Positions 1-39,399 of a stretch of 39,399 bases of DNA are shown here, one piece after another; positions within the stretch are counted from its first letter, which is position 1, and every line of letters starts with the position of its first letter. The notes below the pieces were generated by a model, which saw only the letters and a program-made list of their open reading frames with translations, made no database searches and was not told the origin of the DNA. Both the position numbers and the translations under genes were made by a program. The stretch spans positions 1 to 39,399 of the forward strand of contig CAIQPO010000043.1 of assembly GCA_903873735.1 (NCBI GenBank), given 5' to 3'. Source of the stretch: Candidatus Collierbacteria bacterium (GTDB lineage: Bacteria > Patescibacteriota > Microgenomatia > UBA1400 > MFAQ01).

Positions 1-1496
1 GACATCTTTCCTTTAAACTTTACCAAAAGTTTATCATTTATCAGTATTACCGCCCCGTTGTACATAGCATCTACCAATCTAGGTTCAGCATCGCTACAAA
101 GACCCCATCCATTATGCTCAAGCTTTAATGATTGTTCATGTAAAACCAGATCAGAAGCCAATGCCTCTCTAATCTCTTGCGAACAATCAAAATAATTTAC
201 TGCTGCTAGAAGTGCACCGGCTTGAAATCTAAACTGTGGCAATCTTGACACCAATCTCAATAGCTCCATCCCCTCTCTTGTACTCATTAAAACTTTTAAA
301 TTTTTCGAGGGATACCCATCTTCATCAATAGACACGTCTCTATCTAAATTATCTGACTCACTACTACTGAAAATATCTCTTACCACCATCGACCTAGAAG
401 TATAATCACCAAGTTCTTCAATAATTTTTAACAACCTCATTCCATCCTCATCAGATAAACTTTCCATCAAATCTTCCATACACTCAAAATCTGTTCTTTC
501 TAGACAGTCAGTATCAACAGCCTGGCTAGGTGCTGATTCTTCCTTATTTTCTTCTACAATTTTCCATATTTTTCTCATAAATCCCCTCGGCAAGCTCCTT
601 TCGATACCAATTTGATCTGCATTCATCCAATTTCCCATCGCTCTTGCTATAAACTTCTCATGTCCTCTAGAACTCCAAAAAGTCATACAATTATTTATTT
701 CTTGACACAAATCAGATAATCTTCCAATTTCTGGTTCAAGAGCTGTCCTAACATCTCTCATCCCATCCCATCTCAATCTAGTAGCTTTCTTTTCAAATGA
801 GCTTTGCAACATCTCTATCGGTCCATCACTATAAAAAGTATCCATTTCGTTTCCAGATGAAAAATGTTTACTTACTATCTCAATTTGACCACCAATCTCA
901 TAACAATTACGCACTAGAGACCATGCCTCGCTTCTTTCCGCATAGTATGTAGACTTTGTCATCTCCACCACTAGTGGCATCGCCACCTCCAACAGCTCCT
1001 TATCTCTCTGAAGGATAGGTTCTAAGTTAGAAACTATTCTATGAGAGCTTTCATCAGCTCTTTGCCTCCTGAGTTTTCTTCTTTCAGCCTCAAACAACAA
1101 TCCAACTGCCCCTACCTCATTTTCTGATAACCTAGCTCCCCTATTTCTAAGTTTGTATCTCTCAAGCTTCTCTCCTAAAGTGGCAAGGGCACTATCATAC
1201 TCAGTTACTGCATCAGAAGAGTCATTCACCTCAACAAAACCGGACAGAAATATCGCTAACTCTACAATACTCATCCTCTCTGAGGCAGTGTGCATCGCCT
1301 TTACAATAACTAAACTGTCATCACTCCACACCCCATCGCATCTATACTCCTCTGCCAGTTCTTCAGATAGCCGCGCTACCATCTTTCTTACTTCTGGGCT
1401 GCTAGAGTCGAGCATTAAACTTACATCAACCTCTTGCTTTTGCTCCTCTTCCCCCCTCGACGACCCAAACATATTTTCAATAAATCTCCATGTCAT
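1..1496 (-). CDS. Hypothetical protein, >498 aa, truncated by window edge
   Basis: Own translation from ATG 1496 (MTWRFIENMFGSSRGEEEQKQ...): open for the first ~200 codons and in the same frame at the window edge; the middle was not read codon by codon. Absent from the ORF track, consistent with no stop in the window. No family recognised. Confidence 0.75.
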   Translation of the reverse strand, partial: MTWRFIENMFGSSRGEEEQKQEVDVSLMLDSSSPEVRKMVARLSEELAEEYRCDGVWSDDSLVIVKAMHTASERMSIVELAIFLSGFVEVNDSSDAVTEYDSALATLGEKLERYKLRNRGARLSENEVGAVGLLFEAERRKLRRQRADESSHRIVSNLEPILQRDKELLEVAMPLVVEMTKSTYYAERSEAWSLVRNCYEIGGQIEIVSKHFSSGNEMDTFYSDGPIEMLQSSFEKKATRLRWDGMRDVRTALEPEIGRLSDLCQEINNCMTFWSSRGHEKFIARAMGNWMNADQIGIERSLPRGFMRKIWKIVEENKEESAPSQAVDTDCLERTDFECMEDLMESLSDEDGMRLLKIIEELGDYTSRSMVVRDIFSSSESDNLDRDVSIDEDGYPSKNLKVLMSTREGMELLRLVSRLPQFRFQAGALLAAVNYFDCSQEIREALASDLVLHEQSLKLEHNGWGLCSDAEPRLVDAMYNGAVILINDKLLVKFKGKM

Positions 1497-1504
1497 ACAA
1501 AATC

Positions 1505-1720
1505 TCAGTTGAAAATATATTTTGCTAAAAATGGCCTTATTTCAGGAAACTTTTCTCCCATGACCACCATTTTTTTCTTTAATTCAAAAACTGAGATTCC
1601 ATCCAAAAGAAGATTATCCGCATATACCATCACTAACCTTTTTCTTTCCATATCAATATCAATACTAGACAAAAAACTGCCAATGTCTAACCTAATATTT
1701 ATTAGTTGATTATCCGTCAT
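1505..1720 (-). CDS. Small hypothetical protein (71 aa)
   Basis: Fills the gap between dnaX and the left-edge gene on the same strand. Confidence 0.5.
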   Translation of the reverse strand: MTDNQLINIRLDIGSFLSSIDIDMERKRLVMVYADNLLLDGISVFELKKKMVVMGEKFPEIRPFLAKYIFN

Positions 1721-1772
1721 ATCTTCGGGCAGATACGCGCGAATATACTAAACCTTTACGAAAAATGCAAAC

Positions 1773-3287
1773 TCACCCAAAAATCTCTTCTACACTCGCT
1801 TCCTTCTTAGTATCATGATCAGTACCTGCCTTAATCTCATCACCACCTGCCCTCACTTTTTCTCCCAAAACACACCTCACATTCATCGGTCCCCAGACAG
1901 CTGCCACAGCCTCCTCGACCACTTTTCTCTTTGAATCCTGTTCAAGTTGACTTTTGTGAAACGGATAAAACACTTCAAGCATTAACTCTCTACCATCAAT
2001 ATATTTTGGCATTGCAGATCGAAGCAAGCCAGCGATAGACTGATTCTTTGGCGCCAAGCCAGACAAAAATGTATCCCACTCTGTCTTTACTTTCTCTATA
2101 CTAGCCAGCTCTGTGACCGATGTCGTTCCTGCAGACTCCACTTTTAATTCGACAGTCGTGTGAACATCATCATTTTTCTCCACGCTATCAGATCTTTTAG
2201 TTTCTGTTCTTTCTACTTTATTCACTGCACCACCAGAGGCAAAGCCAGTACTAGCCACAGGAGTTGACTTATCTACCGCGGCAGACAGCAATGCCAGTTC
2301 AATCGGCAAGATTGGAATTGGTGAATACTTTACCTTCTCTGATGCTGTTACCAATCTGTCAATTAGCCTGGCATACCTTACAAAATCAGCCCCACCCATA
2401 CTTTCTTCCATCTTCACCCGAATATAAGCTAATAAATCCGACAAAAGTATTGTAGCCCTTACCCCTTCCTCTTCCAACACTTTAATAGCCCGAACCAGCT
2501 CTTCAGGCTGACCCGACACCGACAACTCTACCAATCTTCCAACGACTCTTGTACCTACCAAACCCAATGAGGATCTCGCGAGCTCCTCATTAACCAACGC
2601 CTGTCTTGATGCTAATTGTTCAAGAAGCTTGTGTCCCTCTCTAAAACTCCCATCCGCCGCCTCAGCCACCAACTCCAAGCCACCCTCAAACACTTCGAGA
2701 CCTTCACCCGAAACCGCTTTAGACAAAGACCTAACAATTTCTTTAGTTGTGGCTCTGGTAAAGTTAATTCTTGCGCAACGACTAATTATCGTTTCTGGCA
2801 CCTTGTGAGCCTCTGTGGTGCACAAGAAAAACATTGCATGTGCTGGTGGCTCCTCCAGTGTTTTAAGCAAGGCATTAAAGGCCTCGTTGGTCAACATGTG
2901 AACCTCATCAATAATGTACACCTTCTTCTTCAAGGACACGGGAGAAAGCCTAATCTTTGATCTCAAATCACGCACGTCGTCAATACTTCTATGTGACGCA
3001 GCATCCATCTCTAAGATATCAACCGAGCTTGATTTCAATATACTTTTACAGTTCTCGCACTCACCACAAGGCTCGACTAAGTTTACTTTCTTTTCACCAT
3101 TTTTCTTACAATTTACCGCTTGAGCCAATATCCTTGCTGCACTTGTTTTTCCCGCTCCTCTTGGTCCAACCAATAAATATGCGTGAGAAAAATTCCCAGA
3201 CTTCAACACCGACAAAAAAATCTCCCTCACACCATCAAGGTCTAGTTCCTCTATCTTTCTTGGTCGATATTTCTGGTAATAACTCAC
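1773..3287 (-). CDS. dnaX: DNA polymerase III subunit gamma/tau
   Basis: YQKYRP start, Walker A GPRGAGKTS, Cys zinc module, IIDEVHML, NALLKTLEEPP, SRC motif. Confidence 0.97.
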   Translation of the reverse strand: MSYYQKYRPRKIEELDLDGVREIFLSVLKSGNFSHAYLLVGPRGAGKTSAARILAQAVNCKKNGEKKVNLVEPCGECENCKSILKSSSVDILEMDAASHRSIDDVRDLRSKIRLSPVSLKKKVYIIDEVHMLTNEAFNALLKTLEEPPAHAMFFLCTTEAHKVPETIISRCARINFTRATTKEIVRSLSKAVSGEGLEVFEGGLELVAEAADGSFREGHKLLEQLASRQALVNEELARSSLGLVGTRVVGRLVELSVSGQPEELVRAIKVLEEEGVRATILLSDLLAYIRVKMEESMGGADFVRYARLIDRLVTASEKVKYSPIPILPIELALLSAAVDKSTPVASTGFASGGAVNKVERTETKRSDSVEKNDDVHTTVELKVESAGTTSVTELASIEKVKTEWDTFLSGLAPKNQSIAGLLRSAMPKYIDGRELMLEVFYPFHKSQLEQDSKRKVVEEAVAAVWGPMNVRCVLGEKVRAGGDEIKAGTDHDTKKEASVEEIFG

Positions 3288-3293
3288 CTTTAA

Positions 3294-3322
3294 ACCTTAT
3301 GGCTAATACTCCTCACTGTCAA
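3294..3322 (-). promoter_or_regulatory. Sigma70 promoter of dnaX, probably leaderless transcript
   Basis: TTGACA (3322-3317), 17 nt, TAAGGT (3299-3294), 6 nt, GTG start. Confidence 0.6.
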
Positions 3323-3442
3323 CTGGATTTAATTTACTCAATTACGAAAAAATTACCGATGATCCAACATCATCATCAAGCGCCATGCCTATCTGAAAAA
3401 CAAATAATTTATTACTATATAATACCGAAGATTATACGAACT

Positions 3443-3832
3443 TTATTCGTGATGTATGCCTAAAAGATGAAGAAGCCCATGACAGGCTAGAAACTCTATC
3501 TCATCATCAAGGAGTTTATTCCACTGCATTGCTTGTCTCTTTGCCTGCGGATAGCAAATCACAATATCCCCCAAAGACATTCCATCTGGATCTTCAGGAG
3601 CATCTCCCCCTTCTTTCATAGGAAACGACAACACATCTGTTACCTCATCTCTATCAAAAAACTTCTTCTCAAGCTCTCTAATTTTTCTCTCCCCCACCAC
3701 AGACAGACTTATTTTGTATTCGCCTGTCTCTTCGGTGTTTTCAGTTAGCACACGCACCAGTGCCTCTTTAATCTGCTTTCTGTTAAACGGATATCTAGAG
3801 TCTGCATCTATTGTTAGATCAAGTTTTACCAT
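3443..3832 (-). CDS. ybeY: rRNA maturation endoribonuclease YbeY
   Basis: TDVLSFP, LGDIVIC and HGLLHLLGIHH metal-binding motif. Confidence 0.95.
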   Translation of the reverse strand: MVKLDLTIDADSRYPFNRKQIKEALVRVLTENTEETGEYKISLSVVGERKIRELEKKFFDRDEVTDVLSFPMKEGGDAPEDPDGMSLGDIVICYPQAKRQAMQWNKLLDDEIEFLACHGLLHLLGIHHE

Positions 3833-3849
3833 TGGCTATATTTTAGCCG

Positions 3850-3875
3850 AAAAAAAACCCAGATAAAATCTGGGT
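3850..3875 (-). terminator. Intrinsic terminator, cassette 1
   Basis: ACCCAGAT-3 nt-ATCTGGGT hairpin followed by a T run on the minus strand. Confidence 0.8.
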
Positions 3876-3883
3876 CAATCATG

Positions 3884-4120
3884 CTACTCGGCGAAAGCCG
3901 GTATCTTCTCCTTGATCAGGTCGGAGGTGTCTTCATCGTCAACTGGGCGAACATCATGCCCGCAATCAGGGCAGACCGCCTTGACATCTACCGGCATCTC
4001 ACCGGCCATCTTGAATTCAAAGTCGACAAACCGCTGAACATCGTACAGGTGCTGACAACCTTCGCAGCGACAAAGTACAGGGAAATGCAAACCATCATGC
4101 TGACGGCGAACAACAGACAT
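3884..4120 (-). CDS. Cassette 1 cargo: small zinc-ribbon-like protein (78 aa)
   Basis: CRCEGC...CPDC; GGAGG SD; own promoter and terminator; C-ending codons unlike flanking minus-strand genes. Confidence 0.8.
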   Translation of the reverse strand: MSVVRRQHDGLHFPVLCRCEGCQHLYDVQRFVDFEFKMAGEMPVDVKAVCPDCGHDVRPVDDEDTSDLIKEKIPAFAE

Positions 4121-4125
4121 AGAAA

Positions 4126-4185
4126 CCTCCTCAAATTAAAAAGTTCGGATTTGAGTATTCTACCCTATAACCTAAAATAAGTCAA
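4126..4185 (-). promoter_or_regulatory. Cassette 1 promoter + boxA-like motif + SD
   Basis: TTGACT(4185-4180)-17-TAGAAT(4162-4157); CGAACTTTTTA (4147-4137); GGAGG (4130-4126). Confidence 0.75.
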
Positions 4186-4187
4186 AA

Positions 4188-4619
4188 TTACCCAGGGAAA
4201 TTTTTACTTACCAGCCTGTTCACCACGCTACCATCTACTTTTCCTCTAAGCTTGCCCATCACCAACCCCATTAGTCTCCCGCCTCTCACACCACTCGTCT
4301 CTGCTTCAGCCTTAATCACAGACAGCACCTCTTCCTCATCCATCATTTTTGGTAAATATTTTTGAATTTCTTCCAGTTCGTATTTCTCTTGATCTGCCCT
4401 CTCTACTGCTCCTGCTTTCTCATAAACTTCAATCGACTCCCTTCTCTTTTTCTGCTCCTTCATCAGCACTTTGATTATCTCCTCATCATTCAACTCACTT
4501 TGCTTATCCACCTGGGCATAACCAATTTCTGTAAGCAGCAATCTGATTACACCCAGCAAACGAACATCTTTGGCTTTTTGAGCCTCTACCATGTCCGCTT
4601 TTATTTGTGAATAAAGCAT
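4188..4619 (-). CDS. yqeY: GatB/YqeY domain protein
   Basis: KKRRESIEVY, ELEEIQKYLP, MGLVMGKLRGKVDG; follows rpsU as in many bacteria. Confidence 0.9.
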   Translation of the reverse strand: MLYSQIKADMVEAQKAKDVRLLGVIRLLLTEIGYAQVDKQSELNDEEIIKVLMKEQKKRRESIEVYEKAGAVERADQEKYELEEIQKYLPKMMDEEEVLSVIKAEAETSGVRGGRLMGLVMGKLRGKVDGSVVNRLVSKNFPG

Positions 4620-4625
4620 TTTTTA

Positions 4626-4853
4626 TTATTTTTTAGTGATACCTGCAAGTCTCTTATTTCTTCTTCTAATCTTAGCAGAAGCCTTTCTTAGCTCAGTCAT
4701 TTTGATATTCTTAAGCTTTGATGGCTTTTGGTATCCAGTCATGCCCACAGACTTGACCCGTTCAAGACCCTGATCTTCAAAAGTCAGTTTCCTAAATTCA
4801 TTGATCATCTGTTGTGCATTTTGTCCTTGCTTCTTGCGCACGACAATTGCCAT
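4626..4853 (-). CDS. rpsU: 30S ribosomal protein bS21
   Basis: Small basic protein with YQKPS motif in HIT-rpsU-yqeY synteny; GGAGG SD. Confidence 0.75.
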   Translation of the reverse strand: MAIVVRKKQGQNAQQMINEFRKLTFEDQGLERVKSVGMTGYQKPSKLKNIKMTELRKASAKIRRRNKRLAGITKK

Positions 4854-4890
4854 AAAGATACACCTCCTTTTTTTAAATACAATCTACTTA

Positions 4891-5238
4891 TTAAGTTTGG
4901 CCGGCTGGTTCAGTCTTTGTTCCACCTAATATATGAATATGTTCATGACTAAAGTGGTTATATCCTGCCCCATTATTCACCAGCTTGTATCCAGTCTTAT
5001 CCAAACCCTGCTCCGATACAACGGCAAAAACGGCTTCCATTATTTTACCCCAAAACACCCCTGAATTACTAGAGGCTACTTCTTTCTTGTCTTTATGATC
5101 TTTTGGAATAACCAGTAGATGTACTGGTGCAACCGGATACTTGTTTTTTATACACAAAAACTTATCATTTTCCCAAACTTTCACTGAGGGCTCTACACCT
5201 TCAGTGATTTTGCAAAACAAACAAGATTGATCTTTCAT
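4891..5238 (-). CDS. HIT (histidine triad) family nucleotide hydrolase
   Basis: CLFCKI, PVAPVHLLVIPK, HEHIHILGG triad; start moved to ATG 5238, just after the rseP stop. Confidence 0.92.
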   Translation of the reverse strand: MKDQSCLFCKITEGVEPSVKVWENDKFLCIKNKYPVAPVHLLVIPKDHKDKKEVASSNSGVFWGKIMEAVFAVVSEQGLDKTGYKLVNNGAGYNHFSHEHIHILGGTKTEPAGQT

Positions 5239-5239
5239 G

Positions 5240-6322
5240 CTATACCTTACCAAACAACCTTAATATATCTCTAATGGTAATAAGCACCATTAGACCCAAC
5301 AAAAACACCATCCCCCCAGTATGGACATACCCCTCAATTTTATTTTTCAACTTTTTTCCAATAATAATTTCCAAAAACAAAAAGGCTATTCTGCCACCGT
5401 CCAGAGCCGGAAAAGGCATGATGTTCATTATTGCCAAATTTATTGACAATACTCCCATAAACATCAATATAGGTAAAATTCCACTTCCATAGACATTCTT
5501 TGTTGCCTGATAAATTCCCACTGGACCAGCCACATCTTTTGGTGCTCCTTTTCCTGAAAATACATCCACCACTAAATTCTTCAATCCCAAGGTTATTTCT
5601 CTACCCCAAGACAAAGCTTCATCCAGTCCTGCCATAATGCCTCTAAAAGGCTTTTCGTACCAGGGATAGTTTACTATCTTCACACTGGTAAGTGTCACTC
5701 CCAATGCTCCCTCCCCCTGAGGCGGATTTTCTCTAGGGATAAGTGACTTCTTGAGTTTTTCTCCCCCTCTGTTCACAGTCAGAACAATCTCTTTTCCTTT
5801 GTTTTTTGAAACGATGTCTATAAAACCAGATACATCTTTAAACGAAACCGCAACACCATCTACCTCTAAAACCTCGAACACATCTTCTGACTTTATTTCT
5901 ACTTTTTCCGCAGGAGAGCCTGAAGCCACCCCATCAACAATCACCAAATTAGTCTTCACTGGGATACCCACAAAAGAGTAGACTACTGCAAACAAGATTA
6001 CCCCCAAGACAAAGTTCATTACTACTCCTGCAACCAAAACACCAGCTCTTTGCCAGATTGGCTTGTTAAAAAACGCTTCCGGAGAAGATGCTTGAGACTC
6101 ATCCTCCATATCTTCACCCCAAAGTTTTACAAATCCTCCTATCGGTAACCAATTTAAGCTAAAAATTGTACCTCCTTTTGTAAATAACTTTCTAGCTCTC
6201 GGTGGTAAGCCAATTCCAAATTCTTCAACCCTCATCTTGAAAACTCTGGCCATCACAAAATGTCCAAGCTCATGAATTAATACCAAAACAGACAGAATCA
6301 CTATAAAAATTAAAATACCCAT
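5240..6322 (-). CDS. rseP: RIP metalloprotease RseP (M50, PDZ)
   Basis: HELGH, EFGIG, LPIGGFV, PDZ-like segment, NIMPFPALDGG. Confidence 0.95.
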   Translation of the reverse strand: MGILIFIVILSVLVLIHELGHFVMARVFKMRVEEFGIGLPPRARKLFTKGGTIFSLNWLPIGGFVKLWGEDMEDESQASSPEAFFNKPIWQRAGVLVAGVVMNFVLGVILFAVVYSFVGIPVKTNLVIVDGVASGSPAEKVEIKSEDVFEVLEVDGVAVSFKDVSGFIDIVSKNKGKEIVLTVNRGGEKLKKSLIPRENPPQGEGALGVTLTSVKIVNYPWYEKPFRGIMAGLDEALSWGREITLGLKNLVVDVFSGKGAPKDVAGPVGIYQATKNVYGSGILPILMFMGVLSINLAIMNIMPFPALDGGRIAFLFLEIIIGKKLKNKIEGYVHTGGMVFLLGLMVLITIRDILRLFGKV

Positions 6323-6337
6323 TGCCTAATTTTACAT

Positions 6338-6360
6338 AAAAAACCCGCCAATTGGCGGGT
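6338..6360 (-). terminator. Intrinsic terminator, cassette 2
   Basis: Palindrome ACCCGCCAATTGGCGGGT plus T run on the minus strand. Confidence 0.8.
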
Positions 6361-6367
6361 AAATCTT

Positions 6368-6655
6368 TCAAGCAGCAACAGGTAAAGCCTGCAGCTTTTC
6401 ATAGGCGAGGCGCACTTCAGTTTCCATTTCTGGACGGTAAGTGCAGATTCCGCGCGTGTCACGCGGCTGTCCTTCAATGTACTGCGCCGTTGACGGTGAA
6501 CCAATACATTCGCCCTCTGGCAGAATATGACGACTCTCTCCTTCATCGAAGACCATCTGATTTCTGGTGTAACCCATCAATTCATAGAGCAACCAGGCGT
6601 CATTGTTGGGTTGCACTGGCTGGCCACAGCGATCACAGGTAGGTAAGTTGCACAT
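6368..6655 (-). CDS. Cassette 2 cargo: hypothetical protein (95 aa) with N-terminal CxxC
   Basis: Start placed at ATG 6655 (MCNLPTCDRCG) after GAGGAG SD; own promoter and terminator. Confidence 0.75.
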   Translation of the reverse strand: MCNLPTCDRCGQPVQPNNDAWLLYELMGYTRNQMVFDEGESRHILPEGECIGSPSTAQYIEGQPRDTRGICTYRPEMETEVRLAYEKLQALPVAA

Positions 6656-6660
6656 ATCAT

Positions 6661-6730
6661 CTCCTCTGACAACAAAGTCCAGTTTAAAGAGCAATTGATG
6701 CATTATAGGGTATATTCTCCTAAAAGTCAA
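6661..6730 (-). promoter_or_regulatory. Cassette 2 promoter + near-consensus boxA + SD
   Basis: TTGACT(6730-6725)-17-TATAAT(6707-6702); TGCTCTTTAAA (6693-6683) versus E. coli rrn boxA TGCTCTTTAACA; GAGGAG (6666-6661). Confidence 0.8.
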
Positions 6731-6755
6731 AAAACCCACCCCTTCTAAGGGTGGG
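6729..6755 (-). terminator. Intrinsic terminator, cassette 3
   Basis: CCCACCC...GGGTGGG stem; its T run supplies the TT of the next -35 box (TTTTTTGACT). Confidence 0.8.
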
Positions 6756-6763
6756 CAATCATC

Positions 6764-7111
6764 TCAACACATCTTGTTAATTCTGCTTTCCAGATCAGCC
6801 ATCTGCTGAGCAATAATCTGATCCCAGTCAGAGGTATAAGCTTTAGCAGGATTTTCAGGCTCAACATAATCTCCAAGCACGTCGCCCGCCCTAACCTTGA
6901 AAACAGCCCCATTCAACAGATGAAGCTCGATCAGGTTATCCTCAAGACGTACTACACTCAAGCATGCTGGAGATGTTTTTGCCTGCTGCTCAAAGGCAGA
7001 AAGTGCAGTCAGCTGATTTGACCCTACTGCCGTAAAACCAGGAACAACTTGAAAATCCTTCCCCGGCCATGAAGCTTCTAGAGCAAAAACCTTCTCTGGA
7101 ATAGAGTTCAT
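6764..7111 (-). CDS. Cassette 3 cargo: hypothetical protein (115 aa)
   Basis: GGAGGT SD, own -10, boxA-like motif and terminator; no family recognised. Confidence 0.75.
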   Translation of the reverse strand: MNSIPEKVFALEASWPGKDFQVVPGFTAVGSNQLTALSAFEQQAKTSPACLSVVRLEDNLIELHLLNGAVFKVRAGDVLGDYVEPENPAKAYTSDWDQIIAQQMADLESRINKMC

Positions 7112-7116
7112 TCGTC

Positions 7117-7158
7117 ACCTCCAAAGACTTCAGAATAAATGTTCGATGCTTAATTATA
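7117..7158 (-). promoter_or_regulatory. Cassette 3 -10 box + boxA-like motif + SD
   Basis: TATAAT (7158-7153); CGAACATTTAT (7145-7135); GGAGGT (7122-7117); no clear -35. Confidence 0.65.
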
Positions 7159-7165
7159 CTATAAG

Positions 7166-7729
7166 TTACACGTCCATGATTTCGTCCTCTTTTGCCTTAG
7201 CCAACTGCTCAATCTTTGTATTGTAATCACCCGTAACTTTATCCAGCTGCTCATGTAACATGAATATCTCATCCTCCGATACAGCCCCAGTATCTTTTAG
7301 ACCATCAACCTTCTCCTTAACATCTTGTCTTGCCTGCCTAAGCATCACCTTTCCACTCTCTGTTTTTTGCTTTAGTAGTTTTACGAAATCCAACCTTCTC
7401 TCTTGTGTTAAAGGAGGCAAAACGATCCTAATCTGATCACCAGATACCGCTGGAGATAATTGCATCTCGCTCTCCGCAATCGCCTTCTCAATTTCTCTTA
7501 TTAGACTTTTATCGTAGGGAGAAATTACCAACATGTTTGTGTCTGGAGCAGAAATAGTAGCTACTTCTACCAATCTCATCTTCGTCCCATACGCAAAGAC
7601 TAATACATTCTCTACCATATCAGGCTTAGCTCTACCGACCCGCACAGTAGACATATCTTCCTTCACAAGCTCCATCACCTTATCAAACTTTTGTTTTAAC
7701 AGTACTATCAGTTCGTGTTCCATTTGCAT
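7166..7729 (-). CDS. frr: Ribosome recycling factor
   Basis: VRVGRAKP, AYGTKMRLVEVATIS, LVISPYDKS, PPLTQERR. Confidence 0.96.
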   Translation of the reverse strand: MQMEHELIVLLKQKFDKVMELVKEDMSTVRVGRAKPDMVENVLVFAYGTKMRLVEVATISAPDTNMLVISPYDKSLIREIEKAIAESEMQLSPAVSGDQIRIVLPPLTQERRLDFVKLLKQKTESGKVMLRQARQDVKEKVDGLKDTGAVSEDEIFMLHEQLDKVTGDYNTKIEQLAKAKEDEIMDV

Positions 7730-7742
7730 AATCTATTTTAAC

Positions 7743-8021
7743 TTATTGTTTTTTTTGATACCAATCTCTTCTTTTATCACCCAACACTACCTCCTCCGGA
7801 TTTCTACCTAAAAACTCTTCACCTTCTGTTTCAGGTAAATTTATAACTGCTTGGTCTAAACTCTTACCACCCAAACTGACCTTGCCACCCAATTCACCCT
7901 GATTTAAAGGAGGAGTGCTTTCTCTCGCCTTTTCCGCCTTCTTCCTACCCGCCTCTGCCCTAGCTTGCTGCTCGGCAATCATGTCATTCATTATCTTCTG
8001 CATTTCTGGTGTTACTTCCAT
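7743..8021 (-). CDS. Hypothetical protein (92 aa)
   Basis: Start moved to ATG 8021 (MEVTPEMQK), preceded by TAAATT-7 nt; the longer ORF overlaps cassette 4. Confidence 0.55.
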   Translation of the reverse strand: MEVTPEMQKIMNDMIAEQQARAEAGRKKAEKARESTPPLNQGELGGKVSLGGKSLDQAVINLPETEGEEFLGRNPEEVVLGDKRRDWYQKKQ

Positions 8022-8056
8022 ACCATACAATTTACCACACTTACCCTTAAATAAAG

Positions 8057-8100
8057 TAAAATACATCCCTATAAACAGCACTTTGACCAAGAAAAGGAGG
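8057..8100 (+). promoter_or_regulatory. Cassette 4 -10 box + boxA-like motif + SD
   Basis: TAAAAT (8057-8062); AGCACTTTGAC (8077-8087); GGAGG (8096-8100). Confidence 0.65.
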
Positions 8101-8105
8101 TACCC

Positions 8106-8396
8106 ATGAATACTCTCTATGTCCTTATGAGCCTTTTTGGCATTAATTTTCTTCCTAAAGGCTTCGCCCCCATCCCCGGTAAGACATTCTCCAAAGGAAG
8201 CGGCATAATTTACGGACACGAAATTGGGGCAAATAAAAACCTGCGTCTGGAATATCAAGGTGCCACCGCCAACCCGACTTTCAAAAAGGATAAAGACTCC
8301 ATCTGTGTTTATTTCGGCAACGGCTTTGTCTGCCTTTTCCCCGATGGCAGTGTGGTCATCACCGACTGTATCAACCTCTCACTCCAGGTATACTAA
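8106..8396 (+). CDS. Cassette 4 cargo: hypothetical protein (96 aa)
   Basis: AAGGAGG SD, terminator right after the stop; lies antisense between tsf and frr. Confidence 0.7.
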   Translation: MNTLYVLMSLFGINFLPKGFAPIPGKTFSKGSGIIYGHEIGANKNLRLEYQGATANPTFKKDKDSICVYFGNGFVCLFPDGSVVITDCINLSLQVY

Positions 8397-8398
8397 CC

Positions 8399-8430
8399 AA
8401 AAAAGCCCGCATATAGCGGGCTCTTTTATT
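8399..8430. terminator. Bidirectional intrinsic terminator (cassette 4 / tsf)
   Basis: A run-AGCCCGC-ATATA-GCGGGCT-T-rich tail between convergent genes. Confidence 0.8.
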
Positions 8431-8441
8431 AAAAATCTGAT

Positions 8442-8894
8442 TTATTCTTCTCCTAACTTAAACCTAGAAAACCTCATCACTCTGATGTTTTCTCCAGTTT
8501 TTCCTATCAAGCTTTTAACCAAGTTTTCAATAGTTATACCCGCATCTCTGATGTAGGCTTGAGCTAAAAGCTCATCTACATCTTTAGGATTCATTGAAAC
8601 AATCTGCATCGCCACCTCTTTACATAAAGTTTCAAACTCGGCTGTATCAGCCACAAAGTCTGTCTCACAGGCAATCTCCACCATAGCAGCAACTCTGCCA
8701 CCATTGTGGGTATAGCAATACACTTTGCCACTTCTCACCTCTCTGCTTGATTTACTTTCAGCTTTGGCTAAACCCTTGGCCTTGATAATTTCTTCAGCTT
8801 TTACCACATCTCCATTTGATTCCTCCAGTGCCTTCTTAGCGTCCATCACACCAGCACCAGTCTTCTCTCTTAATTCCTTTATTTTGTCCATCAT
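8442..8894 (-). CDS. tsf: Elongation factor Ts (short form)
   Basis: IKELREKTGAGVMDAKKAL, EIACETDFVA, KTGENIRVMRFSRF; follows rpsB. Confidence 0.96.
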   Translation of the reverse strand: MMDKIKELREKTGAGVMDAKKALEESNGDVVKAEEIIKAKGLAKAESKSSREVRSGKVYCYTHNGGRVAAMVEIACETDFVADTAEFETLCKEVAMQIVSMNPKDVDELLAQAYIRDAGITIENLVKSLIGKTGENIRVMRFSRFKLGEE

Positions 8895-8906
8895 AGCCTC
8901 AATAAA

Positions 8907-9785
8907 TTATTTTTTAATATCTTTAAGTCCTAAAGATAGGGCAGTTTCTACCTCTTTGACTACAATTTCCAATCCCTTTACGGAGTCATCATTCATTGGG
9001 ATGATGAAATCAACCATGTCAGGATTTGAATTTGAATCAACTAAACCAACTACCTTCACTCCTCTTGATTTAGCCTCTTTTACAGCCAATCTTTCCTTGT
9101 GAGTATCAAAAACAATCACCATCTCAGGAACATCCCTAAGGTTCACCAAACCACCCACTACTCTTTCAAGTCTAGCAATCTCCTTGTCAAACAATACTTG
9201 TTCCTTTTTGGTGTATTTCTTTAGCTGTCCAGAATCTCTCTTTGATCTTAAGGAAACTAATCTCTCGATTGTCTGTCTCACCTGTTTCCAGTTGGTAATC
9301 AAACCGCCCATCCATCTTTGGGATAAATAGGACACACCTATTCTCTTTGCCATTTCCTCGATCATGGGTTTTACTTGTCTTTTTGTACCAACTACCACGA
9401 TTCTCTTGCCAGATGATGCAGCTTGATTAATCTCTTTTGTAGCTTCAGCTAATTTACTTAATGTGATTTCCAAATCAAAAATATGAACTCCATTCTTCTC
9501 ACCCCAAAGATACTTCTTCATCTTTGGATTCCATTTTTTCACCACATGTCCGAAATGAGCTCCAGCTTCGAAAAGCTGTTCTACGGTTACTCCAACTTGT
9601 GGTTTAACTTCTTTCTCAACTTTTTTCTCTTCAACAACGGCTTCTACTTTTATTTCTTCAACTTCTTTTTTAGCAGCCACCTTTTTTACAGGAGTTTTCT
9701 TTACTACTTCTTTCTTAACAACTTTCTTTGTAGTAGTTTTTTTGGTCTCTACCTCGACCTTTTTTTCTTCGGCTTTTTTTGCCAT
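8907..9785 (-). CDS. rpsB: 30S ribosomal protein uS2 with Lys/Glu/Val-rich N-terminal extension
   Basis: EAGAHFGH, WNPKM, VVGTKRQ, RWMGGLITNW, IPMNDDS. Confidence 0.97.
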   Translation of the reverse strand: MAKKAEEKKVEVETKKTTTKKVVKKEVVKKTPVKKVAAKKEVEEIKVEAVVEEKKVEKEVKPQVGVTVEQLFEAGAHFGHVVKKWNPKMKKYLWGEKNGVHIFDLEITLSKLAEATKEINQAASSGKRIVVVGTKRQVKPMIEEMAKRIGVSYLSQRWMGGLITNWKQVRQTIERLVSLRSKRDSGQLKKYTKKEQVLFDKEIARLERVVGGLVNLRDVPEMVIVFDTHKERLAVKEAKSRGVKVVGLVDSNSNPDMVDFIIPMNDDSVKGLEIVVKEVETALSLGLKDIKK

Positions 9786-9920
9786 ATATCATCTCTTTTA
9801 GCTTAGGAGACATTTCAAGAGATTCATCTCCCAGCAAATTTGTAATTAACTGGAGTATTTTATCACAACCAGCCTCGTGAAGAAAGCATTAATTCAGCCA
9901 ATGTCCAAATACCCTATAAC

Positions 9921-9994
9921 TTGACTTTTACGCACAAATATGCTATCATCCACCATTAGCACTTTAACCTGACTGACACTGACCTAAGCGGAGG
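9921..9994 (+). promoter_or_regulatory. Cassette 5 promoter + boxA-like motif + SD
   Basis: TTGACT(9921-9926)-17-TATCAT(9944-9949) with extended TG; AGCACTTTAAC (9958-9968); GGAGG (9990-9994). Confidence 0.8.
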
Positions 9995-9998
9995 CACT

Positions 9999-10556
9999 AT
10001 GTTTTGGCAAATCTATTTACCCTTGGGTGTTTTTGCCCTGTTCTTCATTATGGGAATTATCAGCGCCGTCAGATCAGACGATCCTGAAATCGTCGGTAGT
10101 GGATTCAGGGTAGGAGTAGCATTTGGAATACTCTTCCTCTTCTTTGGCTTCTTGATCAACACTTTTTTCGGCCCAAAAATTTCGGCAAGTTCAATACCGG
10201 ATATCGAACATCCAACATATCTTGCCTCTTTCAGTGGTGACAAAGAACTTTTTGGCACATATGGTGCTTTCATAGTCGCCAGTGGCACTCTCAGTGAAAA
10301 ACGGCAGTATGAGTACTATTTCTATCTGCCTGATTCAAACAAGATTGCCTTCGCCAAAGTCGATGCTGCAACCGCCCTTATTGTGGAGGATAGCCCAGAT
10401 CGCCCATACATGATCAAGATTAAATCAGTATGCCCGAAAATCGACCCCCAAGGCAACTTCTGGCTTATTACCAGCTGCAACAATTACATCCCCTACGTTA
10501 TCGAATTCCATGTTCCGCAAGGCTCCGTAGTTCAGGAATTCATCGCCAACCCCTAG
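9999..10556 (+). CDS. Cassette 5 cargo: two-TM membrane protein with soluble C-terminal domain
   Basis: Two N-terminal hydrophobic helices; C-terminal EFHVPQGSVVQ resembles the next gene. Confidence 0.8.
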   Translation: MFWQIYLPLGVFALFFIMGIISAVRSDDPEIVGSGFRVGVAFGILFLFFGFLINTFFGPKISASSIPDIEHPTYLASFSGDKELFGTYGAFIVASGTLSEKRQYEYYFYLPDSNKIAFAKVDAATALIVEDSPDRPYMIKIKSVCPKIDPQGNFWLITSCNNYIPYVIEFHVPQGSVVQEFIANP

Positions 10557-10565
10557 TGCTTTATC

Positions 10566-10590
10566 AACCCGTCTCCCAAGACGGGTTTTT
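10566..10590 (+). terminator. Intrinsic terminator, cassette 5
   Basis: AACCCGTCT-CCCA-AGACGGGTT-TTT. Confidence 0.85.
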
Positions 10591-10597
10591 ATTTGAT

Positions 10598-10660
10598 TTG
10601 ACATACAAATAACTCAGTGATATCCTATAGGTCGTACTTTCCCATTTCTGTTCGATGGAG
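10598..10660 (+). promoter_or_regulatory. Cassette 6 promoter + boxA-like motif + SD
   Basis: TTGACA(10598-10603)-17-TATCCT(10621-10626) with extended TG; CGTACTTTCCC (10633-10643, degenerate); GGAG (10657-10660). Confidence 0.7.
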
Positions 10661-10669
10661 ACCAAACAC

Positions 10670-11224
10670 ATGCTCACACCAATCATCGTTTTGCTTATCG
10701 GCTTGCTCATCTTCCGCAAGGTGTACTTCTATGCGGACCCTGACATTCGCGATAGTCGACCAAGCTTCGACAAAGAAATGTTTATCCTCGTGGCGATCGT
10801 TGCCATCTTTGCGGGACTTTTGACTGGTGTACTCACCAGCATGGCTTTCCCCACTGTTTCTGTCGCCAACGACCCAGTAAAGCTGGAAACCATGGATATC
10901 AGCGGCCCCGAAATTCAGGGTCGATTCTTCCTGGGATCAGGCTACATCGACAGCGAAGAATACTACGTCTTCCGCTATTATGTGCCTGGCATGAACAATG
11001 TCCTCCGCGACGGCAAAGTCTATCGCTACGAACCGCGTTACCAGGTTATCAACCTGATTCGCGATCAAGAAGCTGACTCTGCCTACTATGTCACCTATCA
11101 TTACGAGTTCGCCTGGGATTGGGCCAAGTGGTTAGCATACAGCCCCATGGACACCACCCCGGAAATATATGATTTCCACATTCCGGCGAACGCCATCGTC
11201 CCGCAGATCAGCATCCAGAAATAG
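10670..11224 (+). CDS. Cassette 6 cargo: two-TM membrane protein, probable homologue of cassette 5 cargo
   Basis: Start placed at ATG 10670 after GGAG; two TM helices, GRFFLGSGYID, YDFHIPANAIVPQ. Confidence 0.8.
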   Translation: MLTPIIVLLIGLLIFRKVYFYADPDIRDSRPSFDKEMFILVAIVAIFAGLLTGVLTSMAFPTVSVANDPVKLETMDISGPEIQGRFFLGSGYIDSEEYYVFRYYVPGMNNVLRDGKVYRYEPRYQVINLIRDQEADSAYYVTYHYEFAWDWAKWLAYSPMDTTPEIYDFHIPANAIVPQISIQK

Positions 11225-11231
11225 CACCTCC

Positions 11232-11255
11232 ACCCGCCTCCATGGCGGGTTTTTT
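11232..11255 (+). terminator. Intrinsic terminator, cassette 6
   Basis: ACCCGCC-TCCAT-GGCGGGT-TTTTT. Confidence 0.85.
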
Positions 11256-11260
11256 ATTCA

Positions 11261-12037
11261 TTAATTACCAGTTTCAGCCAAATTCACAAACAAAGACACA
11301 ATCGTCAGAGGACCAACTCCACCTGGCACAGGTGTAATCGCTCTAGCCTTTCTTATCGCTCCCTCACTAAAATCAGCTTTCGGATATCCCAAATCAATAC
11401 CCACAAATTCATCCTTTACCATATTCTCAGTAATCAATTCCCCCGCCCCCGTCGCACCTATCACCACATCAAAATCTCTTAATAGATTTAAGTCATCACC
11501 CCTATCAAAGCCAGAAACCACAAAACCTAATTGGAGCAACCTCTCGTAAAGACGTCTTCCCACCATTCCTTCATGTCCAACCAAAGCAACACTCAAATCC
11601 CGCGCAATATTTAGTTTTTCAAAAACTGTCTCCACCGCCAAAACTACTGCAGGCACGAAGCTACTTTTCGGGTTTAATCCGTCTACATCTTTAGCCTCTG
11701 GCACTGTATACAAAATTTGCTCAACATCAATTTCTTCGACCCCTTTCATTGGCAGCTGCACCAAAATTCCATCTATGTCAGCCCTTTCATCTCCATTTAT
11801 AATTGTCTTTAAGATCTCTTCTTTACCATTGGCAAAAACCACTTCAACCACCGCACCAATTCTCTCTCCTGCCTCTCGCTTTAGTCTCACATATGTACTT
11901 TCTCTCCCCAAACCATCACACTGAATAATCATAAGCTTTTTACCCCTCAATAACCCTTGAACCTTTAAGCTTTCTTCTATTAAGGCAGCTTCTCTTTTTC
12001 CATCAAAGACTATCTTATTACTGGATATTTCTTGCAT
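11261..12037 (-). CDS. folD: Methylenetetrahydrofolate dehydrogenase/cyclohydrolase (short, divergent)
   Basis: YVRLK, IDGILVQLP, KDVDG, ITPVPGGVGPLT. Confidence 0.9.
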   Translation of the reverse strand: MQEISSNKIVFDGKREAALIEESLKVQGLLRGKKLMIIQCDGLGRESTYVRLKREAGERIGAVVEVVFANGKEEILKTIINGDERADIDGILVQLPMKGVEEIDVEQILYTVPEAKDVDGLNPKSSFVPAVVLAVETVFEKLNIARDLSVALVGHEGMVGRRLYERLLQLGFVVSGFDRGDDLNLLRDFDVVIGATGAGELITENMVKDEFVGIDLGYPKADFSEGAIRKARAITPVPGGVGPLTIVSLFVNLAETGN

Positions 12038-13221
12038 AAGGTTGTTATTTTATCTAATAAATCGTTATTGGCTCCCCTATTAACCGAATGATCAATTACT
12101 TCAGCAATAATCTTCATCTCTTCCTCTCCAAGCCCCCTTGTAGTAATTGCCGGCGTACCGATTCTTATTCCTGATGGATTAAGTGGAGTACCTTTATCAC
12201 CAGGAATGGTATTTGCGTTTACCACAACACCTACTTTTTCAAGCTCCTTCGCCACTTCCCTACCCTTCCCCACTCCAACATCAACCACCATCAAGTGAGT
12301 ATCAGTTCCCCACACAACAAAACCTCTCCTTTTCAATTCACCAGACAATACTATTGCGTTACTCAACACTCGTTCGCAATACTCTTTATACCCTTCATCA
12401 CCAACTTCATACAAAGCCTGGCCTATACCTGCAATCGTATTCATGTGTGGGCCTCCCTGAAGTCCAGGGAAAACTGCCTTTTCAATCTTCTTTGCTAACT
12501 CACTATCCTTTGTCATTCCTCTTTTGGTCACCCCCAAAATTGCCCCCCTTGGGCCTCTTAATGTTTTATGTGTCGTGGTCATAACCACATCCACAAACGG
12601 TGACGGACTAAGCAGTGTTTTACCGGCAATCAAACCAGCAGTGTGTGAGATATCGGCTAATAAGATACAACTATTATCAGAAGTAATTTTACCCACTTTT
12701 TCCCAGTCGATTCTCCAAGGATATGATGTGCTCCCCACCACTACCAATTTTGGTCTTTCCTCCAAAATCACCCTTTCCATTTGTTCATAATCTATAAAGC
12801 CTTTTGTATCCAGACCAAACTTAAACGACTTAAACCATTTTCCCGTTATTGATACATCATGACCATGTGTTAAATGACCTCCACTACTAAGATTTAATCC
12901 CAATACTTTTTCTCCAGGGCTTAGAACAGCCAGATAAACTGCCAAATTTGCAGGGCTACCAGAGTATGGCTGAACATTAACCCACTCTAAGTCAAATATT
13001 TCTCTAGCCCTCATCTGCACATACTCTTCCAACTCATCCATGACAGCATTGCCCTGATAGTATCTCTTGTGGGGATAACCTTCGGCATATTTATCAGACA
13101 AACAAGAACCTACAACCTCCAATACCGCACTCGAAGTATGATTCTCTGAAGGAATGAGTGTAAGTGTGTTTTCCTGCCTCAGTCTCTCCTTATTGATTAT
13201 TTCCTTTATCAAAATATCCAT
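12010..13221 (-). CDS. glyA: Serine hydroxymethyltransferase
   Basis: LIPSEN, KYAEGYP, NVQPYSGSPAN, GGHLTHG, TTTHKTLRGPRG, GIRIGTPAITTRG. Confidence 0.97.
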   Translation of the reverse strand: MDILIKEIINKERLRQENTLTLIPSENHTSSAVLEVVGSCLSDKYAEGYPHKRYYQGNAVMDELEEYVQMRAREIFDLEWVNVQPYSGSPANLAVYLAVLSPGEKVLGLNLSSGGHLTHGHDVSITGKWFKSFKFGLDTKGFIDYEQMERVILEERPKLVVVGSTSYPWRIDWEKVGKITSDNSCILLADISHTAGLIAGKTLLSPSPFVDVVMTTTHKTLRGPRGAILGVTKRGMTKDSELAKKIEKAVFPGLQGGPHMNTIAGIGQALYEVGDEGYKEYCERVLSNAIVLSGELKRRGFVVWGTDTHLMVVDVGVGKGREVAKELEKVGVVVNANTIPGDKGTPLNPSGIRIGTPAITTRGLGEEEMKIIAEVIDHSVNRGANNDLLDKITTLCKKYPVIR

Positions 13222-13254
13222 TCACCTATTATCTCACCTAAGAAGAAGATCCAA

Positions 13255-13881
13255 CTAGCACAATATACCAGCCATATTCATATAAGATAGGCAGTCTGAT
13301 ACCACCTCCTCTTTACTCTTAGATGCATCCACTACTCTCCAAAAATCAGGAAACTTTACCGATAACTCTAAGTAAGCATCCCTTACCCTTCTATGAAAAT
13401 CCAGCTCTTTCATGTCGTACCTATCAATATCACTACAACCTCTTTTCCTCAACAAAGCTAACTCTGGAGCCAAGTCGAAATGCAGTACCAAGTCAGGCAT
13501 CAAGCCTCTAGTAGCAATCTTACTTACTGCCACAATAATTTCTCTATCGATTTTTTCGCTCCCCTGATATGCATAAGTACTAAACCAATAACGATCAAGC
13601 AAAACCCCCCTGCTTTCTCTCTCTCCTTTGAGTACCGGCAGTATCTCATTTGCCACCAGGTTGGCTCTAGAAGCTGTGTAAGCGAAAAAAGATGCCATTG
13701 GGTCAATAACCAAATCTGGTCTCTGCTGTACTGCTTCCCTCATCAACTCTCCAAACTCAGTTCCCCCAGGTTCTCGTTTCAGCTCCCATAAAGGAAGATG
13801 TTCCATTAATCCATTTATCGCTGTAGTTTTACCACATCCACTACCACCCTCAGTCACCACAAACGGATATCTCTCATTCAT
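13255..13881 (-). CDS. tmk: Thymidylate kinase
   Basis: EGGSGCGKTT, REPGGT, LDRYWFSTYAYQG. Confidence 0.93.
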   Translation of the reverse strand: MNERYPFVVTEGGSGCGKTTAINGLMEHLPLWELKREPGGTEFGELMREAVQQRPDLVIDPMASFFAYTASRANLVANEILPVLKGERESRGVLLDRYWFSTYAYQGSEKIDREIIVAVSKIATRGLMPDLVLHFDLAPELALLRKRGCSDIDRYDMKELDFHRRVRDAYLELSVKFPDFWRVVDASKSKEEVVSDCLSYMNMAGILC

Positions 13882-14128
13882 ATGAGCTTGCTTCTTCTCT
13901 TGTCATAAACATGGTTTCTAGCACCTCATCTGGCAAAATTGCTTCCGAATCTCTTACATACCTTCTAAACTCTGCCAGAACCTGAAGATATCGCTCTTTC
14001 CTATCTACCCCCTTATCTGCCCTTTCCGGTAATGGTTTCTCCACCACCAACCCTTCCCCGCCCACATACCATCTATGGAATCTACTTTCAAATACCTGAG
14101 CACCAGCCTCGACAATATTTTTGGTCAT
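13874..14128 (-). CDS. Hypothetical protein (84 aa)
   Basis: Overlaps the tmk start by 8 nt on the same strand. Confidence 0.55.
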   Translation of the reverse strand: MTKNIVEAGAQVFESRFHRWYVGGEGLVVEKPLPERADKGVDRKERYLQVLAEFRRYVRDSEAILPDEVLETMFMTREEASSYE

Positions 14129-14189
14129 AAATACAAACTAATTCTTCTATCTTCAAAAGTCTAGACTTTTATTTTCCAGTTACAAGTCT

Positions 14190-14240
14190 TATACTTTCCC
14201 ACCAGCGTACCTTTACAGGCTTCTTTTAGACACAAGGAGG
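14190..14240 (+). promoter_or_regulatory. Cassette 7 -10 box + boxA-like motif + SD
   Basis: TATACT (14190-14195); CGTACCTTTAC (14206-14216); GGAGG (14236-14240). Confidence 0.65.
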
Positions 14241-14244
14241 TATT

Positions 14245-14463
14245 TTGTCCAAAAAAATTACCACAGTACTAAGTAAAAAGGAAAGGGCCAAGCTCCTAAA
14301 CCTTAACCCAACTCCTGGAAGTGAACTTACTCTTCATCGCAATCATCCCCATACCAGCGACGAACACCCTTTTCTGCATACAGACATTGTCCACGTTCGG
14401 TATCTTGGCGATGAAGTTTTTGAATATTTGTACAAAGAACACATTCCCTGTGAACCAAACTAA
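14245..14463 (+). CDS. Cassette 7 cargo: His-rich hypothetical protein (72 aa, TTG start)
   Basis: AAGGAGG SD 4 nt before TTG; terminator 7 nt after the stop. Confidence 0.65.
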   Translation: MSKKITTVLSKKERAKLLNLNPTPGSELTLHRNHPHTSDEHPFLHTDIVHVRYLGDEVFEYLYKEHIPCEPN

Positions 14464-14470
14464 ATCTAGT

Positions 14471-14496
14471 AAACGGCAATCTCTTGCCGTTTTTTT
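14471..14496 (+). terminator. Intrinsic terminator, cassette 7
   Basis: AAACGGCAA-TCTC-TTGCCGTTT-TTTT. Confidence 0.85.
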
Positions 14497-14502
14497 ATCT
14501 GT

Positions 14503-15762
14503 CTATCCCAGTAAATTTTTTATCATGAAGGTAGCCGCCAAAAACATTAACCCAATGGTAATTACCATAATTACATTGCTCAAACCGGACGACTTCCTTC
14601 TGCCTACTACTTCAGTTTTATTTGCTAGTACCAATATCATCACCAATAGCGGTACTGCGGCCACTCCATTAAAAATGGCCGCATAAAATAGTGCTTTAAT
14701 TGCATCTATCTTCAAAAAATTTATTAACAACCCGAGCAACGTGGCCAAAGTTATTGCCAAATAAAAAAACTTGGCTCTCTTAATATCCTTAGACAAACCT
14801 TCCGGTTTTCCCAAGGCTTCTGAAAAAGCATAGGCTAGTCCACCAGCCAGTATCGGAATTGACTGTAAACCAATTCCCACCATCCCAATAGTAAACAGCA
14901 AATAAGCTCCATTCCCAGCCAATGGCCTCAAGGCTTCTGCTGCTTCCTTGGCGGACGAAATCTCGAATATCCCATTTTGATGCAATACTCCTGCTGTCGT
15001 TAAAATAATGAAAAAGGTCATCAAGTTTGAAAAAATCATTCCAATAGCTGTATCTAATCTCATCTTCCTAATTTCGCGCCTAGAAACTTCTGGTCTAACT
15101 CCAAAATCTACAATCTTTTTATCAGCAATCTCCTCTTCCACCTCTTCTGATGTCTGCCAAAAAAATAAATAAGGTGATATTGTCGTACCCAAAAAACCCA
15201 CTACTGTCATCAACCAGTCTTCACTCCATACCGGCTTTATCAAAAATAAACTTTTCAGCGCCTCTCCCCAGTTGTTGGAAATCATCAAGCCTGTCACTAC
15301 ATAGGCAAGAAGTGACAAAGATAACCACTTTAACACCGCTGAATAGCGCTTGTAGGGCACAAACACCTCAATGAGTATTATTCCAACAGCCACCACACCC
15401 AGCCATATCTTTTTATCAAAACCAATCACCATTTCCAAGCTTTCTCCCATTACTCCCAAATTTGCTCCAATGTTTATTACATTTGCACAAGCAAGCAAAA
15501 CCACCGCAAACCACATCCAGTAGACAGAGAAATATTTCTTAATGAGGCTCGTAAGACCCATCCCAGTAATCATCCCCAAGCGACCACACATCTCCTGGAC
15601 TGCAATCATTGCAGGAATCAAAAACAGCGTCAAGAAATTCAGACCATATCCATATCTAGCCCCTGCAATAGAATACGTAGCTATTCCGCTTGGGTCATCA
15701 TCAGCTGCTCCGGTAATAAACCCTGGACCGATCCTTGAAAATAATCTCTTAATGAATCTCAT
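14503..15762 (-). CDS. Nramp-family divalent metal transporter
   Basis: GPGFITGAADDDPSGIATYS, GTTISPYLFFWQ, many TM helices; start placed at ATG 15762 (TATGAT-7 nt-ATG). Confidence 0.9.
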   Translation of the reverse strand: MRFIKRLFSRIGPGFITGAADDDPSGIATYSIAGARYGYGLNFLTLFLIPAMIAVQEMCGRLGMITGMGLTSLIKKYFSVYWMWFAVVLLACANVINIGANLGVMGESLEMVIGFDKKIWLGVVAVGIILIEVFVPYKRYSAVLKWLSLSLLAYVVTGLMISNNWGEALKSLFLIKPVWSEDWLMTVVGFLGTTISPYLFFWQTSEEVEEEIADKKIVDFGVRPEVSRREIRKMRLDTAIGMIFSNLMTFFIILTTAGVLHQNGIFEISSAKEAAEALRPLAGNGAYLLFTIGMVGIGLQSIPILAGGLAYAFSEALGKPEGLSKDIKRAKFFYLAITLATLLGLLINFLKIDAIKALFYAAIFNGVAAVPLLVMILVLANKTEVVGRRKSSGLSNVIMVITIGLMFLAATFMIKNLLG

Positions 15763-15806
15763 TTCTTTAATCATACTAAATCGTTTCTTCTGATAAACTG
15801 ACTCCA

Positions 15807-17405
15807 ATGACAAGAGAAATTTACCCCCAATCAGAATTTGAACACCACCAAAGCCACTCCAAAGTTTATCTAGTACTAAGATCTGAAAATCCCAATACCG
15901 ACACTAACTCTGAAGAAAACTATGCCACTACTATAGCTGGCCAATCTGGGCGCACATGTTATTCTGCCAACATTCAGTTCCCTAGTGACTACAGACACAA
16001 ATCAGATAAATACCGCCAAGTAACAGATGGAGTGGTCAGATCCACTCGAGAAGCAGGTCACCTTACCACCCGCCAACATGTTCACTACACTTTCGCCCTC
16101 GAGGGTGTATCAAGACTAGCAGTCAATTTCTTCCACTCTCATCCACACTACAATTCTGAAGAAATGAGTCAAAGATATGTAACAATCAAAAACAAGGAGC
16201 TAATTTCACCACAAACAGAAAATCCCGAAACTGCTGCCCTACTAGAGTCAGCAAGGATTGGTCTCATCTCAGGCTACGAGGAAATTACAGCAAGTCTTAC
16301 ACCCCTAGCTTTGTCAGAGCTGCAGGCAAGGTTTCCCGGAAGAAAAGGTGAACGATATCAAGAATTTTTTGAAAAAGAGGCACAAAAAAAAGCCCAAGAA
16401 GTAGCTAGATATTTACTACCACTTGGGACACCAACCAATCTTTATCACACAATATCTGAGCTCACACTTGTTCGCCTATATCACCTGTCAGAAACACTTC
16501 CTAATGGGACTGAAGCCAAAGCCATTGTCCAAGCCATGGTTGACACAGTTGCGGCAATAGATCCTAGTATCATTGATGAAATTGGTAAACCATACCCCAA
16601 ACCATATTCCCATACTCTTGCTCAGCCACTTCCAAAAGAGGCAAAAACAAACTTTGATTTGGCTATGACGGATAGCTTTTCACTCCAAGACACTCACCCT
16701 AATTTTATTTCCTCCCTCGCCAGATCTGTACAACTTACGCTCGGACTCGACATTCCAGAAGAGGAGTTGATTGGCTTACTGTTAGACCCCAAACAAAATT
16801 CTCTAATAAGTTCTGTCTGGGGAGAAACCGTACTCGACCAACTTGGTCTATGTTTAAATCAAGTACATCTCACTGGTTTAGTCTCGTTAAGCCACACTGC
16901 CAACTATCAACTTCACCGACATCGAGGCTTTACTCACACTGAACCCCTGATATTGGATATACCAGATCTTGACGATATCGTTATCCCAGCACTTATAAAA
17001 ACAAACTCTGAAATTGAAAAGCGTTATCTAGAAATTCACCATCAACATCTCCAAACTCTTCACCAACTCCAGGAGCAAGGCGTTAGCCTCCAGGAACTAC
17101 AATATTTACTCCCCAACTCCACCAGAGTCAGAAAGCAAATATCTGGTCCTTTGGGATCATATCTTCACTTCATCAAGTCAAGAACTTGTTTAAATGCCCA
17201 AGAGGAAATCTATCAAATCGCAGTTCAGCTAACCCAACAACTATCAATTCTTGAACCATCACTTGTTCCTTATTTGAATCAGCCGGCTCCATGTGGCTTA
17301 AGGAATCGAGCCTCAATCACACCCTACTGTCCTGAAGGCTCTCGTTTTTGTGGAATAAAAATTTGGGATTTAAATATTTCAGACTATCCTCAACGCACCA
17401 TATAA
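15807..17405 (+). CDS. thyX: Flavin-dependent thymidylate synthase ThyX, long two-domain form
   Basis: AGH, SEEMSQRYV and EVARYLLP in the first half; QLHRHR, QYLLP, RTCLNAQEEI in the second half. Confidence 0.85.
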   Translation: MTREIYPQSEFEHHQSHSKVYLVLRSENPNTDTNSEENYATTIAGQSGRTCYSANIQFPSDYRHKSDKYRQVTDGVVRSTREAGHLTTRQHVHYTFALEGVSRLAVNFFHSHPHYNSEEMSQRYVTIKNKELISPQTENPETAALLESARIGLISGYEEITASLTPLALSELQARFPGRKGERYQEFFEKEAQKKAQEVARYLLPLGTPTNLYHTISELTLVRLYHLSETLPNGTEAKAIVQAMVDTVAAIDPSIIDEIGKPYPKPYSHTLAQPLPKEAKTNFDLAMTDSFSLQDTHPNFISSLARSVQLTLGLDIPEEELIGLLLDPKQNSLISSVWGETVLDQLGLCLNQVHLTGLVSLSHTANYQLHRHRGFTHTEPLILDIPDLDDIVIPALIKTNSEIEKRYLEIHHQHLQTLHQLQEQGVSLQELQYLLPNSTRVRKQISGPLGSYLHFIKSRTCLNAQEEIYQIAVQLTQQLSILEPSLVPYLNQPAPCGLRNRASITPYCPEGSRFCGIKIWDLNISDYPQRTI

Positions 17406-17427
17406 AAAAGCGGGCCGTTAGGCCCGC
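17404..17427 (-). terminator. Intrinsic terminator, cassette 8
   Basis: GCGGGCC-4 nt-GGCCCGC plus T run on minus; the cargo stop codon lies in the loop. Confidence 0.8.
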
Positions 17428-17939
17428 AGAGCTTCGCATATCTCCACGTTGGAGATGCGAAAGAGATGGGGGCCCAGGTCTTTAACCAAAGGTTCGTCGT
17501 CTTGTACCGACCAACAAGCCTTGGCAAACAGTGAGTCTCCATCAATATCGTCGAGATAGAATCTCACTAAGTATGCCTGGCTTACCTCACGATAGCGTGC
17601 AATGTCCTGATCAGGCAGTGCGTGGACGGAAGGCTCTGATGCAAATCGGTATTTACCGCTTTCATCAGGGCAAATCACCGCCCAACATACCTGCTTACCA
17701 TTCAGCTTATGCATTGCTTTCAGCTTCTGGTAAAACAGCTCAGAGACTGCGTCAGCCGGATCGGTAATGACATGAAGGCCATCATCCTGCATTCCAAGCA
17801 CAGCCACTGCCTTGTCGCTCCAAAATACTTGAAACCGCGCCGGACCCTCATAAGGCCGAACAGCGCTCCCTTCCGGAAGCAACATTCGAATATCTTCTTC
17901 AGTCACAGAACCTGAAATTTGTAACACAGCATGGCACAT
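17418..17939 (-). CDS. Cassette 8 cargo: hypothetical protein (173 aa)
   Basis: GAGGAGG SD, own promoter, boxA-like motif and terminator; GC-richer than flanks. Confidence 0.8.
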   Translation of the reverse strand: MCHAVLQISGSVTEEDIRMLLPEGSAVRPYEGPARFQVFWSDKAVAVLGMQDDGLHVITDPADAVSELFYQKLKAMHKLNGKQVCWAVICPDESGKYRFASEPSVHALPDQDIARYREVSQAYLVRFYLDDIDGDSLFAKACWSVQDDEPLVKDLGPHLFRISNVEICEALRA

Positions 17940-17947
17940 AAGTTATT

Positions 17948-18016
17948 CCTCCTCTCTTTAAATAAGATTCATCAAAGTACAGCGCGTATTATAAGACCAA
18001 ATCCTATATATATCAA
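17948..18016 (-). promoter_or_regulatory. Cassette 8 promoter + boxA-like motif + SD
   Basis: TTGATA(18016-18011, overlapping the topA stop)-17-TATAAT(17993-17988); TGTACTTTGAT (17981-17971); GGAGG (17952-17948). Confidence 0.8.
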
Positions 18017-20007
18017 GAAGCAGTCTCTACTTCTCCTTTTTGCTGTGGTTTGTGCCAACTTGCCCATGTACAGTTCGGGTAATCCTCACATCCATAAAAA
18101 TCTCTACCGGTCTTAGTTTTTTTAAGAACTACTCGCTTACCGCATTTCTCACAAGTCACTCCATCAACATATTCAATATACTGGTCTGTGTATTTACATT
18201 CTGGATATTTATCACAACTTAAAAACTTTCCAAACTTTCCATCTCTTATCACCACTTCTCCAGTTTTACACTCTGGGCATTTTTTTCCAGTAGAAATTGT
18301 GGGCACAGCTACCCTAGCACTTTCTTTATCTACTATTGCCAATCTATCCTTAAACGTATCCCAAAAATTACTTAGCATTTTTTCCCAGTTCTCCTTACCA
18401 TCAGCCACCAAATCCAAATCATCCTCCATCTTGGCTGTAAACTCATACTCCATCTCTGTTGGGAAGTTTTTCATTAAGAAATCAGTCACCGCTTCACCAA
18501 TTGAAGTAGCAAAAAATCTTCTTTCTCTTTGTTCTACATATCTTCTATCCTGAATGGTTGAAATAATTGCAGCATAAGTAGAAGGTCTACCGATTCCCCT
18601 CTTCTCCAACTCCCTTATCAAAGAGGCATCATTGTATCTTGCTGGAGGTTGGGTAAATTTTTGTTCCGACAACACTTTTTCTTTCTTCAATTTTTCTCCA
18701 GCTATCACTTCTGGAATTATTTGTGCCTCACCATTCTCCTTGGGAAATAGCTTCTTCCAACCTTCGAATTTAATTGTATTCCCATTACCAGTAAGCAAAT
18801 ACTTTCCACACAACACAGACACTCCAGTATCATCAAAAATCGCATCATTCATCTGACAAGCCACAGTTCTCCTCCAAATAAGCGAGTAAAGCTTAGATTG
18901 GTCAGCCATCATTCCATCTTGTCCTTTATAGGCACCAGGGGTAACACTGACATTTGTTGGTCTTACTGCCTCATGAGCTTCTTGCGCTACCACTTTCCCA
19001 CTTGCTTTATAAACTCTCGGCACATTTGACACAAAAGTCGCCCCATATTCTGACTCAATCTGTTTTCTAATCTGGTCAATAGCGGAATCAACTAAATTTA
19101 GAGAATCAGTACGATGGTAGGTAATGTCACCTTGTTCATATAATCTCTGAGCTACATTCATTGTCCTCTTTGCTGACCACCCAAAAGCATTTGCTGCAGC
19201 CTGCTGTAGAGTTGATGTTTTGAAGGGTGGGTGTGGAGCCACATGTCTTTCTGTCTTTGTAAGCTTGGAAACTTCATACTCGCCCTTCTCCAAATCAGAT
19301 ACAACTCTACCAGCAATCTCTCCGCTATTAACTACTGCTTTCTTGTTATCGATCTTTGCCAGCTGAATTTCAAATGCTTTACCGTTTTTTGTTGTCACCA
19401 AAGCGGAAATCTCCCAATACTCTACCGGTTTAAATTTTTGGATCTCTCTTTCCCGCTCTACTATCAACCTCACCGCAACGCTCTGGACTCTTCCAGCTGA
19501 TAAACCCCTTCTCACCTTTTTCCACAAAATTGGAGACAATTTATAGCCCACCAATCTATCCAAGAAGCGTCTAGCTTGTTGGGCATTCACCAGATTCATA
19601 TCTACCTGTCTGGGATTGTCCAAAGCCTCAAGAATTGCCTCTTTGGTAATTGAGTGAAAAGTAATTCGTTTTACTTCTGTCCCCTTTTTAAGTGAACTTC
19701 TAAGAAGTGATGACACATGCCAAGCTATTGCCTCCCCTTCACGGTCAGGATCTGATGCCAATATAATTTCACTGGCTTTTTTTGCCTCCTTCTCCAACAG
19801 GCTTACTTGTTCATCTTTTCCTTTCATCACTTTATATTCAGGAATGAAATCATAGACCGCTTTACCCTTTTCTTTAATTTCTATTCCAAATTTACTTTCA
19901 GGTAAGTCACGAACATGACCCATACTGGCCATGATCTTGAAATCACTTCCTAAGTACTTAGATAAACTTTTTGTTTTTGTGGGTGATTCGACAATGACTA
20001 AACGCAT
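18013..20007 (-). CDS. topA: DNA topoisomerase I
   Basis: LVIVESPTK, ASDPDREGEAI, SAGRVQS, ITYHRTDS, GIGRPSTYA, C-terminal C4 zinc ribbons. Confidence 0.98.
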   Translation of the reverse strand: MRLVIVESPTKTKSLSKYLGSDFKIMASMGHVRDLPESKFGIEIKEKGKAVYDFIPEYKVMKGKDEQVSLLEKEAKKASEIILASDPDREGEAIAWHVSSLLRSSLKKGTEVKRITFHSITKEAILEALDNPRQVDMNLVNAQQARRFLDRLVGYKLSPILWKKVRRGLSAGRVQSVAVRLIVEREREIQKFKPVEYWEISALVTTKNGKAFEIQLAKIDNKKAVVNSGEIAGRVVSDLEKGEYEVSKLTKTERHVAPHPPFKTSTLQQAAANAFGWSAKRTMNVAQRLYEQGDITYHRTDSLNLVDSAIDQIRKQIESEYGATFVSNVPRVYKASGKVVAQEAHEAVRPTNVSVTPGAYKGQDGMMADQSKLYSLIWRRTVACQMNDAIFDDTGVSVLCGKYLLTGNGNTIKFEGWKKLFPKENGEAQIIPEVIAGEKLKKEKVLSEQKFTQPPARYNDASLIRELEKRGIGRPSTYAAIISTIQDRRYVEQRERRFFATSIGEAVTDFLMKNFPTEMEYEFTAKMEDDLDLVADGKENWEKMLSNFWDTFKDRLAIVDKESARVAVPTISTGKKCPECKTGEVVIRDGKFGKFLSCDKYPECKYTDQYIEYVDGVTCEKCGKRVVLKKTKTGRDFYGCEDYPNCTWASWHKPQQKGEVETAS

Positions 20008-20049
20008 ACTTAATAAGATTACAACATTTTTTAGTGAGGGTATTCTAGC

Positions 20050-20082
20050 AAAAAAAATCTCCTGTGATAAATCACAGGAGAT
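20050..20082 (-). terminator. Intrinsic terminator of the large RNA (cassette 9)
   Basis: ATCTCCTGTGAT-TT-ATCACAGGAGAT followed by a T run on minus. Confidence 0.85.
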
Positions 20083-20088
20083 AAGGCA

Positions 20089-20545
20089 TCAAATGAGAGC
20101 AACCGGAGAGGGCGGCTAAGCCGCAAACATTGGGCTTGCCGCCCTCCCGGAAAAGAAAATACAGCATCACCTTTAGGTAGCCTAAAGACTCAATATGCAC
20201 TCTCGGGCCACATTGCCCGAAGCACGGAGTCTGGCACTACCTACTAAGCACGTGGCATGGAGCCACGCCCTACCCCATCTGGAGGAGGGTTGGCTTAGTC
20301 CGCATTGCGGCGTGCTGTTTCTGAAGTACCCCAAAAAGGGTATTTTATGCTAAGGCCGCGGAACGGTCTAGGCATCTTCAGCCAAGTCAGGATATCGAGG
20401 ACTTGGACTCTTACCCCGCCGCGAGGGAAAAAGAAAAAACGCGGGGCTTACAACCACAAGGGGCCGGTGCAGTGTCGCTGCTTTCGTCGGCTTCCCGAGA
20501 TAAAGACATTCATATCTTCATTTCAGGAAGTCGACTCTCATTTAA
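20089..20545 (-). ncRNA. Putative large structured non-coding RNA (~455 nt), class not recognised
   Basis: Own promoter, boxA-like motif and terminator but no SD-led ORF; 5' TTAAATGAGAGT pairs with 3' GCTCTCATTTGA; more than ten nested helices visible by eye. Confidence 0.75.
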
Positions 20546-20602
20546 TTAAAGTTCACTCAAAAAGAGTACGGGTATAATATCACCACATTATCACTTTGTC
20601 AA
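20545..20602 (-). promoter_or_regulatory. Cassette 9 (RNA) promoter + boxA-like motif
   Basis: TTGACA(20602-20597)-17-TATTAT(20579-20574) with extended TG; TGAACTTTAAT (20555-20545) directly before the closing helix. Confidence 0.8.
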
Positions 20603-20620
20603 GTACTATGAGTTTGATAC

Positions 20621-22162
20621 CTATTTTTTCATCAAAACTGGCATCATCTCTTTAACCACTGGACCAGCCACAGCCGACCCTTCTCCACCAGCTTCCACCA
20701 ACACCGTAACAACAAGCCATTCCTTTATGTCATCACCTTTGGGTACCACTACGCTAATCCAAGCATGCGGCTCATCCTTTTCACCTCCCTGCTGAGCGGT
20801 ACCTGTTTTGCAATAAATTTTCCCCCCATATTCAAAAAGTGGAAATGCCGTTCCACCCTCTCTACAAGTCATTTCCATACCTTTCTTAACCACTTCAATA
20901 TTTTTCTTAGTAATACCCACCTCGCGGCATCCTTTTATCCCCACCAGGAGCGGAGTACACCATTCTCCACTAATTACAGCAGCAGTCATTCTATTAATTT
21001 GAAGCGGTGTTACGAGCAAGTCACCTTGTCCAATAGACATGTGATAAGTATTCCCCAAAAACCACTTTGCACCTGAGTATTTTTCTCTCCAATATGGAGT
21101 CGGGACAAAACCATCTGCCTCAAATGGTAGATCTATTCCTGTCTTCTTTCCTAAACCCGTCGTCTCCGACCATTTGACCAACGACTCAACACCCAACATT
21201 TCACCCAATTTATAGAAAAAGATATCGTTACTTCTAGAAAGAGCTTTCTCCACATCCAAAGCCCCTTCAACCTTTCCATATTTATCCAAAAACCAATTAC
21301 CAAATCTGTATTCTCCAATTTTTATCTCTCCAGTATCCTCAATTATGGTTTCAGATGTAATTTTTCCTTCAGACAAACCAGCCAAGGCCGTAAGGACCTT
21401 ATAAACCGATCCAGGCGCAAACTGTCCAGAAACTACTCTATTGTACAAAGGCTTCTTATCATTATCCGACACAATAGACTGTACATCTTTAAACTCCCCA
21501 CCGTAATCGCTCCGTTTCCCAGAATTAATAAATAAGTTTGCATCATAAGATGGTAGGCTTACCAGAGCCAATACTTCACCATTAATTTTAGCGACCACCC
21601 CCGAAGCGCTCTTTCCAGTAGTATTGAGCATCGACTTAAGTGACAAAAACATGCTCTTTTGGATATCCAAGTCAATATTCGTTTTAATGTTCTCCCCAAA
21701 GACGGGATTTATTCTGGAAATTTCTTTGATATTTACTCCCTCTGCACTCTCCTCTACCAATACCTCACCCCAAGTACCCATCAAGCGATTGTCATATATC
21801 TTTTCTAACCCAGACTTACCCACCAGAGTCTCATTGCTACATTTGCTACATTTTTCCAAATCTTCCCTTGATGCTCTCGATAAATACCCAGTCACCCCCG
21901 CCAACATCTCGCCATATGGATAAAATCTAAACGTCTTACCACTCACTTCAATATTCAAAGCCATACTTTTACCAGTTCGATCTGTAATTATTCCCCTTGC
22001 TGGTAATATCGACACCCTCCTTACCATGTTCCCCTTTGCCATACCTTCATAGTAATCCCCCATAAACACGCTTAAAAACACTACCCTCGACAAACCCACT
22101 GACAACAGTAGCATCAAGGCAATTTTCAAGACAAAAAATGATATTCGTCGTTGACTCATCAA
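20621..22162 (-). CDS. mrdA: Penicillin-binding protein 2 (class B transpeptidase)
   Basis: N-terminal TM, PARGIITDR, PGSVYK (SxxK), SND, KTGTAQ; downstream of mreD. Confidence 0.9.
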   Translation of the reverse strand: MMSQRRISFFVLKIALMLLLSVGLSRVVFLSVFMGDYYEGMAKGNMVRRVSILPARGIITDRTGKSMALNIEVSGKTFRFYPYGEMLAGVTGYLSRASREDLEKCSKCSNETLVGKSGLEKIYDNRLMGTWGEVLVEESAEGVNIKEISRINPVFGENIKTNIDLDIQKSMFLSLKSMLNTTGKSASGVVAKINGEVLALVSLPSYDANLFINSGKRSDYGGEFKDVQSIVSDNDKKPLYNRVVSGQFAPGSVYKVLTALAGLSEGKITSETIIEDTGEIKIGEYRFGNWFLDKYGKVEGALDVEKALSRSNDIFFYKLGEMLGVESLVKWSETTGLGKKTGIDLPFEADGFVPTPYWREKYSGAKWFLGNTYHMSIGQGDLLVTPLQINRMTAAVISGEWCTPLLVGIKGCREVGITKKNIEVVKKGMEMTCREGGTAFPLFEYGGKIYCKTGTAQQGGEKDEPHAWISVVVPKGDDIKEWLVVTVLVEAGGEGSAVAGPVVKEMMPVLMKK

Positions 22163-22584
22163 TATCTTAGTCTAATTGAATCTTGTGACTCAAACCACTT
22201 AAGAAACATTACAAATACCAATACCACTGAAATTAGCTCAAAAACAGACCAATTAATGTTAAAAACTTTATCAAAGACAATATTTGCTACCACCACCAGC
22301 ACAACCTGTACCATGCCTCCGATTTTCTTGATATCCGGAAATAACGATACAAGCCCACAAACAATTAATAAAAATAAACTTGGCACACCAATCGGCAGAC
22401 CATGAATACTCCCGACGACAAGCCCTAAAACTAGTGCCATCCAAAAAATTTCCTCACGATCTGAAAACAAAATCAAAGCTGGCCAATACCAACCAAATGC
22501 AAACAGACCCTCACCTAATAAAGTTAAGATAAATGTGATCGCTATCGCTTTTGTGATATTCTTGTCTTGATCTACAAAGTTCAT
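22159..22584 (-). CDS. mreD: Rod shape-determining protein MreD-like membrane protein
   Basis: Hydrophobic multi-TM protein between mreC and pbp2, overlapping the pbp2 start; call rests largely on synteny. Confidence 0.6.
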   Translation of the reverse strand: MNFVDQDKNITKAIAITFILTLLGEGLFAFGWYWPALILFSDREEIFWMALVLGLVVGSIHGLPIGVPSLFLLIVCGLVSLFPDIKKIGGMVQVVLVVVANIVFDKVFNINWSVFELISVVLVFVMFLKWFESQDSIRLRY

Positions 22585-22586
22585 TT

Positions 22587-23348
22587 ATGAGTAGTAGCAA
22601 AATTAGTTTATTACTTTTACCACTTCTGGTGTCCATCCTACTATCAACGCTTAGTAATCTCAAGGTAGGAAAAGCACTCGAATCGGCATTAAATTATTCA
22701 CTTTCTCCAATCCTTTTTCCACTAGGGCAAGGTAGAGCTTTTATTACTCAAAAAGTTTTACTAATTAAGAACGCCCCATCAGTTTATAAGGAAAATCAAA
22801 ATCTATCTCAAGAAAACACTTCGCTAAAAAGCGAAAATCAAACCTTAAAAGACTTATTATCTGAAAACAAAATCACCCACAAATACAACCAATATCAGAT
22901 CGTTCCGATTAGAATCACCAGAGTTACAAATTTAATCACCGCCACCACTAATCAAGACTTTACTCAAATCGCAAAAGGTCAACCAGTTGTTAGTGGCAGC
23001 AACTTAATCGGTTTTGTCGATCAGGTCAAAGCTCCAATTATTGAAATTGTCCCTCTTGACTCAGATTCATGCCCCACTTTCCCAGTCAGGACTAGCTCAA
23101 ATCAAATTGCCAAGTACTCTCACGAAAACCGAATATCTATCATTTCTGACATCCCTAGTGTTAGCCAAATAAACCTAAATGACACCATATTCACCGAAGC
23201 CTCTCCCACCACACCCGCAAATCTTGTAATTGGCACAATAAAAAGGATCATCTCTAGTCCTCAAGAACCAATACAAAAAGCTGAAATAAACTTAGAATCA
23301 AGTTTTTCAAACAATCCAAGTGACTTGGTCATAATCACTAAACCATAG
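22587..23348 (+). CDS. mreC: Rod shape-determining protein MreC
   Basis: N-terminal TM, coiled coil (ENQNLSQENTSLKSENQTLK), GQPVVSGSNLIGFV, PANLVIGTI. Confidence 0.8.
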   Translation: MSSSKISLLLLPLLVSILLSTLSNLKVGKALESALNYSLSPILFPLGQGRAFITQKVLLIKNAPSVYKENQNLSQENTSLKSENQTLKDLLSENKITHKYNQYQIVPIRITRVTNLITATTNQDFTQIAKGQPVVSGSNLIGFVDQVKAPIIEIVPLDSDSCPTFPVRTSSNQIAKYSHENRISIISDIPSVSQINLNDTIFTEASPTTPANLVIGTIKRIISSPQEPIQKAEINLESSFSNNPSDLVIITKP

Positions 23349-23353
23349 GAAAA

Positions 23354-23941
23354 TTAATACCCAAGTAGCTGAAACCCTACCACCGAAAGTAAAGTCGCCA
23401 AAGCTGCCCCAGCCATCACTTGAGTTAAGGTGTGTTTTCTCAAATAAACCCTTGACCAAATTACAAGCAACAGTATAGACACCATCCATCCATAACTTCT
23501 CCAACCCCAAAATACATTCAATGTCACCATCAGTAATGCATTCACTCCTCCATGGACTGATATTTTCCAGTAGTTATTAATCCACATAAAGCACAGTGAC
23601 ACAAACAACAAAAGCCCCAAGACCTCTGCCAATCGGATTTCACCAGCAAGTGCTGTCACTACCACCCCTAAAGTGTGGCAACCAAGAGTAAATAAATATA
23701 ATGGCTTCCTCTCCTCTCTCTTTGTCACATCAAAATCTGTAAGCTTTCCTTTTTTGGCCCTAGTGATAGCAAATATCGCTGGGGTTATCACATCTACAAT
23801 CATCAACACAGCACTAAACACAAATACTTTTTCAATAGGCACCGAATATCTCACCGCCATAAGCATAATTACCGGGATTTCCCATGCCGGCTCAAACGCC
23901 CTTGATACCAACCAAGCTAATCTCCTTAAAGTCTTTTTCAT
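23354..23941 (-). CDS. PAP2-like integral membrane protein
   Basis: WKISVH and WSRVYLRKHTLTQV motifs; start placed at ATG 23941 (CATAAT-6 nt-ATG). Confidence 0.7.
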   Translation of the reverse strand: MKKTLRRLAWLVSRAFEPAWEIPVIMLMAVRYSVPIEKVFVFSAVLMIVDVITPAIFAITRAKKGKLTDFDVTKREERKPLYLFTLGCHTLGVVVTALAGEIRLAEVLGLLLFVSLCFMWINNYWKISVHGGVNALLMVTLNVFWGWRSYGWMVSILLLVIWSRVYLRKHTLTQVMAGAALATLLSVVGFQLLGY

Positions 23942-23948
23942 ATTTTTA

Positions 23949-25094
23949 TTATGACAGAATAATTCTTTTTGCTCTTTCCTTAATCTCTCTCCAGCTTCTA
24001 ACTCGCTCTGCTTCTTGATATGGAGTGATTGTCTTAGTTCTATAGAGATCAAATGCCTCCAAAGACACAACTCTAGCATTTGGACAATTCTCAGATACCC
24101 ATTTTTTAACTTCCTCAATGTGACCCAAATTGCACATCACCACCTCAACCATATCCATAGTAACCTCCTCACCTATTTGTATGCCATCTGGCACACTAAT
24201 CATTGATGGTGCCTCCACTCCCAAAACTTTTTCAGCATGATTCACTACTTTATCTCTACTTGTACCAAAAACCACAGGCCATCTGTCAAACCAATTCACA
24301 AAACTATATCCCATTCTTGGCAAGCTATCTGCATAAATTTCATTTAATCCATACTCCTTCTTGTCATGAGCTCCAACAATAACATCAACATTGTCCTCTG
24401 CATATTCACCAGTCAGTAATCTATGTCCTGTTTCTCTTGCCCTACTAGCTGCCAATATCGCCCGCTTCTCTGATATTCCAGGTAAGGCAGCCGAATTCGT
24501 CACATGATATAAGTTGCTCAGCACCTCGCCTCCCTTTTCTTGCATTTCAATTAATTCCTCCACAACTCTAACATCTACTAACTCTGCTTCAGAATACTTG
24601 TCCGCTACTGGCAAATAGACATACTCTCCTGGTCTTGTGAACTCACCTTGAACAGGACTAATCGTCATTTCCATATCGTAAATCTCAATCACTGCATCCG
24701 GATCTCCCACTCGCCACATAAAATTATTTATTCTATTTCCCAAGGTTCTCATAGCTTCATGTCTACCTTTTTTACCATAGGCCTGGTAGAACCCTTCTGG
24801 AGATTTAATCTTCTCTTTGATGGCATTGTAGTCTTCTCTGTCTTTTAGTGCCAAATAACACTCATACAAAAACTTAATCTCTTGCTCTGTATCTCTTGTT
24901 TGTGACCCTCTCCTTCTCCAGCAATCTCCCATGAGAGCTCTAGCCCTTTCATCAATCAATTCAGGTAAGACTTCTGGTTCCACTCCATTTTCATTAGCAA
25001 TCTCTTCAAATGTCTTTGGTGTGTATCTTTCAAGATGTGTTTCAACCCTTACCTCTACAGGTCTACCTGCATATTCCCAACCTCTAGTTTCCAT
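23949..25094 (-). CDS. Hypothetical protein (381 aa), possible C-terminal ADP-ribosyltransferase-like fold
   Basis: Long ORF with host-like composition; LYHVTNSAALPGI segment is only suggestive. Confidence 0.65.
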   Translation of the reverse strand: METRGWEYAGRPVEVRVETHLERYTPKTFEEIANENGVEPEVLPELIDERARALMGDCWRRRGSQTRDTEQEIKFLYECYLALKDREDYNAIKEKIKSPEGFYQAYGKKGRHEAMRTLGNRINNFMWRVGDPDAVIEIYDMEMTISPVQGEFTRPGEYVYLPVADKYSEAELVDVRVVEELIEMQEKGGEVLSNLYHVTNSAALPGISEKRAILAASRARETGHRLLTGEYAEDNVDVIVGAHDKKEYGLNEIYADSLPRMGYSFVNWFDRWPVVFGTSRDKVVNHAEKVLGVEAPSMISVPDGIQIGEEVTMDMVEVVMCNLGHIEEVKKWVSENCPNARVVSLEAFDLYRTKTITPYQEAERVRSWREIKERAKRIILS

Positions 25095-25103
25095 TATTTA
25101 ATC

Positions 25104-26171
25104 TTACCTCAATCCACCCACTACTCTTACCTTAGAAAGCAGCTTGTCATCCTCAAGTACTTTCGCACACCCTCGAACCACAGCTTCAAGTGGGTTTTCA
25201 GTTACCCACACAGGCATTCCAGTTTGCTCTGATATCAATTTATCAATATTTCGAATTAACGCTCCACCTCCTGCCATCACCAAACCCTTTTCTAAAATAT
25301 CAGACACCAAATCTGGTGGTGTTTCTTCAATTATTAAATGAATCTCAGATAATATCTGATTGATTACCGGCATCATTGCTTCTCTAATCTCAACACTATC
25401 AAGCTTTAAAGACTTAGGCAAACCATTATCCAAGCTTCTTCCTCTCACCACCACCTGTAAGGGGTTACCTTCTTTTTCTCGCTTCAAAGGATAAGCAGAT
25501 CCAACAGCAATTTTTACCTCTTCTGCTGTACTTTCTCCTAAAAGCATGTTGTACTTTAATCGAACATAATTCATGATCGATTCTGTTAATTCATCGCCTG
25601 CTACCCGCAAACTTCGATTTAACACCAAACCTCCAAGAGAAATTACTCCAATCTCGCTCGTTCCTCCACCAATATCACAAACCATATGACCTTCTGGCTT
25701 CTGGACCTGAAGTCCAGCTCCAATTGCAGCTGCCATTGGTTCTTCTACCAAAAATGCAGCCCTTGCTCCCGCAGATAAAGCCGCCTCCTGGACTGCCCGT
25801 CTTTCCACCTCTGTCACACCACTGGGTATACCAATTGCTACTCTAGGTCTAGGAATCTTCATTCCCAAGCCTTTATAGTATTCGTGCACCTCAACAATAT
25901 AATGCTTGAGCATGGCTTCAGCTGCATCAAAATCAGCTATTACACCATCTCGCAGTGGTCTCACCACTTCAATATTGGCTGGATTCTTACCCAGCATCTT
26001 CTTGGCCTCGTCACCAATTGCCAAAATCTCCTTCGACTTCATTTGTCTCGCCACCACCGATGGTTGTTTTATCACCACCCCCTTACCTCGCACGTGAACT
26101 ACGGTGTTTGCCGTTCCCAAGTCTATCCCTACATCCAGAGTGGCTAGCCTCCATAGTTTTTCCAGTATCAT
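25104..26171 (-). CDS. mreB: Rod shape-determining protein MreB
   Basis: GIDLGTANT, RPLRDGVIADF, EEPMAAAIGAG, DIGGGTSE, MAGGGAL. Confidence 0.98.
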   Translation of the reverse strand: MILEKLWRLATLDVGIDLGTANTVVHVRGKGVVIKQPSVVARQMKSKEILAIGDEAKKMLGKNPANIEVVRPLRDGVIADFDAAEAMLKHYIVEVHEYYKGLGMKIPRPRVAIGIPSGVTEVERRAVQEAALSAGARAAFLVEEPMAAAIGAGLQVQKPEGHMVCDIGGGTSEIGVISLGGLVLNRSLRVAGDELTESIMNYVRLKYNMLLGESTAEEVKIAVGSAYPLKREKEGNPLQVVVRGRSLDNGLPKSLKLDSVEIREAMMPVINQILSEIHLIIEETPPDLVSDILEKGLVMAGGGALIRNIDKLISEQTGMPVWVTENPLEAVVRGCAKVLEDDKLLSKVRVVGGLR

Positions 26172-26239
26172 TTTAAAAAGTCTATCTTAATACGCCTAAT
26201 CATATCAAACTATGCTATCATTGCGTACCCCCAAATATC

Positions 26240-26333
26240 TTGACTTTTTAGCTCAATTATGATATATTATAGGACTGTATTTGGCTAGCACTTTGAGAGT
26301 GTAAGACTCCCCTTTTCAGTAAAACAACAGGAG
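26240..26333 (+). promoter_or_regulatory. Cassette 10 promoter + boxA-like motif + SD
   Basis: TTGACT(26240-26245)-17-TATATT(26263-26268) with extended TG; AGCACTTTGAG (26287-26297); GGAG (26330-26333). Confidence 0.75.
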
Positions 26334-26341
26334 ATACTCAG

Positions 26342-26905
26342 ATGAAGAGATTCGCAGCCTTTATCGTGTTCTGTGTTCTGGTGGCAGCCATGTTTTTTGG
26401 GTTTGTACGCCCGGACCCCACGGAGTGTGGGAATTTCCATCCCCACCTCGACCAGTTCGGGAACAATCCCGCAGAAGTACTAAAGGCCATGGACTGGCTC
26501 ATCAGCTCTGGCAACTTCAACGCCTGGCAAGATGGGGCCCGCATTGTCCTGCAATTTAAATATGCAGGGCGCCTTGGCTTCGGTGCCTTTGGTACTGGCA
26601 ACCCCACCTTCTTCTTCCCTGACAACGGCATCGAGTACATCAGACAGCAGACAAATGGCCTCAACAAAATCACCAGCCAAAAGTCTCTCGATCAAATCAC
26701 TAACCACCTGTACTCATGTCGCAACAGCTTTGCCCGGCAGTATCAGCTAGCTGAAGTCCCTGTCCCTGCTCAACAACCAGCTCAGCAGCCTGCGGTCAAT
26801 TTTTCTCTCGACAGCTTGGCTCCACTGGCCATGACCGCCATGTTGGCAATCATCGTTATTGGCTGTGGCGCGCTGACCTTCGGGCGCAAACTGGCAATGG
26901 GGTAA
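26342..26905 (+). CDS. Cassette 10 cargo: exported protein with signal/TM, PAQQ linker and C-terminal TM
   Basis: MKRFAAFIVFCVLVAAMFF; PAQQPAQQPA; C-terminal hydrophobic helix with basic tail. Confidence 0.8.
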   Translation: MKRFAAFIVFCVLVAAMFFGFVRPDPTECGNFHPHLDQFGNNPAEVLKAMDWLISSGNFNAWQDGARIVLQFKYAGRLGFGAFGTGNPTFFFPDNGIEYIRQQTNGLNKITSQKSLDQITNHLYSCRNSFARQYQLAEVPVPAQQPAQQPAVNFSLDSLAPLAMTAMLAIIVIGCGALTFGRKLAMG

Positions 26906-26928
26906 ACACAACTCAATATGTAGTCAAC

Positions 26929-26958
26929 AAAACACGGTCCACCAGACCGTGTTTTTTT
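26929..26958 (+). terminator. Intrinsic terminator, cassette 10 (possibly bidirectional)
   Basis: AAAACACGGTC-CACCA-GACCGTGTTTT-TTT. Confidence 0.85.
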
Positions 26959-27526
26959 ATTCCTGAACTTGAGAAAACCTCTTACCAATCATCACATCCA
27001 CCCCAGAAATCCACTTTTCAGCAGAACCTCCAAGCAGACTCACCTCAGGACTCATTAGATATCCTTCATTCTCCTTAACTGCTGAAAATACCGGCTCGAT
27101 CACAGACCACCTCTCCTCTGTGTCTTTGGGAGCAACATTGCTTGCCACGAATTTTTCTACTAGCTGAATTACTGGTAACCAAAGCTGGGTTGGTAATGCA
27201 CCCATTTTTTGTTTTTCTCTTACCAACTCCGCTAAAGTGGTAAAGTCTGACTTCATCTCTTCCAAATCAGGTAACCTGATCACTCCATCTGGACCCACAG
27301 GAGGCTCAATCACTTCAACAGGCAAAACTGCACTATCAGCTACAGGATCTGGAGGTAAGTAGAATTCGTCATCAGGATCAGCAATTTCTGGCTCAGGAGG
27401 AGTAGTTCTTAGTGCACAATATCCTCTAATTTTTGTCTCAAGTAATCCAATTCTATCTACAGACGCAAAAAGCTCTCCTGCTAATGAATTATCCTGCTCA
27501 CCCGCTCCCTGTGTTGTATCTGGCAT
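26957..27526 (-). CDS. Hypothetical acidic Pro-rich protein
   Basis: Host-like composition; start tentatively ATG 27526 (MPDTTQG) to avoid overlap with the divergent gene. Confidence 0.6.
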   Translation of the reverse strand: MPDTTQGAGEQDNSLAGELFASVDRIGLLETKIRGYCALRTTPPEPEIADPDDEFYLPPDPVADSAVLPVEVIEPPVGPDGVIRLPDLEEMKSDFTTLAELVREKQKMGALPTQLWLPVIQLVEKFVASNVAPKDTEERWSVIEPVFSAVKENEGYLMSPEVSLLGGSAEKWISGVDVMIGKRFSQVQE

Positions 27527-27569
27527 ATATAAGTCAATATAAACCACCTCTTTCTGATAAACTAGTCCC

Positions 27570-29684
27570 ATGGCTACTTCAGAATCAGTCTACACAAAAT
27601 ATATTCGTTTTTGTTTCTACGCTCTCCTATTTTTTACTCCCCTAATTCTCTGGACCAAAACCTCTGAAGTTTTTGAGTTTAATAAAATGCTTTTTGTTTA
27701 TGCGAGCACTGCCATTATCTCCACCCTTTGGATAATAGACTCGGCTCAAAAAGGCAAGTTCTCGCTTGTACGTACTCCACTTGATCTTCCCATTGCTCTA
27801 TTCTTAATATCTCAATCAATCTCTACCCTCACTTCAATCGACAAACATACCAGTCTCTTTGGTTATTACTCAAGATTCCACGGGGGTCTCGCATCCACCA
27901 TTTGCTACCTAATACTTTATTTCGCATTTACTTCACATTTCATCGGCAAAATTAAGGAGGTTAAACTCACCTTGTTATCGATAATTGCCTCATCTACTAT
28001 CGTCTGTGCCTACGGTATTCTTGAGCATTTCGGCATTGATAAACACATCTGGGTTCAGGATGTACAAAGTAGAGTCTTCTCGACTCTCGGGCAACCCAAC
28101 TGGCTCTCTGCATATCTCATCACTATCCTACCTCTTAACATATACTTCTATCAAAAAGCACAATCAGGTTTTCTTAAATATTTTCTTTTAGCAGCTGCCT
28201 TGTCAAACTTAGTTACCATTCTCTTTACCAAATCTAAGTCAGGAATCGGTGCCACCATCCTCACACTCCTAATTTACTTTTCCTTCCAAACTCTGAAAAA
28301 CAGACAATATCTAAAACTAAAAACTACTGCGATTATTTTGTCCTCTTTCCTTGTAATTACTTTTATCATCGGCACCCCCTGGACCTCAAACCCAGCATAC
28401 ATCAACAAGGCTCTAACATTAGGCGGTCCTACTTTTCCCTCATTTGAAAAGTACCTAAACCGTATCGGTCTCACCACCCAAGTAAAACCCATCGATACTA
28501 CAAAAATAAGCCAACAAGAGGTCAAACAACTTGATCTAGAAGCGAAGGGGATAAGAGTGGGTGGTTCTGACTCAATGGACATTAGAAAGGTAGTCTGGCA
28601 AGGAGCCATAAAACTTGGCTTAAAATATCCCTTCTTTGGTCCGGGTGTTGAGACTTTTGGTTACACCTACTACACAGTAAGGCCTGCCTCACACAACTTG
28701 CTCTCTGAATGGGATTTCTTATACAACAAAGCACACAATGAGTATCTAAACTTCCTGGCTACCACTGGCTTCATCGGTTTAGGCACTTACCTTTTCCTCA
28801 TTATCTCAACTCTATTTCTTTTGGTAAAAACAATAAAACATCCAGACTCCGGAGAGCTATCTCTTGCTCTTCTATCAGGATATATCTCCATTCTTATTAC
28901 CAACTACTATGGCTTTTCGGTTGTTAATGTGGCTTTACTATTTTTCCTTATCCCAGCCTTTATCTTTACATATTCACCTCCAAAGAATGTCTTCATATCC
29001 ACAGTTTCAATACACCTTCCATTTATCACATCCGCAATTGCCATTACCCTATTACTATTCACCCTCTACCAGACACATATCACCTGGAAAGCAGACATCA
29101 ACTACGCCACTGGCAAAGCACTAATGCAAGTCAACTATGACTATCTAGCTGACGCCATCTCTAGCCTGTCTAAAGCCGTTAACTCCAGACCAAACGAACC
29201 TGTTTTCAGATCCACCCTTGCCGAGTCTCACGCTATGGCTGCAGTCTACATTAATAGCCTACTTCAAACTCCAGAAGCCTCTGCTGCATCAACCCAACAA
29301 AAACTCAAAGAACAAAGACAGCTCTATACAAATTCCGCTATTGCCAATGCACAAGAATCTATAAAACAAAACCCGTTTCACACCAATTTTTACAAAAACA
29401 AAGCAAAAATTGAAATTATGCTAGCTAGCACCGATCCTATTTACTACGAGCAAGCAATAAAGACTTTTGAAAAGATTATTGAGCTCTCACCTACTGAAGC
29501 CAAAATGTACTACAACTTAGGACTTATACACTACACCCTAGGTAATCTAGAACAAGCCAAATCTTACTACGCCAAAGCTCTGGAACTCAAGCCAGACTAC
29601 TTCAAATGGGAAGAATTCATGAAAACACTTTCAGATAGACAAAAGGAACTAGACAAGGCAAAAACCAATAAAAAAGGCAGGTAA
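27570..29684 (+). CDS. O-antigen ligase/oligosaccharyltransferase-like membrane protein with C-terminal TPRs
   Basis: Many TMs, RVFSTLGQPNW, TKSKSG, GPGVETF, KAHNEYL; TPR YYNLGLIHYTLGNLEQAKSYYAKALELKP. Confidence 0.85.
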   Translation: MATSESVYTKYIRFCFYALLFFTPLILWTKTSEVFEFNKMLFVYASTAIISTLWIIDSAQKGKFSLVRTPLDLPIALFLISQSISTLTSIDKHTSLFGYYSRFHGGLASTICYLILYFAFTSHFIGKIKEVKLTLLSIIASSTIVCAYGILEHFGIDKHIWVQDVQSRVFSTLGQPNWLSAYLITILPLNIYFYQKAQSGFLKYFLLAAALSNLVTILFTKSKSGIGATILTLLIYFSFQTLKNRQYLKLKTTAIILSSFLVITFIIGTPWTSNPAYINKALTLGGPTFPSFEKYLNRIGLTTQVKPIDTTKISQQEVKQLDLEAKGIRVGGSDSMDIRKVVWQGAIKLGLKYPFFGPGVETFGYTYYTVRPASHNLLSEWDFLYNKAHNEYLNFLATTGFIGLGTYLFLIISTLFLLVKTIKHPDSGELSLALLSGYISILITNYYGFSVVNVALLFFLIPAFIFTYSPPKNVFISTVSIHLPFITSAIAITLLLFTLYQTHITWKADINYATGKALMQVNYDYLADAISSLSKAVNSRPNEPVFRSTLAESHAMAAVYINSLLQTPEASAASTQQKLKEQRQLYTNSAIANAQESIKQNPFHTNFYKNKAKIEIMLASTDPIYYEQAIKTFEKIIELSPTEAKMYYNLGLIHYTLGNLEQAKSYYAKALELKPDYFKWEEFMKTLSDRQKELDKAKTNKKGR

Positions 29685-29694
29685 TTTACCTGCC
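29670..29694 (-). terminator. Intrinsic terminator, cassette 11
   Basis: GGCAGGTAA/TTACCTGCC stem plus T run on minus; overlaps the 3' end of the convergent gene. Confidence 0.75.
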
Positions 29695-29695
29695 A

Positions 29696-30061
29696 TCACC
29701 TACCCACCTGCCTTAGGAAAAACAAATAATCCTTCCAAGTCAGTGCTACTACCACCGTATCATTTTGCCTTAACACCTTTATGTCGGCTGTTGGGTATGT
29801 TTCAATAAATTGCGTAAGCTGCCCCTCAGTCATCATTATAAAAAACATCGCCACTAATCTTTCAGGAAAGACCTCCACCACACAGCCAATTCTCACAAAT
29901 CCAGCCAGGTTTTCAATCTTTCGAGTCCCGATCAAACCCTTCATATTTTTACGACCCCACACAGCCTTACCCGCAAGCGATGCCCTTTTAACATACAGCA
30001 TCAACTGCCTGTCGGTCTCTTCCCTTTTACTACCAGAAAGAAAAACTTTCTCTCTTATCAT
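29696..30061 (-). CDS. Cassette 11 cargo: hypothetical protein (121 aa)
   Basis: GGAGG SD, -10, boxA-like motif and terminator. Confidence 0.7.
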   Translation of the reverse strand: MIREKVFLSGSKREETDRQLMLYVKRASLAGKAVWGRKNMKGLIGTRKIENLAGFVRIGCVVEVFPERLVAMFFIMMTEGQLTQFIETYPTADIKVLRQNDTVVVALTWKDYLFFLRQVGR

Positions 30062-30066
30062 TTTCG

Positions 30067-30112
30067 CCTCCGTCGTGTCTAAAGTTTCTCAATGTTCGAT
30101 TTGTATATTCTA
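30067..30112 (-). promoter_or_regulatory. Cassette 11 -10 box + boxA-like motif + SD
   Basis: TAGAAT (30112-30107); CGAACATTGAG (30098-30088); GGAGG (30071-30067). Confidence 0.65.
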
Positions 30113-30176
30113 AACTCCATCTATTACATTAACAACCCCACATTACAGGGTATTTGGTAAAATATATTATTCCGAT

Positions 30177-30713
30177 ATGAAAATTCTTGTATCACCAGAC
30201 CCATTTCTAAAAATTGTAGCCAAGCCGGTTGAAAAGATTGATAAGAAACTTCTAGACCAGCTTAGCGACATGACTCAAACCCTAAAACAGGCTCAAGACC
30301 CGGAGGGTGTTGGCTTGGCAGCTACACAGGTAGGTATTGATAAGAGACTCTTCATTCTCAATCTCCACAACCAAATAGAAGTCATCATAAATCCCAAAAT
30401 CATCCAAGTTTCCGAAGCAAAACTATCAGAAATCTACACCAAGAAAAAGGACAGGTGGCTTGAAGGCTGTCTTTCACTTCCCCAAATCTGGGGTTTCGTA
30501 GACAGACCTTTCTGGGTAGATATTGAATACCAAACAATCAAAAACAACCAGCTTGTTTCAAAAACCAGAAGATTTGAAGGGGTTGAGTCATCCTATGCTC
30601 TACATGAATATGACCATCTGGATGGAATTCTTTTCACCGATAGGATTCTTGAACAAAAAGGCATTATCTATCAAGAAACGGAACACGGCTTATCTCCCAT
30701 AGACTTGATATAA
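30177..30713 (+). CDS. def: Peptide deformylase
   Basis: GVGLAATQVG, EGCLS, HEYDHLDG. Confidence 0.97.
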   Translation: MKILVSPDPFLKIVAKPVEKIDKKLLDQLSDMTQTLKQAQDPEGVGLAATQVGIDKRLFILNLHNQIEVIINPKIIQVSEAKLSEIYTKKKDRWLEGCLSLPQIWGFVDRPFWVDIEYQTIKNNQLVSKTRRFEGVESSYALHEYDHLDGILFTDRILEQKGIIYQETEHGLSPIDLI

Positions 30714-30736
30714 AAAATCCCCGCCTGAAGCGGGGA
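30712..30736 (-). terminator. Intrinsic terminator, cassette 12
   Basis: TCCCCGC-5 nt-GCGGGGA plus T run on minus, abutting the def stop. Confidence 0.8.
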
Positions 30737-30741
30737 ATCTC

Positions 30742-31230
30742 TTACCAGAGCACGACAAAGGAGACAAATAACCATACAGCCAAGAGGAGAAACGTGATAA
30801 ACATCGTAAACTCTGATGTTCCCACTTGACCCACCTGGTTAGTGGCAGTAAGCTCCACTGGGTTGTCAGCATTTACCACCTTGATGTACACATCGGTGGA
30901 ACATTTTTCTACTACCACCACCGTCCCTGGTCTAAGTACCAGCGAAGAGGTGTAGCCGTAAGGCGCACCACCTTCTGCCCGAGTTGAATCGATGTATTCA
31001 CCGTCAACCTTAAGCAAAAAAGTGTCACGGCTCACAATTGTTACCGACAGCTCCTCTTCGCGTTGTGGGTTGGCGTATGATACTGTCACTTTGCTACCAA
31101 CCCCAAGCTCCATAGATAAGTCGTGCCCGACCTGGTGACCGTTTTTGGTGGCATAAGACACACCACCCAAGAAAACGACAATCACCGCAGCTACAAATAC
31201 GAAGGTAAGCAATTTTTCCCAGAATTTCAA
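30742..31230 (-). CDS. Cassette 12 cargo: membrane protein with N- and C-terminal TM helices (162 aa, TTG start)
   Basis: AAGGAGG SD; hydrophobic termini around a beta-rich domain; antisense between def and fmt. Confidence 0.8.
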   Translation of the reverse strand: MKFWEKLLTFVFVAAVIVVFLGGVSYATKNGHQVGHDLSMELGVGSKVTVSYANPQREEELSVTIVSRDTFLLKVDGEYIDSTRAEGGAPYGYTSSLVLRPGTVVVVEKCSTDVYIKVVNADNPVELTATNQVGQVGTSEFTMFITFLLLAVWLFVSFVVLW

Positions 31231-31235
31231 AACAG

Positions 31236-31292
31236 CCTCCTTAATGTACGATATTTACCCTATAGAATATCACAGGTATAATATATTTGCAA
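31236..31292 (-). promoter_or_regulatory. Cassette 12 promoter + boxA-like motif + SD
   Basis: TTGCAA(31292-31287)-17-TATTCT(31269-31264) with extended TG; CGTACATTAAG (31250-31240); GGAGG (31240-31236). Confidence 0.7.
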
Positions 31293-32179
31293 TGAAAAAG
31301 AACTTAGTCTATTTTGGCTCACCCCAATTCTCTGCAGAAATTCTCGAAAGCCTCCTTACCAACCCCGAAATTAATTTGGTGGGTATTGTCACTCAAAAGG
31401 ATAAACCAGTAGGTAGAAAACAAATTATTACACCATCACCTGTATCCCAAACTGCCGAAAAACACCAACTACCCACATTCAAACCAGACAGGCTAGACGA
31501 TGCAAACTTGGCTCACATTAAACTTCTCAAGCCAGATATCTTTCTTGTCGTTTCTTATGGCAAAATTATTCCACAATCCTGGCTAGATTGTCCCAAAGTT
31601 GGCACTTTCAATGTTCATTTTTCACTCCTTCCCAAGTATAGAGGCGCTTTGTGTATCAGCGAAGCCATCAAAAACCAAGACAAAGAAACAGGGGTCACCT
31701 TAATGGAGATGGACAGTAAACTCGATCACGGCAATATCATCTCCCAATCCTCAATCACCATTGATACCCATGACGACTACGCTACTCTGTCCACAAAACT
31801 TACTCAAGAAGCCATTAAAATTATCGAGCGTAAATTACCCGAAATCTGTGCTCAAAAATATCACTCACTACCCCAAGATGAGTCACTGGCCACTTACACC
31901 CCACTCCACAAAAACATCACCAGACAAGATTCATATATTCCTCTCACTACGTTACTCAAAGCCACTGATGGAATAGGCAGCTCCGAGACCTATGCCCTAA
32001 TCAGATCCCTATCCCCGGAACCGGGTGCGTGGACCACAGTGCAGGGAAAAGACTTAAAAATCATAAGTTGTACCCTTATAGATAGAAAGTTAGTCTTGAA
32101 CCAGGTTCAACTTAGTGGCAAGCAACCAATCAGCTGGAAACAATTTTCTGCAGGATACAAATCAACTTTCAAAGCTTAA
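31292..32179 (+). CDS. fmt: Methionyl-tRNA formyltransferase
   Basis: YFGSPQFS, VTQKDKPVGR, VVSYGKII, NVHFSLLPKYRGA, TGVTLMEMD; start at ATG 31292. Confidence 0.95.
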   Translation: MKKNLVYFGSPQFSAEILESLLTNPEINLVGIVTQKDKPVGRKQIITPSPVSQTAEKHQLPTFKPDRLDDANLAHIKLLKPDIFLVVSYGKIIPQSWLDCPKVGTFNVHFSLLPKYRGALCISEAIKNQDKETGVTLMEMDSKLDHGNIISQSSITIDTHDDYATLSTKLTQEAIKIIERKLPEICAQKYHSLPQDESLATYTPLHKNITRQDSYIPLTTLLKATDGIGSSETYALIRSLSPEPGAWTTVQGKDLKIISCTLIDRKLVLNQVQLSGKQPISWKQFSAGYKSTFKA

Positions 32180-32841
32180 GTCAGAATTATCTTCGCCGCC
32201 AATCTCTGCATACGCTTAGGATCATCACCAAACATCTCAGCTTCGTAGTTTACATTCAAACTAGACTCAACACCCACGAGCTTTGTTCTCTTACCATCAG
32301 ACTCTCCAAACGCCACCAATAAATCATCACCATAATCAGTAATCTCAAAAGACATCTCCTCCCCCTTCACTCCAAACACCCCAGACATAGACTGTCTCAA
32401 ATTATCAAAAGATACAGTTCTAACTACCTCTGGATCTTCATCAGACAACAAGTCAGCCATGGTAATTTCCATTATCTTCTCATCAAACATTATCGTCACA
32501 TAAAAATCTACCTTTTCCTTAATCATCCATCTCAAAAAATCCAAAACTTTCTTCCCACCACAAGGCATAGTCTCAACCTCCTTTGCATTCATACTGGAAA
32601 GATATGGCCTCAAATTTACCGACATCGTAGCCAGACTTCCATCATCCAAATACTGATAAATCAGACCGAATTCAGGAAAACTAGTTAGTAGTGAACCATC
32701 ATCCAAAATTTCACCCACCATCTCACCATGCCTAGTGTAAGCTACTATTCCACCTTCATCAGTGTAAGCGAACAAGCTACCACCGGTTTCTGGACCAGAA
32801 CTATTTGGCAGATTATTGAAATCCTCTTTATTTCGCGGCAT
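32176..32841 (-). CDS. Hypothetical acidic protein (221 aa)
   Basis: Overlaps the rpmB end; host-like composition. Confidence 0.65.
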   Translation of the reverse strand: MPRNKEDFNNLPNSSGPETGGSLFAYTDEGGIVAYTRHGEMVGEILDDGSLLTSFPEFGLIYQYLDDGSLATMSVNLRPYLSSMNAKEVETMPCGGKKVLDFLRWMIKEKVDFYVTIMFDEKIMEITMADLLSDEDPEVVRTVSFDNLRQSMSGVFGVKGEEMSFEITDYGDDLLVAFGESDGKRTKLVGVESSLNVNYEAEMFGDDPKRMQRLAAKIILT

Positions 32842-33061
32842 TAACCTTTTGAGCTTCTCGCTCTGATTGTCTTATCGATCTTTTACAGATCGTGCAAACT
32901 TTTATCTTCAATCTCTTACCTTCAATAACAAGGTGATGAACGTGAAGATTTGGTTTTCTTACATGCTTAACTCTTCTCTTGGAAAAGCTAACTAAATTTG
33001 CAGTCTGAATTCCCTTTCCGCAAATTGCACATTCGTATCTGGAATAAGTTGTTTGTTTCAT
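32828..33061 (-). CDS. rpmB: 50S ribosomal protein bL28 (CxxC...CxxC form)
   Basis: CAICGKG, NLVSFSKRRVK, KPNL, IKVCTICKR; start at ATG 33061. Confidence 0.9.
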   Translation of the reverse strand: MKQTTYSRYECAICGKGIQTANLVSFSKRRVKHVRKPNLHVHHLVIEGKRLKIKVCTICKRSIRQSEREAQKVNAAK

Positions 33062-33116
33062 AAAGCTCCCCAATTTTATCACAACAGCCTCACATAAGGT
33101 ATACTTTATTGGATAT

Positions 33117-33734
33117 ATGATTTCACAATTATTTTCGTCGCCAGTATTTTTTGTCCTATACTTTATCAGCTTGCTAATAGCGATAACCATTCATGAGTTT
33201 TCTCACGCATTAGCAGCCGACAGACTTGGTGACCCTACACCTAGGTCACAAGGCAGACTTACACTTAATCCCCTGAAGCATCTTGACCCAATAGGTACTA
33301 TCTCTATGCTCCTTGTTGGCTTTGGTTGGGGTAGACCAGTAGAATTTGATCCCTACAATCTCGACAAGCCCAGAAGAGACGCAGCAATCATTTCACTCGC
33401 TGGTCCGGTTAGTAATATTCTTCTAGCAATAGCCTTTTCTCTAGTTCTAAAATTTTTTCCTCAAAGTCTTGTGATTAGCCTACTATCTTATTCCATCATC
33501 ACCATTAATGTATCTCTTGCAATCTTCAACCTAGTACCAATTGGTCCTCTCGATGGTCAAAAAATCCTATCTGGAATTCTCCCAAGAGATCTTGCCTATG
33601 AGTTTGAAGCTATCATGCATCGTTATGGTACACTCCTACTTCTACTCTTTATAGTTCCCTCGTTTGGCGGTCAAACGCCAATCCACAGTCTTATCAGTCC
33701 AATCATCGGAGCTATACTCAAACTTCTAGTTTAA
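33117..33734 (+). CDS. Site-2 protease (M50) family protein
   Basis: HEFSH, GDPTP, GRLTLNPLKHLDP, SLAGPVSN, FNLVPIGPLDG. Confidence 0.93.
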   Translation: MISQLFSSPVFFVLYFISLLIAITIHEFSHALAADRLGDPTPRSQGRLTLNPLKHLDPIGTISMLLVGFGWGRPVEFDPYNLDKPRRDAAIISLAGPVSNILLAIAFSLVLKFFPQSLVISLLSYSIITINVSLAIFNLVPIGPLDGQKILSGILPRDLAYEFEAIMHRYGTLLLLLFIVPSFGGQTPIHSLISPIIGAILKLLV

Positions 33735-34348
33735 AGACTTCTTCTCCTCGAAAGGAAGCTAAACACTCCCACAATTAAAAGTAAGGCACCAAATCCGAGT
33801 AAGACAATTTTAAACACAGCTCCTAGGGTAGAACCCAAGCCGCCCTGCTCTGCTTCTTCAACTTGTTCATCTTTTGGAGTAATCACCGCTTTTTTCTGTG
33901 TTGGTGTAGGAGTAATCAAAGACTCTGCTGGAGATACACCTGCTCCAAAATCAATATCTCTGACCTGACCAATGAGTAATACATCTTCTGACGGTTTAGT
34001 CACGTAGCCATCTCTTTCTACGGTAACAAACAGCTTGCTAAATTTCTGATCAACTTGTCCATAAAACTTACCATTTATCACCTCTCCCAATCTCCTAACC
34101 CTTTCTCCCTCATCAGACATCCACAACACATATCTATTTTTTTCAGGAGTCAATGCAATTTTTAGATCACGACAGGTTGCCATGATCTTGTAAACATTAT
34201 CAATAAATACCGAGGCAGCGAAACATGCTCCACCACTACCATTACTACGTAAATCTGCAATGCCTTCACTGGCATTTATCTTAGATGGCATCAACCCCAT
34301 CACCACAAAAAATAAAAATGCCGACAGAAACATTCTTTTCTTATCCAT
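33731..34348 (-). CDS. Exported protein with signal peptide, PTPT linker and C-terminal membrane anchor
   Basis: MDKKRMFLSAFLFFVVMGL...; TPTPT; C-terminal TM followed by SRRRSL; start at ATG 34348. Confidence 0.75.
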   Translation of the reverse strand: MDKKRMFLSAFLFFVVMGLMPSKINASEGIADLRSNGSGGACFAASVFIDNVYKIMATCRDLKIALTPEKNRYVLWMSDEGERVRRLGEVINGKFYGQVDQKFSKLFVTVERDGYVTKPSEDVLLIGQVRDIDFGAGVSPAESLITPTPTQKKAVITPKDEQVEEAEQGGLGSTLGAVFKIVLLGFGALLLIVGVFSFLSRRRSL

Positions 34349-34365
34349 AACCACAATTTTACACC

Positions 34366-34395
34366 AAAAAAATCCCTACCAAAGTTGGTAGGGAT
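34366..34395 (-). terminator. Intrinsic terminator, cassette 13
   Basis: ATCCCTACCAA/TTGGTAGGGAT stem plus T run on minus. Confidence 0.85.
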
Positions 34396-34414
34396 CATCT
34401 CACAAGCGGAGGGG

Positions 34415-35149
34415 CTAATACTCACCACGGGACTCAGCCAACTCACGATCGCGACGACGCTTTTTGGAGCCGTCATGACCACGTTCGTCAGCATATTCTC
34501 CCGTTTGAGAGCCACCCTTCTTGCCGCCCTTTTTGCCGCCCTTCTTGCCCTTCGGCTTGTCAGCCATGGGGGCGTCATTTGGGGCGACAGTCGCAACCGG
34601 AGCTGCCGGCTTCTTCTCGTCGGGCTTGTTGTAGCATACCCGGCAGAAGCGGAAGGGGCGGGCGCCGTCTTTGCGAGGCGGGATGGGTTCGCCACAGTCC
34701 TGGCAGAAGCCACCGTCCCATTGGAAAGTAGCCATCTCCTGCGAGATGTCGGTGATCAGCTTGACCACCTTGGTCGCCTCTGCTTTCGCCTCAGCAGCAC
34801 GAACCCGCAACAGGTCGTGGTAAGCCACATCAGCTTCGACCACCCTGTCGCGAAATGCCAGGTCAAAGAGCGCTTGGCCTTTGTGGCCCTTGGCGTTCTC
34901 TTCCCGGACAAATTCGGCGGCCTGGTCGAGAAGCTTGTAGTAGGCTTCCGTGGCCAGCTCGAGATCCGGCAGCTTGGCTGCAAAGCGCTTGATCGCGCCG
35001 TGCACGTCAAGCAGCTGCTGCACCGAGGCCGCGTCCTTAGCTACCTGCATTTTCTTCCAGTAGTGGGATTTTACCCCTTCATACTGAGCAGGAAGGTCCT
35101 CGATGGCCTTGATGATCTGCGACACGATGCGATCGATTCTTTCAGGCAT
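34415..35149 (-). CDS. Cassette 13 cargo: helical protein with DksA/TraR-type C4 zinc finger and Lys/Gly-rich tail (244 aa)
   Basis: Start ATG 35149 after AAGGAG; GFCQDCGEPIPPRKDGARPFRFCRVC; KPKGKKGGKKGGKKGG; markedly GC-rich. Confidence 0.8.
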   Translation of the reverse strand: MPERIDRIVSQIIKAIEDLPAQYEGVKSHYWKKMQVAKDAASVQQLLDVHGAIKRFAAKLPDLELATEAYYKLLDQAAEFVREENAKGHKGQALFDLAFRDRVVEADVAYHDLLRVRAAEAKAEATKVVKLITDISQEMATFQWDGGFCQDCGEPIPPRKDGARPFRFCRVCYNKPDEKKPAAPVATVAPNDAPMADKPKGKKGGKKGGKKGGSQTGEYADERGHDGSKKRRRDRELAESRGEY

Positions 35150-35157
35150 AGTCTCAT

Positions 35158-35222
35158 CTCCTTTGTGAAATAGGTGAATGTGCAAGTGGGAATATATTAC
35201 TCCTATAGGTTTATATTGTCAA
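35158..35222 (-). promoter_or_regulatory. Cassette 13 promoter + boxA-like motif + SD
   Basis: TTGACA(35222-35217, 1 nt after the Elp3 stop)-17-TAATAT(35199-35194); TGCACATTCAC (35184-35174); GGAG (35161-35158). Confidence 0.75.
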
Positions 35223-35223
35223 G

Positions 35224-36744
35224 CTACAAGTCCTTCACCATATACTGACCTTCCAACCTATAACCCAAGTTAAGATAATATTCTCTTGTGCCTATGGCTG
35301 AAATAATTGCCATTTTTTTATATCCATTTGTTAAGGCAATCTTTTCTGCCTCAATAAGAAGCTTCTTTCCCAATCCCCTATGCTGAGTTTTATCTTGTTC
35401 ATGAGTATTTAGCGATAAAACTTGACCATATGTGTGCACTTCTCTAACCACTGCTGCTCCTTTTATACCCAGCTTCTTTGCAATCTCACTTTCCTCATCA
35501 GGTAGTCTCAATCTAAGCATTGAATATAAATATGTATTATCTTCAAATGACAAAAACAGCTCCCTCCCTCCCAACGTTTTTCTATCATTACATCTTAACT
35601 CCAATCCTTCAGTCTGATGAACATTTCCCCTCACTTCTCTACATCTGATACATTTACAACTTCTCCCCTCCTCTTTTAGTTGTTTTTGTAATACTTGTCT
35701 TAGGTTTGTCCGCTGAGTTCCTACCGCCACCCATTTTTTGCTTATATCTCGCACCAGTCTATCAATCCTACAATAAACAGGTGTAAGCGTTTTTACCTCT
35801 TTCAACACTTCGATAAGCTTACTTTCATCATATGGTCTATACTCTCCCCGCTTCCACATTTCATACATCTCCGAACCTGGAATTGTCATTGCTGGATACA
35901 CCTTAAGATAGTCTGGACCAAAACGAGAATCCTCAAACATTAACTTTGCCATCTCATTATCTTTTTCAGGAGAAGAACCAGGCAAATTAGGCATAAAGTG
36001 ATAGCAAATTTTTAGTCCTGCATCTCTGCACATTCTAGTTGCTTCGGCTACTCTTTCCAAAGAGTGTCCTCTTTTAATTATACTTAGTATCTGTTCATCA
36101 AGCGCCTGCACTCCCATCTGTACTTTCGTCACCCCCATCGATCTCCATAAAACAATTTCATTTTCATTAATCCAATCAGGTCTTGTCTCAACTGATATCC
36201 CCACCACTCTTCTTTTTGCTGTCTGATTGAATTCAATTGCTCCCTCAAGTGACTCACTCACCACTCCATTTACCCCATCGTACATACCCTTAAAAAACTC
36301 TATCTTATATTCTCTTGTATACGCAGAAAATGTGCCTCCAATAACAATCAAGTCAATCTTATCTGTAGGGTGCCCGGTTTCTTCCATTTGTTTTATTCTG
36401 CCTTCAACTTGCAATCTTGGGTCAAAATTAAGCATTTTAGCTCTCTGCGCTGCTGGCTCATCGGAAAGATAAGACTTCGGCATCCCTTCTTCTAGTGGGC
36501 AATACACGCACTGCCCAGGACAAGGAAATGGCTTCATCATCACCGCGAATGGCGCCACACCACTTTCAGTTCTCACTCCTCTTGTTCTCAAGTACTCCCT
36601 CAAGTCAATATCATCAATATGTGGCCAAATATCAGAGTTTCTTGGCATCTGCCTTAACTCCCTTGACCATAGCCTGCGATAGTCCTCAAAATTTTCTAAA
36701 GTGATTTTCTCTCTGTCTCGCACTATTAATTCTTCTAGATTCAT
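35224..36744 (-). CDS. elp3: Elp3-family tRNA uridine(34) carboxymethyltransferase (radical SAM + KAT)
   Basis: VRTESGVAP, CPGQCVYCP, PKSY, GGTF, ETRPD, CKCIRCRE, VREVHTYG, QHRGLGKKL, ISAIGTREYY. Confidence 0.92.
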   Translation of the reverse strand: MNLEELIVRDREKITLENFEDYRRLWSRELRQMPRNSDIWPHIDDIDLREYLRTRGVRTESGVAPFAVMMKPFPCPGQCVYCPLEEGMPKSYLSDEPAAQRAKMLNFDPRLQVEGRIKQMEETGHPTDKIDLIVIGGTFSAYTREYKIEFFKGMYDGVNGVVSESLEGAIEFNQTAKRRVVGISVETRPDWINENEIVLWRSMGVTKVQMGVQALDEQILSIIKRGHSLERVAEATRMCRDAGLKICYHFMPNLPGSSPEKDNEMAKLMFEDSRFGPDYLKVYPAMTIPGSEMYEMWKRGEYRPYDESKLIEVLKEVKTLTPVYCRIDRLVRDISKKWVAVGTQRTNLRQVLQKQLKEEGRSCKCIRCREVRGNVHQTEGLELRCNDRKTLGGRELFLSFEDNTYLYSMLRLRLPDEESEIAKKLGIKGAAVVREVHTYGQVLSLNTHEQDKTQHRGLGKKLLIEAEKIALTNGYKKMAIISAIGTREYYLNLGYRLEGQYMVKDL

Positions 36745-36760
36745 CGCTTTATTTTAACCG

Positions 36761-36784
36761 AAAAAACCTACCATTAAGGTAGGT
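36761..36784 (-). terminator. Intrinsic terminator, cassette 14
   Basis: ACCTACC-5 nt-GGTAGGT plus T run on minus; the cargo stop lies in the loop. Confidence 0.7.
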
Positions 36785-36992
36785 ATATCACAAACTTCTT
36801 GCTTGTATCCAGTTTAGCTAGATTACTCTTTTTCCAAAAAATTATGTACACATCTCCATTAGGCATAATCACTTCTTTCGTGACATATACCTCTCCAAGT
36901 TCGGGGTGTTCATCGACTACCAACACACGATTGTCGTCTTTACCCTCAATCTCACGAACGAAATATGTTTTTAAAGCCCGTTTTTCAACCAG
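36774..36992 (-). CDS. Cassette 14 cargo: small hypothetical protein (~72 aa), start uncertain (CTG inferred)
   Basis: TAAAAT (37023-37018), GGAGG (37003-36999) 6 nt before in-frame CTG, terminator at the stop. Confidence 0.5.
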   Translation of the reverse strand: MVEKRALKTYFVREIEGKDDNRVLVVDEHPELGEVYVTKEVIMPNGDVYIIFWKKSNLAKLDTSKKFVIYLP

Positions 36993-37044
36993 TTCACACC
37001 TCCCTAATGTTTTCCATATTTTACTACACAAATACCTGAATAAC

Positions 37045-37104
37045 TTGAAAAATCTAATATTATCGGATATAATACGCACGAACGCACCCTAACATTCAAA
37101 GGAG
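37045..37104 (+). promoter_or_regulatory. Cassette 15 promoter + boxA-like motif + SD
   Basis: TTGAAA(37045-37050)-17-TATAAT(37068-37073); CGCACCCTAAC (37083-37093); GGAG (37101-37104). Confidence 0.75.
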
Positions 37105-37112
37105 AAAAACTT

Positions 37113-38930
37113 ATGATTGGATACATTGTCATTGGAGTTTTGCTGTGCACTCTGGCTGGGCTGGTTCCCCAATTAATCTCAAGGGACACCATGGCCAGGT
37201 CTGTCAAATGGGCCATCGCTGCCCTAGTTGGCAACATTATCTTCATCAGCGCCCAGGTCTATCTCGCCCCGCCGGCACATGTTGGACCGCTCGATGGCTA
37301 CCAGTTTCTCTGGCTTCCGCTCCTGGTGAATACAGTCATCGGCCTCGGCATCGCCCTCTTCAAATCTGATTCTTTTGATGGAGATGAAGAGACCAGTACC
37401 ATCAACATGCTTGCCGGTGCTGGTAATGGCGCCATACTCCTCATCCTGTTCGTTGTCATGGCTATCATCGCCATGGCGACTACTTGGGGTGAAGGAAACG
37501 CCAAGGCAAGAGCTTACTTTTTACCCATAGAAGAGGTGCAAATCGACCCCTCCTTGGGAACAAACGCTCCCGAAAGTTTTCCCGACAACGACCCCGCCCA
37601 CATCATCATGGTTGAAGAAGCCACCGCCCGCCATATCGGCTCACGAGCCATTGGCCAAACCGGCGTAAACTTCGGCTCAACCTACAAACCCGGTACCTAT
37701 ACCAAACAAATGGTACAGGGACACATGTACTGGGTGGCACCGGTGGAGTACCAAAACTTCTTTGCCAACCTCAAACTCCCCACCACCCCAGGCGTGATTG
37801 TAGTCGATGCAGAAAACCCCATGACCGAACCTCGATTCGACCAGACGTGTCAACTGCGGTATGTCCAAAGCGCCATCCTCAACCAGGATCCCATCCGCTA
37901 TCTTTACATCAGCGGCTACGATCAATATCTCTTTGTCGATCCTACATTTGAATACGACGACAACTGGGTTCCGTATATTACTGTGGATGGAAGCATTTAC
38001 CAGAGGGGGCTCTACGGATCACAGGTGGTCAAAGTCTTTACCATCAATGTCTGCACCGGTGAGATCGCTGAATACAGCTTGGCTGACAAACCGGCCTGGA
38101 TTGACCGCATTCTGCCACTGTCTGCCATTGATCAAAACCTCGACGACTACGGCAATTTCTACAAGGGAACCTGGCCAGTGATGTTCAACACCACCGGTCA
38201 AGGAATTGAAACAAGGGCAGACGACACTACCCCCACAGCCTACTCCTCCGTCTCAAAGAGCCCAGTCTATCAGTATGTCATGACCAGCAAAAACACCACC
38301 GACTTTAGCTCGCTGGGTATCATCCTGGTGGATACCAATTCTTACACTGCCAGGCGCTTCCCCATCTACGGCCTGCTGGTAGGCTCCAAGGTAACAGATG
38401 CCTTCATGGATATTGAGTGGAACAAGGCAGGTGATAGTCACAACTACGATATCACCGAACCAGTTCTCTACAATATCTACGGCCGCCTTACTTGGGTCAC
38501 CACCTACATCAACCCCGCAAGTAATGGTATGGCAGACTACAAATCCATCGCTTTCCTGGACGCCTACTTCGTCAGCTCGGCCAATGTCATCCGCGCCGAG
38601 ACCAAAGAAGAGGCTTTGTTGATGTACCAACTCTGGCAAGCAAACCGCCCTTCAAACGACACCGACCCTGGCAGCACAGCCAATCTTGTGCCCTTGTCCG
38701 GCGAGATCATCCAATTCAATGCCGAAGTAAAAAATGGCAACACCATTTACTACTTCATGATCAAGGGTGAAGATGGTGTGGTGGTCAATACTATCTTCTC
38801 AGTCACCCCCACCGACGCGGTTCGCGAAATTCGTTTCACCGAATACGGCGACCAGGTGAGCTTTACCTACGTCGAACTCGGTAGCGGCAGCGCTTCCGTC
38901 TCCTCCTTTGATAACCTCAACGTACCATAA
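37113..38930 (+). CDS. Cassette 15 cargo: 605-aa protein, four N-terminal TMs plus large soluble domain
   Basis: Four hydrophobic helices, then YWVAPVEY, FEYDDNWVPY, PAWIDRILP, PVLYNIYG; function unknown. Confidence 0.85.
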   Translation: MIGYIVIGVLLCTLAGLVPQLISRDTMARSVKWAIAALVGNIIFISAQVYLAPPAHVGPLDGYQFLWLPLLVNTVIGLGIALFKSDSFDGDEETSTINMLAGAGNGAILLILFVVMAIIAMATTWGEGNAKARAYFLPIEEVQIDPSLGTNAPESFPDNDPAHIIMVEEATARHIGSRAIGQTGVNFGSTYKPGTYTKQMVQGHMYWVAPVEYQNFFANLKLPTTPGVIVVDAENPMTEPRFDQTCQLRYVQSAILNQDPIRYLYISGYDQYLFVDPTFEYDDNWVPYITVDGSIYQRGLYGSQVVKVFTINVCTGEIAEYSLADKPAWIDRILPLSAIDQNLDDYGNFYKGTWPVMFNTTGQGIETRADDTTPTAYSSVSKSPVYQYVMTSKNTTDFSSLGIILVDTNSYTARRFPIYGLLVGSKVTDAFMDIEWNKAGDSHNYDITEPVLYNIYGRLTWVTTYINPASNGMADYKSIAFLDAYFVSSANVIRAETKEEALLMYQLWQANRPSNDTDPGSTANLVPLSGEIIQFNAEVKNGNTIYYFMIKGEDGVVVNTIFSVTPTDAVREIRFTEYGDQVSFTYVELGSGSASVSSFDNLNVP

Positions 38931-38938
38931 GATCCATC

Positions 38939-38966
38939 AGACCCCGCAATTGCGGGGTCTTTTTTT
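38939..38966 (+). terminator. Intrinsic terminator, cassette 15
   Basis: Palindrome AGACCCCGCAATTGCGGGGTCT followed by a T run. Confidence 0.85.
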
Positions 38967-39003
38967 ACTTGCTGCTACCCTGCTTTAGCGTCATAATAAA
39001 ACT

Positions 39004-39399
39004 ATGTCGCAAGACCAAAGCATTATCAGTCAAGTTAAAGACACCTACAACCTAATCGCCGACAACTTTTCCCAGACCAGACAATTTGTTTGGAAAGATC
39101 TAAGCCCTCTCCTTGAAAAAATACCACCCAAATCCTCTATCCTTGATGTTGGTTGCGGCAATGGCAGAATCATCAAAAGCCTGCCCAGAGATATCAAATA
39201 CACTGGCATAGATATTAGCAGTAAGTTACTTGAAAAAGCTGGTCAGTCGTTCCCCGAACACCATTTTATCGAAACAGACATCACCAAACCAGAAATCTGG
39301 AAACACTTAGGCCAATTCGATTACATTCTAGCCATCGCTTCACTCCATCACATCCCTTCAACCACAAATCAGCAATTTGTGATTGATCAAATCAAGAAA
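39004..39399 (+). CDS. Class I SAM methyltransferase, Trm9/ALKBH8-like (truncated by window edge)
   Basis: Own translation: MSQDQSIISQVKDTYNLIADNFSQTRQFVWKD...ILDVGCGNGR...YTGIDIS...IASLHHIP; the YxxIAxxFSxTR...W and LHH pattern is typical of Trm9/ALKBH8. Confidence 0.8.
   Translation, partial: MSQDQSIISQVKDTYNLIADNFSQTRQFVWKDLSPLLEKIPPKSSILDVGCGNGRIIKSLPRDIKYTGIDISSKLLEKAGQSFPEHHFIETDITKPEIWKHLGQFDYILAIASLHHIPSTTNQQFVIDQIKK

Follow-up and report, generated by a model that had tools for sequence, protein, structure and literature searches.

The window, i.e. the whole 39,399-nt stretch of Collierbacterium DNA analysed here, contains fifteen units (U1–U15), all of them (15/15) lying where the initial annotation had placed about 15 cassettes built to one template; that observation is confirmed. 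U1 (3850–4185, minus strand) carries a 78-aa Zn-ribbon-like ORFan (3884–4120) with a Shine-Dalgarno (SD) site, behind the promoter TTGACT-17-TAGAAT with TATAGG inside its spacer and the leader motif GAACTTT; its terminator lies at 3856–3876. On the same strand follow U2 (6338–6730), with a CxxC ORFan of about 95 aa (6368–6655, SD; terminator 6343–6360), and U3 (6729–7158), with a 115-aa ORFan (6764–7111; terminator 6734–6756). The promoter of U2 is TTGACT-17-TATAAT, its -35 adjoining the T-run of the U3 terminator; the -10 of U3, TATAAT, stands immediately 3' of the frr stop without a good -35 and is followed by GAACATT and GGAGG.

The next four units lie on the plus strand. U4 (8057–8430) has -10 TAAAAT, CCTATA, GCACTTT and AGGAGG before a 96-aa ORFan (8106–8396) and a two-sided terminator (8404–8422). 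Membrane ORFans are encoded by U5 (9921–10590; 185 aa, 9999–10556; terminator 10566–10587), which begins with CCTATAAC and TTGACT-17-TATCAT, then GCACTTT and GGAGG, and by U6 (10598–11255; 184–189 aa, 10655/10670–11224, SD; terminator 11232–11250), with TTGACA-17-TATCCT directly 3' of the U5 terminator, then CCTATAGG and GTACTTT. U7 (14190–14496) has -10 TATACT, GTACCTT and AAGGAGG, a 72-aa ORFan with a TTG start (14245–14463) and a terminator at 14471–14492.

U8 (17404–18016, minus) encodes a 173-aa ORFan (17418–17939) behind TTGATA-17-TATAAT, with TATAGG inside the spacer, GTACTTT and AGGAGG; its terminator (17410–17427) is 5 bases from the thyX end. U9 (20050–20602, minus) has the TG-extended promoter TTGACA-17-TATTAT, a GC-rich predicted transcript of about 518 nt without SD-led ORF, and a terminator at 20057–20082. 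The 518-nt RNA folds very stably (-227.8 kcal/mol, z = -10.4) and matches neither an Rfam family nor, at the DNA level, any of 43 family genomes or another part of its own genome. U9 is thus predicted to be an orphan structured RNA, in agreement with the proposal that one unit encodes RNA.

U10 (26240–26958, plus) carries a 187-aa ORFan with hydrophobic segments at its N- and C-terminus (26342–26905; terminator 26929–26955), preceded by TTGACT-17-TATATT, TG-extended, TATAGG, GCACTTT and AGGAG. Four minus-strand units follow: U11 (29670–30112), with -10 TAGAAT, GAACATT, GGAGG, a 121-aa ORFan (29696–30061) and a terminator (29676–29694) overlapping the Wzy/TPR gene end; U12 (30712–31292), with TTGCAA-17-TATTCT, TATAGG, GTACATT, AGGAGG and a 162-aa membrane ORFan with a TTG start (30742–31230; terminator 30718–30736); U13 (34366–35222), with TTGACA-17-TAATAT, CCTATAGG inside the spacer, GCACATT, AAGGAG and a 244-aa ORFan of GC 0.58 (34415–35149; terminator 34371–34396); and U14 (36761–37023), with -10 TAAAAT without -35, GGGAGG and a small ORF of host-like GC starting at CTG or later (terminator 36766–36784). 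U15 (37045–38966, plus) encodes a 605-aa membrane protein (37113–38930; terminator 38939–38960) behind TTGAAA-17-TATAAT and AGGAG. U14 is the weakest member (start uncertain, low GC, no -35); U3, without -35, and U4, which overlaps the doubtful 5' part of an antisense ORF (7743–8258), are weak too.

Signals and composition of the units

The 15 best hairpins in the window are the 3' ends of U1–U15 (top 8 and top 7 of a two-part scan), and the remaining 33 rows of the scan are weak, so that every clear terminator indeed closes a unit. Hairpin counts were 24 against 12.1 ± 3.6 in shuffles for the part with U1–U8, and 24 against 15.8 ± 3.8 for that with U9–U15. The T-run is restricted to the unit's own 3' side in 13/15 terminators and two-sided in U4 and U10.

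Promoters were scored as matches out of 12 to TTGACA-17-TATAAT. The window has 15 matches of at least 10/12, nine of which begin a unit (U1, U2, U5, U6, U8, U9, U10, U13 and U15); among the 11 matches with 17-nt spacing, nine likewise begin a unit. Together with U12 this gives the ten units reported to have a TTG -35 17 nt from the -10. U3, U4, U7, U11 and U14 have a good -10 only. An SD site precedes each ORF, as described (14/14 ORF-bearing units). The conserved 5' motif, attributed to all units, holds in 11/14 (regex [GC]N-AC-N-TT), with a variant in U2 and none in U14 and U15.

That the units are GC-richer and less strand-skewed than their neighbours in the window is borne out for GC (0.479 vs 0.402, p = 2e-5), GC3 (0.522 vs 0.370, p = 1e-5) and skew (-0.17 vs -0.34, p = 7e-5), with host-like composition in U7, U11 and U14.

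Cassettes and apparently leaderless genes across the genome

The genome is a 1.01-Mb MAG of 97 contigs. With a crude ORF caller, whose output includes spurious ORFs and whose starts are picked by signal, its 1173 genes divide into 351 leaderless, 437 SD-led and 385 with neither feature; 61 are strict and 158 relaxed cassettes (SD plus terminator), spread over 52/97 contigs. Detected terminators mostly follow SD-led genes (158/198): 36% of these are followed by one, as are 3% of leaderless genes and 8% of genes with neither feature. A promoter of at least 10/12 precedes 19%, 3% and 7%, respectively (p = 1e-18 to 1e-30 for the class separations). The layout is thus not equally common at core genes, and a genome-wide accessory layer with ORFan cargo, as first suggested, is supported.

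The 61 strict cassettes have a GC3 of 0.58 vs 0.40 (p = 1e-30). Cassettes are GC-richer at codon positions 1/2/3 (0.534/0.392/0.533 vs 0.484/0.360/0.381), and their use of Lys (0.67x) and Ala (1.26x) is shifted. Their third-position strand skew is +0.20/-0.42 vs +0.49/-0.41.

A leaderless core genome was not part of the initial annotation. Conserved genes appear leaderless: they have a putative -10 box 6–7 nt upstream of the ATG, few terminators and no SD. In an unbiased count, exact TAAAAT and TATAAT are most frequent 6–7 nt upstream of ATG, with 33 and 24 occurrences over a background of 2–4. Three TAAAAT boxes of this kind lie on the minus strand of the window: that of ybeY (3840–3845), 7 nt before ATG and 4 nt after the U1 terminator T-run; that of rseP (6329–6334), 6 nt before ATG and just past the U2 terminator; and that of elp3 (36751–36756), 6 nt before ATG and just past the U14 terminator. 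Relatives with an empty slot at rseP have TAAGAT or TAGAAT at the matching offset, and alignments of elp3 begin at residue 1–2 in 5/5 relatives, which confirms its N-terminus. Promoter and transcript-start positions, termination and the leaderless status are sequence-based predictions throughout. The one template stands out owing to the apparent lack of leaders in the core genome.

Cargo and slots in relatives

The cargo consists of orphan ORFs, as proposed: no Pfam family was found for any of the 14 unit proteins (E ≤ 1e-3), vs 25/35 other window ORFs, nor for 20 randomly drawn genome-wide cassettes, vs 7/10 random leaderless control genes (combined 0/34 vs 7/10, Fisher p = 3e-6). PADLOC matched 0/10 cassette proteins. 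PHROG matched 3/24 at E < 1e-4 (14 window units plus 10 C81 island genes), including U5 and U6, both with phrog_8077 (E 5e-7 and 1e-5). Just 13/158 relaxed cassettes have paralogs, and the cargo proteins are almost all mutually unrelated.

At word-index sensitivity, U3 and U8 match only themselves among 5.8 billion proteins; U8 has two weak matches across 43 family genomes. U13 has ten representative homologs in 1.84 billion proteins, all at most 33% identical, and eight weak matches in the 43 family genomes, located at other loci; it is modelled as a helical bundle with Zn ribbon and Lys-rich tail (pLDDT 80.6), without PDB match at E ≤ 0.001. U15 has four homologs among 5.8 billion proteins, with weak matches to phage, and is present in 2/30 genomes; its family is patchy over Chloroflexota, Firmicutes, Methanosarcina, other Patescibacteria and phages. 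The best outside identity is 55%, and no donor was found.

Four syntenic relatives (G001, G002, G004 and G008; core genes 50–93% identical) lack a match for 8/14 cargos, U2 and U12 among them. Same-site homologs exist for U1 in G002 only (42%), U6 in G001, G002 and G008 (43–49%) and U7 in G001 and G002 (46–47%), with weak same-site matches of U5 in G002 and G008; U10 has them in 3/43 family genomes (43–45%). The rseP/frr gap, 843 nt here, measures 30 nt in G008, 94 in G002, 652 in G001, where it holds one opposite-strand cassette of the same template, and 1190 in G004. U11 is flanked by the wzy stop and the def promoter, which is conserved; this gap is 492 nt vs 8 in G008 and 73 in G001; the elp3/MT gap is 2259 nt vs 135. 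Slots are thus empty or hold other cargo, in line with the expectation that cargo is mostly not conserved at its site. In stretches chosen by synteny with the window, SD-plus-terminator genes number 21/57 in G004 and 21/75 in G008; in two other families of the order, with one stretch each, they are near-absent (3/98 and 0/64).

Regulation and origin of the cassettes

Some 150 orphan genes of this Collierbacterium appear to be organised as self-contained units, the set of which varies from one relative to another. The reading we favour, with a probability of about 0.6, is that the whole family possesses a layer of rapidly turned-over ORFan cassettes, insulated and self-expressing, in a core genome that appears leaderless. 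Each unit would be an autonomous transcription unit, and it lies at a boundary between conserved transcription units of this ~1-Mb Collierbacteria-like (CPR) chromosome. From 5' to 3' it comprises a strong promoter of sigma-70 type (-35 TTGACA, spacer of 17 bp, TGnTATAAT), in or beside which one or several TATAGG/CCTATA elements often occur, a discriminator rich in C, a predicted transcript start close to or at GCAC(A/T)TT, a leader with few G (median length 45 nt), the SD site GGAGG, one ORF (two at times, an RNA once) and an intrinsic terminator of one direction. A leaderless gene would require its AUG at the mRNA 5' end, so that read-through from an inserted gene would bury it; hence only insertions equipped with a promoter, ribosome site and terminator of their own would be tolerated and persist. 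Since only 6/158 cassette terminators directly abut a leaderless promoter, this insulation argument is general and not bound to that geometry. Anatomy, class separation across the genome, ORFan status, deviant composition and variability of the slots are direct observations; transcript ends, insulation and the acquisition route are inferred.

Under the favoured reading cargo would be gained, lost and replaced between relatives, probably by import from a GC-richer pool (phages or other clade members) combined with recombination through conserved flanking genes. Plain recent import followed by amelioration fits poorly: U6 and U10, site-conserved across genera (43–49%), have a GC3 of 0.63–0.66, as GC-rich as unique cargos. 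Points against the favoured reading are the large share of the replication-strand skew carried by cassettes, the missing donor, the window genes without cassette layout that are also missing or weak in some relatives (hyp381, hyp204, thyX and nramp), and TATAGG and the start motif outside cassettes. On the chromosome, the units would correspond to the morons and PeSLs of phages, which are also self-contained promoter-gene-terminator cassettes.

Much of the one template is simply the way in which this clade writes strong leadered promoters; part of it recurs at the rRNA promoter, with TTGTCA-17-TAAAAT and GCACTTT. The earlier interpretation, an accessory layer under a common mechanism of acquisition or regulation, is partly supported. 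Common regulation through the promoter-linked TATAGG element is plausible, and the sequence gives hints of it. That one factor binding TATAGG/CCTATA co-regulates the cassettes, e.g. a repressor silencing about 100 strongly promoted ORFans until a signal, is compatible with the favoured reading and possible, if doubtful. TATAGG/CCTATA is the second most enriched intergenic hexamer after TATAAT, 6.5-fold, a ratio inflated by the depletion of this hexamer in coding sequence. The 130 nt upstream contain it in 77% of strict cassettes, 29% of SD-plus-terminator genes and 5–10% of other classes; it occurs in both orientations (41/39), as expected of a DNA-level site, and also in promoters of G002, G004 and G008. 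Without such regulation, promoters this close to consensus should be extremely strong. However, its position relative to the -35/-10 varies (-8, +8, +16, +21, +28), some instances are CC+TATAAT or overlap the -10, 14/35 low-GC3 genes with strong promoters carry it as well, and the binding protein is so far hypothetical.

It is unlikely that the cassettes are native, vertically inherited, fast-evolving lineage-specific genes whose slots differ by loss only, their composition reflecting another mutation-selection balance (expression level or recombination-linked GC bias) and not import. The same-site homologs of U1, U6, U7 and U10 across genera, a GC3 excess in three genomes of unlike base composition (+0.15, +0.04 and +0.05), the share in strand skew and the lack of donors suit such genes. 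But the empty slots of 8–94 nt in several relatives, with neighbour promoters intact, and unrelated cargo in the opposite orientation in one slot, require gains or replacements besides losses; relatives of U13 and U15 lie at other loci, the U15 family is scattered over phyla, and ribosomal and translation genes have no GC3 excess, so that expression level alone is insufficient.

Rather less probable is a dedicated mobile-cassette system, with modules recombining at terminator/promoter junctions or through a site-specific recombinase. PeSL cassettes of T4-type phages recombine at composite terminator/promoter junctions and form mini-circles. Here the terminator T-run abuts or overlaps the next -35 from U3 to U2 and from U5 to U6, and before 9/82 strong promoters genome-wide (a run of at least five T lies within 45 nt upstream of 29/82). 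Same-strand arrays on C81, C24 and C75, one slot with different cargo in either orientation, U15 relatives that retain the promoter-SD-terminator arrangement in other genomic surroundings, and two tyrosine recombinases in the genome, one between two cassettes on C18, also agree with such a system; these recombinases may simply be XerC/D. Against it, cassettes have no conserved flank outside functional promoter positions or after terminators. Their promoters share at most 18 nt exactly (typically 7–9 nt, little above leaderless controls), and no integrase or recombinase lies in the window. There is no att-like boundary, no long shared repeat and, unlike in integrons, in which a site-specific recombinase moves cassettes, no attC-like shared hairpin. 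With cargo almost all unrelated as well, the proposed common acquisition mechanism was not supported, and common machinery is unproven. Terminator-promoter joints or circles were not seen in public contigs, a set uninformative here.

De novo birth of ORFans from intergenic DNA beside pre-existing promoters and terminators is very improbable. Many cargos are short and U3 and U8 lack homologs, but intergenic DNA has 39% GC vs about 50% in cargo, the latter being GC-rich at codon positions 1 and 3, empty slots of just 8–94 nt are too short as a source, U13 has a confident helical-bundle model, and distant relatives of U5, U6 and U15 exist in phages or other phyla.

Chance co-occurrence of consensus-like motifs is rejected, as is an artefact of assembly or binning. 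The 97 contigs of the MAG and the loose promoter scan might suggest one or the other: overall the scan does not exceed chance, and in half of the window it is not above shuffles (36 vs 39.8 ± 5.3; 54 vs 36.6 ± 6.0 for the other part). The rejection rests on the 15/15 top hairpins at unit ends, the class separations, contamination of 1.2%, junctions between cassettes and core that are spanned by contigs from two public runs, which may come from the source sample, the 17-nt spacing in 45/63 near-perfect promoters (11–12/12) genome-wide, and the same architecture in complete genomes of relatives.

Fifteen units in the window

The initial annotation had proposed 15 single-gene units, U1 to U15, each made of a promoter, a leader motif, an SD, one ORFan (an RNA in the case of U9) and a terminator hairpin; the encoded protein or RNA is called the cargo. 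The terminators placed at the unit ends are recovered: in the two halves of the window the best 8 and the best 7 hairpins are the 3' ends of U1 to U15, and the remaining 33 terminator-like sites are weak. The T-run lies solely on the unit's own side in 13 of the 15 hairpins. The hairpins can thus be assigned to the units rather than to convergent core genes.

A loose promoter scan of the first half of the window gives 36 sites vs 39.8 in shuffles, i.e. not above chance. Strong sites (at least 10/12 matches) open a unit in 9 cases out of 15, and in 9 out of 11 when the spacer is 17 nt. The ten 17-nt-spaced promoters of the initial annotation correspond to these nine strong sites plus that of U12 (TTGCAA-17-TATTCT). 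Among the 14 ORF units, all carry an SD, 11 match the leader motif [GC]N-AC-N-TT and 9 have TATAGG or CCTATA at most 140 nt upstream. Every unit has its own predicted promoter, and the units are dispersed in both orientations; U14, U3 and U4 are the weakest members. None of the 14 unit proteins belongs to a Pfam family (E<=1e-3), vs 25 of the 35 other ORFs of the window. Several units had also been described as GC-richer; as a group they are so (GC3 0.522 vs 0.370 for their neighbours in the window), and their strand skew is weaker (-0.17 vs -0.34).

The flanks of the units are dnaX, frr, rpsB, topA, mreB, def and similar genes, and these housekeeping flanks are syntenic in five relatives. According to Pfam the long ORFs of the window are indeed housekeeping genes: dnaX, ybeY, yqeY, HIT, rseP, frr, tsf, rpsB, folD, glyA, tmk, Nramp, thyX, topA, PBP2, mreC, mreB, a Wzy/TPR protein, def, fmt and rpmB, the remaining named ones being an M50 peptidase, an Elp3-like radical-SAM protein and a methyltransferase. 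The window has no match to an integrase, transposase or phage structural family and no tRNA or tmRNA, and it gives nothing credible in Rfam at gathering score.

The host genome (1,012,324 bases in 97 contigs, completeness 92%, contamination 1.2%), in which the window is contig C43, is probably that of a Collierbacteria-like CPR member, judged by best matches only; for one cargo protein the closest relatives are encoded in MAGs of Candidatus Collierbacteria. The genomes of relatives measure 0.5-1.3 Mb. The window has 41.6% GC and an extreme GC skew, from -0.09 to -0.45 along its length. This replication-strand skew is very strong also in contigs C94, C85 and C75, with contig means up to +-0.38, and core genes have a third-position skew of about +-0.5. 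Their GC3 is 0.37 in this genome vs 0.44-0.57 in relatives, far under the same-genus ones (0.51-0.57).

Apparently leaderless core genes and SD-led cassettes across the genome

In the window ybeY, rseP, frr, folD, glyA, hyp381, hyp207, elp3 and the methyltransferase gene lack an SD and carry a TAAAAT-like box 5-9 nt ahead of the ATG; examples of such -10 boxes lie at 3840-3845, 6329-6334 and 36751-36756. The starts of elp3, mreB and topA are confirmed by alignments with relatives, which begin at residue 1-2, and in relatives the -10 box stands at the same distance from the core starts. An unbiased genome-wide count shows that exact TAAAAT and TATAAT peak 6-7 nt before the ATG (33 and 24 vs a background of 2-4), all the commonest hexamers at this offset being TANNNT, while SD hexamers peak at 4-6 nt. 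From these signals the conserved genes appear to be of leaderless type.

With our own crude ORF caller 1173 genes were called, and they fall into 351 leaderless-type, 437 SD-type and 385 that are neither. An intrinsic terminator stands directly 3' of 36% of the SD genes, 3% of the leaderless genes and 8% of the rest; a promoter of at least 10/12 stands upstream of 19%, 3% and 7% respectively. The genome has 198 terminators, of which 158 follow SD genes. The three signals occur together in 61 genes, whose GC3 is 0.58 vs 0.40 for all others (p 1e-30), and the shift of the cassettes extends to all codon positions and to amino-acid make-up. No Pfam family is found for 20 random cassettes outside the window vs 7 of 10 random leaderless genes; pooled with the window the values are 0/34 vs 7/10 (Fisher p 3e-6). 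A paralog exists for only 13 of the 158 cassette proteins, and 45% of cassette proteins have an N-terminal hydrophobic segment. The genome-wide accessory layer anticipated from the window alone is therefore borne out, with 61 strict (all three signals) and 158 relaxed (SD and terminator) cassettes among the 1173 genes. Some units hold two genes, and one an RNA. On sequence signals alone, a putative accessory ORFan layer (about 13% of the genes) stands out very sharply against the conserved core.

Arrays were also seen. At 8188-18382 of contig C81 (locus L032) about 16 small SD-led genes follow each other, nearly all with their own terminators, and include three tandem paralogs (15772-18382); a similar array of about 7 small SD-led genes lies at 3036-7358 of C24. 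Ten genes of the C81 island gave a single PHROG match, phrog_9822, of unknown function, and PADLOC gave none for 10 cargo proteins.

The cassette promoter core is TTGACA, a 17-nt spacer and TGnTATAAT, often with CCTATAAC 5' of the -35 and with TATAGG or CCTATA inside or near the spacer. A run of at least five T lies at most 45 nt upstream of 29 of the 82 strong promoters, and abuts the -35 in 9. Downstream of the -10 come a C-rich discriminator, GCAC(A/T)TT, a G-poor leader (median 45 nt), GGAGG and ATG. Besides the SD, the 5-mers enriched in leaders are GCACA, ACTTT, CACAT and ACATT (z ~9-10); GCAC(A/T)TT occurs in 56 of 82 leaders, most often 7 nt after the -10. Outside functional promoter positions and hairpins no conservation was found among the cassettes: two cassette promoters share an exact match of 18 nt at most, and matches are distributed much as in leaderless controls.

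Two features of a regulon were considered. A motif over-represented upstream of the members is found, since TATAGG/CCTATA, used in both orientations, precedes 77% of the strict cassettes vs 5-10% of other classes. A defined operator position is not, the motif being scattered from -8 to +28 relative to the promoter. The putative 16S rRNA promoter (contig C27, ~700-830, minus strand, locus L118) reads TTGTCA-17-TAAAAT with GCACTTT 6 nt later, i.e. the same start-region motif as in cassettes, and TATAGG is present in 14 of 35 low-GC3 genes with strong promoters vs 44 of 60 GC-rich ones. Because the rRNA promoter and the low-GC3 genes have these elements, part of the cassette grammar is general in the genome; TATAGG/CCTATA is nevertheless strongly tied to cassettes.

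Three other ideas on these signals were dropped. The epsilon-like enhancer of T7 gene 10 was the model for a pairing of GCAC(A/T)TT with 16S rRNA, but no complementarity of at least 7 nt exists in the assembled 5' 700 nt, the 3' end (anti-SD) lying outside the assembly. A role of the motif as an ECF sigma -35 was considered because the genome has three sigma-70-family genes, and was rejected as in U12 the motif is 1 nt from the SD. Finally, the succession terminator, leaderless -10 and ATG is not a general rule, being found at 6 of the 158 cassettes genome-wide; the window has four such junctions (U1>ybeY, U2>rseP, U13>hyp207 and U14>elp3), three of them within the count of 6.

Slots in relatives, known parallels and origin

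In samples of 50-100 kb per relative, the core genes are syntenic at 50-93% identity in five genomes, three from the same genus and two complete ones from the family. The cargos behave otherwise. U6, U7, U10 and U1 have same-site homologs in 1-3 of four relatives (42-49% identity), U5 and U11 have weak same-site matches, and eight of the 14 have no match in the four. In 43 other genomes of the family matches number 8 for U13 (weak, at other loci), 3 for U10 and 2 for U8; U15 is found in 2 of 30 relatives.

The gap between a given pair of core genes can differ greatly from one relative to another, and tight junctions remain tight. The rseP|frr slot, which here holds two forward cassettes, measures 30 nt in G008 and 94 nt in G002, both of which retain an intact leaderless-type rseP promoter, and in G001 it contains one opposite-strand cassette of the same promoter-leader-SD layout. 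U11 sits between the wzy stop and the def promoter, which is conserved with G001; the wzy|def gap is 8 and 73 nt in relatives. There the elp3|methyltransferase gap is 135 nt and the mreB|wzy gap 132 nt. Slots thus differ between relatives, at a divergence too great to place breakpoints. The stretch is present in two public lake-water DNA runs, and no RNA run is listed as containing it; the contigs of the DNA runs (~4-5x depth, short, identical to the window) show no cassette joints, and the joints seen lie only in conserved genes, probably from other organisms.

The SD+terminator class makes up 21 of 57 genes in G004 and 21 of 75 in G008, in small stretches chosen by synteny, with a smaller GC3 excess (+0.04 and +0.05). 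In small samples from two other families of the order it accounts for 3 of 98 and 0 of 64 genes. Being frequent in the former and rare in the latter, the cassette layer looks like a family-level trait.

By analogy, the units come closest to phage morons and to the PeSL cassettes of T4-type phages. In PeSLs (promoter-early stem-loop regulatory cassettes) a strong sigma-70 promoter is described as joined to a stem-loop terminator, ahead of ORFans that lie in hyperplastic regions (Arbiol et al. 2010, PMC2839356; Comeau et al. 2014, PMC4122927). The units likewise combine a consensus sigma-70 promoter with a stem-loop terminator, followed by an SD and a start codon. This composite lies preferentially before ORFans, in variable regions between conserved core blocks; in both cases the terminators are proposed to block spill-over into adjacent genes, and the elements are linked with insertion, deletion and replacement among relatives. 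In contrast to PeSLs, the units are on a CPR cellular chromosome, their hairpin, a classical terminator, lies 5' of the -35 or abuts it instead of being within the promoter, and they form no family of mutually similar repeats suited to homologous exchange (longest common match 18 nt). Recombination products such as indels bounded by the elements and mini-circles are a further feature of PeSLs.

As with morons in the definition of PMC4378225, one coding region stands between its own promoter and terminator, is inserted between genes adjacent in relatives and has a nucleotide composition unlike that of its neighbours. The units differ from morons in lying outside phage or prophage, flanked by housekeeping genes, in being GC-richer and not AT-richer, and in making up ~13% of the genes in the genome. 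The units therefore agree with PeSLs and morons in layout, insertion and composition, but phage residence and the repeated homologous motif are absent.

The GeneMarkS-2 group C (Lomsadze et al. 2018, PMC6028130) comprises genomes with mixed leaderless and SD-led initiation, in which leaderless transcription is recognised by a Pribnow box lying 6-8 nt from the start. Like this genome, with its predicted -10 offset peak at 6-7 nt and 437 SD-class genes, group C genomes have the -10 box 6-8 nt from the first genes of operons and an SD for other genes, and genes of atypical composition form a separate class. Group C is reported mainly from Actinobacteria and Deinococcus-Thermus and its atypical genes are usually lower in GC, whereas they are GC-richer here; the main text describes no SD-led, terminator-bearing class amounting to an ORFan accessory genome (PMC6028130). 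In a search of the main texts of openly accessible papers, we found no paper on leaderless core genes or on a promoter-gene-terminator cassette layer in CPR bacteria.

Integron cassettes are promoterless, are expressed from a common Pc promoter and end in attC, a site that IntI recognises, with IntI beside attI. They resemble the units as single-gene modules with a hairpin-forming end, sometimes in same-strand arrays and mostly of unknown genes. Each unit nevertheless has its own promoter in place of a promoterless ORF, and the hairpins are unrelated GC stems with T-runs, without a common flank or an attC with common core sites. Neither IntI nor attI is found in the window; the genome has two PF00589 tyrosine recombinases, on C18 and C85.

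The composition of the cargos points to a source richer in GC, but cargos kept at their site have as high a GC content as the unique ones, cassettes carry most of the strand skew, and the search for a donor gave none above 55% identity. Exchange within the clade, repeated replacement via the conserved flanks and a distinct mutation-selection balance are all possible. Birth of the cargos in place is argued against because intergenic DNA has only 39% GC.

How could such units persist among core genes? Each is probably a self-sufficient, insulated expression module. If core genes require a 5'-terminal AUG, read-through from an insertion would bury it, so that only modules with their own promoter, SD and terminator would be tolerated between core transcription units. 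The modules appear to turn over between relatives. A bolder and less probable reading (roughly 0.3) is that two expression languages coexist in one CPR family, the Collierbacteria-like one. The core would be inherited, leaderless and terminator-free; about 150 ORFans per genome would come in standardised, exchangeable, plug-and-play packages (strong promoter, TATAGG element, leader, SD, gene and terminator), the package itself being the unit of horizontal exchange and of common control. If so, this would be a cellular analogue of phage PeSL and moron cassettes, and package exchange would be the main route to new surface or regulatory proteins, even structured RNAs such as U9, in streamlined symbionts. 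Were cassettes exchanged as units, the moron/PeSL principle would extend from phages to a cellular chromosome.

CPR/Patescibacteria genomes contain many unexplained hypothetical genes, and little is known on their expression or renewal. The signals give a practical way to pick accessory genes and to correct gene starts in such MAGs, and lead to a testable rule that would explain why insertions have to be insulated where a genome is leaderless and tightly packed. TATAGG, GCAC(A/T)TT, the consensus -35/-10 and the strong terminators also provide a set of cis-elements with which expression could be studied or engineered in organisms difficult to cultivate.

Individual cargos and other genes of the window

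U9 (20050-20602, minus strand) is a predicted ORF-less transcript of ~518 nt with a near-consensus promoter and a terminator, 51% GC and no SD-led ORF. Its predicted fold has an MFE of -227.8 kcal/mol (z = -10.4), with pairing of the 5' and 3' ends. Nothing credible is found in Rfam at E<=10; BLASTN against the syntenic regions of relatives and the own genome returns only the self-match, and the 43 other family genomes give no DNA match. No other 11-12/12 promoter of the genome is followed by a GC-rich ORF-less cassette. For U13, tblastn against phage records gives no match, and the predicted structure, although good, has no PDB match with E<=0.001.

The U15 protein (37113-38930, plus strand) has four N-terminal helices and a beta-rich domain, and belongs to no Pfam family; its structure model (pLDDT 58) is too poor for searching. 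The family is patchy: Ktedonobacterales, Peptostreptococcaceae, Methanosarcina, Melainabacteria, several Patescibacteria, and Lactobacillus and Enterococcus phages. Its relatives in Collierbacteria lie in other genomic contexts, where promoter, SD and terminator are kept.

Variable genes include non-cassettes. Two ORFs of 381 and 204 aa (23949-25094 and 26957-27571, both minus strand) have no Pfam family, a host-like composition and no cassette layout, and are absent or weakly matched in the syntenic regions of relatives. With 532 aa and two Thy1 stretches, the product of thyX (15807-17405, plus strand) is about double the usual size, and the syntenic regions of four relatives give it only a weak match; the adjoining Nramp gene has a match in G008 only. 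An ORF of 171 aa beside frr (7743-8258, minus strand) and the U4 ORF (8106-8396, plus strand) overlap by ~150 nt on opposite strands. Since just 87 aa of the former match a relative (G004, 39%), its 5' part is probably non-coding. The Elp3-like radical-SAM protein (35224-36744, minus strand) has 67-70% identity in relatives, and its C-terminal end gives only a weak, sub-threshold GNAT (acetyltransferase) match. EF-Ts (8442-8894, minus strand) is unusually short, with 150 aa.

What the first reader, a model, noticed from the sequence alone, without database searches (positions are those of the whole stretch)
4137..37093. A boxA-like motif at the 5' end of nearly every cassette transcript
Seen on the coding strand, with the G 8-20 nt after the -10: CGAACTTTTTA, TGCTCTTTAAA, CGAACATTTAT, AGCACTTTGAC, AGCACTTTAAC, CGTACTTTCCC, CGTACCTTTAC, TGTACTTTGAT, TGAACTTTAAT, AGCACTTTGAG, CGAACATTGAG, CGTACATTAAG, TGCACATTCAC, CGCACCCTAAC. 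Approximate consensus G-H-A-C-H-T-T-N-A. It is strand-specific and non-palindromic, which suits an RNA-level signal. Established: boxA (E. coli rrn TGCTCTTTAACA) binds NusB/NusE and acts in rRNA antitermination, lambda nut sites, suhB control and some CRISPR leaders. Inference: Nus-factor loading or another RNA-binding protein marks this whole gene class. I know of no described boxA regulon of short monocistronic orphan mRNAs. I did not find a full match before the core genes, including SD-led rpsU and tsf.
Basis: partly seen in the sequence, partly recalled or inferred. Interest (0 to 1): 0.82.

Follow-up and report, generated by a model that had tools for sequence, protein, structure and literature searches.

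The report
rRNA-type boxA tag on accessory genes
In this ultra-small lake bacterium, about a hundred short accessory genes start their messages with the same short RNA signal that normally marks ribosomal RNA operons, which suggests that one transcription-factor pair controls a whole class of orphan genes.

Summary
All 14 listed sites are at the stated coordinates, each between a -10 box and a ribosome-binding site. Genome-wide (1.01 Mb Patescibacteria assembly) the motif is N-G-[C/T]-[A>T]-C-[A/T/c]-T-T-N-A-[C/A]-A. It occurs in 62 of 236 predicted leaders, against 3.9 in shuffles and 1 antisense. On held-out data it occurs in 51 of 236, against 3.7.

It never starts upstream of the predicted transcription start, and it tends to be unpaired. 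It is specific to the higher-GC orphan class: 51 of 125 such genes carry it, against background level (28 of 756) for low-GC genes.

- The genome's own 16S leader carries GCACTTTACAAA, at the place where relatives carry GCTCTTTAACAA.
- NusB, S10, NusA and Rho are encoded.
- The only invariant block in the tuf-rpsJ spacer of 14 related genomes is G.AC.TT, in front of the gene for the boxA-binding protein S10. The rpsB control gave 0 of 29.

Binding and the direction of the effect are untested. Published work reports 0-7 mRNA boxA sites per genome, so this is a new variant of a known kind. The scan had noted boxA-tagged cassettes before on other DNA (Acidobacteria; an E. coli prophage).

The parts
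4137..4147 (-). motif CGAACTTTTTA in the leader of a 78-aa zinc-ribbon-like orphan (ORF 3884-4120); promoter TTGACT-17-TAGAAT at 4185-4157
   Evidence: 6.3 bits
6683..6693 (-). motif TGCTCTTTAAA (canonical boxA core) in the leader of a 95-aa orphan; promoter TTGACT-17-TATAAT at 6730-6702
   Evidence: 9.4 bits
7135..7145 (-). motif CGAACATTTAT in the leader of a 115-aa orphan (ORF 6764-7111)
   Evidence: 7.5 bits
8077..8087 (+). motif AGCACTTTGAC in the leader of a 96-aa orphan (ORF 8106-8396)
   Evidence: 12.1 bits
9958..9968 (+). motif AGCACTTTAAC in the leader of a 185-aa membrane orphan (ORF 9999-10556); promoter at 9921-9949
   Evidence: 12.1 bits; weak phrog_8077 hit
10633..10643 (+). motif CGTACTTTCCC in the leader of a 184-aa paralogue (ORF 10670-11224); promoter at 10598-10626
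   Evidence: 12.0 bits
14206..14216 (+). motif CGTACCTTTAC in the leader of a 72-aa orphan (ORF 14245-14463)
   Evidence: 12.0 bits
17971..17981 (-). motif TGTACTTTGAT in the leader of a 173-aa orphan (ORF 17418-17939)
   Evidence: 6.1 bits
20545..20555 (-). motif TGAACTTTAAT, preceded by a small hairpin, in the leader of a structured non-coding RNA of about 480 nt (about 20050-20545); promoter TTGACA-17-TATTAT at 20602-20574
   Evidence: fold z-score -8.6; no Rfam match; 7.8 bits
26287..26297 (+). motif AGCACTTTGAG in the leader of a 187-aa secreted/membrane orphan (ORF 26342-26905); homologues in G001, G008 and G018 keep a motif at other offsets
   Evidence: 10.3 bits
30088..30098 (-). motif CGAACATTGAG in the leader of a 121-aa orphan (ORF 29696-30061)
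   Evidence: 7.6 bits
31240..31250 (-). motif CGTACATTAAG abutting the SD of a 162-aa orphan (ORF 30742-31230); weakest instance
   Evidence: 4.5 bits
35174..35184 (-). motif TGCACATTCAC in the leader of a 244-aa orphan (ORF 34415-35149); promoter at 35222-35194 with CCTATAGG in the spacer
   Evidence: 12.7 bits
37083..37093 (+). motif CGCACCCTAAC (C in place of T at position 6) in the leader of a 605-aa membrane orphan (ORF 37113-38930)
   Evidence: 11.2 bits

Best explanation
The motif is this lineage's version of boxA, the single-stranded RNA element bound by the NusB-S10 (NusE) heterodimer. It is transcribed as part of short, C-rich, G-poor leaders of about 80-105 transcripts. These are the 16S rRNA leader, the leader of rpsJ (the S10 gene itself), a large non-coding RNA, and mainly the higher-GC, self-contained orphan 'cassette' genes, each with its own consensus promoter, SD and terminator.

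Inferred mechanism: NusB-S10 binds the nascent leader and tethers it to the elongating polymerase through NusA/NusG. This sets how Rho and the ribosome gain access to the leader.

On the mRNAs I lean (about 55:45) to a suhB-type brake. Binding a few nucleotides from the SD would lower translation initiation and expose the C-rich RNA to Rho, so that S10 feeds back on its own gene and the cassettes follow the pool of free NusB/S10. The other possibility is protection of these foreign-looking transcripts from Rho.

Shown here: the motif, its strand, its position, its class specificity, its identity with the rrn-leader and rpsJ-leader elements, and the presence of the factor genes. Inferred: binding, and the direction of the effect.
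For: (1) The consensus learned without a 3' seed is TGCACTTTAACA or AGCACATTCACA. The informative positions G1, Y2, C4, T6, T7, A9, C/A10 and A11 agree with the published gamma-proteobacterial boxA consensus GYTCTTTAANA (PMC5725501, passages read). Positions 9-11 were unconstrained by my regex and are still non-random: A 47 of 79, p=1.5e-8; C 29 of 79, p=3e-3; A 35 of 79, p=0.04.

(2) The own 16S leader has GCACTTTACAAA. Of 25 rRNA loci from relatives examined, 23 have a G[ACT][AT]C[ACT]TT hit in the 350 nt upstream. The family-f1 leaders show the same A/T freedom at position 3 and T/A/C freedom at position 5 as the cassette motif.

(3) rpsJ leader: motif at 9 bits or more in 14 of 16 f1 genomes and 4 of 15 other families of the order. 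The rpsB control gave 0 of 15 and 0 of 14. In alignment A1 the only invariant spacer columns are G.AC.TT. Putative boxA upstream of rpsJ and autoregulation of Nus-factor genes are reported in PMC5725501.

(4) RNA-level signs:
- sense 62 against antisense 1;
- no site closer than 6 nt to the -10, apart from 3 regex hits at 2-4 nt;
- motif unpaired probability 0.665 against 0.599 with shuffled flanks, p=0.002.

(5) Homologous cassettes in G001, G008, G018 and G004 keep a motif at different offsets, with A/T exchange at position 3.

(6) NusB (related to T. maritima NusB at E=2.6e-20, FVNG motif kept), S10, NusA and Rho are encoded.

(7) Spacing to the SD is short (median 10 nt, IQR 5-17), like the 6 nt at suhB. 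Motif-bearing leaders have C 0.25-0.28 and G 0.11-0.13.
Against: No binding or expression data exist; no RNA run was listed for this organism.

Position 3 is A in 75% of sites, where canonical boxA has U. Position 5 is A in 38% of sites. This is U6 in the numbering of PMC3177189. For E. coli/lambda boxA that paper reports that transversions at its positions 2, 5 and 6 are not tolerated, so binding needs a relaxed specificity in this lineage.

Position-3 usage in mRNA leaders does not track the rrn boxA across genomes. G012 has rrn GCTCTTTAACAA, yet has 9 promoter+GYAC sites against 5 GYTC sites (GYTC control 4). G022 has 3 against 6.

SuhB was not found, and nusG is absent from this assembly.

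Published mRNA boxA targets number 0-7 per genome. About 100 sites would compete with rRNA for NusB/S10.

The matrix is weak (about 9-10 bits): 545 genome hits against 440 in the reversed genome. Single sites are therefore not diagnostic.

Gene calls and promoters are my own heuristics.
Confidence: 0.6

Rival explanations
1. The motif is a leader-RNA site for a different RNA-binding protein or ribosomal component, for example S10 alone, another r-protein autoregulator or an unknown CPR-specific factor. It would control translation or stability, and its likeness to boxA would be partial convergence.
For: Position 3 is A and position 5 is A/T/C, which departs from canonical boxA. In genomes with a canonical rrn boxA (G012, G017, G022) the rpsJ leader still has GTACATTT or GCACATTT, so two variants coexist in one genome. 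The motif lies very close to the SD (median 10 nt).
Against: The own rRNA leader and other f1 rRNA leaders use the same variant at the boxA position. The 3' half, A-C/A-A, matches boxA without being selected for. The element also sits in the leader of a non-coding RNA with no SD. No candidate factor was identified.
Confidence: 0.2
2. The signal is read on the non-template DNA strand of the transcription bubble, as an ops-like or NusG-dependent pause/recruitment element, and not on RNA.
For: Like ops, it is strand specific, non-palindromic, lies in transcribed leaders at variable distance, and marks accessory genes. My knowledge of ops/RfaH and of NusG-dependent pausing at T-rich non-template motifs is recalled, plus a search listing.
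Against: No specialised NusG paralogue was found. Exactly one NGN-domain match occurs in each of 21 of 24 family genomes, including two closed ones, and none in the other three. The motif is more single-stranded in predicted RNA than with shuffled flanks. It coincides with the rRNA boxA position.
Confidence: 0.08
3. The motif is a DNA operator or roadblock for a class-specific transcription factor, or it is only a hitch-hiking remnant of a common ancestral promoter-leader module spread with the cassettes.
For: The cassettes share other promoter-region features, including the TATAGG/CCTATA element (52 of 67 high-GC units). This shows class-wide DNA-level signals and possibly a common origin.
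Against: Orientation is strict and offsets from both the promoter and the SD vary, with no conserved flanks: information is about 0 outside the motif. Homologues keep the motif while moving it. It is conserved before rpsJ, a core gene with no cassette promoter. An RNase E-type cleavage site (R-N-W-U-U, recalled) was also considered; no RNase E/G gene was found.
Confidence: 0.07

Closest known systems
rrn-operon boxA and the NusB-S10 (NusE)/NusA/NusG/SuhB antitermination complex
   Same: Same core sequence logic (G-Y-x-C-x-T-T-x-A-C/A-A). The element is single-stranded, on the transcript, and promoter-proximal. This genome's own 16S leader carries the same variant, and NusB, S10, NusA and Rho are encoded.
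   Different: Here most copies sit on short monocistronic mRNAs of orphan genes, not on rRNA. Position 3 is mostly A and position 5 is degenerate. SuhB was not found.
suhB 5'-UTR boxA (E. coli, Salmonella) and other mRNA boxA targets: rpsJ, prsA, ParE-like toxin (Baniulyte et al. 2017, PMC5725501; abstract and passages read)
   Same: boxA lies in an mRNA leader a few nucleotides from the SD (6 nt at suhB; median 10 nt here). A copy sits in front of rpsJ, which suggests Nus-factor autoregulation.
   Different: That paper found 0-7 putative sites per genome and expected 'only a few regulatory targets' per species. Here there are about 80-105 sites in 1 Mb, concentrated on one compositional class of accessory genes.
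boxA in lambdoid nut sites and in CRISPR-array leaders
   Same: boxA is used outside rRNA on horizontally mobile or non-translated transcripts. The ~480-nt ncRNA leader here has a hairpin plus the motif, reminiscent of boxB/boxA.
   Different: No N-like protein or CRISPR array is involved. The targets are translated, end in intrinsic terminators (T-run after 82% of the motif-bearing ORFs), and number in the dozens.
RfaH/ops and other NusG-paralogue systems that license horizontally acquired operons
   Same: A short, oriented leader element marks accessory genes against a Rho background.
   Different: ops is read as non-template DNA by a NusG paralogue. No paralogue was found in the family, and the sequence is boxA-like.
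Phage 'morons' (self-contained promoter-gene-terminator units; recalled)
   Same: The cassette architecture is the same: own promoter, one gene, own terminator, inserted between unrelated genes.
   Different: The cassettes sit between core genes of a cellular genome. Only 2 of 10 window cassette proteins gave a phage-family hit, both weak and both to phrog_8077. No viral-contig relative was found for the one protein tried.

Membership tests
boxA (NusB-NusE binding RNA element) | Sequence matches the boxA consensus (GYTCTTTAANA in gamma-proteobacteria; critical G, C4, U6-U7/U8 pocket) | tested here: inconclusive
   8 of 11 consensus positions agree (G1, Y2, C4, T6, T7, A9, N10, A11). Position 3 is A 0.75 / T 0.21, position 5 is A 0.38 / T 0.38 / C 0.19, and position 8 shows no preference. 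Consensus and critical positions are taken from PMC5725501 and PMC3177189.
boxA (NusB-NusE binding RNA element) | The same element occurs in the organism's own rRNA operon leader | tested here: met
   GCACTTTACAAA lies 89 nt upstream of the 16S match on C27. Relatives have GCTCTTTAACAA and variants at about -56 to -227. The 16S-23S spacer copy could not be checked because 23S is not assembled.
boxA (NusB-NusE binding RNA element) | Lies on the transcript, in sense orientation, and is single-stranded | tested here: met
   Sense 62 against antisense 1 of 236. Onset is at the predicted +1. Unpaired probability is 0.665 against 0.599 with shuffled flanks, p=0.002. Start sites are predicted, not measured.
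boxA (NusB-NusE binding RNA element) | NusB and NusE (S10) are encoded | tested here: met
   NusB on C86 (122 aa; PDB NusB hits to E=2.6e-20) and S10 on C37. NusA and Rho are also present. SuhB was not found and NusG is not in this assembly, though one copy is present in 21 of 24 relatives.
boxA (NusB-NusE binding RNA element) | Bound by the NusB-NusE heterodimer; alters Rho termination or translation | not testable with these tools
   No RNA-protein modelling or experiment is available, and no RNA sequencing run was listed.
boxA (NusB-NusE binding RNA element) | Typical but not defining: a copy in front of a Nus-factor gene (autoregulation) | tested here: met
   rpsJ: 14 of 16 f1 genomes, with only the motif columns invariant. 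rpsB control: 0 of 29. No copy was found before nusB or nusA. The rho check failed in the script.
ops / NusG-paralogue (RfaH-like) recruitment element | A specialised NusG paralogue is encoded | tested here: not met
   PF02357: a single match in each of 21 of 24 family genomes, none in the other three and none in the own assembly.
RNase E cleavage motif (R-N-W-U-U, recalled) | RNase E/G is encoded | tested here: not met
   PF10150 was not found in the own genome, which is 92% complete.

The most novel reading that the evidence does not exclude
boxA serves here as a transcription-level tag for a circulating pool of accessory genes. In this family of ultra-small bacteria, single-gene cassettes that move between genomes would carry, as part of the module, the host's rRNA-type NusB-S10 binding site. 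One essential ribosome-linked factor pair would then govern about 10% of the genes, either licensing them against Rho or throttling them with ribosome supply. This would be the largest Nus-factor regulon known and a new way for a minimal genome to control foreign-looking genes without dedicated regulators.
Probability: 0.3. Interest if true: 0.9.

Novelty: new variant of a known kind. Interest (0 to 1): 0.74.

Why it matters
Outside phages, Nus factors and boxA are regarded as rRNA-dedicated, with a handful of mRNA targets: 0-7 putative sites per genome in 940 gamma-proteobacterial genomes (PMC5725501).

In this case the same element, in a lineage-specific variant, heads roughly 80-105 transcripts in a 1-Mb genome and separates accessory orphan genes from core genes. 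If NusB-S10 binds these leaders, then Candidate Phyla Radiation bacteria, which have very few transcription factors, would use a ribosome-assembly factor pair as a global regulator of their variable, largely membrane or secreted gene set. That gene set is the part of the genome most likely to deal with hosts and phages.

The finding also gives a clean, testable system: a short RNA, two small proteins and dozens of natural variants. It could address the open question of when Nus complexes oppose Rho and when they help it.

I did not find it described. My searches were: boxA with Candidate Phyla Radiation (4 unrelated hits); boxA/NusB/Patescibacteria; boxA/Rho/horizontally acquired; boxA/NusB/rpsJ/autoregulation; and Patescibacteria with promoter motifs. 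Supplementary tables of PMC5725501 could not be seen and may list further boxA variants.

Tried and rejected
- **Covariation test.** I asked whether A or T at position 3 in mRNA leaders tracks each genome's rrn boxA across 40 relatives. No clean relation emerged. This neither supports nor refutes the reading if the family's NusB/S10 tolerates both bases.
- **Rho-sensitivity by composition.** Cassette ORFs have a C/G ratio of 1.11 against 0.86 for low-GC ORFs. The strong GC skew in this genome follows the DNA strand, not gene orientation, so many core mRNAs are also C-rich. I dropped this as an argument.
- **tRNA and tmRNA genes as negative controls.** Only 4 of 45 have a recognisable consensus promoter, so the control has little power. 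One of the four (tRNA-Asn) has GCTCGTTGATA at 8.2 bits.
- **Rfam on the window.** There were no matches at gathering thresholds, nor at E up to 1 on 19950-20700.
- **ncRNA homologues.** BLAST in 40 relatives found none.
- **Viral-contig search.** One cassette protein was tried and had no relative.
- **Sequencing runs.** No RNA holder was listed. Two lake-water DNA runs of one study hold the stretch.
- **Pairing with a fixed RNA such as 16S rRNA.** Rejected by argument only: three motif positions are degenerate (C/T, A/T, A/T/C), and one complementary strand could not match them all.
- **RNase E site.** No RNase E/G gene was found.
- **ops/RfaH.** No NusG paralogue was found.
- **Failed or incomplete script steps.** A script timed out and was re-run vectorised. 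The rho-upstream check failed because the contig end left no upstream sequence.

Full report
**Setting.** The window is the whole of contig C43 of a 1.01-Mb, 97-contig assembly that is 92% complete. The nearest named relatives of its DnaX are 'Patescibacteria group' MAGs. Its relatives have genomes of 0.5-1.3 Mb with interrupted 16S genes. The DNA is held by lake-water metagenome runs.

The + strand is C-rich along the whole contig whatever the gene orientation (GC skew -0.12 to -0.44). Core genes are about 40% GC. Interspersed among them are short units of about 50% GC, each with a TTGACx-17-TATAAT promoter, an SD, one ORF and a hairpin/T-run.

Each is on the coding strand between a -10 hexamer and an SD-start. 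One lies instead ahead of a structured non-coding RNA.

Genome-wide, unsupervised 7-mer counting in the 40 nt after 391 predicted promoters puts four words at the top: GCACATT (13 observed, 0.53 expected), GCACTTT, GCACCTT and GTACTTT.

The regex G[ACT]AC[ACT]TT has a promoter within 30 nt upstream at 79 of 973 hits. The controls gave 17 of 1106 in the reversed sequence and 22 of 973 for the antisense motif.

Expectation-maximisation on 236 leaders (from 253 promoter+SD+ORF units) gave N-G-[C .56/T .32]-[A .75/T .21]-C-[A .38/T .38/C .19]-T-T-N-A-[C/A]-A. At 9 bits or more:
- 62 of 236 leaders carry it;
- dinucleotide shuffles gave 3.9 +/- 1.9 (maximum 8);
- the antisense strand gave 1.

Because that matrix was trained on the same leaders, I repeated the test with two-fold cross-validation, seeded only with the 6-mer core. 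This gave 51 of 236 held-out leaders against 3.7 in shuffles, with learned consensus TGCACTTTAACA and AGCACATTCACA.

The matrix is weak: 545 genome hits against 440 in the reversed genome. The excess is almost wholly promoter-proximal, 78 with a promoter upstream against 9. That puts the number of functional sites at roughly 80-105.

**Where it sits.** The distance from the end of the -10 to the G has a sharp onset at 6 nt, the expected start site: 10 sites at 6 nt and only 3 regex hits at 2-4 nt. It extends to about 30 nt (median 14). The distance from the motif end to the SD has a median of 10 nt (IQR 5-17). The element therefore always lies in the transcribed, untranslated leader but is not locked to either end.

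In predicted leader folds it is more unpaired than the rest of the leader (0.665 against 0.551) and than the same motif with shuffled flanks (0.599; Wilcoxon p=0.002). Motif-bearing leaders are C-rich and G-poor (C 0.25-0.28, G 0.11-0.13). Strong-promoter leaders without the motif have C 0.195 and G 0.177.

**Which genes.** I classed genes by ORF GC alone, using my own greedy ORF calls.
- Of 125 genes with GC of at least 0.47, 51 have the motif in the 110 nt upstream in sense and 4 in antisense.
- Of 756 genes with GC below 0.44, the counts are 28 and 29, which is background.
- Among units with a strong promoter, 45 of 67 high-GC units have it at 9 bits or more (55 of 67 at 7 bits or more), against 3 of 25 low-GC units.

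The 62 motif-bearing ORFs have a median length of 155 aa and a median GC of 0.504. A T-run follows 82% of them, and 31 of 62 have a hydrophobic N-terminus. None of 10 window cassette proteins reaches a Pfam gathering score. Two paralogues weakly match phrog_8077.

Two cassette proteins searched in 40 relatives were each found in only 3 of them, at 27-45% identity. The class is therefore accessory. Its weaker strand skew also suggests recent arrival.

**Is it boxA?**

(a) The own 16S leader carries GCACTTTACAAA, 6 nt after a TAAAAT box and 89 nt before the 16S match. I examined 25 rRNA loci from relatives; five further loci holding only 3' or internal 16S fragments were left out. In 23 of the 25 there is a hit in the 350 nt upstream. 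These include GCTCTTTAACAA in G012, G015, G017, G022 and G024, GCTCTTTGAAAA in G026 and G035, GCACTTTAATAA in G030, GCACTTTGATAA in G007, GTACTTTAACAA in G019 and GTTCATTAACAA in G023. The family's rRNA boxA therefore shows the same freedom at positions 3 and 5 as the cassette motif.

(b) Positions 9-11 were not fixed by my regex, yet they prefer A, C, A as in boxA.

(c) NusB, S10, NusA and Rho are encoded. NusB is related to solved NusB structures and keeps the C-terminal FVNG segment. SuhB was not found. NusG is missing from this assembly but is present once in each of 21 of 24 family genomes.

(d) The motif precedes rpsJ, which encodes S10/NusE.
- It is present at 9 bits or more within 110 nt upstream in 14 of 16 f1 genomes examined, the exceptions being G007 and G020. 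Eight further f1 genomes had a match but no locus was fetched, and one had no match.
- It is present in 4 of 15 genomes of other families, several more of which have canonical-looking GCTCTTTAAGG or GCTCGTTAACG there.
- The same test upstream of rpsB gave 0 of 15 and 0 of 14.
- In the alignment of the tuf-rpsJ spacer from 14 genomes of four genera, the only invariant spacer columns are G, A, C, T, T of the motif, and the degenerate fifth position varies T/A/C.
- Putative boxA before rpsJ and autoregulation of Nus-factor genes are what Baniulyte et al. reported for gamma-proteobacteria (PMC5725501).

(e) Homologous cassettes in G001, G008, G018 and G004 keep a motif at different distances from the -10 (6 to 28 nt), with A/T exchange at position 3. 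One remote homologue, in G012, lacks it.

**Spread.** The pattern promoter+GYACHTT is found 27 times in the own genome and 15, 9 and 17 times in the three genus relatives, with controls of 0-2. It is found 3-12 times in genera g2 and g6. In other families of the order it is at control level. The GYTC form occurs 4-8 times in several family genomes. The pattern requires a TTGAC -35 box, so absence elsewhere may reflect different promoters.

**Points against, and limits.**
- Position 3 (A) and the frequent A at position 5 depart from canonical boxA. For E. coli/lambda boxA, transversions at the corresponding critical positions are reported as not tolerated (PMC3177189).
- A/T usage at position 3 in mRNA leaders does not follow the rrn boxA type across genomes.
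- No binding, start-site or expression data exist.
- Promoters, start sites and genes are heuristic predictions.

**Rivals.** A NusG-paralogue/ops-like DNA signal is disfavoured because no paralogue was found. An RNase E site is disfavoured because no RNase E/G gene was found. A DNA operator is disfavoured by the strict orientation; the co-occurring TATAGG/CCTATA element, by contrast, occurs in both orientations. Another RNA-binding protein remains possible.

**Mechanism.** The best-supported reading is NusB-S10 binding to the nascent leader. The only characterised mRNA boxA elements are repressive and sit next to the SD (suhB: 6 nt), and rpsJ autoregulation needs negative feedback. I therefore lean to a brake that lowers translation initiation and lets Rho act on the C-rich RNA. 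The rRNA and non-coding-RNA copies, and the foreign-like composition of the cassettes, fit the opposite, protective role. The direction of the effect is not settled by my data.

**Novelty.** boxA on mRNAs is known, but at 0-7 putative sites per genome. A class-wide tag on about 10% of genes in a CPR family was not found in five literature searches. Earlier notes of this scan report boxA-bearing cassettes on other DNA, in Acidobacteria and in an E. coli prophage. I did not test those.

Noticed in passing
window-wide, e.g. 35199-35206 (CCTATAGG in the spacer of the promoter at 35222-35194), 10620-10627, 4160-4166, 26270-26276; genome-wide: A second class-wide motif, TATAGG/CCTATA, often as CCTATAGG or CCTATAAT. 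It occurs in either orientation, from just upstream of the -35 to just after the -10. It is present in 50 of 109 strong promoters (about 1.3 expected): 52 of 67 high-GC units against 15 of 41 others. It looks like a DNA-level operator or promoter element of the cassette class.
   Followed up: partly
window 20040-20570 (-): A structured RNA of about 480 nt with its own consensus promoter and terminator hairpin. Its 5' and 3' ends pair. MFE is -229 kcal/mol, z-score -8.6. There is no Rfam match even at E=1, no credible ORF, and no BLAST match in 40 relatives. Identity unknown.
   Followed up: partly
whole window (composition): Very strong GC skew (-0.2 to -0.44) that follows the DNA strand rather than gene orientation. 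The ~50% GC cassettes show much weaker skew (-0.12 to -0.19), as expected for recently acquired DNA.
   Followed up: partly
G000:C37 about 3211-3260 (-) and loci L145-L161: The tuf-rpsJ spacer carries a conserved (A)ATTAGCACNTTT block 20-25 nt before the rpsJ start in 14 of 16 family genomes. There is no SD between it and the start codon.
   Followed up: yes
loci L175-L191 (rpsB upstream regions of family relatives); window 8907-9785 (-): rpsB of this family has a lysine-rich N-terminal extension of about 45-117 residues. Its leader holds a conserved inverted pair (AATCTCT..GAAA...AAAAGAGAT), possibly an S2 autoregulatory leader.
   Followed up: no
G000:C75 about 100-2800 (+), about 25,500-27,000 (-): A cluster of at least six paralogous ~150-aa membrane-protein cassettes (MSILHSPLFL... 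and relatives). Each has its own promoter and a boxA-like leader. Two carry the variant GCTCGTTAACA.
   Followed up: no
G000:C27 1-694 (-) and relatives L016, L024: The 16S rRNA genes in this group are interrupted or extended: the own copy matches in three pieces, and G022 and G027 copies span 2.0-2.4 kb. This is as known for CPR bacteria.
   Followed up: no

Follow-up and report, generated by a model that had tools for sequence, protein, structure and literature searches.

A predicted large structured RNA of an undescribed kind in the PBP2-topA gap of a Patescibacteria genome

What occupies the G+C-rich gap of 613 nt that separates a PBP2-type transpeptidase gene from topA in a genome of Candidatus Collierbacteria? 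The window, which is the whole stretch of 39,399 nt of DNA analyzed here, had been read from its letters as containing in this gap an unrecognized, multidomain structured RNA with its own promoter and terminator, possibly a new large noncoding RNA (ncRNA) class in the size range of OLE or ROOL. It is rare for a large structured RNA of bacteria to have no known function, and the examples that have been studied, such as OLE, ROOL, and GOLLD, are unusual molecules. In the literature that we searched, no link between RNAs of this kind and Patescibacteria was found. The best reading of the results described below is that the gap encodes a real, abundant, lineage-specific, and fast-evolving ncRNA of an undescribed kind, whose function we infer. 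In its fuller form, toward which we lean, this reading makes the unit an independent gene of ~500 nt for an undescribed trans-acting ncRNA, a species-specific member of a set of RNAs found family-wide between PBP2 and topA.

Transcription signals and fold of the RNA unit

The RNA unit lies directly upstream of topA and is codirectional with it. The neighborhood consists of core genes (mreB, mreC, PBP2, topA, thyX, an Nramp transporter gene, tmk, and glyA), and no integrase, transposase, or phage genes are present within ~8 kb of the unit. The genome (G000) comprises 1.01 Mb in 97 contigs and is 92% complete. Its size, together with the nearest named records in a search with the PBP C terminus (Ca. 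Shapirobacteria, Woesebacteria, Gottesmanbacteria, and "Patescibacteria group"), agrees with the placement in the CPR that had been made without knowledge of the source. The raised G+C content that had been pointed out was also recovered, with 0.48 to 0.52 in the gap versus 0.416 genome-wide. The genes, transcription signals, and transcript evidence at the locus are as follows.

20621-22162, minus strand: gene for a PBP2-type transpeptidase (Pfam Transpeptidase and PBP_dimer)
20574..20602, minus strand: sigma-70-type promoter, TTGACA-17-TATTAT, with TG before the -10 element (scan, 11/12)
20555..20567, minus strand: 5'-terminal leader hairpin of 13 nt, ACUC-UUUUU-GAGU (read from the sequence)
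20272-20472, strand not shown: metatranscriptome contig of 201 nt (run X4, study P3), depth 13.4
20049..20082, minus strand: intrinsic terminator with an 11-bp stem, a 4-nt loop, and T8 (stem and T8 at 20082-20057; scan)
20042..20070, minus strand: topA promoter-like site, TTATCA-17-TAGAAT, with TG (scan, 9/12)
18013-20007, minus strand: topA, DNA topoisomerase I, start at 20007 (Topoisom_bac, Toprim, and zinc ribbons)

The promoter and the terminator that had been predicted for the unit were both recovered by the scan. The region contains three promoter-like sites, compared with 0.9 expected, and two terminator-like sites, compared with 1.0 expected. The position of the -10 element predicts a transcription start at approximately 20567. 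At the other end of the unit, the topA promoter-like site overlaps the terminator of the RNA, and TGTTAGAATACC recurs upstream of topA in both same-genus relatives.

The leader of the unit, GTACTCTTTTTGAGTG, had been described as a boxA-like motif of the sort found in precursors of stable RNAs, and this description is not supported. All that the leader and the Escherichia coli boxA consensus have in common is CTCTTT. A boxA-type sequence of another kind stands in the 16S leaders (GCTCGTTAACAAG in the relatives G004 and G008 and GCACTTTACAAAG in the window's own genome, at C27), and the version of the leader found in relatives, with the same kind of promoter, is also located ahead of a G+C-rich protein gene that has a Shine-Dalgarno sequence (contig C69). 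The motif is better read as a 5' hairpin because the counterpart hairpins of the relatives at this position (UCUC-GAAA-GAGA, UCUU-GAAAU-AAG, UCUA-GAAA-UAGA, and AUCC-UGAAAA-GGAU) change on both sides. Stem-loops at the 5' end have a known role in mRNA stability, and the leader hairpin would more simply be a stabilizer of the 5' end within a strong expression cassette.

Four sequencing runs were mapped over positions 19800-20900. The 201-nt contig from run X4, which belongs to a different study, falls on the body of the RNA only, with three letters that differ from the window, and within the mapped interval topA and the PBP gene were left uncovered by this run. The search for metatranscriptome coverage that had been suggested therefore yielded this one contig, on the RNA and not on its flanking genes. 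Of the two differences that are listed, G235A preserves pairing to U377 and A205U disrupts a pair. The contig is a hint, not proof, of an abundant transcript, since contigs lack strand and ends and DNA carry-over is possible in the library. Runs X1 and X2 (DNA, from one study) are probably the source of the window or near it and were left out as support, and cover from run X3 was limited to the promoter end and parts of topA.

The sequence of the minus strand at 20545-20089 (457 nt) is as originally described, and RNAfold gave it a minimum free energy (MFE) of -205.6 kcal/mol. Dinucleotide shuffles averaged -151.9 kcal/mol (standard deviation, 5.4), and none of 100 was as stable (z = -9.89), in support of the multidomain folded RNA that had been proposed. 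Of the 17 helices listed in that proposal, 16 are present in the MFE structure; in place of the remaining one, CCGC/GCGG, the MFE structure has CGCC/GGTG and a 2-bp stem. The plus strand of the core is almost equal in stability (-198.0 kcal/mol; z = -8.70), and because it folds nearly as well, the strand call rests on the promoter and the terminator and not on folding. The MFE structure contains the following elements, in the order of the RNA and with RNA positions in parentheses.

20534..20545, minus strand: 5' strand of the closing helix P1, UUAAAUGAGAGU, paired with 20089-20100
20486..20535, minus strand: P2, a long irregular hairpin (11-60), followed by the purine linker CGAAAG
20382..20481, minus strand: four hairpins (65-164)
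20423-20443, minus strand: pyrimidine-rich loop of 21 nt within the four-hairpin part
20391-20396, minus strand: palindrome GAUAUC in an 11-nt loop of the four-hairpin part
20321..20381, minus strand: CUGAAG/CUUCAG domain (165-225)
20161..20318, minus strand: multi-branch domain (228-385), closed by ACAGCA/UGCUGU
20151-20160, minus strand: second pyrimidine tract, before the 3' hairpin
20103..20150, minus strand: long 3' hairpin, CCGGGAGGGCGGC...GCCGCCCUCUCCGG (396-443)
20089..20100, minus strand: 3' strand of the closing helix P1, GCUCUCAUUUGA

The CUGAAG/CUUCAG domain encloses AUGC/GCAU and a UACCC-UUUU-GGGGUA hairpin. When folded alone, the multi-branch domain adopts the same fold (-74.8 kcal/mol). 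Since no homolog of the core was found (see below), covariation does not stand behind the window RNA's own fold.

We also screened 20 G+C-rich noncoding gaps of the genome for structure, with 12 shuffles per gap. The RNA region (z = -14.8) and tmRNA (z = -14.4) were the two most structured of the 20. Seven of the other G+C-rich structured gaps of the genome were examined; three of these are without a match, and four contain tRNAs (seven matches in total).

The PBP2-topA gap in related genomes

We searched for homologs of the RNA at several levels. No match was obtained by blastn of the RNA in 60 relatives, and when the entire upstream region was compared by blastn with 28 family loci, the only similarities lay within the PBP gene and the promoter. 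A covariance model of the window's multi-branch domain (R2) had no match in 43 family genomes, and its best E value at 25 syntenic loci with filters off was 0.71. Phage and plasmid records likewise contained no match to the RNA. In a metagenome scan seeded with the topA N terminus, the matches listed were topA genes that are 46 to 57% identical, and only 68 to 71% of topA residues are common to the window and the closest of the genomes compared. The absence of homologs is evidence against a widespread class. The window RNA is an orphan, and therefore it is premature to call it a "class." What stands of the proposed new class of large ncRNAs is the undescribed structured unit, which belongs to no Rfam family; the class itself, for which neither blastn nor R2 provided a homolog, is not supported so far.

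We then compared the gap itself among relatives. topA is present in all 44 family genomes, and 29 loci were examined. The end of the PBP gene could be placed at 16 of them. A noncoding gap of 464 to 1,368 nt, with a G+C content of 0.39 to 0.54, is found at 12 of the 16, the window's included; the gap is short (90 to 93 nt) at three (G026, G067, and G017), and it contains dprA at one (G005). RNA-type content is dispensable in three family genomes, because the gap there is without RNA. In other families of the order, this place is taken by dprA or by a short spacer rich in A+T. A dprA pseudogene was considered as the origin of the gap sequence and rejected: tblastn gave E values of >0.2 in all gaps except that of G005, and an intact dprA gene is found on C50.

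Most relatives have other promoter-driven, G+C-rich structured RNAs between PBP2 and topA. The promoter design of the window unit, TTGACAAA...TGnTAnAnT, also heads their syntenic RNA units, and in the long gaps the same promoter type is followed by a 5' hairpin with changes in both of its strands (UCUC/GAGA, UCUA/UAGA, AUCC/GGAU, and ACUC/GAGU). The bodies of the RNAs are alike within genera only. The more interesting unit may be the RNA locus as a whole, across the family.

Genus g6 has five syntenic RNAs of 584 to 720 nt that can be aligned. In their consensus fold, 37 of 120 pairs have compensatory changes, compared with 20.1 (standard deviation, 2.9) after shuffling, where none of 500 trials reached 37, and with 7 to 15 when the partners of the pairs were slid; the five sequences that yielded the consensus structure were also those on which it was tested. 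Two models were built from this genus. R1 represents the 5' module, which consists of a strand of the long-range helix and the UUCGGCCGC...GCGGCCGAAGA hairpin. Its best match in the window region is P2, a weak one (14.8 bits; E = 7.8e-4 over 651 nt with filters off) that lies at the expected end of the unit and on the expected strand, followed by an unrelated terminator hairpin on the other strand (10.6 bits). With default filters, R1 has no match over the whole window. Among 141 genomes of the order it matches 5, all of them from genus g6, of which 7 genomes were sampled. R3 represents the 3' module, which consists of the GCAUAUUACCCCC hairpin and the GAGACUCCGUGAG hairpin. It too matches the window weakly (9.5 bits; local E = 0.034), with its first hairpin only (GCAUAAAAUACCC...GGGGUA). 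A 10-mer common to g6 and the window, AGACTCCGTG, is 118 nt away in the window instead of ~30 nt.

In layout, the g6 RNAs resemble the window RNA in several respects. Both occupy the same gap on the same strand, behind the same type of promoter and with a hairpin at the 5' end. In each, a long-range helix rich in A+U leads directly into a long G+C-rich hairpin, after which comes a purine linker (CGAAGA in g6 and CGAAAG in the window), and a terminator before topA ends both RNAs. The CUGAAG/CUUCAG domain of the window also recalls the GCAUAUUACCCCC..GGGGA motif of g6, although the R3 score there is low. The two differ, however, in that the body of the g6 RNA is without blastn similarity to the window RNA, no match to the multi-branch core of the window RNA was obtained in g6, and the g6 RNAs are longer by ~150 to 250 nt. 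The window RNA is treated here as a positional and architectural counterpart of the g6 RNAs and is not taken as their homolog.

A possible mode of action and its alternatives

If the unit is an independent gene for a trans-acting ncRNA, the near-consensus promoter would start transcription of an RNA of ~500 nt. At the head of the transcript would stand the small 5' hairpin, probably as protection of the 5' end, followed by the 457-nt core, in which a helix of 10 to 12 bp would tie the ends together around the long hairpin and four further domains. The intrinsic terminator would end it just short of topA's own promoter. Such an RNA would be synthesized at a high level, with its ends protected by the 5' hairpin and P1, and would most likely accumulate stably and act in trans as a folded scaffold. 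Its interactions may be carried by the small 5' module and a few single-stranded tracts, leaving the remainder free to change. Candidate contacts are the pyrimidine tracts UUUUUUCUUUUUCCCUC, in the 21-nt loop, and AUUUUCUUUUCC, before the 3' hairpin, and the palindromic GAUAUC loop. A scaffold in which few sites are constrained would account for the fast turnover of the body, and so would a role tied to the locus, or no role.

A role tied to the locus is the alternative that survives best, and we regard it as unlikely. In this case the unit would matter by its position, as a long cis leader or attenuator of topA, or as a strongly transcribed, untranslated unit, folding on itself, that shields topA from the mre/PBP operon or sets local supercoiling at the topA promoter. 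Under a position-only role, the RNA sequence could drift provided that folding and termination were preserved, in agreement with the finding that across genera only the place and the promoter, leader, and terminator are kept and the bodies are unrelated. The overlap between the terminator and the topA promoter-like site points the same way. However, topA has this promoter-like site of its own, kept in same-genus relatives, and the three family genomes with short gaps and the other families examined manage with a spacer of 90 to 200 nt or with dprA. The selection for specific helices in g6 also exceeds what would be expected if any fold would do.

Slightly lower in our estimation is a sequence that is transcribed but functionless or selfish, for example a decaying mobile or horizontally acquired element at a permissive spot. 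Several observations argue against such an origin: the surroundings are core housekeeping genes, with no gene of an integrase, transposase, or phage in the ~8 kb inspected; there is no direct evidence of mobility and no phage or plasmid match; and the sequence is not a dprA remnant. The near-consensus promoter, 5' hairpin, and terminator are kept, and drift in a genome with 41.6% G+C should erode a fold with 52% G+C and a z score of approximately -10. A selfish or remnant origin would nonetheless explain why a different RNA is found in each genus or species, and it is consistent with the orphan status of the RNA among 60 relatives, with a G+C content above that of the genome, and with a gap length that varies from 90 to >1,368 nt.

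For the reading that we prefer, an ncRNA gene acting in trans, the economy of the genome is relevant. Organisms with genomes of ~1 Mb can ill afford idle DNA, and that such a genome spends 0.5 to 1.4 kb at one locus on a strongly promoted, folded, untranslated RNA suggests a real function. A body that changes by genus while its place and expression signals remain constant is unlike the classical conserved ribozymes and riboswitches and, if true, would represent a different evolutionary regime for structured RNA. It is possible, and we suggest it tentatively, that the PBP2-topA gap of this family gives rise to large and ornate RNAs, expressed at a high level, in which the place, the promoter, the 5' hairpin, and the closed ends are kept and the bodies are renewed within genera, the window RNA being one species-specific member of a new kind of structural RNA that evolves fast. 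If this is true, the window RNA perhaps assembles with itself or binds a lineage-specific partner. If instead the RNA is idle, the locus would be a caution for structure-based RNA gene finding, in that a z score of -10 with a promoter and a terminator would be insufficient.

Known RNA families and coding potential

We compared the window with all 4,227 families of Rfam 15. No match over the whole window reached the gathering score. A permissive-filter scan of the region (751 nt; 19950-20700) returned nothing at an E value of <1; it returned three chance-level matches with E values of 1.6 to 3.5, to PyrR, snoZ13, and RFPL3-AS1, of which the PyrR match (21.8 bits versus a cutoff of 54) lies over the 3' hairpin and the terminator. 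A scan of four relatives' loci gave four matches with E values of 0.26 to 0.96, all far below the cutoffs. The models for OLE, ROOL, GOLLD, raiA, HEARO, and group II intron domains had no match at the gathering score in the window and none in the permissive scan of the region. The failure to recognize a known family by eye was therefore borne out by these scans, and the RNA falls within none of the described families that were tested.

It is very unlikely that the RNA is a highly divergent representative of a known family (RNase P-like, 6S, SRP, OLE/ROOL/GOLLD, or a group II-derived ribozyme) that Rfam has missed. Rfam models are less sensitive in the CPR, where the genome's own RNase P RNA scores barely above its cutoff, and the layout of the window RNA recalls P1-P3-J3/4 of RNase P RNA; on the other side, no family appeared at an E value of <1 in the region and none above its cutoff in the four relatives' loci, rnpB and ssrA are located elsewhere, and the SRP proteins were not found. 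The resemblance, which is to the type A fold, is that the ends are paired in a closing helix, with a long hairpin next and then a purine-rich single strand. The window RNA differs in that GAGGAAAGUCC is absent and neither RF00010 nor RF00011 matches at an E value of ≤10 in 19950-20700, and RNase P RNA was rejected as a candidate; the true rnpB is at C11:6314-6610 (RF00010, 106.7 bits; cutoff, 100). tmRNA was also rejected. ARAGORN found no tRNA or tmRNA genes in the window, and tmRNA is encoded at C29:410-819 (RF00023, 120.2 bits).

6S RNA is a rod of ~180 nt with a central bubble. A likeness could be seen in that an abundant, promoter-driven RNA conserved in structure rather than sequence would suit a fast-evolving gene. 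The window RNA differs in its 457-nt fold, which is branched in the MFE structure, and in the absence of an RF00013 match in the region or the genome, this model being a weak one that matched in only 7 of 14 control genomes. On these results, 6S RNA is not supported.

The original prediction had advised confirming that rnpB, ssrA, and ffs exist elsewhere in the genome. This proved correct for rnpB and ssrA, at the positions given above, and not for ffs, which was not found in the genome. We attribute the absence of ffs elsewhere to the SRP pathway, which itself was not found. The SRP RNA models (RF00169 and RF01854) had no match in the region or the genome. The Ffh M domain (PF02978) was found in none of 6 genomes, the SRP54-type GTPase (PF00448) was found in none of 3, and no protein in 5 genomes scored over the cutoff of the FtsY model (TIGR00064). 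A search for SRP GTPases gave only 13 weak partial matches in 91 genomes of the order and 1 weak match in 71 genomes of the phylum, G000 included. DTAGR...TKxD, which we take to be the signature of SRP-type GTPases, was not found in a six-frame translation. With Ffh and FtsY not found and no RNA match, SRP RNA was rejected as a candidate; because the SRP proteins were not found, such an RNA would be without a partner. The available text of one report describes two SRP subunits as absent in many CPR bacteria (PMC8080830), and the mentions of SRP in the available text of another concern the host and not the CPR cell (PMC10768705).

That the region encodes one or more small proteins is hardly credible: ORFs of 42 to 90 amino acids are present on both strands, and the relatives' other unit in the same gap has a conserved 8-codon ORF with a Shine-Dalgarno sequence, but this mini-ORF is missing from the window, Pfam gave no match reaching its cutoff for any of the five ORFs tested, and no Shine-Dalgarno sequence was read before the minus-strand ORFs, as had been predicted for a noncoding unit.

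The closest likeness in general character is to OLE, ROOL, GOLLD, and the raiA motif. Like these RNAs, the window RNA is several hundred nucleotides long and untranslated, with an ornate fold of many domains, its own promoter and terminator, and a context that gives no obvious function. They differ from it in having many homologs across orders or phyla, in which nucleotides are conserved and pairs covary, whereas the window RNA has no detectable homolog outside its own genome. The host lineage, Patescibacteria in the case of the window, and the gene neighborhood are also different. ROOL, GOLLD, and OLE form homo-oligomers, according to the available text of PMC12286853. As a guess, the palindromic GAUAUC loop of the window RNA could mediate self-association, as in these three RNAs.

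Occupants of the PBP2-topA gap

The interval between the gene for the PBP2-type transpeptidase and topA contains a protein-coding gene in some genomes: in L047, a locus of a genus g3 relative (G005), and in L131, a locus from another family, that gene is dprA. Therefore, the RNA units fill a slot that is held by dprA in other lineages. The dprA gene of the window's own genome (G000) is found on another contig (C50:9147-9911), and its product is 37% identical to the L131 protein.

The PBP2-topA gaps of genus g6 (L030-L033 and L038) contain a structured RNA of 584 to 720 nt, in which 37 of 120 pairs show compensatory changes. In three g6 genomes (G013, G062, and G036), this RNA is separated from topA by another promoter-driven unit, which is about 300 nt long. 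Rfam gave no matches in L015, the single g6 locus scanned.

In other relatives, the first unit of the gap carries a mini-ORF of 8 codons that is conserved and has a Shine-Dalgarno site (L020 of G002, L026 of G001, L025 of G012, L027 of G033, and L023 of G066). This mini-ORF, of the pattern M-K-K-x-(L/F)-D-x-x-stop (for example, AAGGAGCTTCTTGAAAAAGAAACTGGATAAGCTGTAA), is located approximately 60 to 150 nt downstream of the conserved promoter, and structured, G+C-rich sequence comes after it. The mini-ORF, which is absent from the window, resembles a leader peptide.

The promoter and 5' hairpin cassette at a different locus

The cassette that heads the gap units, a TG-extended sigma-70-type promoter with a 5' hairpin, has a counterpart elsewhere in G000:

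C69, about 10130-9290, minus strand: cassette followed by a G+C-rich gene that has a Shine-Dalgarno site and whose product is hydrophobic near its N-terminus

Because this gene is preceded by the same type of promoter and by the leader of the relatives, CATTCTCGAAAGAG, the cassette is not restricted to genes for RNAs.

Structured and stable RNAs elsewhere in the genome

Ffh, FtsY, and signal recognition particle (SRP) RNA were not found in the whole of G000, in 91 genomes of the order, or in the 71 genomes of a phylum sample that includes G000. SRP absence is already known, since an excerpt of PMC8080830 states that SRP subunits are missing from many CPR bacteria; what is striking is its breadth, with zero convincing SRP54-domain matches across the sampled genomes.

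Two other non-coding gaps of G000 fold better than their own shuffles (12 each), and neither matched an Rfam family at an E value of ≤0.01:

C50:5236-5678, plus strand: non-coding gap, z of -7.5
C25:3031-3401, plus strand: non-coding gap, z of -6.4

Two stable RNA genes of G000 are as follows:

C11:6314-6610: RNase P RNA, short (297 nt)
C27:178-694: own 16S rRNA gene, partial, truncated at the contig end and covering model positions 9-546 only

The RNase P RNA passed the Rfam cutoff narrowly (106.7 bits versus 100), and Rfam models seem to be near the limit of their reach in this lineage. The 16S leaders of two relatives, G004 and G008 (L168 and L169), have in common a boxA-type element, GCTCGTTAACAAGTGAAGCAGC.
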